From Thalia democratica (lineage: Eukaryota): 64,000 nucleotides of DNA. Each line of letters begins with the position of its first letter. Positions within the stretch are counted from its first letter, which is position 1. Where the stretch lies: the NCBI GenBank assembly GCA_965202585.1, contig OZ241832.1, positions 17,484,001 through 17,548,000 on the forward strand, written 5' to 3'. Both the position numbers and the translations under genes were made by a program. Shown in pieces: positions 1-64,000 of the stretch. The notes under the pieces were generated by a model, which saw nothing but the letters and a program-made list of their open reading frames with translations, had not been told where the DNA came from and did no database searches.

Positions 1-3000
1 AAAATCTTCTAAAATGAAGCATTAAACAGGATTTACATCGACATTTACAAACTTATTATAAAAAAAATGTTTTCCAACAGTTTTTTTACTACATTAACTA
101 TCCTTAACCTTTAACATACTGTCCACAAGAATTTGTTATACCAACATTTAGTTTCTTTGTTATGCTTTTGATGATAAACAAGACATTAGACAATTGATGA
201 TGATATAAAAAACAAAAGAAAATTAATATCAATTCGATTAACAGGGAGGGACGACAAGCATTGTTACGTCATAAAAACTGAAATATGCTTTAAACAAAGC
301 ATGACTCTTTTCAAGTATTAAAACATACAACAAACATACTTCAAAGTATCAGCAAACCAATATTAAAGTTTATTTGTTTACATTTTAAAACATTGAGAAT
401 TTTTGTAGGTATAAAAACTAAATACGTTAATTACGCCGTAAACTGAGACTAATATGCAAGCATAAGAACGAAATTAAAAACTTGAAGTATACAAACAAAA
501 CTTTTAGTGACATCAGAAAGAAAGATACTTTTAGTCTTCTAATTAATCTGAAAAAAAAATTCAACAGTTTAATTCAGTAGATGAAAACCTTATAATATGA
601 CTCAAAAAAAATACAAATTACATTTCAAAACCTTTTTAGCATATTACGAAAAACTACCGCAAAACAAAGTTAATATTTTCCATCTTGACATCGTTGATAT
701 CAACCACATGTTGTTGTTGTGATACCACATGAAGCACTGTGTTTCATTATGACGTAACAAACAAGACGTATGCGGCGTGTTTATATACATGTATAATTTC
801 TCCTTCTGTATATCGTGCTGCAACTTTCGCAAAAAATACATTTGCTTGCCTTGCAGCAGCCAAAAATTGATCTTAAAACAAGTAAAATATCGAAATGAAA
901 TATCATACGTTACCACTTTTTGTAATAAATTTTGTTTTGATGTTTTAGTTAAATTAAAATCTTAGAAAAGGTAACTGCTAGAAAAAAAGAAAGTAGTACA
1001 AATTATTTTTTTAAGTTCTAAATCATTTTGAAAACTTTATTTGCATTGAATTAAGACAAAAGTAATTTCAAAAAACTGTTAAAAACTCTAGTATAGCCTG
1101 ATAAAGTAAAGATTAAAATATTTCTATAACTTGTAAAACATACTTGTTTTATGATTAGCTTTAAAAACTTAATCAAATTTTAATAAAACAATTTGAAAAA
1201 ACTCAAGTTTAAACTACCAAAAACTAAAATTTTTTGTAATAACAACTGTCAATCTTTGTAAAAACAAAGTCTTTGTGACATCATAAAGCAATATGAACGA
1301 TGCAATAAAAACTTTATAATCACCTTTTGCTATGTGGATATTTGTTAAACGAGTCTTTCAATGTTTTGGCAAACAATTTAGTTGTAAAATTTTTATAATA
1401 ATTTTCAATAACTAGTATAATTTTTAATAGTTTTTAAATTAATAAAATGCTTTATTTAATGACTCATTGCTACGTTTCTGTTAAAAGTAAACTTCTACAG
1501 AACAATCTGATTGTTTTTAGATATATAATTTATTCTCTACACCATATAAAATATATATAGTTGTTTTAAAATAAGGCAATCAACTACATATTTATACTGA
1601 AACGTCACATGAAGCAATATGTTTTATTATGACGTCACACACGAAACGTATGCGGCCACTATATCGCATGGCGAATGCGGCGGATATAGTATCTGTATAT
1701 TTTTTCCTTCTTAATGTTATGCTGCGTTTTTAGTGAGAAATACATTTGCTTGCCTTGCAGCAGCAAAAACTGATCTTAAAATGAGGAATATATCGAAATG
1801 AAATATTATTCGTTACCACTTTTTGTAATAAATTTTCGCTTTTGGTGTTTTAGTTGAAGCAAGACTTGAAAAAGTTAACCCCCAAAAAATGTGATTGAAT
1901 ATTTAAGAAAAAGAGTTCTAACTTATTTTGAAAACAGTCAAAGCCTTGATCTGCTATGAATAAAGTCGGTAACTGTTTGTTAATAACTGTAATGATGTCA
2001 ACAAAATAACCATAAAAATTTTTATAACTTATAATATACTTGATTAAAGCTTAAACCTTAAACTAAATCAAGTTTCTAATAGAAAAGCTTAAAAAAAACT
2101 AGTATAAACCTGTAATTTTTTTTTTGTAGTAACAAAGATTAATCGTTGTAATAACAAAGTGTTTATGACATCATAAAGCACTATGAACGGAGGCAGTTGT
2201 AATGTAATAAAACTTTACAATCACCGTTTGTTTTTTGGATATTTGTTAATATATTTTGACAGCAGTGTTTTGAAAGCTGTTAAAACTAATTTATCTCGCT
2301 CTTACTTGTTGATTTATCACTATGTTTGTTGAAAAGTAAGTTTCGATACGAACTGTTTTATTGTTTTTAGCTGTATAATGTGATAGCTTTATTTTTAAAA
2401 ATGTATAGAATAGTTTCTTGGCTATGTTTACACTAATCATTTAAACTATTAAAACATTTTATGACTCGTTATACTTTTCTAACAAGTTTTATAAAGTTTT
2501 GAAGTCAGGTTTTTAGTTAAAAAATTGTAAGTTTTATTTTAGTGTATATAATTATGTTTAAAATATAGAAAAAAAATGATGATACTGTTTTTAATTTCTA
2601 AAACAAACTAAGAAATATTTAGTAAACGAAACTTAGTTTTGAATACAGCATTAGAGTTATTATTATAAAAAGGTTTAAAATACAGTAATAATGTAATACC
2701 AAAAAAAAAACATCTAATATAACTAATATATATACTATGTCATGTTTCGTATCGACAAAATAAAAAAAAATATAACGGCTATTTAAATAGACTACTCACA
2801 AGAATAATTTGTAGCTGTCTACAAAACTAACTTAAAATTTTAGTTTGCACTGAAACAACTTTGAACTTGTCCATATACTTTGCATATCAAGTTTTAAATG
2901 TTTTAGCTACCAAGTTACTAAAATACGTAAATTTCTAAATGCTTCTTCAGTTTAAATAAATAATAAACTTAGCAAAATAAACACATTTCTCATGACAAAC

Positions 3001-3092
3001 TAAGCCGGACTTCCATGAGGGTAAAGTAAGTAAAAGGAAATAAGTACGAAAAAATACGAAAAAGCTAATGCGTTAGTGACTAGTAAAAGAGC

Positions 3093-3200
3093 GATGTCAC
3101 TTTAGCACGGCGTCAGTTTATCACTGAGTGACACTTTAGTTACACAGAGCGTAACTTTGTCATGAAGTGGCATTTTAACAACGAGTAAAACTTTGAGCTT
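3093..3200. repeat. Shorter homologue of the ~18-bp tandem array (about 6 units)
   Basis: Shares CGTCA.T.TATCACTGAGTGACA.TTTA with 24443-24470 and sits at the equivalent position in U1. Confidence 0.65.
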
Positions 3201-4762
3201 GAGTTTAAACTCTTTTAATTAAAAATACAAAATAATGTAAATTAAGTTAAGTTAAATGTTCAACTGATTATTTTAAAATCATTTTGTTACCAGGTGAAAT
3301 ATTTTTAAAACTTTATATATTGAAGTGGCATAACAAGTTTTCTGTTATACTTTTGTTTCTCATTCACAATAAAAGTGAAAAAAGGCAAGGTGTCTTTGTT
3401 TTTAGTTAATGAAAGTAAAAATGTTAGATGAAGAAACTATTGTTGTTTTCAGAGTTGTTATAAAAAATAAGTCTAATAAAAATAACAGTTCATTAAACAA
3501 CTTAAAGATAAACTCTTAAATTTTTGTTTTATACTTTAAGTAAAAATTTTTAAAAATAACTAGACTTATTTATTTTTATGTTCTAATGGTGAATTAAAAT
3601 GCTTAAATAAATAAATATATATATATATATATATAAATGTGCAATAATTTTAATTTTAGGGGTAAATCGAAAAATTTTCAAAAATTTCAATTAGCACCTA
3701 CTTCGTGAAATTTAGGATTTTTACACTTATGTTAAACACTTTTGATTAAACAACAATTACTTACAGTAGTTAGATTAGTGACTAGTTAGTGCTGACTGTT
3801 TATTTTAAGCTTTGTATGAAATGTCAAAAAAATTAGAAATGTATTATACGTGTTTGCAGTAAGCTTAAAACTATTTTTAATGATGATTAAGTTATTTTTT
3901 TGTGCCCTTTAAACTTTTATTTTCAATGTTTCAATTAGTTAAAACGACTAGGTTTAAAATTTTTAAGTTTGTTTTAATTTTTTTGTTTTAAAAAATTGTT
4001 CTAAAATAAACATTTGTTAACGATAATAAATAAAATTATAAAAAAAAGCTACAAACTTAACAATCACCATAAATATATTATCACTGAGGTTTATAAAATA
4101 AAACAAGTTGCCACACACACTAGCATTACATATAAATGAACCGATGATTGAGTTTTTACGTGTCTTAATTTAAACTCACAAAAAAGGGGGTTTATAATCC
4201 TCCCTTTATAACTCTCTTCAATCATCGAGTAACGCTTAGAATCTTCTTACAAAAAAATTGCACTTGATAGATGAATTCTTGCTGAACTATTAAAAATAGA
4301 TGTATTCGATTTGCCAGCATTAACAATAACTCACAATAAGTTTTCTTGGTTTTTATTTTGCTTCGATTTTTTTTTAATTAGTAATTTGAAAATAACGACT
4401 TTATGCATGAGTTTAAGTTTATCAACAAGCGTACTTAAACTAAATTCATTATAGATCTGACAGACAAAAAACAAGTACACAAAAACGGTGTCTAATTTTA
4501 TTAAAGTAACCCAAGTTAAATCATTTAAAATATATCATATTACGGTTGCTTGCGTATACAAGTATCCAGATCATTTTACAATTTGCGGCTTAAATATTTG
4601 TATTCTGCAAGTTATGCAGCAGTTTGTGCCAAGTTTGTGTTTTGTAAACCTGCCAATAAAGTGAATCCGATCATGTAACATAAAACTAACAAAAGCCATA
4701 ATACTACTATCACACGCGCCAATAAAAAGAAAGCGGTCATCCTACAACATGTAACCATAACA

Positions 4763-5030
4763 CTACAACTTAACACTAAATTGAAACATAATTGAGAGAA
4801 TGTGTGTCTCTTCAAACACAAACAATAGGTACATTCAAAATAATTAAACTTTTAACCTTTTTTATTCTGATTACCAATTTAGTCAGATCAACCAATTAAC
4901 CTATGTGCTCAGCTGTGTGTCTTTTATATCTCGACCAAATATTTCCATAGCAAGAACAAGGTAACTATGCAATTACAACAGCTATGCACATTTTCATTTT
5001 TACTATTTTTCTCCGATAAGCTTGTTAGTA
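4763..5030 (+). promoter_or_regulatory. Block B copy in U1 (candidate donor AAG|GTAACT at 4961)
   Basis: Conserved GTCTCTTCAAACACAAACAA, TAGTCA.ATCAACC, CTCAGCTGTGTG, TTTCCATAG.AA and AAGGTAACTATGCAA. Function is inferred. Confidence 0.4.
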
Positions 5031-6917
5031 AACAAATTTTATCTGCGGTATTATTTTTGCGAAAGGGTTAATCAAAGCCTGCATCGCTCGATTTTAGCGA
5101 GTATAGTTGTTCCATGAGCCAAAAAGATCAAAATGTTCGGCTAGCCTCGTTATTTTGCTGTAAGGAGTAGCTAAGGTGGTAAAAACGAGTAGTTTACTTT
5201 CATTAAAAGTCTCATTAAAATTAGAAAAGCTGATTCATTGTTTTTAAATGAGTTAGTGTTAGTTGGTTACAATTATGAAAAATAAAGGTTTAAAGCAACA
5301 ATTTTACTGTCATTTAATGAAAGAATAGTTACAATGTAAGAAAAAATGTTTAAATGCTAAATGACTGTCAAAATCGATTATATACTTCGACTCTTTTAGA
5401 TAAAAAACTAACGTTAACTTTTGGACGTTTTAATTTCGCGCTTAAATTGATACAAGTTTTCTTGTTTACAAATGAACTTGAACTACTAATGAAATTTGAT
5501 ATTTACTACAAAAGAAATCAATTTGTAAGTTATCTCGCACTTTCTACGTTTCATAACAAAAATGCTATTTAAAAAATAGTTAACTGTTATTTGGTTTACA
5601 AAGTCAAGATTGATGCTAATTTGTTTCACCTTTAAAACTTAAACTTTTACTATCACTATTCATATAGTTATGTTTTTCAAGTTTAACCTTATTTACTAAA
5701 GTAAGTGCAAGATAATTTGTAGTAATAATTAATGTAATATTTACAGGTGTGCACTAATTAAATTTGAAGAATGGTGAAGTTTTTAAACTATATGTAAAAC
5801 ATGAGCTTTAATTATTAACACTTAATTATAATAAATGGCTATTGTAATCATCTCCTACATTAAAAGATAAACTAATTATTAATAAAAGTTGTAATTTGTT
5901 TTTTTATTTTTATTAAAAATAAGGGAAGAGAATTTTACATTTTTATTCGAAATTTGTCGATAATTTAGGCACGTGCCAAATTAAATGTAAACTGTTGAAT
6001 ACAATTAAACCTATGATTTGTAAATTACTTTGATAGTTCATCAATAAGTTTTGTTCAAGTAAAATAAATCGAAGTTTTTCTCTGAAAAAAAAAATATGTA
6101 CATTTTGATAGACTTTTAATATTTTTTCAATGATATTTGTAACTAAACAACTATTAGTTTAACAGCAAATTAGTTACTTGGCAAAGAATACCCGTAGATA
6201 TACGACGGATAAATCTTCTTTACAATAATTTTTCAAATTCAAAAAACAAAGTATGTTTTTGTAAAAATAATTAAGAGCTTTATAAAATGTAAGCAAAGGT
6301 TTCATATGTAAATTAATTAATTAACTTTATATGTTTAGTTAAAATTTGTTTTCACAACTTTTGATCTCTCTTATTTTACCTATAAGCACAGTAATATACT
6401 TTATTTGTATTTAGTGTACTCAAAGCTTATTAAACTTTCAATAGGTGCTTTTCCAAAAGCTTAGGTTGTTAACTAAACATTTCTTACAGTGTTTCTTAAC
6501 TAACTTGTATGCCTTGTTGATAAAAAAAAAAAACAGCTAGCTTATTATGTGCTGTATCAGGTGATATTATGTTTTAAATTTTTACAAAATGAGACTATCT
6601 AAATACGAACTGCAAACAATTTCCATGCTATTTTAATTTTACAGCAATAAAAAACAATAATGATGTTTTGGAAACAGAATTTTGCTACATAAAGTTACAC
6701 ATAAAGAAAATTAAGAGCGCTTGCCAATGTTTAACTACTTCCTTTACGACAATGAAACTTAGTTAGACCTATAAATAAAAACACCTACAAAATTACTTTA
6801 AAAAATATATTTTTTTAAATGATTTAATTATATAAAAAGTTTTGATATTTTAATGGCGAAATAAATAAAAATCCAAATGGGTTTCTATCGTCTCCAAAGT
6901 TATAGAAAAAATATACA

Positions 6918-6931
6918 GTTGCCATGGCGAC
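6918..6931 (-). promoter_or_regulatory. RFX X-box motif (GTCGCCATGGCAAC on the - strand)
   Basis: GTTGCCATGGCGAC at 6918-6931 is a near-palindromic match to the established X-box consensus GTHNYYATRRNAAC. Motif match only. Confidence 0.5.
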
Positions 6932-7034
6932 AAGAAAAAACTGTTGACGGACAGGAAAAGTATTAAATAAAAAAGCGATTTTCAGTTTTTTGTTTTTAAT
7001 GCAGTGTTGCATGCTTTTTAAAAGAAAATTCTTA

Positions 7035-7960
7035 AAAGATGAAAACCAAAGAAACCAAAATAACTTCTTATCTCGAGGTAATTACAAAATGACCAATCGT
7101 CTAAATTTGCCATAAAATAAAATAGAACTTAATACAAAAAAATATTTTGTATTCTACCTTCTCACATCAAGGTCTAAGTAATTGACTATGGTCTTTCTAG
7201 GTTTTGCTGGAAGTTTGATACATTAGCTTAGTCAGAACATTACTTTACTTAGTATTTCAAGCTGTTTTTATTACATTACTGTTTTTTCTATAATAAAAAA
7301 TATTTCTTTTGTAGTTTTTAAACTTTCTAAACAAAAATATCAAAATCTTCTTTGTCCTTGTTAAGCTCATACTTACCTAAATATCGCTTTTAACTATTTT
7401 CTAGTTTTTATCAGTTTAATATTAAAGCGTTTTAACAAAAGTTATGTATTAAAACTTGGTATGAAACTTCATTTTGAGCAAAACAAACATATTTGTTGTT
7501 TATCACCTACTTTATGACCAATTGTAAGTCATATTACTTCAGTAATTTTTTTTAATTGTTGCATATCTCATTACCAATTTCATGGTCAGTAAGAACACGA
7601 TATTTACTTGATGAATGTTCATATCACATCAAACAAACTACATAAAAAAAACCAACATAATGTTTTTGTAAAAACGCACAAAAAAACTTTCAAGGTTCAA
7701 CCTGTAAAAACATGGCACTGACTTTTTTTCTCTGACTGTTATTGTCGGGGTTAACAGTTTAATCTTGATAAGTTAAAATTCCAACATAATATCTTACCGA
7801 TAAATTGTGTGATTGTGAGATGAAAGTAACTACTGTTCATAATGTGTATAAGAGAATTGGCACTTAAACATATGTTTTGAGAGCCTCTTACACACTACAT
7901 GGCTGGCATTTTATCTAGTAACACTTTTACTTGATGCTACTCATAACAATTAAATTTCCA
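7035..7960. repeat. Non-coding blocks homologous to the Flrt intron (55135-56260)
   Basis: The exact 21-mer TTACCAATTTCATGGTCAGTA occurs at 7571-7591, 29222-29242 and 55900-55920. The colinear blocks 'AAGATGAAAA...TCTAAATTTG' and 'AGATGAAAG...TAATGTG' are also shared. Confidence 0.85.
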
Positions 7961-10900
7961 TTTTCAACAGCTTAACAATAGAGAAACATGAAAAATTTTT
8001 AGTTTTGTCGAAGTTTAAAGACTTATGTATGTTATCATAAAACATTACTAACTCGTAAACCAACCTTTTTTGACGATTAATAAGCCAGTATTTATGTGAA
8101 TTTCATTCAGATTGTATATTTTAAAGTATATATTTTACTTACATCGAACAATGTTTTGTTTTTAAATATTATTAATTGAAAATTTATGTCATAGTTATTA
8201 GGAAAAAGCGAATATAATACTTAGGTATTAACAAAACTGTTGTAAAAACGAACAAAGCTAACTTATTTAAATATAAGATATACTTTTTAGATTTTAAACA
8301 TGTTAATTTATAAAAAATATATTGTTTAATAATTATAATGTGAAAACTATAAAAACTTTTAGTTGTTCGAAGTAGCTGATATTAAAAACTATTTTTATAT
8401 TAAATTGTCTATTTTTATTGGAATATTTTTTTTTATTATACTACGTACATTAAGAAATTCTATTAAGCCAAAAATGTGTTAAGTAGTTTTTAAAGCTTTA
8501 AAGTTTTCAGAAAGAAGTACTTTTCGTATTTTTTATTTATTATTATTTTCTTGAATTTTTTGTTTATCACATTTTTGACAAATTAATTTGTATATATAAA
8601 TCTATAATTCAGGCATGTTTTAAAGATAGTTTTTTAGCTTGAAATTTACTGCAAAAGGTTGTTTAATATGTAAAAATTATTAACATGTTGAACGATTTCG
8701 ACATAAAATTTATATAATTCTGATAAATTGTTTTATTAAAGCTACTGCTTACTTTTCATACTAACCTAAGTTGTATTTGTAACACTGTTAAGAAATATGT
8801 TATCTGTATATATAACTGGTCACGACCATACAATTAGTCATAAAACAAAAAATAATTATTGATAGTAGTTTTACTTAACTAATTTTATTAATGATAATTG
8901 TACTAATTTTAACTTCCATTTCAAGTTTAAAAAAAAAATATTAAAAAAGACTAAACGTCGTAAGTGTAATAAAGTTTAAATTTATTTATTATTATTTGTC
9001 TATCTATCAGCTAGTTTCGTCAATCTACACATGTTCACTAACTACTGAGAAAGATTGTACAAAACCTACTAAGTCGTTTTACCTTACCAAGTTCAGGTCA
9101 TATATACTATACATACTTAAGCTTAAAGTATTAACGTATAAGTTGTATAATTTATATGTTAATTATTTCAAATACAATGTACATTTTTTATCAATCTTTA
9201 AAAAAGCTATTTAAAACAAATAATTTTGTGAGAATCATATTCTTTCTTTTAACTTATATTGTTGACAAGTTTTTTTGAACTTTTTTGGCTAAACCTGTTT
9301 ACAGCTAGCTGCTATTTATTAGTATGACATTTTATTTTCTTTAACATCTTTTATGTATATTATGGTTTGTACTTTAATGGTTTGTTTTATTAATTACTGT
9401 TATTTTGAAAGGTTAAGTTTTTGATTTATTGCAATATTATTGTATTTTAAATCTTCACTATATTAAAACTTTTTTTTCAAATTTTTATTAAACGTCAGTT
9501 TCCTATAAGTGAAACAAGTTAAATATTGTTTATAGTAGTAAAAATTATAAATTAAAGTTAAAAGTTATTGTTTTATTCTAGTCAAGACTATTTAAAAAAT
9601 TTAATATTACTTATTATTGTAAAGAGTGTTTGTTATTTAGAAACTATTCATAAAAATTTTTACAGACTTGAAAAAATGAAAAAGAACTAAATACAAACAT
9701 TAGTACATGATAAATACAAATATTTGAAAGAAAATCGATCTAAAAATTAAGCATTTACATCTAGTTGAAAAAACTTGTCTATGAACTGTTAATGTCTGTG
9801 GTGAACTTGATAACATGTTTCAATGTTTGTATTTGCTTGTTTTTATGTTGTTTGAATGAAATAAATTCTCTAATCATAACACATTTGCTGTAGTTTTATA
9901 CATTTAGCCTTGACTTTCCTACATTTATCGAAAACACGGAAAAACTTTAATTCGTTTTATTTTTTGATTCTATTAAACTATTTCTTTTTTTTCATACAGA
10001 ATTTTGTTTTGATATACAGATATAATTTTCAGGGCTTTTTTTTACTTTATGGTTATGATTTATTGTTTTTTTATTGAATAATAAAGTATTTGGTATTGGA
10101 TTTAGTTTAACTTTGTAGTCAGTTATAAGTTGCTATGATATAATTAACAGTTAGATTTTTTATTTATTTATTATTTTTAATTTAGTTAAGTTTACAAAAA
10201 AAAGATTAGTAATACTAATTATAGAAAGTATATTTATAGCGCAGTTGTTAGTTTTAGTTATTATGAACTAATTACACTACTTTGTGTTGACGGGTATAAT
10301 TTAATACCAAATAGTAATTTATTAGTATTCCCAGTAGACATCGATATTCGATACAAGCTTCATTAATGTGTTAAATTCGTCTAAAAACTTTTATTTTAAT
10401 TAGTTTAAACAGTTCAAACTAGTCTTTTGTCAATTTACTTTAACAACCAGTTGCTAAAAATGTTTATTTAACAACTGTTTTTTCATCTTTTTTCAGCATA
10501 TAACTAAGTTAGAATTTTATTGAAGGCTTAAGAGTAATTATTTATAGTGTAAGTGTTATTTGTAACTATTAATTACACTACTTAGTGGTGACGGATATAA
10601 TTTAACACCAGACAGTAATTTGTTTTTTATGTATTCCCAGTAGACATATATATGAACTTCATTAATGTTTTACAATCGTCTAAATTTAGTTTTATTATAT
10701 TTTAATGCATCTACAAAACTTATTCAAGTTTTTAAAATAAACAATTTACACTGGTTGCTAAACATGTTTATTTCCAACAGTTTGTTTGATCTATTTTCAG
10801 CAGATAATTAGAGTAAAATTTTTATTGAAGGCTGCCAAAGTTAATAGTAAACTAAACATTTGTTCTTACTTTAGTACATTGTTTATTTTGTATCTAGCTT

Positions 10901-12052
10901 TCAAGTTACAAGGCTTTCAAGTTTTTTTTTTGTGTGGTATGTTTTTGGCAGTAAACTTAGCATGTGTTTTGTTTTTGAAACTTTTGATCAACAACTTTAA
11001 GTTAAAAATTACAACAGTTTTTTTTTTGCTTTAAAAAAAGTTTTGACACAAAAATTCAGAGTTTTGACATTAACTTTATTAACTTGTAATATGGGCAAGT
11101 CTGTCTATTTTATGTTTGTATCTAAAATTAGCATTTGCATAAAACTAAATGCAAGTTTAATTTTACTAGTTTTCATCTTTAAAAACTTTCACGTATTTAA
11201 AAAAAATAATTTGTTTTAATTACGTTTTAGTTTATAAAGTCGGCGGAAATTTTCATGGCATAGAAAAATTGACTATGCCTTGCTTGAATCTTTGTGGCCA
11301 CTCATCACAACTTGAGCATTAAGGTTTCGATTCTTCCCAAATTGCATGCTGTTTTTTATTTATCAGGTTGTAAAGCTTCTATGTAATTAAAATTTCGCCT
11401 TGCTTCATTTCTAATGTTTTGAAAATTGTTAAAATTGAAACAGCTTGGGTTGGAGATTTTGTTTTGATAAGTTGGCTTTCTTTTAGTGTTTATGTAGGCT
11501 AACATACTTTGCTTTTGTAAACATATAAGTTGAAATAGTATGATTTTAATGTTTAATTTTATTAACATTTATTACTTATGTATGAACACTAAGTGTTACT
11601 GTTTTGAATATATTCATTTAGATATTCATATAACTATGTTTAAAAACTTACAAATGTAAATTACAATGTAAGTTTAAATTTTTTATATATATACTATAAA
11701 CATATTCAGAAACTTATAAGGCTTCGGTTTTAAAGTAATAAATTAATTTAAGACTAACTTGTCTTCAAAGTAGAAAAATAAGATTTAAAGTGAAATAGTA
11801 GATTTTTAACAATTTTTTGTCCGTATTAATTTAAGTTTAAATTACAAATGAGAGCATTTACTTTGAACTTGCTAATTATACTGTTGTAAAACTAACTAAT
11901 TTGGATTACAAAACGTATCCTAAGTAAGTATTAATGATTAAAAAGAAGGTATTTAGTTAATATCATTAACCTAATACTATCAAAACATAATAAAAGCAAT
12001 AATTCAATACTAATATTAACTAATTAATCAAGTCAAAATACAAAAATCTACT

Positions 12053-12178
12053 TTAAAGAGGCGACTTAAGATGTTGCAGTGTTTAGTGTAAACTCGGCAG
12101 GAGAGAAAAATCCAGTTTACAAAACAATAACCCGGAAAATCATTCAAGCGTGAAATGAGCCCCCATATCAGGTTACCT
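12053..12178. other. Highly conserved 126-bp non-coding element (copy in U2)
   Basis: 125/126 identical to 43459-43584. Decayed copies at ~23095-23200 and ~33370-33460. Confidence 0.85.
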
Positions 12179-13898
12179 GTTTTTTGTTTGAAAAAAACCA
12201 CTTCAAAAAATGTCACTCGTTGAAATTCTTTTGAAAGTCTATAAAAGTAGTTTTTCTTTTAACATTGTGTTTTTTATTTTCAAGTTCTCTTATTAATTAT
12301 TATATTTTATGTTTTTGATAATTTTCAATTGATTGGATTAACGCATTCAACAAACTATCTTATTTAAACATTACAGTTGAAAAAAGCAAGTTTTAGCACT
12401 TTTTGTTTAATTTGAAAGTCACTGTGTGATAAAACACTTCAAAAGTACTCGAAAAGTTCTTTAGGTTTATTAAATTTATTGAATTACGCTAACTGAGCTG
12501 ATAAGAAACAGATTCACTAATTAGAAAACTTTAACTCAAAATTTACTCGGTTTTTTCAAAAATTGTACGTGATATATATGATCACTAAAAAATTCAATTT
12601 AGTTTACATTAACTATTTTAATAACGGAAAAATAAAGGGTTGGGAAATCAAATAAAAATTATTTTCTTGCAATGTCAAACAGTTAACAGAAAAATGACAG
12701 AAAATTCACAAAGCTCGAAGTTTAAAATTTTTTTATGAAAAGATGGCGCTTCGATAAAGTCTAAATAAAACTTAAGAAAAGTTGACTTTTCCAAGTAAAA
12801 AACTTGAAATGCGATTATTACGTCATATTATTAGTACAATCGACATCGACTTTTATAACGGATTTTTGACATAGTAGTTGATGTATGAGTTGTTAACAAT
12901 GAATCGTCTACTTGATTGTTGATAAATGTTTATACACTAGTATTTGGCTCGGGTCATATGTCACGTCTATTTGAATATATTTATACTATCAGACGTCTCA
13001 GAGTCTATTATGATGCTTTAATGGTCGGTATTATCGATGATTTTTAATTATTGATTTATATAAATTGCTTTTACTGCGGCAATGATATCTAAACAGCTAG
13101 CTTTTTTTTAAACTTTTTTTGACCTAACGTCTATAAAAATAACCTTAAAAGGTAATGAGTTGTTTTAAAATGCGCAATGAAAATAACTAAATAAGTTATT
13201 TTATTGACATTGTTTAAGTTGCTCTTCAACGTACGTTTGTTTTGCTTATTTACTTTGCAAATAAAACAAACCACAGGTTCTATTGTCTATATCTAAATTT
13301 TTATAAGAAATGCTTATTACGTAAAAACTTTTCTTTGACGACAGAATTGTTATGTTAACACGATACTTGTTATCTTGTATGGTCTAAATATTTAATAACC
13401 ATAAATTTTCAGATTTTGCACTTGAAAGCGTTTTAAACTTATACATGTGTATGAAAACGTTGTAGATTTTTCTAAACAGTCATTTGATTATTTTTGTTTT
13501 GCTTGATGCGATAGAAAATTCACAAAAAGATACTGACTGTGTCATGGTCAGATTTAAGTGCTATTTTAAATAAATGTCTTATCGACTTTATTTGAAAAGG
13601 TTTTTCAATTTAAAATTAAAATATTCAATGTAGCTAAACAGTTTATAAAGATTTTTATTATACTTATATACTTATCTATAATAATTTTAATGTTCATTTA
13701 GTTTTCAAAATGAAATTAAGCAGATCCTTTACAGCGTTGAATTAATTTTTAAGCAAGGAAATAACAAAAGGTATATGTATTTTTTTATTTAGCTTAAAAG
13801 TCTACTTCGTGATATTCAAAAGGTTAATTCTTGCTTTTAAAGATTTGTGTTTAAGTATTTAAAGTACGTAATTGATTAATTATATGATTAGATTAATG

Positions 13899-14606
13899 CA
13901 GGGACGTAGCTTGGTAGTTTCTGCAAATCTACAGAAACGTATTTTTATGTGCGAAAAAACTTGCAGCTTAGAAAGACTCTGCTTTCTTAGCTTTTAGTAT
14001 TCATTTATGCTTAGTTATGCACTCCTGAGAGATAGTTTTGACATATATGTACACTTTAGCATTTTTAGTGTCGTAAAAAATTTGAACGAATTATAAACAT
14101 CCAAATTGTAACATTTAGCGCGTTAAAGTTTTGTTTTGTCAAAAAGCTACAACGCAAAATTGAATCTAATAGAAGCTGTAGCTTCAAAAATCAAAATCAT
14201 ACAATTTTATGTTACAAAAATTTGCATAACTTGTTGTTACTATTGACTACGTTAAATGTTTGATTATACGTTTAAATGATTGAATTGAAACATTGAAACA
14301 ATATTAATGTTTTTGAGTTAAGATGTGATTTTTTTATACTTATTTTTAATAAATGTTTTCTGGGTTTACACAAGTGACATGACATAAAGAGTCATATGGG
14401 GTGTGGATCAAAATAAATTGCCTTGTATACAGTTATCACTCGTACTTTAACATTCCATTTTTGATGTATTAACATAACTGCTTATTTTCAGTTTAATTCA
14501 ATAATATTAGAGGTAGTTTAAATTGCTGTGTTCCCGCTAGGACGTGTTATTTCAGATGTTTTAGTTTTTGCAGATTCGTAACTTTTTTGAACTAGCTACG
14601 ACCCTG
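13899..14606. mobile_element. Non-autonomous hAT-type DNA transposon (MITE), 708 bp
   Basis: 13-bp TIRs CAGGGACGTAGCT / AGCTACGACCCTG (12/13 match). Perfect 8-bp TSD GATTAATG at 13891-13898 and 14607-14614. Absent at the homologous positions in U4 (~34995) and U5 (~45380). Confidence 0.9.
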
Positions 14607-17600
14607 GATTAATGACTTGATAGTGCTGTTTGTCTAGCTTAACTTTATTCTAACTGCAAATCATGAATATACCAGAAATATGATACTGATTTTCAAGTTT
14701 GGACAATAGTTTCAAATTATGAACATTTCGCACTAATTTTCGAGATTGACTGGTACCAGTTGTCAGAACACATTTTTCATGAGATTGCATTATACAAATA
14801 ATTTTTTTTGAAAAAAAAGCTTAACACTAGTATGATTAATTAAATAAATACATAATGCTTTTTTTTTTCAAAAGTTTCAGCAACTTTAAAACATAAAAGG
14901 ATAGAACTAATCCTAAAACTAAAAATATAACTATTAATTGGTTTGGAGAAAAATTTTCTCAAAACTTTTAATTAAACATTTCACGTAAGATATGCACTTT
15001 TGATTTGCTTTAATGTGCGTACCTTATCGATGTTCCTACAGTAGTGCAGCTACGGTAATATATTAAAAAAACCAAAACTATCTAGAAACAAAATAAATAT
15101 TTTAAGAAGCTTGTGTTCTTTTGCTTGCAAATACAACGAAAAAGTTGTGAATATATCTTGTTTTAAACATAACGGTTTACTGAAATTAAAAATTTGTAGA
15201 ATTAAAGAAAAAATATGCTTGATTCTGATATAACTGTAATTCAAAATCTCTACGGCTGTTTTTTTTTATCAAAAAGTTTAGAACAGCAAATTTAGTTATT
15301 TACCATTTACAAAATCAATTATATAATATAGGTTATTCGAAGCATTTATAAAGTTCAACATTTTTAAAACAAATTTACCGTAAAGTGATTTGAAGTATTG
15401 CAATGATAAGATTCGCCTAATTAGAGTAAGAATTATTTCCTACAGCAGAGGATGAAATTACTATGAATCTATGCAACTAAAGCATACACATCTTTGCATG
15501 CATAATTAGCTGACTATTTAATTGCAAACAAATACTAAGCAGATTATTTTACAATTGTATTTGTAGATCGGTAAATAGACTAAAACTTAAAAGTTTTAAA
15601 TCATCTGACAGGTACTTTGATCAGTGAAAAACACATGTTTTGATTGCTATGTTCACAAAAATAGAATTTTTTATACAAAACGTTTTACAACAAAAGTAGT
15701 AAAGCTTTGAACCTTACATGTAAAGGTTTTTTCATTTCATAAAGTAATTTGCTGAACTTTTTTATAAAATTCATGTTTAATATCACTTCAATAGAAAATT
15801 AAAAAAAAAAACTTAGAGTAAATAAAAAAAGAAAATTAATATATTGCTAAATTTTGAGTTTTCAAAGTAACTTTTAAAACTGTATTCTTGAAATAAAAAA
15901 ACTTAGCATTCATATAACAGTGTTTTAAACTTAAAATTCAGTAAAAACTTATATGAACAACGCAAGCAATTAATGTCTAAATTACTCTTTGTTTGCTTTT
16001 AAAAAGACTTAAATAGTTTTAAATAAGTTATTTTAAGTAGCAGAATTTTGCTTGTTATTATTAGAAACACATTTGTACTGTCGAAGTATATTTAACTGTT
16101 GTACTTTTTCATGTAAAAAGAGTTTAAAATATCAAAAGAAAATAACAAAGAGGGAAAATATACTTACGTTTAAAGTACATATACAATACTTACAAAGTAT
16201 GTTGGTAAATACGATTTTAAACTATTAAGCATAATGATTATAATTTATCTATACTCTACCATTAAGCCTTTCACATAGTTAGCGTTTAAAGTAACATTTT
16301 TTTTTGCTTAAATACAAAAGAAGCTATCATTTGGCTACAACACTTATATTTTTATGTTTTTAATTCCTAAAAAGATCTCTTCACAGTTTCCAAATTGACA
16401 TAAACGCCTGTCAACAACACATGCTTATCCTTAAATTAAAATCACGTTAAGTAAATAAGAAGCTCATTTGCTCATAGAAGCTCAATGGTGCAGTAGTCGT
16501 ACTTATCGTTATATTTTGCAAAATATCAATTTTTTTTGTTTATCAAACAGGCGTTGATCGGTGAAGATTAAGTTCATAATTTTTTGTTTACCTTATCAAA
16601 AATTGAAGTGGGCATTAAACCTTTATATTTTATAATTGTTGATTTTATAGATAAAAAGTGCTAAAGTCAAGTGTTAGAAAACACTTTTGTGGTATTTATT
16701 AAGCAATGTTACTGTGTTAGAATATAGTTTAACAAGATTACCTGTAAAATTTTACAGGTGTTCTTTGTTTTTTAAAATTATTGATTACTTTTTCAATTAT
16801 TCATAATTGTCTATTGATTTGTTAAAAATTATTGAAGTTTAATTTATAACGTTTGTTTACCTTTTTATACTGATAAGTTACTTTTTTTGCTAGCTATTGT
16901 TTTAAACTATATTTACTAACTTAGATTAGTTTTGATATTTAAATCTTATGTTAAACTACACTTAGTAGGATAAAAAAATGTTTGAACTTTATTTAATATA
17001 TTTTATATTAGCTTCTAAACCATGTTGTCGTTAGAACTATTTTTTAGCAATGTTAATAAAATTAGCAGAGTTACATTACAAATTAAAACTTCCTTTGTGT
17101 ACAAAAATAATTTCACAAAATTAGCTTCGTCTTACAAGTGTTTACATATTATAGTCACTAATCGCATTATAACTAAACGCTGAATTAACCTTGAGGCTAA
17201 AAGGCTTCATTGAGGAGTCAAAAACTGGAAATGTTTAAACAAAAAAGAAATTTAATAGACTTAAATAGTTTTGCCTAAGTATTTGAAAAAAATACTAATT
17301 TTACTAATAAAATCAAGATTATACTTTTAAACTTTTTTCTTACATAAATAATCTCATACTTTTAATTTAAAAATCCTATGCAACTAGAATCGTTATAGAT
17401 TTTATTTTGATTAGTATAAAACAACACAGTTTATAAGTAAACTGTAAGCCCTTTAAAAAGTCTTTAAATAAATATATTTACTTAACAGATTTTTAATCCA
17501 GGCGTAGTTGTTAAAAGTTGTAACGTACATACTGAACTTTTCTTAAAATACCTCTGATCTTTACAAATTTCAAATTCAAATGATTTAATTTATCATAGAA

Positions 17601-20600
17601 TATAAACGTAGCGACAATATTTGCGTACCTTTGTTAGTTACAAGTTCTCTTTATTGCAAGACCTGACTTCTTAACTTTCTAATTTCAAATACGTGACGAC
17701 ACTGAATTAAGGGTTAGTACTAGCAGTAGAAAAATAATCTTGAAGTTCTAAATTTATTTCCTTTTTGTTTACATATGTACTTTTTAGATTTAATAAGTTG
17801 TTTGGAATATGTTTGAAAGAGTAGCATTGAGCATTTGAACATGAAAATTTCTATTCAATGATAAGAAAAGGACATTTATTAAAAAGGTCAGCTTCATCAA
17901 ATAAAAATCGTATTTATTCATGAGGTTTTGATCACAACTTTAAAATTAAAGTTATAATACCTTAATTATTAAAAAAAAACACAATTTAGTTACTTTAAAT
18001 TTCAAAAGTTCAAAAACATGTATAGTAATATAGATATTATGTATACATACAATAGTATTTGTAATATAATCTGAGTTAAAGTAAATAGTTTTGATTAATA
18101 ACTTAGTTCTTTTTCGTTCAAATACTTTTGTGATAAAAAAATACTTTTGAAATTAAAGTAGTTTAGCATGTATAACTTATATTACAAACTTTAATACCAT
18201 CTGCAAAAAAACGTAACAAATCTTTATCGATAAATTTTTTTTTAATGTTTTATAAGCTATTGTATACATAACAAATTAACGTGTGAGCTTTAACACATTT
18301 GCTATTATTATTTTTAAAATTGGTTCATTTCTCAAAATTTATCTAAAAATATCAATATTAATTCTATAATATTTTGAACGTTATATCTTACATAAGTAAA
18401 AATCTTTGTTGCTATATAAACAATAGAGTATAGCGCAATTTTAATTTTAAATTTTTCGATTTGTTTTTATATTGAAAAAGTTTTGTATTTGAAATTAAAT
18501 TACTATAACTTAATTATAATAAAATTATTTAAATTATTATATTATATTATTATAATAAAATTGCCTATTGTTTGAACAATCATTTTAGTTTATATTCTTA
18601 CATTATAGATTAAACTGAAACTTCCCTAAAACAGTCTTTTGAACCTTATTTTTAGATTTTTATTGTTGCACAATTTAGAGACGGTATAGTTAAAACTTTT
18701 TTGAAGTTTGCTGAAAATCGGTTGCGCGCCAAATTTAATGTAAACATTTCTCGCAATGACAATTAACTTGCGAGGATTCGTCACTTCTTTAGTTCATTCG
18801 TCAAGGAAAATCACTCAAAAGAACGTGACGCCGTCTATACAAATAATTTAAAAAATTTCCTGATCTATGAAAGCATGGTAAATTTTGTATTTGATTGATG
18901 TTCAAGATAAAATGCTTTCAAGCAAAATTTTATACTTAACTAATAATAAAGTTCATTTGCTCTAAAAAATAAAACTAAATAAAAATTAAATCAATTTAAC
19001 AAAGTAATCAAGGTTTTAAAAGCTTGTTTACAACTTCTCAACTAATTATAAAGTAAGCTATTAACAAAAACAGTGAGTATTTTCGTAATATTAGCCTACT
19101 TATAACAGATTATCAATTGCAAACATGACAAAATGCAAATTACCTACATAAAGCACAAACTTGTTTAAAAACAAACTCGAACTTTCTAGTGTTTAATAAA
19201 GTTATGTTATTTTAATCTTGCTTTATCTATAAAATGTAATTTGATTGTTATGAAAAACATCTACCTTTTTTATCATGATAAAACAAATATCTCAAACATC
19301 CTAAGTGTACTTTTTGTATAGCTAAAAATATTAGCTTTTTTAACATTTAGTTAAAAAAACATGAAACAAATACATGCTAAAAAACCTTTTTAGCATGTTA
19401 CATTAAATGACCGCCAAAAAATTTAATATTTTTCACTTGACATCGTTGGTATCAACTACATACTATTATTGTGACGTCACATGAAGCTATATGTTTCAGC
19501 ATGGCGTAACAAAAGAGACGTATGCGGCGTGTTTGTTATCTGTATAATTTCTCCTTCTGTATTTTATGCTGCACTTTTTGTGAGAAACACATTTTCTTGC
19601 CTTGTAGCAGCCGAAAAAAAAAATTCGAATGTAAAACATCAAAATTTAATTATATTACTAATAAGTTTTAGTTTGTGATATTTTAGCTAAAGCAAGAATT
19701 TAAAAAATTAACTGTCAGAATAAAATAAAGTAAGAAATAGTAGTTTTCAATTAATGTTTTAATTTGTTTTGAAAAGAGTCTAAAACTTTATCTGCTATGA
19801 ATAAAACTAAAACACGTTTTGACCATTAAAAACTAAAGTTTATTGTAATAAAAACTATTAATCTGTATAATAACAAAGTTTTTATGACATCATAAAGCAC
19901 TATGAACCGTTGCAGTTGTAAATGTAATAAAAACATTATAATTACATTTTGCTTTGTGGATATTTATTAAATGAACCTGTCAATATTTGACAGCAGTATT
20001 TTAAAACTTGTTGTATATCATATTTTTCTGGCATTTATGTGTGGATTTATCACTATGTTTGTTTAAAAGCTATATAAGTACACTGTTATATTGTTTTTAG
20101 CTGAAAAATAGGTTAAATTTAGTAGGTGTAAATAAAAAATAGTTTTCAGGTTATTTTCCTATTCATAGTTTAAAATTTTTCATTTACTTTAGTCACATAT
20201 TTAATAAACATTGTTAATTAAATAATCTTTTAAAATATTTTAAATGATATTTTGAATTTATTTATTAACAGTTAAAGTTTGTTATTTTTCAGTTTAGTAG
20301 AATAGAGTAGTTTATGTTTAATAAATATTTAGATATTAAATAAAAACTATTGTTTTAAAAAATACTTAGTTTTTTATTATTGAAACAAATAAAGAGTTGT
20401 TTATTGTATCTAAGTAGTCTAAAGTTTTTCTACCAATATGTATCTAAAAAAATACTAATTAATGTACTTTTTTTTTTTCTAAAATCGTTTTATGTTTTGT
20501 TTAAAAAAACAAGTTATAATGGCATAAACTATAGTTATAAGCAAATTTCTCACAAAAAACTTCATAAACATGAACAAAATTAATCTTAAATTTGGGTATG

Positions 20601-23600
20601 CACTAATTTAACTCTAAACTTGTAACATATATTTTGCATTTCAAATTTTATGTATGCGAGCTATTAGGTTAATAAATTACGGAAATTGCTAAAAAATTCT
20701 TCAGTTGAAAAAAGTTAAACAGTTTAAATAAGCTAATATAACGAAATAAAATGTTTCTAAATTTTGGTTTTCCGAATAGGACGATATCGCCACGTAGGAT
20801 ATTTTGGCCTATAAATAAAAAGGCACGAAAAAGTAAGTGTGTATTTGACTAGTTAATTAGCGATATCTCATTAAGAGGGGTTATTATTTTGTTTAAATTC
20901 AGCCAAAGGGGCTGATTAAAGGAGCGATTAAGTATAATGACTTCGAGAAACACTTAATTGTCAAAAGCAAAAAAAATATTAGGAAAAACTTATAACTACC
21001 ATTTTTTAAAAGGTTCTTATTTTAAACTATTTTTAACAAAGGTTTTAAACCTACTTTTTTCATTTTTTGAAATTAGACTTTTAACATTAAAGCGTTTTAA
21101 TAAAAACTAATAATTATTTTACGACTTTTCTATGATAATTTGAATTTAATTACACTACTAAACATTTTGACCAAATGTTATTTAAAGGTCATTTATTTTA
21201 TCTTATTATTATTTTTTATTAAGCCTACGAAGTGATTAAAAGTACTTATACCCGGTGGAACACAATAAAAATTAAACAACGTTATAAATTTAATTATAAT
21301 AAAACAGTCAATGGTATAAGTATTATTTAACACTCCCAATTAAAGTTCAAGTAAAACTATCTATAATATTAAAGATGACAAAGCGACAGCTTACTCACAA
21401 TACTTAACTTCTTTCGTAAACTTTTATTCTTTGAAATAATTGTACATATATAGTATGGCAAACAAAAAGCTTTATCATCATAAACTTTATTTTACTAAAA
21501 CTGTTTGTAAACAATTTCTTTCAACTAACAAAACGTAAAACAATGGCTATAAGCAAGTAAGTACTTAAGAATATAACAACGTTTACTAAATGTAATTTTT
21601 ATAAATATTTGTCTACTTATCAGGTTGCAAAATTTAAGACTAGCGAAACATGTATATAAGTAAGTATAAAGCCTATGTTTTTTACAAATAAAGTGCTTTA
21701 AAACTTTATTTATTCAAAAAAATATTTTGAATTAACATTTTTTTTTGTTAACAATTTATCAATTGTTGCTAAAATTTATATTAAATAACTTAAATACTTT
21801 AAAAGTTTATTTTTAAAGTCTTTTTTTTATATTGAAATAGTGAATTCAAATTTAGCATGCTTTTAGTTTCATCTTGATAGTTGTATAAAAGTTTAAAAAT
21901 AGAATATTTTTAAGAGTATTTTTCATTACTGCTATGGGTAAACGACGTAACATACTATTTTTTTTTGCATTTGAAATCGTAAAAAATATTTGTTTACCAA
22001 CATACGTTAAGCAATCGCATTGTTTAATACAAACTGTCCTTATATAAGTCGTTTCAAAACCTTTTTACATATCAGGCAGAAACATAAAAAGTATCTTCAA
22101 TGACGTATAACAAGAGAGTGCTGAAGTTTAAGAGAAATAAAAAAATTAACAAAAAATATATACAGGTATTATAATTGATTAAATAAACACATTATTGTAT
22201 GGTATATTACATACTTTATTAGATGTTTTTGTTCATCTTTTTTTACAGCGTTCCAAAAAAGTAGAGCTACAATGTTTTTTATAAAAACTTAATGTACTTA
22301 AAAGAGTAAAATAATTAAGTTTAGGTACGCTAAATGCCATAATAGCTTTTGATTTATGAGTTTTTAAGGTAAAAACTATAATTAGTAACGTTAATTGACT
22401 TATAATAGTAATATACTTTTAAACTTCAAACAATAAGCGTTGATTAGAATACTTAGCGGTGACATATATAATCCAATTACAAACAATATTTCAGTTTTTA
22501 TGTATTCCAGTAGACAGTTTTACGAGCTTGTTTAATGTGTAATTTTTATCTTAAAGCTGTTTGACATGGACAAGACAATTAATTTGTGGGTTTATACATT
22601 TTTAAACACGTATTTCTTCCGACTGTTTCAATTACTTAAATCATTTTGAGAATTAGAGGTTTTTTAAGTTTTATGAAAATTATTAAACCGAGTTTGCTAA
22701 GGTTTGCGATTTATTTTTTGCTACGTAAAAGTTAACAAGTTAGCACACTTTTCTATTTTTATATAAGTAGGTTTTCGCACAAATTGTGCTTAAATTATAT
22801 TGCTAAATAGTCAAAATAATCGTCCTAACTTTCAACCTACGAACATTTATATTATTAAGTTTTGAAAATCATTTGTATAAGTATAAAAACAAAACGGTAT
22901 TTATTTTGTTACTATAAACATATATTTAAAAAACAAAGTATTACCTATAACTTCTTTGTGAGCTTTTAAAGATATTAATGTAATGACAAAACTAAATTTG
23001 TTTTACGTTATTTCTAATATAAACAGGTTTACTAAACTACCATATTATCACTTGATACCAATATTAGCTACTTGTTGAAGTCAAAATACAAAAATCTACT
23101 TAAAAGAGGCGACTTAAGGTGTTGCAGTATTTTGTGTAAACTCAGCAGGAGAGAAAAATCCAGTTTACAAAACAATAACGCGGAAAGTTATTCAAGCCTG
23201 TTTTTTAGTATGAAACAACTTAAAAAGATATAGATTTTAATTAAACTGTTTATGTTTCATTTTATTCTAGTACCTTCTAAGTTGAAACTTTTGTGAGCTA
23301 ATTGTTTTGATTTTACAAATAGGCCTTGCTGATTTAAAGTTGTTGAGGTTGATGTTCTCAAAAGGAGTCGGATTATAAATTTAAAGTTATACATGGTACT
23401 TTAGTGCTTCGTTTTAACTTTGATGACATTGTTTCAAAAAGCACCTTTGAAATCTTTACTACAATTGTGTCCTAATACGTGCTGATAAGAAATTAACAAG
23501 CTAAACATGTTTTTACTAAAATATTTTTCAGCTTAAAACATGCTGTTTGGTTAAATCGCGTTTGTCAACAAAAACCTTACTATATTTACCTTTGATTATC

Positions 23601-24297
23601 TCTAAAGCTGTAATTTACTGCAAAGCATTTTGATACGAGATTTGAGTTAAAATATCAACTTTTAACGATTCTAACATAGAACTTATGCACAGATTTTACT
23701 ATGATCAACGCTTACGAAAAACTTTTTTTTATAGAAGAAACGTTTTAACCTCAAAGGAAAAAAAGTCATGTGACACATTGTACTAAAAATAATTTCTTTA
23801 AGCTTTAAGTTGAAAGTTGTTATGAAAAGAAGCAATGACAAAGTTTTAAACTGAACAAAAATTAACTTTGTAGACTAAGAAGCTCAAGATGCGATCATGA
23901 CACCTTAAGATTTTAACTTACGACAATACTAAAGAAAAACTTAAAACTTTTAATTTTTTATCCATAACCAGACTAATTAACAGTGAATACATTTTATTTT
24001 TTTTTGTAGAACATTAAGTTAATCTTTTCTTGAATCCAATATTTTATGTATTGAAGTATTTTTCATACTTTCTTAACACAAAAATAGGTGAATGAGATTA
24101 CAGTCAAAAATTATTTTAATAATCGCTATAAAAAATTTAAGCTGACCCACTTAATTTTTTGTTTACTTGTTTGTTGTGTGACATTGAGGTCAGTACTATT
24201 AACTTTATATTGTATTTAAAGTAATTAAAACAAACCATCATTGAATATGAAATTTTAAAGTTAACTAAGTTTTTTTAAAACAGTTAAAAGATAAGAG

Positions 24298-24520
24298 TAG
24301 GTGTCAAAATCGCACAGCGATAATTTAGCACAGGTAGTCACTTTGTCACAGTGTCAACTTTTTCACGGAGTGACACTTTAGTACAGAGTGTCACTTTAGC
24401 AACAAGTGTCAGTATAACACAAGGCGTCACTTTAGCAAGCCGTCACTGTATCACTGAGTGACATTTTAACACGGAGTGACACTTTAGCACAGGTCGTCGC
24501 TTTAGCAACAAGCGTATATT
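24298..24520. repeat. Degenerate ~18-bp tandem array (consensus ~GAGTGACACTTTAGCAC), about 12 units
   Basis: Visible periodic GTCACTTTAGCA/GTGACACTTTAG units. Resembles the subterminal repeats of the 38736-39004 element family. Confidence 0.75.
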
Positions 24521-26160
24521 TAAACTTGAGTTCGATTATATTTTAATTGAATGCACAAAACAGTTGTAGCTTAAATTAAGGTCAAAATTCAATTCATTAT
24601 TTTAAATCTTTTTTCTTAACATAGTACAATATGTACTTTATAACATTAAAATTGCATAAACAGTTTGCTATTACACTTATGTTTCTCATTTACAATGTAA
24701 GTAAAAACAAAACAAGCCAAGTTGTCTTTTTTTCCAAAAGATAGATTAAAACTTTAGGTGAAGTTATTGTAGTTTTAGAGTTGTTATATAAATAAAGTTA
24801 TTTGAAAACAACAGTTGATTGTACAAGCTAAACATAAACTGCTCTAATTTTCTTAATTTTTTTATTAAAACTTTTAAAAGTTGACTAAATTTATTTCTTT
24901 GGCTTTGTTTTCTAGTGGTGAATTAAAATGCTAGAACAAAGATAAACAACTGTGCGATAAATTTAATTTTTCATACAGGTAAATAAAAATAACTTTTTAA
25001 AAGTAACATTTAAAAAAGCATTTACTTCATGAAATTAAAAAGTTTACTATAGGACCTTAACATTTTTATTAAACCCTTTTTGAGTTTAACAACAATTAAT
25101 TTCAGTAATTAGATTAGTGACCGTTTAATTAAAGCTTGAACTTAAAGTTGGTTTATATGTGTTGTGTAAGTGTAGAACTATATTTAATTATAATTAAGTT
25201 TTATATTTTGTGCATTTTAAACTTTCTTTTCAATACTTAAAATGTTAAAACTCCCCGGCTGGTTATTCTAAAGTTTTAACAAATCGTCGCAATACTAAAA
25301 TTCGTTAACAATACTAAAAAATTTACAAAATACAACTACAAATTTAACCATCACCTTAAATATATTATCATAGAGACTTGAAAAAAAAATATTAACAAGT
25401 TGCTGACTGCTATAGATATAAATGAACAGTTAGCGAATGATGATGGAGTTTTGAAGTGTATCAATTTATACCTACAAGAAGGGGAGTTTAAAATTTCCTT
25501 CACTCATCGAGCCACGCTTAGAATCTTCGTACAAGTGCAAATCGTACTTGATAAATGACTTTCCTGCTGAACTGGTAGAAGTATAACTTTTCGATTTGCC
25601 AGAACAATAAAATTGTGCACATTAAGTTTTTCTTGACTGTTTATTTTGATTAAAATGGTTTATAAGGATTATTATTGTAAAAATAAATACTTTTTGCATA
25701 AGTAAAGGTTTGTAAACAAGTTTACTTCAGCTATTTGTTCTAGATAACTAACAGACGCAAACTAGTACAAAAACACAGTCTAGTTTAAGTAAAAATATAC
25801 CACTTCAAAAGCAGCATTTTTGTTGCTTGCTTTCAGAAATTTCAGGACTATTTTACATACAACCGGCTTATAGTTTTTCACTCTGCAAAGTATGCAGCAG
25901 TTTGTGCCAAGGTTGTGTCTTATACACGTGCCAATAAAAAGAGTGCGGTCATGTTACAGCATGTAACTATAACACTACAACTTAACACTTAATTGAAACA
26001 TAATTGAGAGAATGCGTGTCTCTTCAAACACAAACAAATAGAATAATTTTGAGTAATTTAACTTTTTGCGTACCTTATCGATTTTCCTACAGTAGTTTCA
26101 CTACGGTGATATATAAAATCAAAACTTTATCAACAACAGTTAAAAAAATGAAAAACTCAT

Positions 26161-26460
26161 CAACTTAACACTAAATTGAAACTTAAACTTAAAAAATGCG
26201 TGTCTCTTTAAATACAAACAAAAGGTACATTCTGAATAATTAAACTTTTAACCTTTCTATTCTGATTACCACGCTAGTCAGATCAACCCACTATTCTATT
26301 TACTCAGCTGTGTGTCTTAAATGTTTCGCCCCAAAATATTTCCATAGTAACAACAAGGTAACTATGCAATTCCGACAGCTATGCACACTTTCAGTTTGGT
26401 TATATTTATACTAAATTCGTCGATAAGTTTGTTAGTATGTAAACAACTTTTACGCGAACT
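26161..26460 (+). promoter_or_regulatory. Block B copy in U3 (candidate donor AAG|GTAACT at 26358)
   Basis: Same motifs as the other B copies; X-box-like ATTTCCATAGTAAC at 26338-26351. Confidence 0.4.
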
Positions 26461-27868
26461 GTACCATTACTTTTGCGCAAAGGACAATTTGAACTCGAAT
26501 TGTTTGATTACGGCTCGTTTAGTTGAGTTTGTGTGCCAAAATCAAGAAAAAAAAACTCAGCTAGTCAAAATTTAAGTGTAATGAGCATTCGAGGTGGTAA
26601 TTATGCAAAAAATATACAAAATTGGTTTTTAAAACAAACAACAAACTGTATACTGTAGCTTAGATCAAAAGCAATATGAAAACTCTAAAGTTGCTATTTT
26701 TCTACATGTGAAAAGCAAAGTATTTATATGTAAAATAGACAATCAAAAATTATGGATCTTTTGACTCATACATGTACTTATAAATTACTCTTTTAGATCG
26801 TTTTAGAGTCAATTTCAAACGTTGCAATAAAAATAGCTAGACCTTTTAAGTACCGTACTTATTTTTTTGATTTACAAAAACCTTCTTCAATGATTTACAA
26901 AAACCTTCTTCTACATCAAAGCGTAAATAAGTTAATAAGTATAAGTTTGTGTAAGTATAAGTATAAGTTAAAAAATTTGCCTTTTATTTAATTCTACAAA
27001 TTTGGATAAATTAAACTTAAACAAGTTCTATCAAAATTAAAATTAAATTGTGTTTTTATGTTATTGTTTTAAACATTGTGAACTTTTTGAGCTATTATTT
27101 ATTTTTCGTCCCTTCGATATGTATTTTTCAGTTTAAGTGGCCTAGGTTTCGAAGCTTGAGTCAATCGTATTGACAATAAACTTGCAATAATAACTGGTAT
27201 TTAACATTTTTTAACCCAAACGTTGCGACAATACTTGCATATCTTTGATTTTAAAAAATGGTCGTCTATTTTAATGTTTCTGATTGTTTGTGATTTTTTG
27301 TGGTAACTGCGTGAAAACAATAAGTTAGAGATTTATAGTGTAATTATAACCATCAAAATTCCTTTTAGCAGTTCAAATTTCACTTAAGTTCTTTTCGTTT
27401 AGGTAGTTTTGAGTTAAAGTTGTTTTTAGATTTTTATTTACCAGATTGATTGGAAATCTTATTGTGGGAATAGTATTTAGTATATTTAAGACAATTAAGA
27501 TATATTTTTATTTTAAACTATCTTTAACGTTTAGATGTGTTTAAAGTTAGCTTAAACCAGGTTTTCAGAAGTGTGTCATATAGTGGCCTTGGGTACAATT
27601 TGTTTTGGTAACTTTGTCTAAAGTCTGAAAATTGACCAAATTTAAAATAAATTGCCAGTGTATATCTTGAAAATTCTTATGTCATAAAATAATTTAAATA
27701 CGAATAAAAATCTGTATAACTTTGATTTATATTCTGGTAAAGGGAGGGGAGTTTTACTTTTTCTTCTGAAGTTTACCAACAACTTAGTTACGCGCCAATT
27801 TTAATGTAAGCTTTTCTTGCAAATATCAATAATTCGCAAATTCGTCTGTTATTTGATAATTTGCAGTA

Positions 27869-28255
27869 CAGTGCTTTCTCACTTATCTGGTCCTCCCTGA
27901 TCCAGATCCTCATTTATCCGGCCAGTTTCAGTCGAAAAGCTAAATCAATAAATTTAACTTCTTTAAACTTAAGATCGATATAAATTAAACTTTTTGCAGT
28001 TTATTTTATTTGTTCTTAAATTTATTTCAAACTTTCCAAGAATTTTGTTTCATTTATTTTTGTCTGTTTTAATTGTGTGGTTCGTAAAAAATGGAAATCC
28101 ACTAAATTTACTTTATTTTAGTGTGCGTTTTGTTAGGTGCATTTCATGATACAAAAGCGGTAGACAATTTAAAGAAAAAACGGTTTTTAGTTTTTATCTG
28201 ATCGTAATTAAAAAAAAAGCTTGTCCAACATGGTCGGGTTAGCGAGGAAGCACTG
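27869..28255. mobile_element. Tc1/mariner/pogo-type MITE, 387 bp
   Basis: Imperfect TIRs CAGTGCTTTCTCACTTATCTGG versus reverse complement CAGTGCTTCCTCGCTAACCCGA (16/22, first 8 exact). TA on both sides (27867-68, 28256-57). Confidence 0.75.
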
Positions 28256-28440
28256 TATTGTAAAGAAAAAAAAGTATCTGAATAATGATGCATTAAAGTA
28301 GAAGTTTTAAAGTAGAAATCATGCTTTATCATAATTTCAAATTAGACCAATTAGAACAATTTTTGAAAAGTCATTTTCAACTTTACATTAATATTTACAA
28401 CACTCCGAGTGTATAATATAAGCTATTTCTACAAAACTCA

Positions 28441-29590
28441 TACAAGATGAAAAGTTAAGACGCTGAAACTATTTCTTATTTGCAAAAAATTTCAAAGTGG
28501 CCCATCATCTAAATTTGGCATATAGTAAACGAATGTTAAATGTGTCGGCTACAGTTCGAAGGTCGCTTCTTGTTGGCTAATATATTACTTATTTTTACTT
28601 TAAATAATAAGTATTTTTTTTTGTTTTACTTCTTCTATATTTGTATGTATTTGTATATATATATATATATATTATGTGGGTCAAGTTGTTTAGGGACAAG
28701 GGTGTAAAAGTTCTTCATATTCTGCTATATTATTAATTTACCTGTATATATTGATCTATTTTTATGAATGAAAACATTTCTAAAAACTTACAACTGCAGC
28801 CGACTCCTGTTTATTACCAACAAACGGGTGTTTTATAATACCTATCATTAACTTCAGTGTCTAACTAGTTTCAAGATTTTAATCTGCTTACAACTCCTAG
28901 CTTTGAAACTGGAAATTTCAGCAACTTGAATACGTTGTTTATAAGCACGCTTGTCTGGTAAGAGTAACTTAATTTATATAATATTCTTTTTCAATAGTGC
29001 ACTTGTTTTGAGTTTTTAAACTTTTTAAACAACTAACAATTTATTTTTCATCCTTCTTGATATCTTGCCTATAATTTTAAACACATTTAAAAGTGTTACG
29101 TTTTCAGAAAGTTATTCAGTTGATAAAAACTGCATTCCGATCATATTTGTTGTTCATAACCTATTTAATGACCAATTGCGAGTCGTATTACTTCAGTAAA
29201 TTTTATTTGTTGCATATCTCATTACCAATTTCATGGTCAGTAGCAACGCGATCTTTACTTGATGAATGCTTGTCATACCACATCAAACAAACTTCATTTT
29301 AAAAAATCTCAAACCTAACTGTTTTGTGAAAAGCACAAAAAAAAAAGCATTTTTGTAATCTGTTGAGGTTAACAGCTTAATCGCGATAACTTAGAAAAAA
29401 TACGAAAAATACTTTCTGGCCACATTGTGTGATGTATAGATGAAAGTAACTACTGCTACGTCGTAATGTGTATTTATAAGAGAATTGGCACTTAAACAGC
29501 TGTTTTGATAGCCTCTTACACAGTACATGGCTGGCATTTTGTTTAGTAACACTTTCACTTTACGCTACTCATAACAATTGAAATTCCACA
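28441..29590. repeat. Second copy of non-coding blocks homologous to the Flrt intron
   Basis: Same blocks as 7035-7960 and 55135-56260, in the same order. Confidence 0.85.
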
Positions 29591-31338
29591 CTCAACGAAA
29601 ATATTTACAGGTGTTTTCAATAGTTATCAACCTTTAATAGTATTTTATATATCACCCACAAAAACATTCTTTTTATATGCATAAAAACGAGTTAAATTTT
29701 TGTGCCATGATTTGTGTTTGTGCTTTCAGTTTTGTTTTTCTCATTTATTGCCGGTAAAATCATCATAAATAAACTCTACACATCAAGTTTATCGGCTTGT
29801 TTTTAGTATAATAATTAAGAATGTTAAGTTTTTTTTTAGATTGATGTGCATTTTTATACTTTTGAATAAAAAAAAATGGTATATACAAGAACTATTATTT
29901 TATTCTTTTTTAGGTTTAATTTAAACTTTACTGTACATGGTTTTGGACGATATAGTTGGAAAAAATAGTTTTAATTGCGTAGATAAAAAATTAAAACAGT
30001 TTAAAACAAATGCTTAGGCAAAAATTATTAAAAATGATATATATGACTTGAGACTCTTTTGTATTTCGTAGCTAAACCTTTCTAACTTTTTTTCTAGTAT
30101 TACGTTTTTGTACATACTCAATGCATATTATTTGTTTTAATGATATATTTTCCTACACTATTCTCGTTTAAAATGCTTAAGTTTTTTATATATTCCACAT
30201 AAATATATTTCGAATTTAAACTAAACCAATACCTTCTATTTAAAACTTTTATTTAAGACGAATTTCCTGTGAGTAAAGCAAACAAAATATGTACATACAA
30301 GTATATTTGATAACACAAACTTTAAAAGTAAAAATTCACATATACTTTTTTGACAACACAAGTTTGTTCAAAATTGTAAAGAAGTTATTATAAGTTATAA
30401 AAATTTCACAGTTTTCATGAAATAGCGAAGTACAAACATTAGTACAAGATAAATATATATTTTTTGCGAAAAAGTTTATTTCAAAACTACGCGTTTACAT
30501 TTAGTTGATAAAAACTTTCTATGAACTGATACGTCTGTGGTAATCTTCAAAACATGTTTGAATGTTTGTACTTGTTTGTTTTTATGTTATTTGAATAAAA
30601 ATAATACATTGGCTGTAGTTTAAAAAATTTAAACTTGACTTTACTACTTTTTTCATAAAAACGGGAAATAGATATTTGTTTTTGTTTTTGACTCAGTTTA
30701 ATAATTTACAGCTTTTTGATAGAAAAAAAGTTTTTGGGTAACATAGTATTTTGTACCACAAATGCACATTTCTACATTGTAAAGGCAAAATTGTTTCACA
30801 TACATTTTAGATATAAACTGACTAGAAACATGTAAATAATGTAGAGTGATCTGATTTGAGTAGAGAGAACAAGCATTGTTACGTCATACGAGAAGTAAAA
30901 GTTTCTGTAGAATCGTGCTTTAAATATAAAACAGAAGTTGTTCTGATTGTTTTACAGTTACACAAAAAACTTCTTTTATTGTTGTTATATAATCAAAAAG
31001 GGAAATAATGAACATTTATTAAAAAGTAAAAGTTGCTTTGTGAATATTTGGTGTTGAGTGACTATTGCATTGGACAAATATATTAAGTGATACTTATTAG
31101 TAAAAGGTACAAAATTTTTATTGTGAGTTAAAGTTTTAAAGAGTTTGTTTGTTAATTAAAAACAACCAAGAAGAAAGAGATAACTATGGCAAAATGCTGT
31201 TTTAAGAACATTTTTACGTATAAAAAATAACATAAAAAGATACTATGATAAATTCTCGACAATACCTCTTCACAAGTCATCCTAAGTTATACTTTTCAGT
31301 ATTTAGGTAGATTGCCTACATCTGTACTTTACACATCT

Positions 31339-31414
31339 ACAAAGTTAACAATTCCCATCCTGATTTAACATCTACCACAAAGTTAACAATTCCCATCCTG
31401 ATTTAACATCTACC
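31339..31414. repeat. Perfect 38-bp direct tandem duplication
   Basis: ACAAAGTTAACAATTCCCATCCTGATTTAACATCTACC x2 (31339-31376, 31377-31414). Confidence 0.95.
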
Positions 31415-34400
31415 ACATGCTTACATCTACCACATTATCTTACATGAGCATTTATTACGATTCTACATACGAAATGTATGTAGTATATTTTACTCAAATA
31501 TATTTTGATGCATGTTGTCGTGACATTTAACCTGAGAAAGCAGCTAAGTGAGTTCTTTAGTCATTTTTGTTTTCCTAAACTTAGCTCATACGAGCCAGTT
31601 TGTATAGTAGAAAAAACTAGTTAATTGAAAAAATTTAAGATATTATCAGAACTTGTACACTAATTGTTGAAACAACAAGTATAAGCGATTTATAAGTTAA
31701 GAAAAACTTTGCAACAACCTTTTGAAAAAAATAGTTTTTACTTTTCTGATATCAGCAGACAAATATAAAATAAATTACATTTGTAGTACGCTCAGCACTC
31801 GCTCATATTTATGCGAATTGGCCTGTTAACAATCGTTTTGAAAACAGCTCATATATCAGACAGAATCATTAAAATCACTCGAGTCTTTACCTGTACTTAA
31901 GATGACTAAAGACGAGATAATTCATAATTTTGAGAGAAAGTAAAAAAGTAGATTTGTGAAGTTTCAACAAAGCCAGAGCTAATGTTGCTTTGTCGGTGGT
32001 AGAATAAAAAAAATATATACAGTTTTTTTTTGTATCACTAAATAGCTTTTTGTTATTTTTTGTTATCTATATAAGGTTTTAATTAATATTAAAAGTTGGT
32101 ATTAATCATTTTTTAATAAAGTTGAAATATGATATTTTTGTAATAAGTTTAAAAAGTGTAAATTAATTATTTGCCAAACAAAGTTAAAACTTTGGATAAC
32201 TAGTGTTTAAATTGTTGCTTATAGAGTATTTATTTATAGTGCAGTTCTTATTTGTTATTTTTAAGCGTTAATTACACTACTTAGTGGTGACGGATATAGT
32301 TAAACACCGGGCAATAATTTGTTTGCTATGTATTCCCACTAGACAGTTTTACGAGCTTCATTAATGTGTTACTTTTATCTAGAAACTTTTATTCTAATGA
32401 TTATAAACAAAATATTGTTAAAAACAGTTTAAACTAGTTTTTTATCTGCTTACTTTAACAACCGGTTGCAGAACATGTTTGTTTATCAGTTTTGTTTGAT
32501 CTACTTTCAGCATATGATTAAAATAGAATGTTATTGAAGGCTGCCAAAGTTAATAGTAAACTAAACATTTTTTTATTTTAGTACATTGTTTATTTAGTTT
32601 TTATCTTTAAAGTTACAAAGCTTTTAAGTTTTATTTTGTGAGGTTTGTTTTTGGCAGTAAACTTAGCATGTGTTTTATATTACAAGCTTTTTAAAAAAAA
32701 ACCTTTAGCTAAAAAGTAGAGTTGAATTTGTTTTTATTAAACAACGAAATATTTTTAGAAATTTGAGGCTAACTTAAATATTTTAGTAATATCTATAATC
32801 TGTCTATTTTATACTTGTATCTAAAGTAAACGTTACCATAATAATAAATGTTTTTAAAACAACTTGAAATTAACTAGTTTTTGTCTTTAAAAAGTTTTCT
32901 TGTATTCGAAAAAAAAACTAAATGTGTTTAAAGTCTGTTACTTTTCATTACATAATCAAAAATAGCCAGGCAATTTGCATTGTAGAAATTAGTTTTACTT
33001 TTAATATTTATACTACAAACTTCTTTTAAAATCCCATAAGGTTTCAGTACTGAAGTAATTAAAAATTTATTTCTCATCAAAGTAGAAAATTAAGCTTTAA
33101 CGTGAATATATATATTTTTAAGATGTTTTGTGCTTACTAAACTACGTTTATCTTATAAATGAGTACATTGACTTTAAACTTGTTAATCACACTATTGTAA
33201 AACTTTAAAACTAATTAATTTAGATTAGATAAAATATTTTGATTAATTATTAATGATTAAAAACAAGGTATTTAGTTAATATCAATAACCTAATACTATT
33301 AAAACATTATATATGCAATTACTTAATACCAACATTAACTACTTGTTCAAGTCAAAATACAAAAATCTAGTTAAAGAGGCAACTTAAGAAAAATCCAGTT
33401 TACAAAACAATAACGCGGAAATTTATTCAAGCGTGAAACGAGCCCCCATATCAGGTTACCTGTTTTGTTCGAAAAAAAAAACACTTCAAAAATGTCAATT
33501 GTCGAGAAGTTTTTTGAATTTGAAAGTCAATTTATGAAATCACCCTTTCTTTAAACTCTTTAAACTTATAGCTCTCGTAGGCAAGTTTTTTACAATTTTC
33601 TGATAAAAATAAACTATTAACAAATAGGTTGAATTAACACAACCTATTATATAATAAAATTAAAAGATTACGGAAGAAAATACTTTTTTTTTAAAATTTT
33701 TTGCTAAATTTGAATATCACTGTAATAAAATCACAAGAAATTTCTTTAAGTTACCTAAATTTATTTAATTACGTTAAGTGTATGTGATAAGAAACAGATA
33801 AGTAAGTAGGTTATCAACTCAAAACTACTTGAAATTTGAACAAACCAACGTGCTAAATAGTGATTATTAAAAAGAAAAAAAATAATAATGTTATTTATAT
33901 TGCCAAAGCTTGATTTAGACTTTTTTCAATAATTAAAAAATTGAAACGTAATGAAACATTATTAATTTAAACACTATGAATTTAAATAATAATAAACAAT
34001 TTTTGAAAAATCAAAGTAAAACAATTGTCTTTTTATTTGAAACAGTTTACTGAAAAACGACAGTTTTAAAACTAAACTCAAAGTTTAAATTTTTTATAAT
34101 AAAACGACGCTCGCCAAAGTCAGTTTTAAGCTAAACAAAAGTTGACTTTTCGAACTAACAACCTTGAAATAAGATTATTACGTTAAAATGTTTACATTTC
34201 TTAATTGTTGATGCATGAGTTATAACAATGAATCGTCTACTTGATGTTGAAAAATGTTTATATATAAGTAATTGTCTCGGGTTATATGTCACGTCTATTT
34301 GAAATATATTTATATTAGTAGACGTCTGTGAAGTAGACACACAGTCTATTAAGCTTATTTAGTGGTCGCTATTATCAATATATTTCATTTATCGATTGCT

Positions 34401-35674
34401 TTAAATCGTTTTTGTCGCGGCAATGATATCAAAATAGCTAGTTGTTGCTGTTAATTTCATTCAAAAATAAGTACGGTGCTTAACTAAATAACATATATTA
34501 TCGACATTGCTAAAGTACCTCTTCATTGAATGTTTATTTTACTTCTTTTCTTTGCAAATAAACAAACCATAGGTTGTATTATCTCTGTGTGGTAAAAGTT
34601 TAGATTAATTATTACGTAAAAGTTTGTATAGGCGTCAGAAATTGTTATGTAAATCAAGATTTTGCGATGGAATACTTTTCTTACAGTATTTTTGTATACA
34701 GTGTTACAGTAAAAGCCTATTTTATTTAAACTTAATGTATTTAAAGTAACTAATAAAAAATTAAAACTTTTTTATTGTTAGATTTTGCTTTCAATGGTTA
34801 ATTTATTTTTCAGAATAAAATTTAGCAGGTGCTTTACTGAGTTTTATTTATTTTCAAGCAAGTAATTAATCTAAAGTTTTTTTTTTCATTTAGCTCAAAA
34901 TTTTACTTTGTGACATTTAAAAGGTTAACTCTTGCTTCTAAACATTTGTGCTTAAGTATTTGAAGTACATAATTGGTCAATAAAATGATTAGATTAGTCA
35001 TTGTTTAGTGCTGTCTGTCTAACTAAACTTTATTTCGACTAAAAGTCATGAATTAGTAAACAAAATAAATTAAGTTTATATGCTAAGAAATATTTTATTG
35101 ATTATCAAGTTTAGACACTAGTTTTAGGTTATGAAATTTTATTGACTTAATAGCTTATTTTGATTTATGTTGTATTAGTGTTGGAAGTTCTTTAAAAACA
35201 TATAGTCATAACTTTACTATTATCTTAAAGCTACTATTATCTTTATTAACACCTTAACTATGTATTACTGTAGGGAAATCGATTAGGTACACATTTTAGA
35301 GGTACGCACTAAATCTCTAAAATGAATGGTAACAAAAACATTTATTAAAGTATGGTATTTTATTATATCAAAAAAGTTAAATGAATAAAATCAATGCATT
35401 AAAGTTATTAATAAAAAAGTAACACAATTATCACTTGAATAACTCTGGTTATTCTTAAAAGAATAAAAACAATTTTAGTTTAATTTAAAAGATTCTAGGT
35501 ATATTTGGTAAGGATGATAAAGTTTGTCTCATAACTTTAAATCAGACACTTCACGTGATGTATACACTACTGCCTAGGTATCTTACTGATGTTACTATTG
35601 AAGTCCCACTTCAACTATATATTAAAAAAAACCAAAACTATATTAACAACGGTCATAGAACTTATTATATATAC

Positions 35675-35970
35675 TTAACACTAAATTGAAATATAATCGG
35701 GAGAATGCGTGTCTCTTCAAACACAAACAAAAGGTACATTCTAAATAATCAAACTTTTAACCTTCTTTGTCGATTACCACGCTAGTCACATCAACCAATT
35801 AACCTATATGCTCAGCTGTGTGCCTTTGATATCTCGACCCAATATTTCCATAGCAATAACAAGGTAACTATGCAACTTCGACAGCTATCCACACTTTCAA
35901 ATCAGCTGTTTTTGTCGATATTTTTCTTACTAAATTCGCCTACAAGCTTATTATGATAACTGTTTTCACG
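35675..35970 (+). promoter_or_regulatory. Block B copy in U4 (candidate donor AAG|GTAACT at 35864)
   Basis: Same motifs; CCTTTGATAT TCF-like site. Confidence 0.4.
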
Positions 35971-38735
35971 CGCAAATATAAAAATTAAGTTTTTTTTTTT
36001 CTAAACTTGGAAAAGTTATGTCAAAAATAATTTTCTGCTAAAATCTACAAAAGATAACGATCTATTAGCCAATCTTATTATTTTAACATAGCTGGCATAC
36101 GAAGTGGTCTGTGAAAGCAGAAGAAGTAGAAGTTAATAGTTTTCAAGTTAATAGAATGGCAATATAATTTTTGTCAAATTTTTTTTTTCAAATAAATTGT
36201 ATTCTTTTGCTTGCTGTTATAGAAAAAATCGCGGTGAATATATCTTGTTTTTCAAAACTTATTAACTGACATTAAAAGCTTGCAGAATCATAAAAGTTTC
36301 TTTATATGTTCAATTCTACCAAACTTTAATTTATAAATATGTACGGAAAGATTTATTTCAACTAATTAGAGCAGCAGTCTTAGATATTTACCATTAACAG
36401 AGTAAAATATAAAACATAGGTCAATCGAAGCGTTTATAAAGTTCAACTCTCTGAAAATAAATTTTGGTTAAAGTATTGAAGTAAACGCTAATTACGATTC
36501 GCTAGATTACTAAAAGTACTTTTTCCTAACAAGAATTAAGTTTCTTTCAATCTTTGCAAATGAAACCAAAATACTTTTGCAACCTATAATTAACTGACTA
36601 TTTATTTGAAACTAAATACTAAACAGATTATTTTACAATTATCTAGTAGATCAATGATGAGATTATATTTTACTGTTTATAACCATCTGACAGGTACTTT
36701 TATGACTAAAATCATGTTTTGATAGTTATAGTCACAAAAATAGAACTTTTATGTAAAATGTTTAATAATAAAACCATTAAAGCTTATGATCTAGCTGGTT
36801 CATCTTTTTAGGTACGTAGTTAAAAATAATAATTTTAAAATATTCTTTAAATGTACTTTAAATGTTGTTTTTTTACACAGCTGTTTAAAGTTTAACAAAT
36901 TAGCATTTGTAAAATACTGTTTTCAAACTTAAATAAAGTAAAATTAGATGTTTGTAAAATAAAGCAATTCTTATGTGGAAAAAGTGCAGTTTATTTGCTG
37001 AAAAAAAAATAAATTGTCAAATTTTGGTAAGACAGTTTAAATAGCAGAGTGTTACCTGTTGTTATTAAAAGCAATAAATAAAGAAAACTGTTTTTATTTC
37101 CTAATATAAAAATTATTTTGTTAAGATCAAACCAAAATGGATATCACGAAAAGTTTTAAGTTTAGTACACAATACTTACAATTTATGTTGGTAAATATAC
37201 TTGTGCTAAGTTGAAGATAAATGAGTTTTATCTAAACTGTACCTTTAAGCTTTTTTCAAAGTAAGCGGTCAAAAACATTATCACACTGTATTCTTGATAG
37301 AAATAATAAGTTCAAACAATTAATTGGTTACAAAAATAAAAAATTTTGTTTTCTATTCCCGAAAAGATCTTTTCACACTTTCAGATACACACGTCTGTCA
37401 ACAAAACGTGCTAACACTTCAATCAAAACCACGTAAAGTAAATAAAAAGTTAATTTGCACATAAATGCTCAATCGTGCAACAGTTGAATTTAGCGTTATA
37501 TTTTGCGAAATATCCGTAAAATTTTATTGACCAAACAGGCGTTGATCAGTGAAGATTAAGTTTATAAATTTTTGTTTACCTTATCAAAAACTAAAGTGGG
37601 CATAACACCTTTATATTTTATAACTGTTGATTTCATAGATAAAAAGTGCTAAAGTAAAGTGTAAGTAAAATTTTTTGTGATTTTTTAGTAAAATATGCTA
37701 TTGTGTTTCGGTATAGTTTTGTAAACTTACCTTTAAAACTTTAAAAATGTACTTAGTTGATATAAATGATTGATTACTTTTTATTAAATTTGAAAATAAG
37801 TGAAAAGTGTTAACATCTATGTAATAAGGTATCTTGATCTTTTTGTACTAATTAACATTTTTACTAGTTTTAGTTTTAGAATTGTATCCAAAAACGTAAC
37901 TCTAATTTTAAAGTATAAACCTTATTTAAACTACACTTTGCTAAGAAAAAAAAAGTTGTTCTTTAATCATGAAAGTTTTCTATCAACGTTTAAACCACTT
38001 TGTCATTAAATTTTTTTTTTTAATTACAAAACTGCGCAGTTTTATTATAAACTAAGATTTTGACTATTTACAAAACTCATTCAACAAAGTTTAGCTTAAT
38101 CTAATAAGTATTTACAATTTTATAGTCACTAATCACCTTATAATTAAATGCTGAATTAACCTTGAGGCTAAAATGGTTCATTGAGGACTCAAAAAGTATA
38201 AAAAACGATTTTACCGAGAAAAAAGTTAATAAATATTAATGGTGTTGGCGATAAATTTTGATAAAACCAACAAATTTTTCTCTACGAAATCAAGTGATTA
38301 CTTTTAAACTGTTTTCTTATATAGATAATCGCATACTTTTAGTTTATAATTCGTATGCAGTTTAAATCCTTATAGCTTTTTTATATTCACCGTTTAAAAA
38401 ATAAACTATGATTTACAAAAGAAATCTTTAAAAAAATATTTTCTAACATACTTCTTAATCCAGACATAGCTGTTATAAATCTTAGTGTACAAACTGCAAC
38501 TTTCTAACAGATCTTCGGATCTTTTAAACAAATATTTTAACTTGATGATTTCTTATCTCACAGAATTTAAACGTTGCGACGATATTTACATACCCTTGTT
38601 CATTTTAGTTGCTTTTTAATTCAAGACTTGATAATTTATTTTTATTTAAAAGACGTGACAACGTTTTAAAATTTGGTTTGTTTTTATTTGGAAATGTACT
38701 TTTTAAACTTTATAGTTATTTAGATATGCTTAAAA

Positions 38736-39004
38736 GGTGTAGCTGTCAAATTTGTACTGGCGTACAAAACTGCACGAGGTGATAACATTGATAAAACTGA
38801 CATAGTTAAAATTACACGAAGACACTTTTGCACGAGCAGACAATTTTGAATAGAGACATTTTTGCACGGGTTGATTTTTTTATTATAATTTATTATTATT
38901 TTTTTTTTAATTTATTTTTTTTAGTATCACTGTTACCCCTAACTATTACCCTCGTGCAATTTGTTCTCGTGCAATTTTGTTTTAGTGCTATTTAGAGACG
39001 TTCC
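38736..39004. mobile_element. Foldback/MITE-like element with subterminal TGCACG repeats
   Basis: Inverted match ACAAAACTGCACGAG (38764-38778) / CTCGTGCAATTTTGT (38966-38980), 14/15, with internal GACA(C/T)TTTTGCACG repeats. Not present at the homologous positions in U2/U5. TSD not identified. Confidence 0.55.
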
Positions 39005-42000
39005 AATTTTTTACACCTTATGAGAAAAGCTGTATAAAACTCTTTAAATCTTTTTACCTTACCAAGTTATTGTCATAAGCAATCAACAAACCTCTTATAT
39101 AAATAAACTAATTTACTTACAGATGACAATGTTTAAAATAATCTGTATGTAATCATTTTTATCTTTCTAAAAAAAGCTATTCTTGTAGAAACTACAACGA
39201 AATTTTCACTTATACTGTTGGCAACTATTTTTTTTTAGCTAGACCTATATAACCCTATTTTTTTAGTATTAGGTTCTATTTTCAGGGCATATTTAATGTC
39301 TAACATATACTTCAATAATCTATTTCTATAAATATTTCTTACATAAAAATCTTAATTTACCTTATTTATTTCCGTATGAATATTTAAAAAATTTAAACTA
39401 AATTAATAATTTTGTTTTGAACTTTTACTTGACATGAATTTCCGGTTATTAAAACAAAATAAAATTGTATGTGGATGTCAAAATTTATAAAAAAAACTTA
39501 AAAAGTATAATTTTATTGTATAATTTTATTCGTTTTAATTTGTCAATAAGTGACTGTTATTTTAAAAATATATATATATATAACTTTTTACAGTGTTGTA
39601 TGAAATAAGTAAGTAGAAACATTGTTACAAGGAAAATACAAATATTTAGCGAAAAAGTTGATCTAAAAACTACGCATTTAACATTCAGTTTATAAAAAAA
39701 CTGATAAACTGATAAAAGTAAACTAGATATAGTAAACTTCAAAACATGTTTGAACGTTTTTATCTGCTTGTTTTTATGTTGTTTGACTAAAAATACTTCT
39801 GTAAAACATAACACATGTTGGCTGTAATATTTTACATTTAACCTTGACTTTCCTACTTTTATCAAAGATATTAAGACAAACAATTTATTTGTTTTTCTTT
39901 GTCGATTATTTTTTAAACATTTTAATTTTTACATAGGGCCTTTTCATGGAGATAAAAGTTTCAAGTTTATAAATTTAATTAAATTTTTATACTTTATTTA
40001 TGAATAATAAAGTATTTGAAATAAAAATGAACATTTCTTCAATTGCATTGGAAAACTATTACACATATATTTCAGTTATAAGCAGGGTCGTCTGGTGTGG
40101 TGAGCATTGGAGCAATTTTCACGTAGAAAAAATAAAGAACCTGTCATAAAATTATAAAACTAATAAAACTATTGTTTTTCAAACTAACTTTTGTTTACGA
40201 ACGATTTTTTGTAACTGTAGTATTTCTATTTTACTGAATTAGTTTTAAAAAGTATCTAGTTAAAAGTATTTCAAAAATACTCGTAATTTTTCTGAAGCCG
40301 CTAAAAATATCACGCGTCGCCACTTGTTATTAACCGGTAATAAAAACGTCATTGGTTGATATGATAAGAAGGAAGAGAAAACAAACAATGTTACATCATA
40401 GAATACTAAAAGGTTCAACTGAGTCGTTTTTCCTATAACACATAAAACAAAAATTGCTTCTGATTTTTTTAGTAACATAAAAAAAAACATGTTTAATTAT
40501 TGTCAGGTTAAAAAAAATACTTATGACTTTGTTATTGAAAAGTAAGATTTATTGTATATATTTAGTGTTGAAAGAATATAAAAAAGTGTAGAAAGAATAT
40601 CAAGTAAGAATTAAAGTTGAAAAGGTGTTACTTTTTTATGTAATTTAAAGTTTTAAAAACGTTTCTTTGTTAAACAAAAAAAGTAACACGTGTCATCGTT
40701 CAAACATAAACATCAACCTACAATAATTATTAGTTTCAATATCGTTTATTACTATCTTAAAAAAATAAATTTTTATCAAAACTTATAAAACTACGTTATT
40801 TTTTCTGCAGCACTTTTGTAGTACACCTCCATCTACGCTTTACACAGAACACTTACTAAGTTGATACTTCCACCCTGACATCTCTTATGTAATTTCAAAT
40901 ACATGTTTTATTGAATGAACCTTATTATAATGTCACACAAGAGACGTGTGTAATATTTTTGCTGCATATTGTCGTGACAATTAATTTGAAATACATATTA
41001 CCTAAATAAATATTGTAAACCTTTTTTTTGGCCAAAATTTAATTCTTTGTAAGTTTGTATAGTATTAATAACTTAGTTAAGTTTGAAAAATAAGTTCTAT
41101 CTAGACATTTTTAAATTAATAAGACTTCTATAAATAAAATTAGAATTTTGTACTACGACATTTAATCTTGTATCTATCAAAATTTGTTTACTAATTAAGA
41201 GAACAGAGGTTTATTTTAGTTTATAAACTAGATACGATTGAAAGTTTATTAATATAAAACCAATAGTATGAAAAAATTATAAGTTTAGCTTGTTAACCTT
41301 CACAAGCAAAACAGGAAGAAGTTAAATTTTACTTTTTGTTTTCAGCAAACGAGAACAAATTTGTTACACGCTTAACACTTGCTCAAATTTATGCAAATTG
41401 GCCTATTAAGAGTCGTTTTAAAACAATTCACATATCAAGCAGAATCAAAAAAATCATTAGAGTTTTTACCTGCAACTCAAGATGACATTAAACGAGGGAA
41501 TTCATAATTGTGAGAGAGATGAAAAAAAAGAACTTTAAACCTTCAACAAAGCCAGTTTTGATTTTTCTTTGTTGGTGGCAGAACAATAAAGTTTTTATAT
41601 ACATTTTATTTTTGTTTGATAAAATAGCTCTATGTTAGCATTTTAATTTTAAATAAGTTTTAATTAACTTTTTTAGTTAGTTACAATCTGGCTTAACATA
41701 AACTAGATTTTTATACTTGGAACTATCATTAAAACCTGTATCTTTGTTATTAGTTTCACACAGTTAAAACTTTAAATAAGTAGTAGTAAACTTGTATATT
41801 TATACTTGGAGTTATTTTACAACTTAAGAGTAATTATTTATAGTGTAGTTGTGAATTGTAACTATTAATTACACTACTTAGTGGTGACGGATATAATTTA
41901 ACACCAGACAATAGTTTGTTTGTTATGTATTCCCAGTAGACATATATATGAACTTCATTAATGTTTTACATTCGTCTAAATTTTATTTTGTTATATTTTA

Positions 42001-43458
42001 ATGCATCTACGAAACTTATTCAACTTTTCAAAATAAACAATTTAAACTGTTTTTTTATAAACTTATATTAACAACAGGTTGTAAAACATGTTTATTTCCA
42101 ACAGTTTGTTTGATCTATTTCTAGTGTATATTTAGGGTAAAATTTTTATTGAAAGCCGCCAAAATTAGTTGTAAACTAAACATTTGTTCTTACTTTAGTA
42201 CATTGTTTATTTTGTTTTTAGCTTTAATGTTACAAGGCTTTTAAGTTTTTTTGTGAGGTTTTTTTTGGCAGTAAACTTAGCATGTGTTTCGTTGTAGAAA
42301 CTTTTTGTTAAAACTTTGAGGTAAAAAGTAGTGAAAATGTCAATGAATTCATAAGTTTTTACAGATGACACAAAAAGTTTCCAGATTTAGACGTTGATTT
42401 ATAAAAATTAGATTTAACCTGGTTAGTTATTATAGTAATAACTAATTTTCTATTTTGTTATTAATATCATATTGTTCGTTTTATGTTTGTATTTAAGGTA
42501 AACCTAAGCTTTTACATGATAATTTAAAATACATAGTGACATTTATAAATCTTATCTTTAATCAATTTGCTGATATTGTAAACAAAATCATTTGTTTTAA
42601 AGTTATAACTTCTCACTACGCAGTCGAAAATAGCAGTGTTTTTTTTAATTGCATCATAGATTATATAAATGTAGGTAATAAATTTATATATTTATGAATA
42701 AGTAGACGTTTTCTGTAGTCAAAACAAATTAGAACTAGTATTTATATCTGGCTGATATCATTGTGACCATTCAATTCAACTTGAGCATTTAGATTTCAAT
42801 TCTTTCCTAATTGCATGTTTTTTCATTTAATTTATCAAATTTTAAAACCCCTTTGTAAATACAACTTCGCCTTGCTTCATTGGTAATGTTTTGAAAATAC
42901 TTAGAATCGAAGCAGTTTGGTTTTAAGATTTTGTTTTGATAATTTAGATTTATTTTTAAGTTTTTATAGGCTAACATAATTTGCTTTTTTAACTAAGCAA
43001 GTTTGACAACTAAAATTTAAATATTATATATTTATTAATAATATACCAATACTAAAAGTTTATTTTATAGTTTTGACCTGTCAACTATTTAATTTGTTAT
43101 TTATATTCTAAAATTCATGTCAAAGGCATTCTTAGCTTTTAATATTAATACTTATACTAGAAAATGCTTTATTCAACTAATAAAACAATAAAGCATCAAG
43201 CAATTAAGTTCGTGATTAACTTATTGCCAATAGCTTTAAAAATTTTGTTTTACGTAGTAGATTAATTTTAAATTACAAATAAGTACATAAACTTTAGACT
43301 TGCAAATAGAAATGTTTTAACTTTCAAGCTGCTTAATTCAAGTTACAAAACAAATCAAGTTTTAGTTTTAGATATAAACACATTTGTTTGGTTAATTAGG
43401 TATCATTGAACTGACACTAAGTTTAGCTCTTCATTCAAGTGAAAGTACAAAACCTATG

Positions 43459-43584
43459 TTAAAGAGGCGACTTAAGATGTTGCAGTGTTTAGTGTAAACT
43501 CGGCAGGAGAGAAAAATCCAGTTTACAAAACAATAACCCGGAAAATTATTCAAGCGTGAAATGAGCCCCCATATCAGGTTACCT
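43459..43584. other. Highly conserved 126-bp non-coding element (copy in U5)
   Basis: 125/126 identical to 12053-12178. Confidence 0.85.
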
Positions 43585-44409
43585 ACTTTTTGTTTGACAA
43601 AAAACACTTCAAAAAAGTCACTTGTTAAAATTCTTCTGAAAGTCTCTTTAAAATATTAATTTTTTCTTTAAAGTTTAAAGTTTAAACCTTGTGTTTTTTA
43701 TTTTGTAGCTCGATTTGGCAAATTTGTATGATTTTTTGTTAGATATCAGATATTAAATAATTTGAAAGATTAACTTGTGCAACAAAAAGTCGAGTTAAAA
43801 GCTAACGGTTGCGGCAACTTTTTAAAATTTTGTATTTAGTATAAAAGTTATGTGTGGCAAAACACTTCAAAAAACTGTTTAAAAGAATTTTTAAGTTAAA
43901 TTAAATTACGCCAAGTGTAGCTAATGGGAAACAATAAAAATAATTTAACATTTTTAACTTAAACTTAATGGGAGTTTGAACGATCCTAAAGTTATGATCA
44001 TTGTAAAATGTTCTTTTAAAGTTTAACTACCTTTAAGACTTTTACTTATTTACTTTTCTGGAATCTTGATCAAGAATTGTTTTCAAATGATGACAAGTTT
44101 AATGCCAAAACTTTTCTACAAAATGTCATTAAAAATAAATAGTTTTATCAAAAAAGACCGTTGTGAGTCAATGAAAAAAAAAAATTGTCTTGTCAAAACA
44201 AACAGTTTATTTAAAAATGACAGTTAATTCATTAAGCTGGAAGTTTGAGGTTGTTATAAAAATGAAGAAACGACGCGCTGTTGAAGTTTGAAGCTAAACA
44301 AAAGTTGACTTTCCAAAATAACAAGCTCGAAATGCGATTATGACTTTATTGTTTGAGCGCATTCGACAACGACTAGTATAAGAGAGTTTTTGATAAACGA
44401 ATTGAAGTG

Positions 44410-44640
44410 AGAATTGTTAATACTTGATCGTCTCATAGATTTATAAAAAGTGTTTATATATTATTGTTTGTCTTGGGTTATATGTCACGTCTACTTGAAA
44501 TACATTTATGTTAGTTTTATAACAGGTTTTTGACGTAGTAGTTGATGTATGAGTTATTAACAATGAATCGTCTACTTGGTTGTTGATAAATTGCTCAAAT
44601 ACTATTATTTGTCTCGGGTTATATGTCACGTCTATTTGAA
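44410..44640. repeat. Internal ~150-bp tandem duplication of a conserved block (…GGGTTATATGTCACGTCTA(C/T)TTGAAA)
   Basis: Two copies (~44410-44500 and ~44560-44640). The block is single-copy in U2 (~12900-12980) and U4 (~34220-34305). Confidence 0.8.
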
Positions 44641-46069
44641 ATTTATTTTTATTATCAGACGTCTGTGAAGTAGACGCACAGTCTATTAAATTGCTTTAAT
44701 GGTTGCTATTATCAATATATTTGATTTATCGATTGGTCTAAATCTTTTTTGTTGCGACAATGATATCAAAACAGATTTGTTCCAAGTTTTTTGGTTGAAC
44801 TATTTTGAACAAGTTGCTTATAAATTGTGCTTAAAAGGTAATAAATTTATCGAACAAGTGCTACAGAAATAAATACACTGTTTAGCTAAATAACTCATGT
44901 TATTAACATTGCTCAAGTAGCTCTTCACCGAATGTTTATTTTTTTATTAACTTTGCAAATAAAACAAACCACAGGTCTTATAATTTCTATTTGGTGAAAA
45001 TTAAGATTAATTATTCAATAAAAGACTGTGTTTAACGTCAGAATTGTTATGTAATCAAAGGTTTAGCAAAAATATATTTATATAGCATAAATTTTTATCT
45101 TATACAATGTAAAAATAAAAGTGTTTTTGATTTAAACTTATAAGTAAAGTAAATTAAATATTTTTCATTTCGCTTTAGATAACCAAATTAGTTTTTAGAA
45201 TAAAGTTTAGCAGGGTATTGCGTAAGTTAAATTTTAAAGCAAATATATAAAATAAAACTATTTAATTTTGTCATGCTAAAATGTTAAGTTCGTTACATTT
45301 GAAAAGTTATTTCTTAATTTTAAACATTTGTATTTAAGTATTTAAAATACATAATTGATTTATACGAATTAGACTAAGAACTTGTTAAGTATGAGAGTTT
45401 AATTAAACTTCATTTCAACTTAAAGCCATGATTCGAAAACAAAATAAATGAAATTTAAATACTAAAAAACATAACACTGAAATTCAAGTCTAGGTACTAG
45501 TTTCAAATTATAGTTTATTATTATTTATATTCGTTTCATATTGCAGTTTTTTAAACATGTAATCATAATTTTACTATTATCTTAAAGCTAATTAACACTA
45601 CTACTATAAATTTTTCAGTACGTTAATTATGTATTACATTACGTACATCAATTAAGTAAACTTTTAAAAAAAGACGCAATAAATCTGTAAGTAAACGATA
45701 TCAAAAAAAAGATTAAATGAAAAATTTCATAATATTTTATTATACAAATAAAATTAAATAAATAAAAACATTGCATTAATATTATTAGTTTAAATATAAC
45801 ACAACTGTTAAAAAAATCAGTTAACTCTTGTAACTTTAAATCTAAAACATACATATAATAGAAAAATTTTAACTAACTTTAAGTAGATATTAGCTACTGT
45901 TTGGTATGGATAAAATTTGCACTAAAACTTTCAATTATATATACTACGTAAGATATGCACTTTTGCTTGAGTTCAACGTGCGTATCTTATCGGTGTTCCT
46001 ACAGTAGTTCCATTATGGTAATAAAACCAAAAGTTTATCCACAACGGTCAAAAAACAAGTTAAAATAAT

Positions 46070-46680
46070 TTAGCACTAAATTGACACGTAATCTAAAAAC
46101 ACGCGTGCTATTTCATACACAAACAAAAGATACGTTGCAAATAGTTAAACTTTTAACCCTTTTCGTAAAATTGTTCCTATAACTACGCTAGTCACATCAA
46201 CCAATAAACCTAAAAACACAGCCTTGTACCTTTGATATCACGCCCCAATATTTTGATAGCAACAATAAGGTAATTATGCAATTTCGACAGCTACGCAAAC
46301 TTTCAATTTTACTATATTTGTACTAATTTCGACGATAAGCTTGTTAGTATGTTGACAATTTTTACGCGGGGCTAAATTGTTGTTTTTGCGTGGAGGATAA
46401 ATCGAGTTCGCTTCGTTTGATTTCGGCGAAGTTGTTTGATTTTTTTCCAAAATAAATATCTCACGACCCATCAGCTAGCTTCAATTTTTTTGTGCGGGGG
46501 CTTTTGTGCAACTACGATAGCTACGCACACTTTCAATTTGGGTAGTTTTTGTATTAATTTAGCCGATAGCCTTGTTAGTTTGTAAACTATTTCACGCGCA
46601 TAGTATAACTCGAGCTCACCTCGCTCGAAATTAACGTTTTTAGCTGTTTTTTTGTGCCAAAATCAACAAAAAACTCCGTA
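46070..46680 (+). promoter_or_regulatory. Block B of U5: CpG-enriched promoter-like region with a candidate + strand donor AAG|GTAATT at 46270
   Basis: Locally CG-rich (ACGCGGGG, CACGCGC, GGCGAAG), with a TCF-like CCTTTGAT. Homologues occur at 4763-5030, 26161-26460 and 35675-35970. Function is inferred. Confidence 0.45.
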
Positions 46681-49600
46681 AACTTTAGTATTTTGGCTTA
46701 ATAAGCACTGGAGGTGATCTTTAGTAAGAAAAAAAAATGTAGTAAATAGTTTCCTAGTCTATAGAATGTCAGAATATGTATTTGAAAATAAATTCAAACT
46801 TTTTTAGTAAACTGTGTTCTTTACCTTGCAAATGTAAGAAAAAAATCGTCTTTGAAATTATCTCTTATTTTTCTCACCTGTTAACTGATGTCAAAAACTT
46901 TAAGCAGAAAAATTATCTATTGTTTGATTCTCATAAAACTTTAATTTAAAATCTCTACGGAGAATGTTTTTCAAGAAATTTGGAACAACAAACTTATTAA
47001 GTTTTATTTACATTATCAAACAAAGAATATAGGTTGATCAAAGCGTTTATAAACTTCAACTCTTTTAAAACATGTTTACTGTAAAATTATTACGAATCGC
47101 TTAATAAGTTTAAAAGTTCTTTAAAAAAAATCAAGTTTCTTGGAATCTCTGTAACTGAAGCCGAAATGTTTATGCAACATCTAATTAACTGACTAACTAC
47201 TTTCAACTAAATACAATGCAGAATATTTTACAACTGCCTTTGTAGATCAATGATGAGATTATAATTTTACTGTTTTAAATCACCTGACAGGTACTTTGAT
47301 CATTAAAAAAACATGTTTTAATTGTTATGTTTTACTTTTTATTTTTTACAATAATAGCAATAAAGCTTTGAACTTACATGTAAAGGCTTTAAATATACAC
47401 TTCAAAGATATTTTTGCTCAGTTTATTAACTCAACTTTTTTTAAGTATTTTTTTCATAAAAAAAAACAAGCTTTTAGCTTTCAAAAACGTATTTGATAAC
47501 TAAAGTTTTTAGATATTATTAATTTTCAATGTAATTTTATGACAAAAAAACTATTTTGAAAGATCTAAAAACTAAAAGAAAGGTACTTTGTGGTGTATAT
47601 ATAAAACACTTGAATCGCAATAAACATTAAGTATTTGTTTTTTGTAGAGATTACATCGAAATTAAATGGTCAATTTAAACCAATGTTGGTCGAAATATAT
47701 AAATTTAACTTATTTATACTAAAGTTAGCTTTAGTTTTGTTTTTTCTTATAACTGACAAACTAATGTTTTAAAAAAATAACTATAACAAAATTTTGTATA
47801 TTAATAGTTTAAATTGTTTCTTTGAAATAACTAAATTAAAAAAATTTAATAGCATATATATTTAATAGCTAAATTATAAAAGCATAACTAATTAGTAAAC
47901 AGCATGTTATAACTTTAACTTTTAACACTGAACTAGCAAATTAACAACTTCGCATTTAAAATACTTTATCTAAATTTTAAAACTTATTAGTTGTTATGTG
48001 TGAATCAAAGAGAGTAGTTTACGTGTAAAAAATGCGAGAAAATTTGTGTTTGCTGTTAAATTGCTAAATTAAACACCTTTAACACATTATTTTAAATAGC
48101 AGTATGTTAAACGTTGTTATTAAAGGCATCACTGTAATGACAAAGTACATTGTTTTTATTTACGTCATATTAACACTAGTCTGATAAAGATCAAACCAAA
48201 ACAATTATCACAAAATTCTCCATATGTTTGCAGTACACTACACTTAAAACTGTGTTTGAGAGTGTGTTTAAATGAAAAACCAAACATTTTTCGTTTGTCT
48301 TTACCCTTTAAGCTGTTTTCATAGTAAAATGTAAAATTCATGTATAAATATATACTTCTGAGATTGAAACAAGAGTATATTTTTGATTATACTTAGCAAT
48401 TTTCATGTATTTAATTCCCGATAAGACCTCTTCACAGTTTTTCAAACACACATAAACGTCTGTCAACAACACGTGCTAAAATATCAATCAAAACCACGTA
48501 CAAGTAAATAAGAAGTTCAATTGTACAGAGAAGCTCAATCGAGCAACAGTTGATTTTAAAGTTATATTTTGCAAAATATCGGCAAAATTTTATTTATCAA
48601 ACAGGCGTCGACCGGTGAAGATTAAGTTTTTAATTTAATGTTTGCCTTATCAAAATTTTAAGTGAGATTTTAACTTTTTTGTTTAATAAATGTTGATTTT
48701 ACAGAAAAAAAGTGCTAAAGTCAAGTGTTATAAGCATTTTTTATGAAAGTATGCTATTGTGTTTTTTAGTAAATGTTCTTCATAATTGTCTTTAATATTT
48801 TACAAGTGTAGTTTAAATTGAAAAATAAGAAAAATGTTAAAGTAAATTAATAACGTGTGTTTACCTTTTAATGATAACAAGTTTTTTAGGCTAGCTTTTT
48901 TTTAGAACTATATTTGATAAGTTGGGCTTAATTTTAAAACTTAAACCTTAAGTTGAATTTCGCTCAGCTAGGATAGAAAAGCAAGTTATATTTTACATAA
49001 GGATACTTTGTATCAATATTTAAGCAATTTCGTTATTAGAACCACTATTTCTTTACAAAAGTTATAAAAGTCAATAAAGTTACGTTAAAAATTAAGATTT
49101 TTTTTTGTTTAAAACCTTAATTCCACATAAACTAGCTTCTTCTTACAAGTGTTTACATCTTTATAGTCACTAATCGCATTATAACTAAACGCTGAATTCA
49201 CCTTGAGGCTAAAAGGTTTTATTGAGGATTCAAAAAGTCCAAACAATTATTTTAACGAGAAAAAAAGTAAATATAGTTTGCTAAACTGTCTGAACTACAC
49301 AAAAAAAGTTTGTTATACAAAATTAAGTTATTACTTTTATTCTAATATCATGTTTGAAGAATCTAATACTTGTTGTTTGTAAAAATTATGCAATTAAAAT
49401 CCCTATGTTTTTTGTTCTCTGTAGTCTAAAGCAAGATTGTTTAGTGAGTAAACTATAAATCACATAAAACTAATTTTTACATTTTTACCAAAATATCTCT
49501 TAATCGTAGTTGTTGTAAATCATTATGTACATATCGGACTTTGTGTAAAATACTTCAAACATTTTATTTTTATAAAATATCTAAATGATTTCACATATCA

Positions 49601-50676
49601 TAGAATTTAAACGTTGCGGCAATATTTACACTTCTTTGTTCAAATGATCTTTATTGATGCACGTGATTTTTTGTTTTGTTCTAGATACGTGACAACTTTA
49701 AGTTTAAAATTAGTAGAAGAATAGGAGTATAAAGGTTTTTAATCTGGAAAGGTTTTGAAGTTTGGTCTCTTTTTATTTGCTTTTAGATTTAAACAGTTAT
49801 TTAGAACAAGTAAAGATTAATACTAAGTATTCCAACGAACAGACCATTTTTTGTTTTTGGGAAAATAACGTTTCTGTATAAGTTTTGTTTTTGCTTTATG
49901 TTACATTAAGACAATATTTTACGCTGTTCACTTGTTTGGATCTGATCAAAAATGAAGTTAGAAAATATGGTTTATACTTTAAAAAAAATAAGTATGTAAT
50001 TATTAAAAACTTCTAGAACTAAAAAAATGTGCGCTTTAATTTTTTACATTTTTGAGCAGACGGGAATATTTCTGTTATACTCATATGATAAAAGTTGTAT
50101 AATAATTTTGAACAATAGTTTTAGTTATTTTAATTAAAAAAAAAAATTATAAAAAAATTAAATACTATTTTTCTTAATACAAGCACAGCTTTTTAGTTTG
50201 CAGTTAGTAGTTTATTATTGGAAACTTATATTTTAAACTTTGTTTACATTTCTACAAATAGAATTAAACAAACCTAAAAAAAAAATTATCTGTTTAACCC
50301 TCTAGTACTTGAGTATATAACAGCTTTTTCGTAGGATCTTAAACACTTTTAATTATCTACTAGTTTTTTGAAGATTTATATTACTGGTCAAGTTTTTAGT
50401 TCATTGAAAAAAACTTTTATAATAGCTGAGCCGTCATCTTTACATATGCAAAAAATAGTTTGCATTTATGTAAACCGTAGAAAATAGCACAGATTTAATG
50501 CTATGTTTTTCGATATATGTTTTTATATGGAAAATAAATTTGTTGAGATTAAAATTAATTTATTGCCCATTATTGCTTTAACCATAATACTTATATTCTT
50601 TTATCATAAGTAAAATTAAAGCTGTTCTAAAAATAGTCATTTGAACGATTATTTCTGTTTTAATTGTTTCCACATT

Positions 50677-50935
50677 AAGGGCACGGAAAAATGTTACACT
50701 TTTTGAAATTTTCCGACAACCGGTTGCGTGTCTAATTTAATGTAAACTTTCTTCGCAATGGCAATTATTTTGAAGAATCGTCACGTTTTATTTGCACTCG
50801 TCACTCAGAAATCACTCAAAAAAAAGTGACGCCGTGACAAAAACTTAAGAAGCTCTCATTGTCTATGAAGTCATATTAAAATTTTATTTTGTTGAATGTT
50901 CTTGATATCATTCTTTCGAGCAAAATTTTATATCT
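50677..50935. promoter_or_regulatory. Proximal conserved block with clustered CGTCA/GTGAC motifs ~0.65-0.9 kb upstream of the ATG
   Basis: TCGTCACG, TCGTCACT, GTGACGCCGTGAC. Homologues at 5921-5995, 18675-18940 and 27738-27850. Confidence 0.45.
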
Positions 50936-51498
50936 TTTACAAAAACAGAGTTAATTTCAACACTTAAATTAGCAACTAGTAGTTAGTAGACAATAATTTA
51001 AGGCAGTAAATAGTTTCGTAAATTATCAGCTCACTTACAATAACTTATACTTTAAGACGTGACATATGCTTATAGCTACATAAAACTGCACACACTTGTG
51101 TGAGTATAAACTCGAAATTCAAATCAATGTTTAATTAAACCGTTTTTATTAACAAGTACCTTGATTGTCATGATAAAAGTTTAGCTTATTTTTTAATAAC
51201 AAAGAAAATATTTATATACAAATAAAATATCATACCTTTACTGTTTTTAAAGTTTTTTATTATTTTATTTTTTATAATGTAAACAAAGCGAAACGAGCTA
51301 AACACTAGATATAAATGAGTTGTATATTAAAAAAGATTTTATTACAGTCAAGTATTTACGACGCTATACGACAATAAATTTATGTTTTGTAAAGTCGCAC
51401 AAAACATAAATTAGTTTATATTAACATTTAATTACTTTTTTAATTGCAATGAAGATTTTAGAAAGTTTAATAAGAATTTTAGAGAAAAAAAATGTACG

Positions 51499-51507
51499 AT
51501 TTTTCAG
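51499..51507 (+). other. Candidate 3' splice acceptor (cis or SL trans-splice) 57 nt upstream of the FLRT ATG
   Basis: ATTTTTCAG ending at 51507, with no ATG-initiated coding sequence needed upstream. Vertebrate FLRT genes have non-coding 5' exons. Confidence 0.45.
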
Positions 51508-51564
51508 AAAAGCAAAGACAGTTAATAAATAATTAAATGATATTGGATTAAGACAATATGTAAA

Positions 51565-53603
51565 ATGAGAAAAATAAAGCAAATTTTGATTGTTTTAATG
51601 GTTATATTCAATTTTAACTTCATAAGTTGTCATGGTGTTAATAAAGAAACTTGTCGACAGAGAAATGGCAAAATATTCTGTCAAGAAAAAGAACTTAAAG
51701 AGATTCCTTCAGACATTGTATGGCCTGAAGCAACGACCCTTCTTCTCTATGGAAACCAGATTGAAAGCACTAAGCAACTAGATATTCATCTAAGCATGTT
51801 TAAAAAACTTGAAACCCTTGACATGCATAACAACCGTCTAAACAGGGTGCCTAAAGCCCCAACAACTATCAAAAACTTAGACCTTGATGCGAACAGAATC
51901 AATAGAGTTAGTAAAAATCTTCACAATTTACCAAAATTGAAGAAGTTATCCATGCGGTCAAACAATTTGAACGATGATTCTTTTGACTTGAACACTTTTT
52001 CTAAAAACAGCCAACTAGAGGAGCTCAATTTAGACTATAACCAACTTACGTTAATACCTAAAAACCTGCCGTGGAACTTGAAAAAGTTGACACTGAAAAA
52101 TAACTCTATATTTAGCATTTATCGACAAGACTTGAATAACTTGATGAATTTAAAACGTTTGATTCTAGATGAAAACTTTATCACTAACAACAAAATTGAA
52201 AGGAATTCATTTTTGAACTTGAACAACCTCATAGATCTAAGTTTAATAAAAAATAAACTTAACGATATCCCTTTGGGTCTTCCGTACACCCTAAAGAACT
52301 TGTTTTTGTCACACAACCAGATAGAATACATCAAAATTGAGGATGGACCTCACAGTGGTACATTGTTTAAGTTTGAAGAACTAAAGTATGTAGATCTAAG
52401 CTACAACAAACTGAAAAGTGTTCAACCTCGTTCATTAGACAGCGTCAAAGCTGCAAGTTTCAAAGGTAATAAATGGGTTTGTGATTGTTGGTTGGATTAT
52501 TTTAGATCATGGCTCGAAACGTCAATTAGTAACAAGGATCTTACTTGCGAAGATGGACCCGAATATGTGGTCGGAAAGCCAATAAGAGAGTTAGAAGACT
52601 TGAGTTGTGAGTCAAGATATAATGCTAGGAGCTTTATCAGTGCTTCTGTTGACCACAATTCAATTGAAATAACCTGGCAGCATCCATATAAACCCCCTAC
52701 TTACATGAAAACTCTTGTACTATATGGTGAGTGTGTCAATTGCAACGACCGTACAATGTACAGGAACAACATCGCAGTAGAAGACATGACATCAAGGTAT
52801 AAGATCACTAACTTCACTGTTATTGACATAACCATTGATAAAATGATTGCCAAGATGGACAGTTTGAAAAGTAATATTACGTACCAAATTTGCGTGTTCG
52901 ACAGTGAACAAAGTGTTGATGACGTCACAAATAACCAGTGCAGATTGATCAAGACAAGTCAGAAAACTGCGAACATGGACCCTATCTACTTAGTTTTGAT
53001 AATTCTATCAACGTTGTTACTGCTCACAGTAGTTGCGACTTTTAGCTACTGTTTATTTTACCACCATATATCAGGAATTTTTGATTTCAAACAGAAAAAA
53101 TTTACATCTCCATTGAGTCCTACCAACTTGGATAGTCAATTTTTTCTAAGTAAGCATCAAAATGTACCTAAACGATTTCAAGGATATGATGACGATTTTC
53201 TAAATAAGCAGCTCCAACTCCAACCATCTATACCTGTTACAACCCATAACAAAGGTAGTTGGTACCTTAAACACCATAGCAACCGAGCTGATTACAACAC
53301 CCAGTGGTCGAACCGAACCTACGCCGAGTGCGAGTCGTACCATTTGTCACAACAGCGACATCAAACGAGAGAACCCGCAATCAATCAACTCATACCACCC
53401 ATGTTTCAACCCAGGGACGATGATTGTTACTATGACAACCGTGACGCAGCTGTTGACGCAACAGAAGAGTTCCAGTCGTTGCTGCCTGGCAACAAGGACT
53501 CTCCTGCATACTTGATTCCATCGGTAGCAACAAGAAACTCATCAATCAGGAGTAAACTTCTCTCATCGTCGGATAAAGAGAACACAAAACTGTCGTCTAG
53601 CAA
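51565..53603 (+). CDS. Flrt: FLRT-family type I membrane protein, main coding exon (signal peptide, LRRNT, ~10 LRRs, LRRCT, FN3-like domain, TM helix, cytoplasmic tail)
   Basis: 680-aa ORF. Hydrophobic N-terminus (MRKIKQILIVLMVIFNFNFISCHG). LRRNT-like CRQRNGKIFC followed by 'ATTLLLYGNQI' (cf. FLRT 'ATTLYLQNNQI'). FLRT-like LRR run ('LKRLILDENFITNNKIERNSFLNLNNLIDLSLIKNKL...IPLGLP'). LRRCT NKWVCDC...LTC...LSC from ~aa 302. FN3-like region with ITW and 'YQICVF...QC..IKT'. TM segment at ~aa 474-499. The family is assigned by recognising the domain architecture and motifs, not by database search. The exon is ended at 53603 because 53604-53609 is GTAAGT. Confidence 0.93.
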
Positions 53604-56600
53604 GTAAGTGTTTATGTATAAAGTGTAACATCTATAAACGTGTATTTTTAACTATTTTATAACTGATTAACTTTCCTTAAGATTAGCTAACTCTAACTAG
53701 CTTTACCAAGTTCGTTATATACTTTATAAATAAGCTTCTTCTAAAGTATGAGCAACAGCTATGAATAATAAATAGGTAACCAAAATTGTAACAACTGCAA
53801 TCTTAGACAATTTCCTAATGTAAAATTTAAGCTAATTTAGATTAGTTTTATTCTAAACCAAATATCAAGTGCGTCAGTTAAAGCCTCAGAAAAACCGACA
53901 CTTTCAAAACTTGTTTGTTTGTAGCAACAATTAACATGAGGCTGACTTGCTTAACTAAAAGCGTCTTGCCGACCGATTATCATTGTGAAGCTATAAAGAT
54001 AAAAGAAGAAGTTGTAAGATAATTTAGTCGAGGGCCCTCTGATGTTTAACAATTGAATTTATTTTCTTGAACAATTGAAATTATTAAATATTTAATTAAC
54101 AATTTTAAATAAAAGAAAAAATACACAGTAAAAAGACAAAAAGTTAGTTTACCTGAAAGCGATATAGAATTCGTGCATTACTTAAACTGTATCTAGAAAG
54201 CAAAAAACTTTACTGCATATTTTTTTTCCTACTTTTATTGCTTTCCTTTTTAGGTTAAATGCAAATAGCCGCTTTATAGCTTCTTACTTTAATATTTGTT
54301 CTAAATTTTACTGCCTTCTTGACTAGATTTACTGCTTTAAACTACTTCTTTGTACGTATTTTTTTTTCTACTTGCTTTTTGGTTTTGGGGTGGATAGACT
54401 AGATTTTAACAAACTCGTTGTTGATAATTCAGATGCCGTTTTTTTTTCGTTATGTAAAGTTCAAATACTTAATTAGTTTTATTACCTTGAAGTTTTTAAG
54501 AATTTCATCAAAGGTTTAAGCCTAACCACATTATTTGCTTTTGTTTAATATAGAATCTTCTTATTTAACTTTTTATTTTGCCTCAGGCTTTAACAAATTT
54601 CCTGAAAATTTCAAAAAAACTGCTGAAATTAGTTTTAAAAAGTTAAACGTAGCATAGTTTTTGAAACCTTAGCTTTTATTTATAAATTAATCAAATACGG
54701 TAAATGACTAAATGTAATAGTTAAAAAACTATCAAAAAACGTAACTTGTTTCATCTTTTAAAGAAAAAGTCTATGAACGTTTGTTTTGTAATATAATTTT
54801 AGTTATATTGAAAAGTATAAAAGATAAGTAAGTATTATATGGAACATGATAAAAGCTTAAATTTATTGCTTTCTAAACTAAAACAAACATAGTTCTAAAA
54901 CTTTTTAAACAAAAGACACTTAAATAAACATTGTTAACATTCAAGTACTATATTTGAATACTAATTTTATTTAGAAAATTGTGGTATTTTATTATAACAG
55001 TATAAATATAGATATACCTTAGAAGAAACATAAAACTTTAGTAAGCAGAAAAATTTTATAAGAAATTTTCAGTATGTTTTTCAGAAACTACTAAATTTCG
55101 TGCTTGTTTTTAAAAGATTTGTTGAAAAAATTTACAAAAGATGAAAAGTTTAAACTCCAAAATTCTTTCTCATCTGAAGGCAATTGCAAAATGCCCCGTA
55201 ATCTAAATTTGTCATTAAGTTAATTACAATCTGACGCAACAAAATGTTCTTTTTTGTGTTGCTTTACATCAGGATATAAAAACAAGTCTTTGTTTTTAGA
55301 TATTACTATACAAACATCTGTAACTGTTCGCTAAAAGATTGTTCAACTGGGTCATCGAGTAAGTAAGCGATACCAGCTTAGTGGTGTCTCATTAACTTTA
55401 TGATATACTGTACTGTATGATACACTGATAATACTTTTAACTATTTAGTTGTAAACAACAGTGGTTCTTAAAGTTTTTAAAATCGGAGCAAAAGTGCTCT
55501 CTGAAGCTACACTGTGTATACACTAGATTTTTGTCATAAATATATATAAATCACAAAAAAATTATATAGATATAAAAAGACTTTATAAGTAGTATAACTA
55601 CATAATCTAAAACATTTTTATACCTAACAGGTTAATCCACTAGTTTATTTATTTTTTCGATTCTACGACACTCATACCAAACAATACACTTTTCAAACGA
55701 TTTATAAAGTAAAACAAAATGGTACAAATTAGTTCATTCTTTAAACTTACGGAAAAAAACATTATAAAGCTACAACATAAATTTTTAAATTAGACTAAAC
55801 CAGATCGACTTGTATTTCAACATGATAATGTCCTATAGTTTGCGTTGATTGTGAGTCATAATCATAAATTATAAAACATTTTGTTTGTTGTCTACCTCGT
55901 TACCAATTTCATGGTCAGTAACAACGCGATTTATACTTGATGAAAACTTGTCATATCACACCAAACAAACACATAAACTAATACCTACATGAATAATTCA
56001 CAAACAAGTTGTTTGAAAATTAAAATAAGTCTCTGATCTAGTAAGGTGAAAAGTTTAATCGCGTACCGTTGAAAAAAGAAAAATCTTCAATGTATTGTTT
56101 CTGTTTTTGATTGCCAGATGAAAGCGATCATTGTAACGTCATAATGTGCATCTATAACATAATGGTACTGGAACATCTGTTTTAAGATTCCACGAAACTC
56201 CATATGCTTTCCATTAAAACTTTAGTTCAACGATAGACTTGTTATACTCAACAATTGTAATGGTAACGTTCCGATCTTGTATAAGTATTGGTAGCTAAAA
56301 GGAATATTCTACTTGTTTTTCGGTTTAAAATATCCAACGTAGCTGCATTAAATTAAGTAATCTATAAATAGCTTTTTAGCAAAAAGCAGTTAGTAAAGCT
56401 GACCCGATTTTGTTGTTTACAACTGTTTAGATAAAAAGCTAATATGTTTACTTTTTTTACCTTTAGACTTTCCAAACAATAACAAAATTAAAAAAACTGT
56501 ATTATTTGAAACCGAATTTAAAAAATGTTATTATATTATTATATAAGCTAGTAAATAGCTTATTTATACATTGCATCTTAAACAACTTTTATATTCTATT

Positions 56601-56621
56601 AATCTAGTTTTGTTTTTACAG
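53604..56621 (+). other. Predicted ~3.0-kb GT-AG intron of the FLRT-like gene
   Basis: Donor AA|GTAAGT at 53604, acceptor TTTTTACAG| at 56621, reading frame preserved across the junction. Confidence 0.78.
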
Positions 56622-56781
56622 TGACTTGAATGGGCCAGACACAATGTCAACTCACCAAAACACAATCGAATCCAGTCCTTCACCTGGACAAAAGATCTCC
56701 ATGACAACACGCAACAATGATGTCATCAGCAGACACGATGACGTCATAAATCCGTACGACCACCTGTTACCCCTTAGATGA
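56622..56781 (+). CDS. Flrt: Second (terminal) coding exon of the FLRT-like gene, adding N+52 aa (DLNGPDTMSTHQNTIESSPSPGQKISMTTRNNDVISRHDDVINPYDHLLPLR*)
   Basis: Preceded by acceptor TTTTGTTTTTACAG ending at 56621. Phase 2 matches the donor (AA|T gives AAT, Asn). The frame is open for 52 codons to TGA at 56779-56781. It is a locally GC-richer island in very AT-rich flanks. Confidence 0.8.
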
Positions 56782-59700
56782 CCACTTGAGGGTGAATATA
56801 GCTAAAACCTTTTTTCTGTTGATTATCTGTGGTAATAATTCTTAAAAGTTATTTTTCAACTTGTAAAAGACCATTTTTTGTTCATATTTGCTTAAAAAAT
56901 AAAATTCTATAACATAATTTAAACTAATTTATTTTAGTCAAAACATCTAAAAAGTAAATCATGTTTATAATTGTTATAGACATGTATATATATATATTTC
57001 TTTTTTTTTTTTAATTTTGAAAACTTTTTAACTTTCAGAAGTAACTTATCTTTTATTTTTAATAATTAATTTTTACTATTTTGATATACTACGGCACTAA
57101 GGTTTCAGCTTAATAAAAAGTACTTTTCCTACTAATTAGAAGCTTTTTTGAAAGGAATACTGTAAAAGTTTATGGGGGTAATAAAAAAATTTACGACCAA
57201 TGTTTTGTAGCTACTTTGTATATCTTTGTAAGCCTTTGATACTTTCAACAACATTGTGCTTTTATTTTTGTTGTCAAATCATTTCTAAAATGTTGCTTTT
57301 CATTGCCAAAGTTTTTTGAAAATTATTTGTGCTGATTTTTTATTTGCTACCTGAGAATAAATAGCTAACTAGTTTATTTTAGGCAACTATTATAGTCATT
57401 TTTTTAATTTAGTTATTTTTATAAATACTTTTCAAACTTCTGCAATTAGTTAGAAAAAAAACATTAAAAAATAGTTACGGTAGAAGAAAAACAATAGTAA
57501 AATTTAATGCTTTTTTAACTTTAAAAGTAAACCAGTTTTGTAGTGCTCATATTTTTTTAATGACAGTGTATTTGTTTTTTCGAGTCATATTGTTCTCGAT
57601 TTTAAATCAAATAGAAAACTACACATACATAAACTTGATAAATGTTTTATTTTTCTTAATTTTATAAACTGTTGGTGTTAATATTAAGTTGTTTTGGTGT
57701 TTAGAAAGTGTATTTGTGAACAACGATTTATATATAATACAACTTCATACGTAATAAGAAATTAAATAACATGTAAACACTTTATTTTGCTCTATGACTA
57801 AAGTAGCATCATTGTAAATTTTTTCAATTACAACTAGCTTAATTCGGTCGTTTCAATAAAAAGTTTTGTACCATTAAAGATAATTTATGTTTTATACATA
57901 TTTTTAATTTTAACCAAATTACCAGTGAGAAACCTTTAAATTACAGTTCTTTTTATCATTAGTTTTAAGCAACAAATGTATTTAGAAACATCAGATTATT
58001 GTTTGTTAAAATAACTTAAACTAATATAATACTTTTACTTCTAAATTATTGCTGAAACCAAACTTCTATCAAACATTGGTTTTCATAATGTAGTTTATAA
58101 GTAAACTATTTTATGATAAGTAAAAGTATATTAAATGCTATGAAGTCAATTGTATTTTTAAAACATAGATTGAACTGTTAAAGTACAACAAGGTAGTTTA
58201 AATAAGTGTTTATAGCATTTTATTTTGTTGTTAAAGAACAAAATGTACCAGAGACATAGTAATACTTAATATTTACTGTTTTATTTCTAAAAGAAAGATT
58301 ATAATTATTTTAATTTAAGTATGCAAACATTCTTATATTACAACGTAAAACGACATTTAAAGCAGCTATCTTCAGTTTTACAAACATTTTATCTTGTTTT
58401 GATAGTAATTCACGTATGTTTTTTTTAATAATTTTTTTTTAAGACTCACTTACACCACTAAACGGTTATGTTCATTAAATAAATATTTTAACTATGTAGA
58501 GTTGCGTTGTAGAGTGTTTTATAAAGTTTTAGATAAGCTAACGCTTCTAAAAAACTAACTATAAATCTGTAACAACTAACACTAAACTTTAAAAGATGAA
58601 AAATAAAAATGGGAAGAAATAGACAAAATTGTTTAAGCGTAACTTAGCAATATTAAATCCAATATAATTTTTTTACTATATATTTGATATGAAGTTTATA
58701 AGAAATTCATTGCTTAAGTCTTTTAAATAAAACCGGTATTTGATAATAATTATTTGAGTAGAATTTATTTGAACAATTAATTGTGTTTACATAACATAAA
58801 TCATTTCTTTGTATTTGAAAACTATTAATCTAATGAAAACTTTAATGAGTGAATTTTTTTTAACTTGCTAAACTTTTGAGTAAACACTATACTATCCATT
58901 AATATTGCAAAGCTACAACGCAATTTTGCAAGCAAAAATAAATAACGATAGCTAGTTTTGTTGATTTATGAATGAGTTTGTGGTATAAACTTTTTTTAAA
59001 GAAGTTTAGCTTTTTGTTTAAGCTCATGTTTTACAGCTTGAACAAGTATTTATAAGTTGTGGTGTTCGACTAGATAACCGAAAGGTTTTTTTGTGCACCA
59101 GGTCTTTGGACCAAACTTTTTGAGCGTTTTTTGTCGTCTAAAAAACAATACAATATATACATTAATGAATACGTTTTAGCTATTTTTCGCTATTAGTAAC
59201 AAACATACATATTTCTGCTATTGAAAAAAAAAAGTTAAATCCTTAAACCATTCAAAGTGTAAAAACTTTTAGACAACTAAAGCTAACAAAAGAAACTAAT
59301 ATTAGTAATAAAGTAAAAGTGTAAGTAATCTCTCGTCTAAAGTAGACATTTCTTACCTTTTGTAATCAACATTTAAGTTGTAGTTCTATAGCATAATAAG
59401 TTATTGGTATAAAGTTAACATAAGTTAATATAATTGTTAATAACTTTTATAAAACAAAGATATTTATGTTGGAAAAAATAAGTATTTATTTTTAGATAGT
59501 TTTTATGACATAAACCCGAAGCTAAGTAGGCAAAGACCTTTTTAAATTATTGTTCTCGTAAAGATTATTAAGTATAAACTAAGTATTACACCATTAAAAC
59601 TTAGCTAATAAAATTTATTGCATCTCAATAAAAAATATTTGCTAGATTTGTATATCAGTGAAAACACAACGTATCAAAAAAGTACAATATCTATGTTTTA

Positions 59701-62700
59701 TTAAACTAAATATTAAAGTTAAAACCGTGTCCTATTTTCAAAAACTGCAGTTGAATAATTATTGTAAAAAAGTACAAATTTTATATTTGAGTGGGTAAAC
59801 TACTTTAAAAACACCTAAAAAAGTTGAAATTCTGTTTAATAAGGCAACAAAAATCTATAAAGAAGCATATATGGTATTTGGCGTAAAACTTTGCAATATA
59901 AAAAATATAGTTTTAAAAAAATACATAAATTATAGCTTTTGAACAAGTAGCGCTTAAAAAAAATTTATTAAGCTAGTTTTCTTATAAGCCAGTTTAAGTT
60001 CTTATAATTTTTTTAAATTTATTCATAAGACAGTTAAAATGATTAAATTACTTACCAAATTGATTCCTATAAAAGATTATGATGAAATTAATAATCATCT
60101 TTTTCTACAGTAGTAAGTTACTTTTTTTAATCAAAATATACAGTATATAAATACTTTATAAGCTATAAGGTTCTAAAGTAAACCCCATCATGAAATATTA
60201 AGTTCATTAACCGGTTATAATATTGCAAACGATATAATGTTTTGGATATAAAAGTTCTATTTCAAGTTTGAATAGATTTTTTAAATTAGTTTTATCAATA
60301 CTTATTTCTTAAAGGTTAGAGTTTGATACAAGAACAAATAAATTGTTGTAAGTAAAAACTAGGTAGAGGTAAAAATGTTAAAATATTATATTATAATACA
60401 TTTGATTACTAGAAAAATATTCATCCCGCCGAAAGGATCGTTTTGACTTTTTCAAAAGAGCAAGAAAATAAAAAAGACAACAAGAAGACGCCTACCAAGG
60501 ATCGGGGGCTTCTAACAAAAAACACGTTGGATCACCAGGGAAACCAGAACGCTTCTCACCATCGACATCTTTATGACTTTTTTATCCTTGCGCTGAAAGC
60601 CTTGGAAGTTTAAAGGACGCTGCGACGGCTGAGGATTAAAAAAGAGAAGAATTGGTTATCAGGATGGCGACTTGTGAAGGCGATAGCATGAGTGGTTCCC
60701 AACTTGTGGTCATCAGGATCAATGCGATAAAACTTAGCTAAAAATGTTTGAACGATTTTATGATGGGAGTAGAGAGTTCGCCGCAGAAAGAAATGGACAT
60801 ATGGACAAATTGCAGAAAGATGGTTTCACACAACCGTTTATTTTCACGAATAAAAACAAATGTTTGTAGTTGTAATATATAACGGTTACTTGTTTTTAGA
60901 AAATATTAATACGAATTAAAACTATACGAACACAAACAATAAGAATAAAAACTTTCATATTACTACTCTCCAATTTTATTGAAAGTTTTGTAATGTATAA
61001 TAACAAAAACAGTTTTAATGTTCAAAATCTTTTACATGTTTTTGTAAAAAAAAATGTAGTATTTTAATTGTAATATATTGTTTTTAATATTGTTTTTAAA
61101 TTTGTGTTACATAAAAAAAATATTAACCTTATACTATATTTACCTAATAATAGTGTTATTTTAACCAAATTGTATTTTTAGTTTTATGAAGTAATATAAT
61201 CACCAACTAACTTTTTTATAAGTAGTAAAATTTTAAAAACAAATATCAACTTCCTCCTTGTGTATTTATTTTGTGTTATAAAACATTCACAAGTACTTTT
61301 AAGGTTTGTTTATCGATCTTTATATTAAAAGTATCTCAACAACAGTGTTAGGTAACAAAAATTTAATATTTTCTTTTTATAAGTACAACTTCGACTTACG
61401 CAACAAGTTAATTTACAGTTTTTACTTTTAAATAAACATTGTTAATATGAAAGCAAGTCGATAAATTACTTTTATTTCTATAAAAATAACTAGAATATAG
61501 ATTATGAATTTTCTTAAATCAATAAGAAAAGAATTTTTCTTCTAAGGTTTTAAATGGTAATAAATATTCATTTTAAAAAACGCTAAAAATATTTTTCTTT
61601 AATACGTAATAACTATTTTTTGCTCACAAATAAAAAGTTTTTGTAACGATTCAACAAGCGGTTTCCTGTCAGCTTTGTGTAATAAATTTTTAGTATTTCT
61701 TAATGTTTGGAGTTGTATTAAGTTTTATATTTAGAAAACCTTAACACCTTTCAAATATGTGTTATAACATTGGCGACTAATAGATTTATTTTATGAATTT
61801 GTTTAAAACGTTATTTTTTACTAAGGTGTTATTACATTGTTATAAGTAATGAAATGACTGTGATACTTGATAAACAAATTTAAATTTTTTTACTCACAAT
61901 ATATACATAAAATTGTATGCGAACAAAATTTATTTTAAATTTACTACTAAAAAGTGTTATTTCTTAAAACTTGCAAAACTTTTATTTCTGATATTCCAAA
62001 GGCTATTTATACTAACTATTTAAATAGAATTTGCCAAATTATTCTAAACTATCTGATATTAAAAAATGAGTTTTAAATTAAACAAACAAGTCATGCTTCT
62101 AAAGTTTAAAAAAACAGTGTCTGGTTTTATAGCTTCATCGTAATCTAAAGCTATAAAAAATAAATTAGTTATTTAGTGTAAACTAAAAGCTAAATAAAAG
62201 CCTAAAACTAATATTTAAACTTTAAGTTCTACGAAAAAAAAATCGAATATAGTTTTAAAGGTTTTATCTAAATGTAGACTAATATACTGTACAATTAATT
62301 AAAGCTTTTGAATATATTATTTAAACATTTAACGAACTAAACTTTGGTATGATACTTAGACTTAATTGAAATTTAATAAGCCAAAATATATTTTTCACGT
62401 TTTGGAAAAGTAGCTGTTTGTTAGAAGAAATTTTTTAAATCTACTGTTTTTACTAATAACTAGATATTAATAATTACTCATATCACGTAGTCTGAAACAA
62501 AAAGGCTTTGTAAAACTTTTTTTAAATGTTTATATACTCTCTCTGCCAATATTTAAATAGTTTGAAGTAATTAGTTAAAAAAATAATTATAACGTTTTGT
62601 ATTACACATAAATAAACTAACCATATGTCTACACTACGAATACTTAAAGGTCAAGGCTGCAAAAGAAAACAAAAAGTTTATTCTACACTGATGGCTTTAG

Positions 62701-64000
62701 TTTGTAATGGGAACGTTTTAATACAGCATTAGTGCTTAAGGTAATAAAGTAGATCAAGCTATAAATATACCTACTAAAGTACGATTATTACAAAACAACA
62801 TTACAATTTTAATATTTCAAATTTAATTACAATTTCAAAACAGAAACAACTAAAATAATAAAAATTAAGATGGTTTGCTTTATTTGTTGCTTGTTTTTAA
62901 ACATTTTAATTAAACCTGTACAGCCGAGTTTAAGTTTTGAAACTTAAACTGTATAGAATTTTTTTTTGCATTTTTTTATGTAAGTTTTATGAATTTAATA
63001 TGAATGATTTATTTTTTAAACTTGATAAGTATAGTTTTTAAGTACACTATAAAGACGATTAATTTAATATCAATGCCTTTTCAAAGCGTACTTAATTAAA
63101 AATAATATTAATTAAGATAAAAACTTACAAAGCTCAAACTTATTTTGCTTTAATTTAAAATGTTGAAAAGCTGTTTATTTTGATTAATTATACAACAAGT
63201 AAGAAAAAGGTATTACTCTAAGAGTTCGATAGTTTATGTCATGTTTTTTTAAGAATAAGTTAATTAAGCTAATTTAAGATGTCTGAATATTTTCTTTACT
63301 TTAGTTTTTCAGACTGTAAACGTGTAGCAAGAAAATTTGTTTTTTATTTTTGTCTTATTATAAACTCCTACTTAAAATAATAACTTAAAATCCTACCTAA
63401 TAGAACGAAACCTACAAAAATGATCGAGGCTATATTTTTGTATTTTCAATACATGTTTGTTTTTTTTTAACATGAAAAACTTAACTAACCACGAATAAAA
63501 CTTAAGATATTTTTTTTCAAATTCATTTCTACTAAGTAAGTGAAACCAATGTTCATTAAACTATTTTAGTAAAAGTAAGTTTATTTGAACTATGAATATT
63601 ATACAATTTAACTTTCTGACTATCGGAAAATAGAACCGTTAGACGATGACATAGAGCCAAATTTATTTTTGAAATATAAATTTATTAAAAAAAATTGTTA
63701 AACTTATTTCATGTTTTGAGCTTTGAAATCTTTAAAATGTTCTAAAAGTATTCTTATTATAATTATATAGTTTAACACACTGCAGTCCATGCAGCTCCAA
63801 AAATAAGCTTTTCGACAACTTTCTGCATGGACAATTTTTATATGTTTAAAATGCAGCTGACACACGTTGAGCTTGCATCTCAAATTTCCCGAATATTTGA
63901 AGATCGAATGTTAAACTTAAAAGACAAGAAGTTTATTAATAAATCAATAAAAAAAACATATAAAAATTATAGAAAATTTAATGTTTCCTTTTTTTTTACT

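Follow-up and report, generated by a model that had tools for sequence, protein, structure and literature searches.

Tandem duplication of the non-coding surroundings of an FLRT gene in Thalia democratica and candidate cis-regulatory islands within the copies

Duplicated conserved non-coding elements (dCNEs) are those that remain beside paralogues of developmental genes once a gene or a genome has been duplicated. General background on conserved non-coding elements is given in PMC3826495. Among shadow-enhancer sets, 18% of those in fly and 34% of those in mouse were reported to bear signatures of duplication (PMC13345019). Since shadow enhancers arising from local duplication are thus already documented, the locus described here, a direct-repeat array of ~50 kb (positions ~600-51211) upstream of FLRT in the AT-rich marine animal Thalia democratica, would be a large new candidate example. 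All positions refer to the window, the whole 64,000-nucleotide stretch of DNA that was analysed.

FLRT is a guidance/adhesion receptor for which, according to a 2022 review, reports come from vertebrates only (PMC10084454). The host here is a marine animal with spliced-leader trans-splicing. Coding exon 1 spans 51565-53603 (plus strand); the TAA stop of its ORF (53605-53607) is overlapped by a GTAAGT splice donor (53604-53609). Coding exon 2 (56622-56781, plus strand) shows similarity to the C-terminal portion of Tara metatranscriptome homologues P0001-P0003. Intron 1 holds conserved non-coding blocks at 55060-55251 and 55848-56189 (plus strand), paralogues of which lie at the 3' ends of two upstream units, X1 and X2. 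The best PDB matches of the gene were FLRT3 and FLRT2 (E 7.5e-37 to 2e-33; next family 2e-20), aligned with few gaps over residues 29-344 versus 12-327, and the ectodomain, comprising LRRNT, 10 leucine-rich repeats, and LRRCT, is collinear with FLRT2/3. A hydrophobic helix at approximately residues 473-497 and a beta-rich stretch of ~110 aa are found in the translation; Pfam matches of the protein at E<=0.01 were to LRR families only, the fibronectin type III domain not being among them.

Self-BLAST of the window produced matches whose offsets group near 10, 21, and 31 kb, with HSPs of up to 1.6 kb at 67-85% identity. No inverted matches between units were found by self-BLAST, the reverse strand giving two trivial palindromes only. 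The five units, each ~8-12 kb long, are head-to-tail, collinear, direct copies, as expected of tandem segmental duplication, and are ordered X1, Y1, X2, Y2, Y3, then FLRT exon 1. The ~51-kb array of five units proposed in the preliminary description (there U1 to U5) was therefore recovered, and its last unit does adjoin the sole coding gene, Y3 lying next to the only long ORF (51565-53607). The same description had the same 15 to 20 blocks recurring in all five units, and here the units fall into two tiers. Seventeen ordered blocks are common to Y1, Y2, and Y3, whereas X1 and X2 have nine blocks of their own and only ~6 in common with Y. Using nhmmer, X2 matched only blocks 3, 6, and 8 of the 17 Y blocks; profile searches added a weak block-12 match, a shared block termed S, and the promoter-proximal block. 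In X1, what is shared with Y was limited to S, the promoter-proximal block, and a weak block-12 match. Unit maps were built from unit alignments and the collinear X-Y-gene map from profile searches, and across units the order, orientation, and spacing of blocks are strictly preserved. These non-coding islands, 40-335 bp in length, make up about 17% of unit sequence.

All five units are on the plus strand. Unit X1 (601-8011) is an older-type copy without an FLRT exon; its block xa carries an internal 880-bp tandem duplication (699-1348 resembling 1579-2249) and is followed by xb (3100-4829), S (4759-5144), a promoter-proximal block copy (5803-6013), and intron-1-like blocks at ~7000-7150 and 7429-8011. 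Unit X2 (19354-29598), also of the older type, holds xa and no FLRT exon. It contains Y-like blocks 3 (22434-22550), 6 (23145-23200), and 8 (23843-23898), as well as xb (24430-26064), S (26147-26564), a promoter-proximal block (27627-27829) with a ~400-bp MITE (27860-28264) behind it, and intron-1-like blocks (28335-29598). Intron and promoter-proximal blocks survive in X units without a coding remnant. Unit Y1 (9247-19290) has 17 of 17 Y blocks, and its 3' end (18590-19290) duplicates the promoter-proximal sequence of FLRT to about -350. Block S is missing from this unit, as is ~1.7 kb present in Y2 and Y3, and a MITE is inserted in it. Unit Y2 (30069-38700) retains all 17 blocks plus S (35672-35973). 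It ends before the promoter-proximal part, lacks a block of the 11278-11575 type, and has a 35-nt deletion in its block-6 core. The gene-adjoining Y3 (39203-51211) is the most complete copy, with 17 of 17 blocks, S (46067-46458), and the promoter-proximal block (50591-50957). Block 6, to which no strand is assigned, is the best-conserved non-coding core (12053-12213 in Y1); its paralogues lie at 43459-43618 in Y3 (about 99-100% identical to Y1 over 125 nt), at 33371-33495 in Y2, and at 23055-23200 in X2 (about 90%, with a 32-nt deletion). Block 15, likewise unstranded, is the longest three-way block (~335 bp; 16354-16686 in Y1, paralogues at 37346-37674 and 48405-48740) and is 80-81% identical in all pairs.

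The preliminary description held that the blocks are not exons of coding paralogues, and we agree. No ORF of at least 150 aa was found in the window outside FLRT, shorter ORF pieces being AT-rich noise, and most blocks contain 1-nt indels and, in one copy or more, stops in all frames. Block variation has no 3-periodicity, and six-frame similarities of the units occur in several frames on both strands. Searching the units for remnants of the FLRT CDS by tblastn with FLRT and three homologues (E<=10) gave chance matches of <=27 aa only. That the units are small-exon protein-coding paralogues or pseudogenes missed by the ORF scan is hence scarcely credible. A block at 12031-12258 (minus strand) has an open frame in three copies, with a six-frame match of 71 aa, and in one X block variable sites are distributed 2/11/3 by codon position, as coding sequence might be. 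However, the open block has the 35-nt (Y2) and 32-nt (X2) deletions and matches plus-strand frames too, whereas the 2/11/3 pattern (chi-square p~0.01) came from one of 26 blocks tested and disappeared in the three-way alignment; the remaining blocks are interrupted by stops in all frames or by 1-nt indels.

It is very improbable that the blocks are pieces of some transposable element or other dispersed repeat family, recurring independently of FLRT. The genome is MITE-rich, with MITEs in Y1 (13899-14606) and X2. The former, hAT-like and unstranded, lies in a Y1 spacer outside the repeat unit, has the TIR CAGGGACGTAGC and an 8-bp target-site duplication GATTAATG, and was used as the internal reference for the read depth of a dispersed repeat. 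Contig word depth was ~100-500 in the units, at most 719/1343 in block 6, and 65,000-390,000 in this MITE; blocks were near baseline and reached at most about 4-6x of it, compared with about 1000x for the MITE. The 4-6x depth is consistent with cross-matching among four local copies, and a 22-mer of the block-6 core occurs in the window only at its four array positions. The units are therefore low-copy and locus-specific by word depth. The blocks lack TIRs and target-site duplications and, together with their fixed order and spacing, this depth speaks against their belonging to a genome-wide repeat family.

A further alternative is that the units are non-coding transcription units in which the promoter-proximal copies fire, the islands acting as exons or processing signals within lncRNAs or small-RNA precursors and not as enhancers. 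That the FLRT promoter-proximal block persists in three further copies (5803-6013, 18595-19290, and 27627-27829), with one conserved core in common, would fit this. Searches for structured RNA gave no Rfam and no ARAGORN matches, and folding z-scores ranged from -1.9 to +1.5 across the 17 blocks in three copies and on two strands, so that neither strand of any block stood out by its folding energy. Moreover, Y2 keeps 17 of 17 blocks without a promoter-proximal block. Exons of lncRNAs are usually less conserved than the islands here, and we consider transcription of the units an improbable basis for the conservation. The dense transcription-factor motifs of the preliminary description were recovered in part: Y blocks have an excess of TGACAG and Fox-like TGTTT(G/A) words, but not of CRE half-sites (TGACG, 0.86-fold). 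Motif counts are non-independent across paralogues, and the TGACAG and Fox-like enrichment is only suggestive of enhancers.

Blocks had been described as more alike than spacers, and this persisted when alignability bias was controlled. The variance of window identity (50 columns) exceeded the permutation null 3.9-fold; relative to homogeneous simulations, which were passed through the same aligner as the real data to gauge alignment bias, it was 3.3 times as large. Windows at identity >=0.85 numbered 11 of 148, compared with 0-1 in simulations, and the contrast held within contiguous homologous stretches, four of six being over-dispersed (p<=0.0015). Three-taxon branch lengths for Y1, Y2, and Y3 were 0.091, 0.109, and 0.100 in blocks versus 0.312, 0.231, and 0.209 in aligned non-block columns, such that blocks are 2-3.4 times slower than alignable spacers in every Y copy, and blocks in distal Y copies are no faster than those of the gene-proximal Y3. 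This rate contrast rests on paralogues, with blocks defined from the same alignment that measures them, a circularity that the simulations and a check on the X copies ease and do not abolish. Only a few segments of the X copies can still be aligned with Y or with the gene; they are the same blocks, at 85-90% identity, and the intron block of X2 is 87% identical to that of the gene. Given the rate gap beyond alignment bias and the equal slowness of the Y copies, purifying selection is the best reading; selection on the blocks, as first proposed, fits the slow Y branches, the parity of distal and proximal copies, and the retention of the same blocks in older X copies.

The main challenge to selection on all copies is that the distal units are dead relics decaying neutrally, with islands kept alike by gene conversion from the proximal copy or by mutational cold spots, the regulation of FLRT being left to Y3 and the intron blocks alone. 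Conversion would here favour stretches that are already similar. Significant conversion-like runs were detected between Y1 and Y3 (10627-10714) and between Y1 and Y2 (11948-11978), a mosaic kinship that such relics might be expected to have, and the near-identity of Y1 and Y3 over 125 nt, between flanks too diverged to align, looks like gene conversion. Loss also points in this direction: cores carry deletions, and whole modules are absent from Y1, Y2, and X1, Y3 being the most complete. The deletions in block-6 cores and the absent modules indicate that constraint on the distal copies is incomplete. Against a relative only 1-4% diverged (run X3), six of 38 differences outside the MITE fell in blocks versus ~8.3 expected, no clear block deficit among the differences listed (40 of 385). 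Contigs of this relative match Y1-specific sequence, indicating that the array is older than the split between the two; a metagenome scan for the core 22-mer returned no matches. Yet the three Y copies are equally distant from one another in most blocks (pairwise identity about 80-89%, singletons balanced), a pattern not expected if a master copy had recently converted the others. Block identity is equal for Y1-Y2, Y1-Y3, and Y2-Y3, whereas freely drifting distal lineages should have fallen to spacer level, and the far older X copies keep the same blocks at 85-90%. Kinship among Y copies is mostly star-like and conversion runs are few in all, hence conversion alone fails to explain block conservation. 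We regard neutral decay of the distal units as unlikely, while giving it real weight.

We favour, with a probability of roughly 0.55, the reading that the region comprises old tandem segmental duplications of FLRT's own non-coding surroundings, in which the islands are probably selected cis-regulatory modules. In the X units, upstream, promoter-proximal, and intron-1 blocks follow gene order and the 2-kb coding exon is absent; they apparently are older "ghost" copies of the 5' half of the gene. A segment from ~10 kb upstream into intron 1 would have been duplicated first, the upstream copy then losing the 2-kb coding exon to become the X type. Duplication of an [X-Y] pair would have followed, with its right breakpoint ~300-350 bp 5' of the ATG; this breakpoint lies at 19290/19354, equivalent to about 51211. 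A further Y duplication would give X1-Y1-X2-Y2-Y3-FLRT, after which unequal crossing-over or gene conversion may have produced the few mosaic patches and deletions may have taken different modules from the distal copies. The islands would be candidate enhancers and promoter-proximal elements of FLRT, which is assumed to be the target gene from its proximity within the window, and after duplication the putative modules may have been held by purifying selection as partly redundant shadow copies for the single surviving gene. The direct, collinear units uphold the initial view that the non-coding DNA around a single FLRT gene was multiplied by tandem duplication. That this occurred "without the gene" is true of the [X-Y] and Y2/Y3 duplications, but not of the oldest event, which ran into intron 1. 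A stronger proposal, in which the whole landscape (~17 enhancer-like islands together with intronic elements and those next to the promoter, in three to five tandem copies) would be selected in its entirety as a dosage or robustness device for the single FLRT, is tentative and appears rather doubtful.

If the islands are inactive, the locus would be a commonplace segmental duplication that is decaying and bears patches of gene conversion. If they are active enhancers, it would offer a clean natural experiment on the birth and fate of shadow enhancers, with three to five dated copies of ~17 modules acting on one promoter in cis and different losses in each copy, and a dead gene copy, stripped of its exon, would have had its regulatory DNA recruited by the surviving neighbour. 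Like shadow-enhancer sets such as those of fly CG6325 and mouse Gata4 (PMC13345019), the array places several related non-coding modules near one gene, and in both a contiguous interval containing modules and flanks was duplicated with variable retention. It differs from them in scale, being a ~10-kb landscape of ~17 islands in three to five copies with promoter-proximal and intronic copies, larger and more regular, and in that its enhancers are putative. Like dCNEs, its paralogous islands are conserved above their surroundings, collinear, and near a gene of developmental/adhesion type. In contrast, dCNEs normally accompany two surviving genes, whereas here one coding copy remains and the islands of the lost copies lie in cis, in tandem. 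Decaying tandem duplicates (unitary pseudogenes or ghost copies) resemble the X units, with the layout of the gene's 5' half minus the exon and piecemeal loss of modules from distal copies. Unlike them, the array has lost the coding remnant while retaining islands at 80-90% identity, the reverse of the usual order of decay.

Self-BLAST of the window returned 63-73 forward matches, with length-weighted offsets clustering at 10-11, 21-22, and 31-32 kb, and no true inverted matches in a search for inverted or mirror arrangements. Chaining and alignment delimited five tandem units upstream of FLRT: X1 (601-8011), Y1 (9247-19290), X2 (19354-29598), Y2 (30069-38700), and Y3 (39203-51211). The array in the preliminary description (U1-U5 in this order) is therefore present; however, the units are not the equivalent copies it described. 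Y1, Y2, and Y3 were mutually alignable over most of their length (67-85% in BLAST HSPs) and X1 and X2 shared 68-81% identity, while X and Y units could be aligned at a handful of islands only. As neither flank (1-600 and 56800-64000) had significant similarity to the units, the array appears to extend from about 600 to a point inside intron 1 of FLRT. Smaller repeats were also recorded: an 880-bp tandem repeat inside X1 (699-2249), a ~300-bp tandem repeat in Y1 (10231-10833) that duplicates block 3, a ~140-bp one in Y3 (44377-44654) that duplicates block 9, a perfect 38-bp x2.1 repeat in Y2 (31339-31417), and an 18-bp x7 minisatellite in X2 (24364-24490) at the start of the X-type block xb.

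G+C content is 25% across the window, and the sole richer stretch, at 52-54 kb, contains the only ORF of at least 150 aa (51565-53607, plus strand). Its product carries Pfam LRR domains, and its top solved-structure matches were the FLRT3 and FLRT2 ectodomains (E 7.5e-37 to 2e-33; residues 29-344 against 12-327, almost gap-free), the next family being SHOC-2 (E 2e-20). The closest proteins in a large database were three JGI sequences (73%, 64%, and 68% identity) encoded on 1.6-2.6-kb Tara metatranscriptome contigs. These extend 85-105 aa past the ORF stop, and part of the extension aligns to 56620-56772. A GTAAGT donor overlaps the TAA stop (53600-53609); splicing from it to an acceptor at 56621/56622 brings back the reading frame and adds 53 residues (the junction codon and 52 codons, ahead of a TGA at 56779-56781) matching the C-terminal ends of all three homologues. 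Together, the structure matches, C-termini, and splice sites point to a real FLRT homologue with an intron 1 of ~3 kb, and the predicted gene at 51565-53603 is clearly assignable to FLRT, as the preliminary label had it. Since the Tara homologues are still ~40 aa longer than the product of exons 1 and 2, a third exon probably exists. The two closest homologues (73% and 64%; 2.6-kb contigs) have 5' UTRs of just 55-58 nt, with no upstream DNA. A short upstream ORF (ATGATATTGGAT..., 4-6 codons, 51538-51552) stops ~10 nt short of the FLRT ATG, and two homologous transcripts with just 64-73% protein identity have kept it in their 5' UTRs (L001 29-49 and L002 31-51).

Under a criterion fixed beforehand (41-column windows, three-way identity of at least 0.70), alignment of the Y units yielded 17 blocks of 42-318 columns each, 1,762 columns in total. 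In Y1, blocks 1 to 6 lie at 9695-9773, 9810-9854, 10566-10673, 10766-10982, 11824-11868, and 12106-12213; blocks 7 to 12 at 12671-12712, 12767-12809, 12880-12998, 13011-13082, 13200-13285, and 13803-13879; and blocks 13 to 17 at 15312-15368, 15495-15637, 16363-16677, 17117-17231, and 17309-17383. Each block profile recovered all three Y copies. Outside the Y units, the searches recovered just blocks 3, 6, and 8, in X2, and none of the 17 profiles matched in X1; the X1/X2 alignment revealed nine further blocks common to these two units. The claimed recurrence of one set of 15-20 blocks in all five units thus held for Y1, Y2, and Y3 but not for the X units. A 22-mer invariant in block 6 had four occurrences in the window, where 0.01 were expected, and none in a scan of JGI metagenome contigs.

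Block conservation was compared with what alignment bias alone would give. Mean pair identity was 0.688 in gap-free three-way Y columns, and the variance of 50-column window means was 0.0099, compared with 0.0025 for permuted columns (maximum 0.0037) and 0.0030 in three homogeneous simulations that started from Y3, included indels, and were aligned under the same MAFFT settings. Windows of at least 0.85 identity numbered 11 of 148 in the real alignment and 0-1 in the simulations, and four of six contiguous BLAST-supported stretches were over-dispersed (2.7-4.8-fold, p<=0.0015). Composition-corrected, three-taxon branch lengths for Y1, Y2, and Y3 were 0.091, 0.109, and 0.100 in blocks versus 0.312, 0.231, and 0.209 in the aligned columns outside blocks, so the greater conservation of blocks over spacers that had been proposed survived the bias check. 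Had only the proximal copy been constrained, the two distal lineages would be expected at spacer-level divergence, which was not observed; block singleton counts were balanced (122/145/133). X and Y units have mostly diverged past alignment and what survives is the same islands, a partly independent check. These comparisons, all among paralogues, support the action of selection on the blocks. Contigs of sequencing run X3, from a relative diverged by 1-4%, matched Y1-specific spacers at 96-99%, indicating that the array predates the split from that relative. Among the 40 differences listed of 385 in this comparison, six of the 38 outside the MITE described below fell in blocks (22% of the sequence); both this sample and the divergence are too small for contrasting blocks with spacers.

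Coding exons were ruled out as the identity of the blocks by all-against-all BLASTP of six-frame ORF pieces, by an audit of stops, indels, and periodicity in all Y and X blocks, and by tblastn with FLRT and its homologues. Within a single block, ORF pieces matched one another in more than one frame and on both strands, a pattern of DNA-level conservation, and the pieces of at least 55 aa in the array resembled AT-rich noise. As previously proposed from frameshifting indels, most blocks had 1-nt indels and no codon periodicity, with every frame interrupted by a stop in one or more copies. Two individual candidates were rejected: 12031-12258 (minus strand) has one open frame, but 35 nt of it are deleted in Y2 and 32 nt in X2, and the X block at 7500-7640 (2/11/3 periodicity) looked non-coding once its intron copy was aligned. 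No Rfam family or tRNA was matched in the window, and no block folded better than its shuffles on either strand.

A dispersed repeat was considered using word depth in Logan contigs over Y1 10400-16399, from DNA-like sequencing runs X1 and X3, metagenome run X4, and near-empty run X5, which is from the same sample as run X1 and gave almost no coverage. Among the runs, whose library type is unrecorded throughout, none recognisable as RNA matched the locus. Summed depth was ~100-500 in blocks and spacers alike, peaking at 719/1343 in block 6, whose four local copies cross-match one another at 85% likeness. In two runs, depth reached 65,000-390,000 at 13800-14800, against a baseline of ~200. This segment contains a hAT-like MITE (13899-14606; 708 bp) inserted in a Y1 spacer, with 12-nt TIRs CAGGGACGTAGC / CAGGGTCGTAGC and flanked by an 8-bp target-site duplication (GATTAATG; 13891-13898 and 14607-14614); its depth implies thousands of copies genome-wide. 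By this contrast the blocks are low-copy and locus-specific, and a dispersed repeat was ruled out.

Profiles built from X1 and X2 segments gave a collinear series of matches to the Y units and the gene; the one with block 12 was weak (E 2.6e-5). Block S, a further island (X1 4759-5144, X2 26147-26564), matched Y2 35672-35973 and Y3 46067-46458. A promoter-proximal block (X1 5803-6013, X2 27627-27829), corresponding to the FLRT region 0.8-1.0 kb 5' of the ATG, matched Y1 18595-18756 and Y3 50597-50758, with a core common to the copies in alignment. A ~400-bp MITE (27860-28264; TIRs starting TTTGCAGTACAGTGC) lies directly after the X2 copy. The 3' ends of the X units matched two stretches of FLRT intron 1, 55060-55251 and, with E 1e-38, 55848-56189; X2 and the intron were 87% identical over 93 nt. 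From the promoter-proximal block to the first intron block is ~1 kb in X units versus 4.3 kb in the gene, including the 2-kb exon, and tblastn with FLRT and homologues (E<=10) found no coding remnant in X units. The collinear promoter-proximal and intron blocks, together with this lack of coding remnant, identify X1 and X2 as exon-less ghost copies of the 5' half of FLRT.

Y1 stays in register with Y3 as far as 19290 (equivalent to 51211) and X2 begins at 19354, indicating that a later X-Y duplication ended ~300-350 bp 5' of the ATG. The proposed amplification without the gene thus fits this later event, which excluded coding sequence, but not the X units. Y2 ends at ~38700, equivalent to ~49779 in Y3, as expected if a further partial duplication gave Y2 and Y3. 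This structural history is well supported.

In a Sawyer-type test on polymorphic columns (1,000 permutations), Y1-Y2 at 11948-11978 and Y1-Y3 at 10677-10714 shared runs longer than in any permutation. Window counts placed Y1 10445-10750 closest to Y3 and Y1 11762-12150 closest to Y2, and near-identity of Y1 and Y3 over 125 nt in block 6 is probably a conversion patch. These patterns argue that gene conversion has occurred in the array. Relatedness was nevertheless star-like in most windows, so conversion cannot explain the general equal, moderate divergence of the blocks. Losses also differed among units. Y1 is missing block S and ~1.7 kb common to Y2 and Y3. The 11278-11575-type block and the promoter-proximal 1.5-2.5 kb are absent from Y2, as is part of the block-6 core. 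A stretch of ~4 kb in X2, containing blocks 3, 6, and 8, has no counterpart in X1, and blocks 13-17 occur in neither X unit. Y3 had none of the large deletions seen in other units. Distal copies are thus incompletely constrained, which either partial redundancy among modules or slow decay would predict.

The reported density of transcription factor-like motifs held in part. TGACAG (12-fold) and Fox-like TGTTTG/TGTTTA words were enriched in blocks, with counts inflated by paralogy among copies, but TGACG (0.86-fold) was not, and neither was TAATTA; CRE-like CGTCA sites were found in the promoter-proximal block. Overall, the observation in the preliminary description was partly confirmed and its regulatory interpretation partly supported. 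Local-duplication signatures have been reported for 18% of fly and 34% of mouse shadow-enhancer sets, examples including a multi-enhancer tandem duplication and the Gata4 group of nine related enhancers (PMC13345019). If the blocks act as enhancers, as we infer, the FLRT locus would be a large, regular instance of such duplicated sets, to which it would add oldest copies that are exon-less ghosts of the gene.

Follow-up and report, generated by a model that had tools for sequence, protein, structure and literature searches.

U1, a segment of the 64,000-nucleotide stretch of DNA analysed in the present study (the window), is very probably a non-coding remnant left by a partial tandem duplication at the FLRT locus. 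It is mostly ordinary duplication debris, yet its surviving pieces are unusually well kept. The original prediction described U1 as a ghost copy of FLRT, and such a copy is real, since two intron blocks match the intact gene well above a reversed-sequence null. Its extent, its independence from the other units, and the amount of the gene that was copied differ from what had been proposed.

The parent gene, as judged from its translated sequence, is a true FLRT, because its best PDB matches, FLRT3 and FLRT2, span the whole LRR domain. The alignment of residues 29-344 covers the FLRT3/FLRT2 LRR domains in full (LRRNT, 10 LRRs, LRRCT) with E=7.5e-37 to 2e-33, compared with 2e-20 for the next family. 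LRR_8 and LRR_4 are called by Pfam, and the translation shows a hydrophobic helix, LVLIILSTLLLLTVVATFSYCLF. Like vertebrate FLRT1-3, the gene encodes an LRR ectodomain matching FLRT3/FLRT2 end to end and carries almost its entire coding sequence on one large exon, and its product may likewise be a single-pass membrane protein; unlike them, it has a C-terminal tail split over at least one further small exon, and no FN3 domain is called by Pfam at E<=0.01. The two exons are as follows.

51565..53603, forward strand: FLRT exon 1, encoding the signal peptide and LRR ectodomain, a putative membrane-proximal domain and TM helix, and the greater part of the tail
56622..56772, forward strand: FLRT exon 2, outside the repeat array and without a copy in U1 or U3

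The GTAAGT donor of exon 1 begins at 53604 and overlaps an in-frame TAA. One homologous transcript (L001) aligns to 51525-53594, the homologues P0001-P0003 match only 51565-53598 and 56620-56772, and in other species homologous transcripts have these two exons joined.

Self-BLAST, a dot plot, and chaining resolved the window into five head-to-tail units, 52-74% identical, in the order X1, Y1, X2, Y2, and Y3 plus the gene. The units are collinear and have common junctions, as in a tandem segmental-duplication array.

604..7968, forward strand: U1 (X1), a collapsed exon-less unit copy covering the upstream landscape and 5' FLRT to mid-intron 1
9046..19383, forward strand: Y1, upstream landscape only; it ceases to match the gene-proximal unit at the equivalent of 51315, which is 250 bp short of the ATG
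19354..29596, forward strand: U3 (X2), the sister collapsed unit, with a proximal block at 27721-27855 and intron blocks at 28353-28529 and 29200-29506
29991..38753, forward strand: Y2, an upstream-landscape copy truncated at the equivalent of 49711
39021..51315, forward strand: Y3, the upstream landscape of the intact gene, with the proximal block at 50658-50837

Within the window, FLRT is intact only in the last unit, and no protein domain was found in any other ORF of the array. The alignments indicate that X1 and X2 are each a collapsed copy of a whole unit of ~17 kb: X1 forms a collinear chain against 39021-57000 with a score of 546 (null, 232), the chain of X2 scores 996 (null, 225), and both retain, in order, upstream-landscape pieces, the promoter-proximal block, and two intron-1 blocks. 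U1 had been placed at 5921-7960 and was treated as an independent ghost; its true extent is far larger, and it is the sister of U3, with deletion breakpoints common to both within ~50-100 bp. In the ML tree, {X1,X2} is supported at 100% and {Y2,Y3} at 94%. The identities are 0.71 for X1-X2, 0.74 for Y2-Y3, 0.65-0.68 for Y1 with Y2 or Y3, and 0.52-0.56 for X-Y, where the distances are probably inflated by misalignment; the order of events also rests on alignments that are noisy at this divergence. The homology of X1 and X2 begins at 604 and 19354, no more than 30 bp from where Y1 stops matching Y3 (19383 = 51315), and positions 1-603 have no match to the Y end. Together, these features are the signature of a duplication junction of an X-Y block. 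The left 2.5 kb of X (604-2968 = 19354-20720/21944) was considered as a diverged Y start or exon 1 and rejected as either, with no significant match.

The strongest link between U1 and the gene is provided by the two intron blocks.

6904..7208, forward strand: U1 intron block 1, equivalent to 54999-55307 (88 bits, z=21.8)
7521..7951, forward strand: U1 intron block 2, equivalent to 55848-56256 (102 bits), with a 95-nt conserved core at 7547-7639
54943-55307 and 55848-56256, forward strand: intron-1 blocks of the intact gene, with the core at 55876-55971; the repeat unit ends on the right at 56256

These matches refine the alignment of 7035-7960 to 55135-56260 reported originally, with identities of 61.6% for block 1 and 62% for block 2 (BLASTN +1/-1), and the best match of the same query to the reversed window reaches 57 bits; the z of block 1 was obtained using a composition-aware Smith-Waterman alignment. 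The 21 nt of TTACCAATTTCATGGTCAGTA recur unchanged at 7571, 29222, and 55900, and 0/100 shuffles gave a match. In the window, there are exactly three copies of the intron blocks, each collinear within a larger duplicated unit.

The other anchor is the promoter-proximal block.

5814..6041, forward strand: U1 promoter-proximal block, with equivalents at ~50658-50800 (gene), 27631-27857 (U3), and ~18640-18830 (Y1)

The match of 5921-5995 to 50677-50750 in the original prediction was recovered as 5894/5902-5993 against 50651/50658-50748 (67%, 41 bits), but by itself this match is non-significant (z=3.4; score 32.3, null maximum 35.5). Its support comes from U3, because this third copy matches both U1 (5814-6041 against 27631-27857, z=13) and the gene (27721-27900 against 50658-50837, z=9.6-10). 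A common core was observed in a four-way alignment including the Y1 copy, and Y1 runs 520 bp beyond the block in register with the gene-proximal unit.

Between these anchors, the segment carrying the gene's first exon is missing from both collapsed units.

50795..54998, forward strand: segment missing from U1 and U3, comprising exon 1 together with the 770 bp preceding the ATG and the initial 1.35-1.4 kb of intron 1
6042..6903, no strand assigned: U1 junction filler of 860 bp, without FLRT codons and without a match elsewhere in the window
27867..28257, no strand assigned: U3 junction MITE of 391 bp, Tc1/mariner-type, with TA flanks and terminal repeats CAGTGCTTYCTCRCT

The compact spacing noted earlier (~1.05 kb, against ~4.4 kb at the gene) was upheld with slightly smaller figures: 0.86 kb separates the anchors in U1 (6041 to 6904), against 4.2 kb at the gene (50794 to 54999). 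In U3, the MITE, which is absent from U1 and unique within the window, sits exactly in the deletion junction, and once it is removed the anchors are only ~105 bp apart. Since collinear anchors flank a gap far too small for the exon, the coding exon was lost by deletion, and the promoter and large coding exon of U1 would have been removed together by one 4.2-kb deletion. As U1 and U3 are sisters with the same breakpoints within ~50-100 bp, the loss in X1 and X2 is best described as a single common deletion, at the equivalent of ~50795-55000. The proposed mapping of the breakpoints could be carried out to this level, which is too coarse for microhomology to be read.

The filler gave no meaningful match to the whole window on both strands (Smith-Waterman, best z=3.6, not meaningfully above the null maximum) or to 50750-55000 on both strands (z=0.2 and 2.3), and it has no ORF and no domain. 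A copy of the U3 MITE, or of another sequence in the window, was rejected for lack of a match, and a TIR-like 17-mer at 6485, with 3 mismatches, is within chance. The absence of an LRR-coding remnant between the anchors and of an exon-2 homologue downstream of U1, both stated in the original prediction, was borne out. With exons 1 and 2 queried separately rather than as a joined 732-aa model, a relaxed tblastn search of the whole window with the 680-aa exon-1 product had its best off-target match at E=0.42 and none below E=4 in 5900-8500 or 27700-30000, the two intervals suggested for this search; DNA Smith-Waterman alignments of X1 and X2 with exon 1 stayed below z=2; and 56200-57200 and exon 2 against 7900-9200 and 29500-30100 gave z<=1. 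A coding remnant in U1 or U3 was therefore rejected, with exon 1 and three homologues (relaxed tblastn) as well as DNA Smith-Waterman alignments all blank.

The original prediction, in which a duplication was followed by deletion of the exon, thus holds for a duplicate of the FLRT locus and for the deletion, but not for the whole-gene extent, as the ghost homology stops at the equivalent of 56256, ~365 bp short of exon 2, and gives way to the next repeat unit. Because the unit homology ends in mid-intron 1 (56256 equivalent), a partial rather than whole-gene copy is favoured. The copy in U1 and U3 was probably 3'-truncated from birth, with a unit ending in intron 1 that never included exon 2, although a once-complete copy may have lost exon 2 later.

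Herein, we propose a history of the array consistent with these boundaries. First, a tandem duplication running from the upstream region through exon 1 and two-thirds of the way into intron 1 would have produced a 3'-truncated gene fragment incapable of giving a full FLRT protein. The fragment would then have collapsed via several deletions, one of which removed the exon. Subsequently, X together with Y up to ~200 bp before the transcription start would have been duplicated, giving X1-Y1 and X2-Y, and a further duplication of Y would have given Y2 and Y3. Later, the MITE would have entered the U3 junction, and ~0.75 kb of DNA with no match elsewhere in the window would have accumulated in the U1 junction. 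In this history, the exon would have been lost a single time, and Y1 and Y2 would never have had one.

U1 also retains slow-evolving islands in its upstream and intronic DNA.

4721..5182, forward strand: U1 conserved upstream island, with equivalents at 46020-46436, 26067-26600, and 35578-35972; absent from Y1

The equivalent at 46020-46436 lies ~5.2 kb upstream of the ATG, and the island matches Y3 with 188 bits and is 73-80% identical in all pairs. In the intron core, the identity between the gene and the ghosts is 81-86%, against ~60% in the flanks, and three-way invariant sites make up 76%, compared with 39% overall. When the ghost twins are compared, identity peaks (0.86-0.92; mean 0.74, sd 0.10) in exactly intron block 2 and the 290-bp upstream island. 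The retained islands are 2-3 times better conserved than their flanks, even between both ghost copies, which is not as pure junk decay predicts; conservation well above the flanks in all copies is what characterises duplicated conserved non-coding elements. The claim that flanking and intronic elements were kept stands in so far as such islands survive, but selection on them is unsupported, as ~26 slow-evolving islands are found across the array and gene conversion offers an alternative. The conservation of Y is over-dispersed (sd 0.15 against a binomial 0.065), which GC content and sequence complexity do not explain. The islands may be either cis-regulatory modules that are still selected or patches homogenised by gene conversion.

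Several other identities of the islands were considered. Exons of another gene were rejected, with stops in all frames, no 3-periodicity, and indels, and an open frame of 29-45 codons over the intron core is within six-frame chance in length and has no Pfam hit. No Rfam match at the gathering score was obtained in the whole window. The intron core was rejected as an ncRNA, with weak consensus folds on both strands (-7.5 and -11.3 kcal/mol) and essentially no covariation, and a C/D-box snoRNA reading was dropped with the D box missing in U3. A 450-bp shared element first considered as a MITE has no terminal inverted repeats and is better read as a conserved island. In metagenome contigs, both a 21-mer scan and a protein-guided scan for orthologous loci were blank.

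The explanation closest to the proposed history accepts the same origin of U1 and differs in its present state, with the exon-less units kept as shadow or multiplied candidate cis-regulatory modules for the FLRT gene 24-50 kb downstream. The modules would be the 290-bp island, the proximal-block core, and the 95-nt intron core, and the deletion would have taken only dispensable DNA. This reading, possible if rather unlikely, is suggested by the intron core and the top windows of the ghost twins described above, by the over-dispersion in Y, and by islands that are non-coding and without an Rfam family. The islands were, however, chosen post hoc, the contrast with the AT-rich flanks is exaggerated by their misalignment, both metagenome-contig scans were blank, and gene conversion among tandem units would yield the same patchiness and fits the 290-bp island, whose site patterns are not tree-like. 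The broader proposal that all four exon-less units form an amplified cis-regulatory landscape, with fixed short elements under purifying selection in every copy, is considered unlikely.

The remaining alternatives concern the origin of the relic itself. It is very unlikely that the intron blocks are a dispersed repeat that landed independently in the FLRT intron, U1, and U3 with no gene copy there: although the genome is MITE-rich and one MITE lies in the U3 junction, the three window copies share order and orientation and have other collinear unit pieces on their left, the block divergence tracks the unit tree with X1-X2 closer than X and the gene, the block ends are without terminal repeats or target-site duplications, no TE protein remnant is present in any ORF, and the 21-mer core was not found in metagenome contigs. 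The large neutral distance between X and the intact unit (internal branch of 0.46 substitutions per site) could hide an exon 1 mutated past recognition in U1, for example in the 860 bp of unassigned filler, but the anchor space of 0.86 kb in U1 and ~0.1 kb in U3, compared with 4.2 kb (2.04 kb coding) at the gene, leaves room for an exon fragment at most, and with a filler that has no similarity to 50750-55000 and negative tblastn and Smith-Waterman searches, such a decayed pseudogene is highly improbable. Finally, the indel was polarised from this one locus, and the compact arrangement of U1 and U3 could in principle be ancestral, with a 4.2-kb exon segment inserted in the last unit. This is hardly credible, as exon 1 must splice to exon 2 at 56622 with the blocks lying between both, transcripts of other species join the same exons, so that exon 1 is old and at this position, and Y1 continues 520 bp past the proximal block in the gene register. 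No polarity other than deletion works, given that the blocks sit between the two exons of a conserved spliced gene.

Read as what remains of a partial tandem duplicate, U1 is of an ordinary, known kind. Similar to non-processed, dead-on-arrival partial duplicates, it is a DNA-level tandem copy beside its parent with collinear flanking and intronic homology (the proximal block and two intron blocks in the same order and orientation), its 3' exons are gone, and it has shrunk by deletions, with a TE inserted at the junction. Unlike non-processed pseudogenes, U1 contains no recognisable disabled coding sequence, indeed zero coding sequence, and can be recognised via non-coding anchors only; without disabled codons and with no room for the exon, it is a relic or "ghost" rather than a classical pseudogene. 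A processed pseudogene (retrocopy) was rejected, as the survivors are intron and upstream DNA and not exon. The termini, target-site duplication, and protein of a transposable element are lacking; TIRs and TA flanks are seen only in the MITE at 27867-28257, which is a separate element. The head-to-tail units, the re-duplicated X-Y block, the coincident junction boundaries, and the patchy similarity resemble segmental arrays formed by unequal crossing-over, but, unlike in typical arrays, the gene is in the terminal unit only and the other four units are non-coding copies of upstream landscape or intron. As with duplicated conserved non-coding elements and shadow enhancers, islands of 95-290 bp outlast their surroundings in every copy, including the exon-less ones, and the copies all lie to one side of a single developmental adhesion gene, no more than 50 kb from it, a likeness in sequence that gene conversion could mimic.

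U1 exemplifies the loss of dead-on-arrival gene fragments through deletion in a genome that is AT-rich and duplication-prone. Moreover, such ghosts can be recognised from non-coding anchors after all codons are gone, which is useful for annotating the arrays of this genome. The survival of the same islands on independent branches is the one point worth following. If the exon-less units were an amplified landscape, there would be one FLRT gene with multiplied enhancers, the ex-intronic ones now lying 27-48 kb upstream. If selection maintains the islands, the array would be a natural case of enhancer multiplication with the duplicated gene body lost, and the 95-nt intron core would be a candidate FLRT enhancer in a chordate, probably a tunicate.

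U1, the exon-less copy of the FLRT locus, is what is left of a partial, non-processed tandem duplicate and forms one corner of an array of five diverged head-to-tail units, resolved by dot plot and collinear chaining:

604-7968, X1 (U1), exon-less copy
9046-19383, Y1, copy of the FLRT upstream landscape
19354-29596, X2 (U3), sister of U1
29991-38753, Y2, copy of the upstream landscape
39021-51315, Y3, copy of the upstream landscape
51315-56256, gene part, after Y3

The window (25.5% G+C, N runs absent) contains one long ORF, at 51565-53607 on the + strand, whose 680-aa product carries LRR_8/LRR_4 repeats, a hydrophobic helix and a tail. Among solved structures it matches FLRT3 and FLRT2 best, over their complete LRR ectodomains (E=7.5e-37 to 2e-33), with the next family at 2e-20. 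A large protein collection gave unnamed metatranscriptome sequences as the nearest proteins (73% and 64% identity), and these are longer at the C-terminus by ~85 residues. Part of this extension is encoded by a second exon, 56622-56772. Exon 1 ends at 53603, where a GTAAGT donor from 53604 overlaps the in-frame TAA closing the 680-codon ORF, and splicing to 56622 extends the protein by at least 52 codons; thus, intron 1 spans 53604-56621. The alignment of a homologue transcript (L001) begins at 51525, placing the transcription start at or before ~51510. The last ~37 residues and 3' UTR of this transcript (L001:2241-2612) have no counterpart in the window, and a further FLRT exon therefore probably lies past 64000 or has diverged.

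The original prediction that U1 joins a promoter-proximal block to FLRT intron blocks was confirmed. In a sensitive self-comparison, intron block 1 (U1 6904-7208 versus gene 54999-55307; 61.6% identity) scored 88 bits and intron block 2 (U1 7521-7951 versus gene 55848-56256; 62%) scored 102 bits, compared with a maximum of 57 bits for the identical query against the reversed, composition-matched window. Block 1 reached z=21.8 versus shuffles with a log-odds matrix fitted to this base composition, and a 21-nt string is identical across the three copies of the intron block, with 0 expected by chance. The proximal match (U1 5894/5902-5993 versus gene 50651/50658-50748) was also reproduced, but alone it falls short of significance (z=3.4; score 32.3 against a null maximum of 35.5); it is credible because a third copy, in U3, matches both the gene (27721-27900 versus 50658-50837, z=9.6-10) and U1 (27631-27857 versus 5814-6041, z=13). 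A four-way alignment including the copy at the Y1 end shows a common core in this block. As predicted, the anchors are far closer in U1 than at the gene (0.86 versus 4.2 kb). When exons 1 and 2 were searched as separate sequences (exon 1 by reference), no FLRT codons were detectable by tblastn outside the gene in the window (best E=0.42), exon-1 DNA gave no alignment to X1 or X2 (z<2), and nothing like exon 2 or the sequence past 56256 was found downstream of the blocks in U1 and U3, consistent with the predicted lack of an LRR-coding remnant and of an exon-2 homologue. With its codons all gone, U1 falls outside the usual definition of a pseudogene, and "ghost" is a fair word.

An origin of the intron blocks as a transposable element (TE) is unlikely: the window has just three copies of them, every one in its collinear place within a larger duplicated unit, their divergence tracks the unit tree, and neither termini nor TE protein remnants were found there. 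Insertion of the exon segment into the last unit, which would reverse the polarity, is untenable, as the blocks sit between FLRT exons 1 and 2 and the transcripts of other species join these two exons.

U1 is real as a ghost copy, but as a sister of U3 within the five-unit array and as a partial rather than a whole-gene copy. Y1, Y2 and Y3 each represent the 10-12 kb preceding FLRT (65-74% identical copies), and X2 is a collapsed copy of the entire unit of Y plus 5' gene, with ordered significant pieces equivalent to 41318 through 56183 (chain score 996 versus null 225). X1 is collinear with X2 end to end, and its chain to the intact unit scored 546 versus null 232. On columns common to all five units, identities were 0.71 for X1-X2, 0.74 for Y2-Y3, 0.65-0.68 for Y1 with Y2 or Y3, and 0.52-0.56 for X-Y; the ML tree grouped {X1,X2} (100%) and {Y2,Y3} (94%). 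Homology between X1 and X2 starts at 604/19354, within 30 bp of the end of the Y1-Y3 match (19383, equivalent to 51315, 250 bp 5' of the ATG), and the Y end has no match in positions 1-603, as expected if an [X Y] block was duplicated in tandem. The left ~2.5 kb of both X units (604-2968 and 19354-21944) have no detectable relation to Y, the gene or any protein family, and X1 contains an internal tandem duplication (699-1348 versus 1579-2249, 69% identity). A perfect 38-bp tandem repeat inside Y2 (31339-31417, 2.1 copies, 100% identity) is far younger than the array around it.

The coding exon is indeed gone and the anchors are collinear; however, the loss is common to U1 and U3 and extends beyond the exon. 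On the left, U3 stops matching the gene at 27855 (gene-equivalent 50794) and U1 at the corresponding ~6041 (U3 27857); on the right, the match resumes at 6904 in U1 (gene-equivalent 54999) and by 28353 in U3 (gene-equivalent 55047). Exon 1 is lost together with the 770 bp preceding the ATG and 1.35-1.4 kb of intron 1. These breakpoints agree within ~50-100 bp between the sister copies, so a single event in their common ancestor is the best reading of the 4.2-kb loss. The U3 gap is nearly all a well-preserved 391-bp Tc1/mariner-type MITE (27867-28257) with TA flanks and 15-17-nt terminal inverted repeats (termini TACAGTGCTTTCTCACT / AGCGAGGAAGCACTGTA), which has no second copy in the window and is missing from U1; once it is subtracted, the U3 anchors are only ~105 bp apart. 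A search of both strands of the window gave no match to the 860-bp filler of U1 (6042-6903), which has no ORF or domain. A 3.7-kb stretch of X2 (20720-24426), Y-like at 21944-23200 and 23712-23901, is absent from X1, so deletions went on independently after the two split.

In its most likely version, the history would begin with a tandem duplication that spanned the upstream landscape and exon 1 and reached two-thirds of the way into intron 1, yielding a 3'-truncated gene fragment. Deletions, one of them removing the exon, would have collapsed this fragment into X; [X + Y up to ~200 bp before the transcription start] would then have been duplicated, and Y once more, as far as the position equivalent to 49711. 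The exon would then have disappeared a single time, and would never have been part of Y1 or Y2. Duplication of the whole gene is not supported, since homology in both X copies stops in mid-intron 1, ~365 bp short of exon 2 (gene-equivalent 56256), where the next Y unit follows, with no exon-2 copy; later loss of exon 2 from a once-complete copy is possible. The U1 finding is real but mostly ordinary, with its coordinates (5921-7960) and history in need of correction.

The surviving pieces of U1 are not a random sample. A 95-nt core in intron block 2 (55876-55971 / 29199-29293 / 7547-7639) has 76% of its positions unchanged across the three copies, versus 39% for the full alignment, and is 81-86% identical between gene and ghosts, versus ~60% in the flanks. 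It is bracketed by the inverted strings GTTTGTTTG / CAAACAAAC, which we take to resemble forkhead-type sites; no convincing conserved fold was found, and one + frame stays open in each of the three copies (29-45 codons, with a 3-nt indel), which is within chance, and it has no Pfam match. Between X1 and X2, the 90-column windows with the highest conservation (0.86-0.92, against a mean of 0.74 and an sd of 0.10) coincide exactly with intron block 2 and with an upstream island of 290 bp (4740-5060 / 26130-26470), also present at 35645-35965 and 46010-46380 and missing from Y1 at about 15079-15104. This non-coding island is 73-80% identical in every pair, versus unit averages of 52-74%, and 85% by BLAST between 4768-5032 and 35673-35934. 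Local partial duplications of ~100 and ~230 bp occur at the island (25971-26066 / 26154-26249; 46274-46368 / 46504-46598). Conserved islands are not special to U1: Y1 (9687-17635) and the corresponding stretches of Y2 and Y3 share 26 non-coding islands of 30-296 bp, at least ~70% invariant in all three, with a longest invariant run of 31 nt (example TTAATTACACTACTTAGTGGTGACGGATATA at 10569), all of them candidates for cis-regulatory elements in the landscape upstream of FLRT. The Y units show over-dispersed conservation along their length (sd 0.15 versus 0.065 binomial), and GC content and sequence complexity do not account for this. All islands examined are non-coding and lack an Rfam family match, and two metagenome scans for related loci were both blank.

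Purifying selection on candidate cis-regulatory modules would explain this conservation; patchy gene conversion among tandem units would explain it too, and fits the star-like, non-tree-like sites of the 290-bp island (7/8/3 informative sites), a pattern that suggests either strong constraint or ectopic gene conversion. The island-flank contrast is also overstated by misalignment in the AT-rich flanks. Flanking and intronic elements may have been kept by selection, or may look kept through gene conversion, with misalignment adding to the contrast. The sole non-trivial lead is that these islands are conserved even in copies of the FLRT locus that have no exon.
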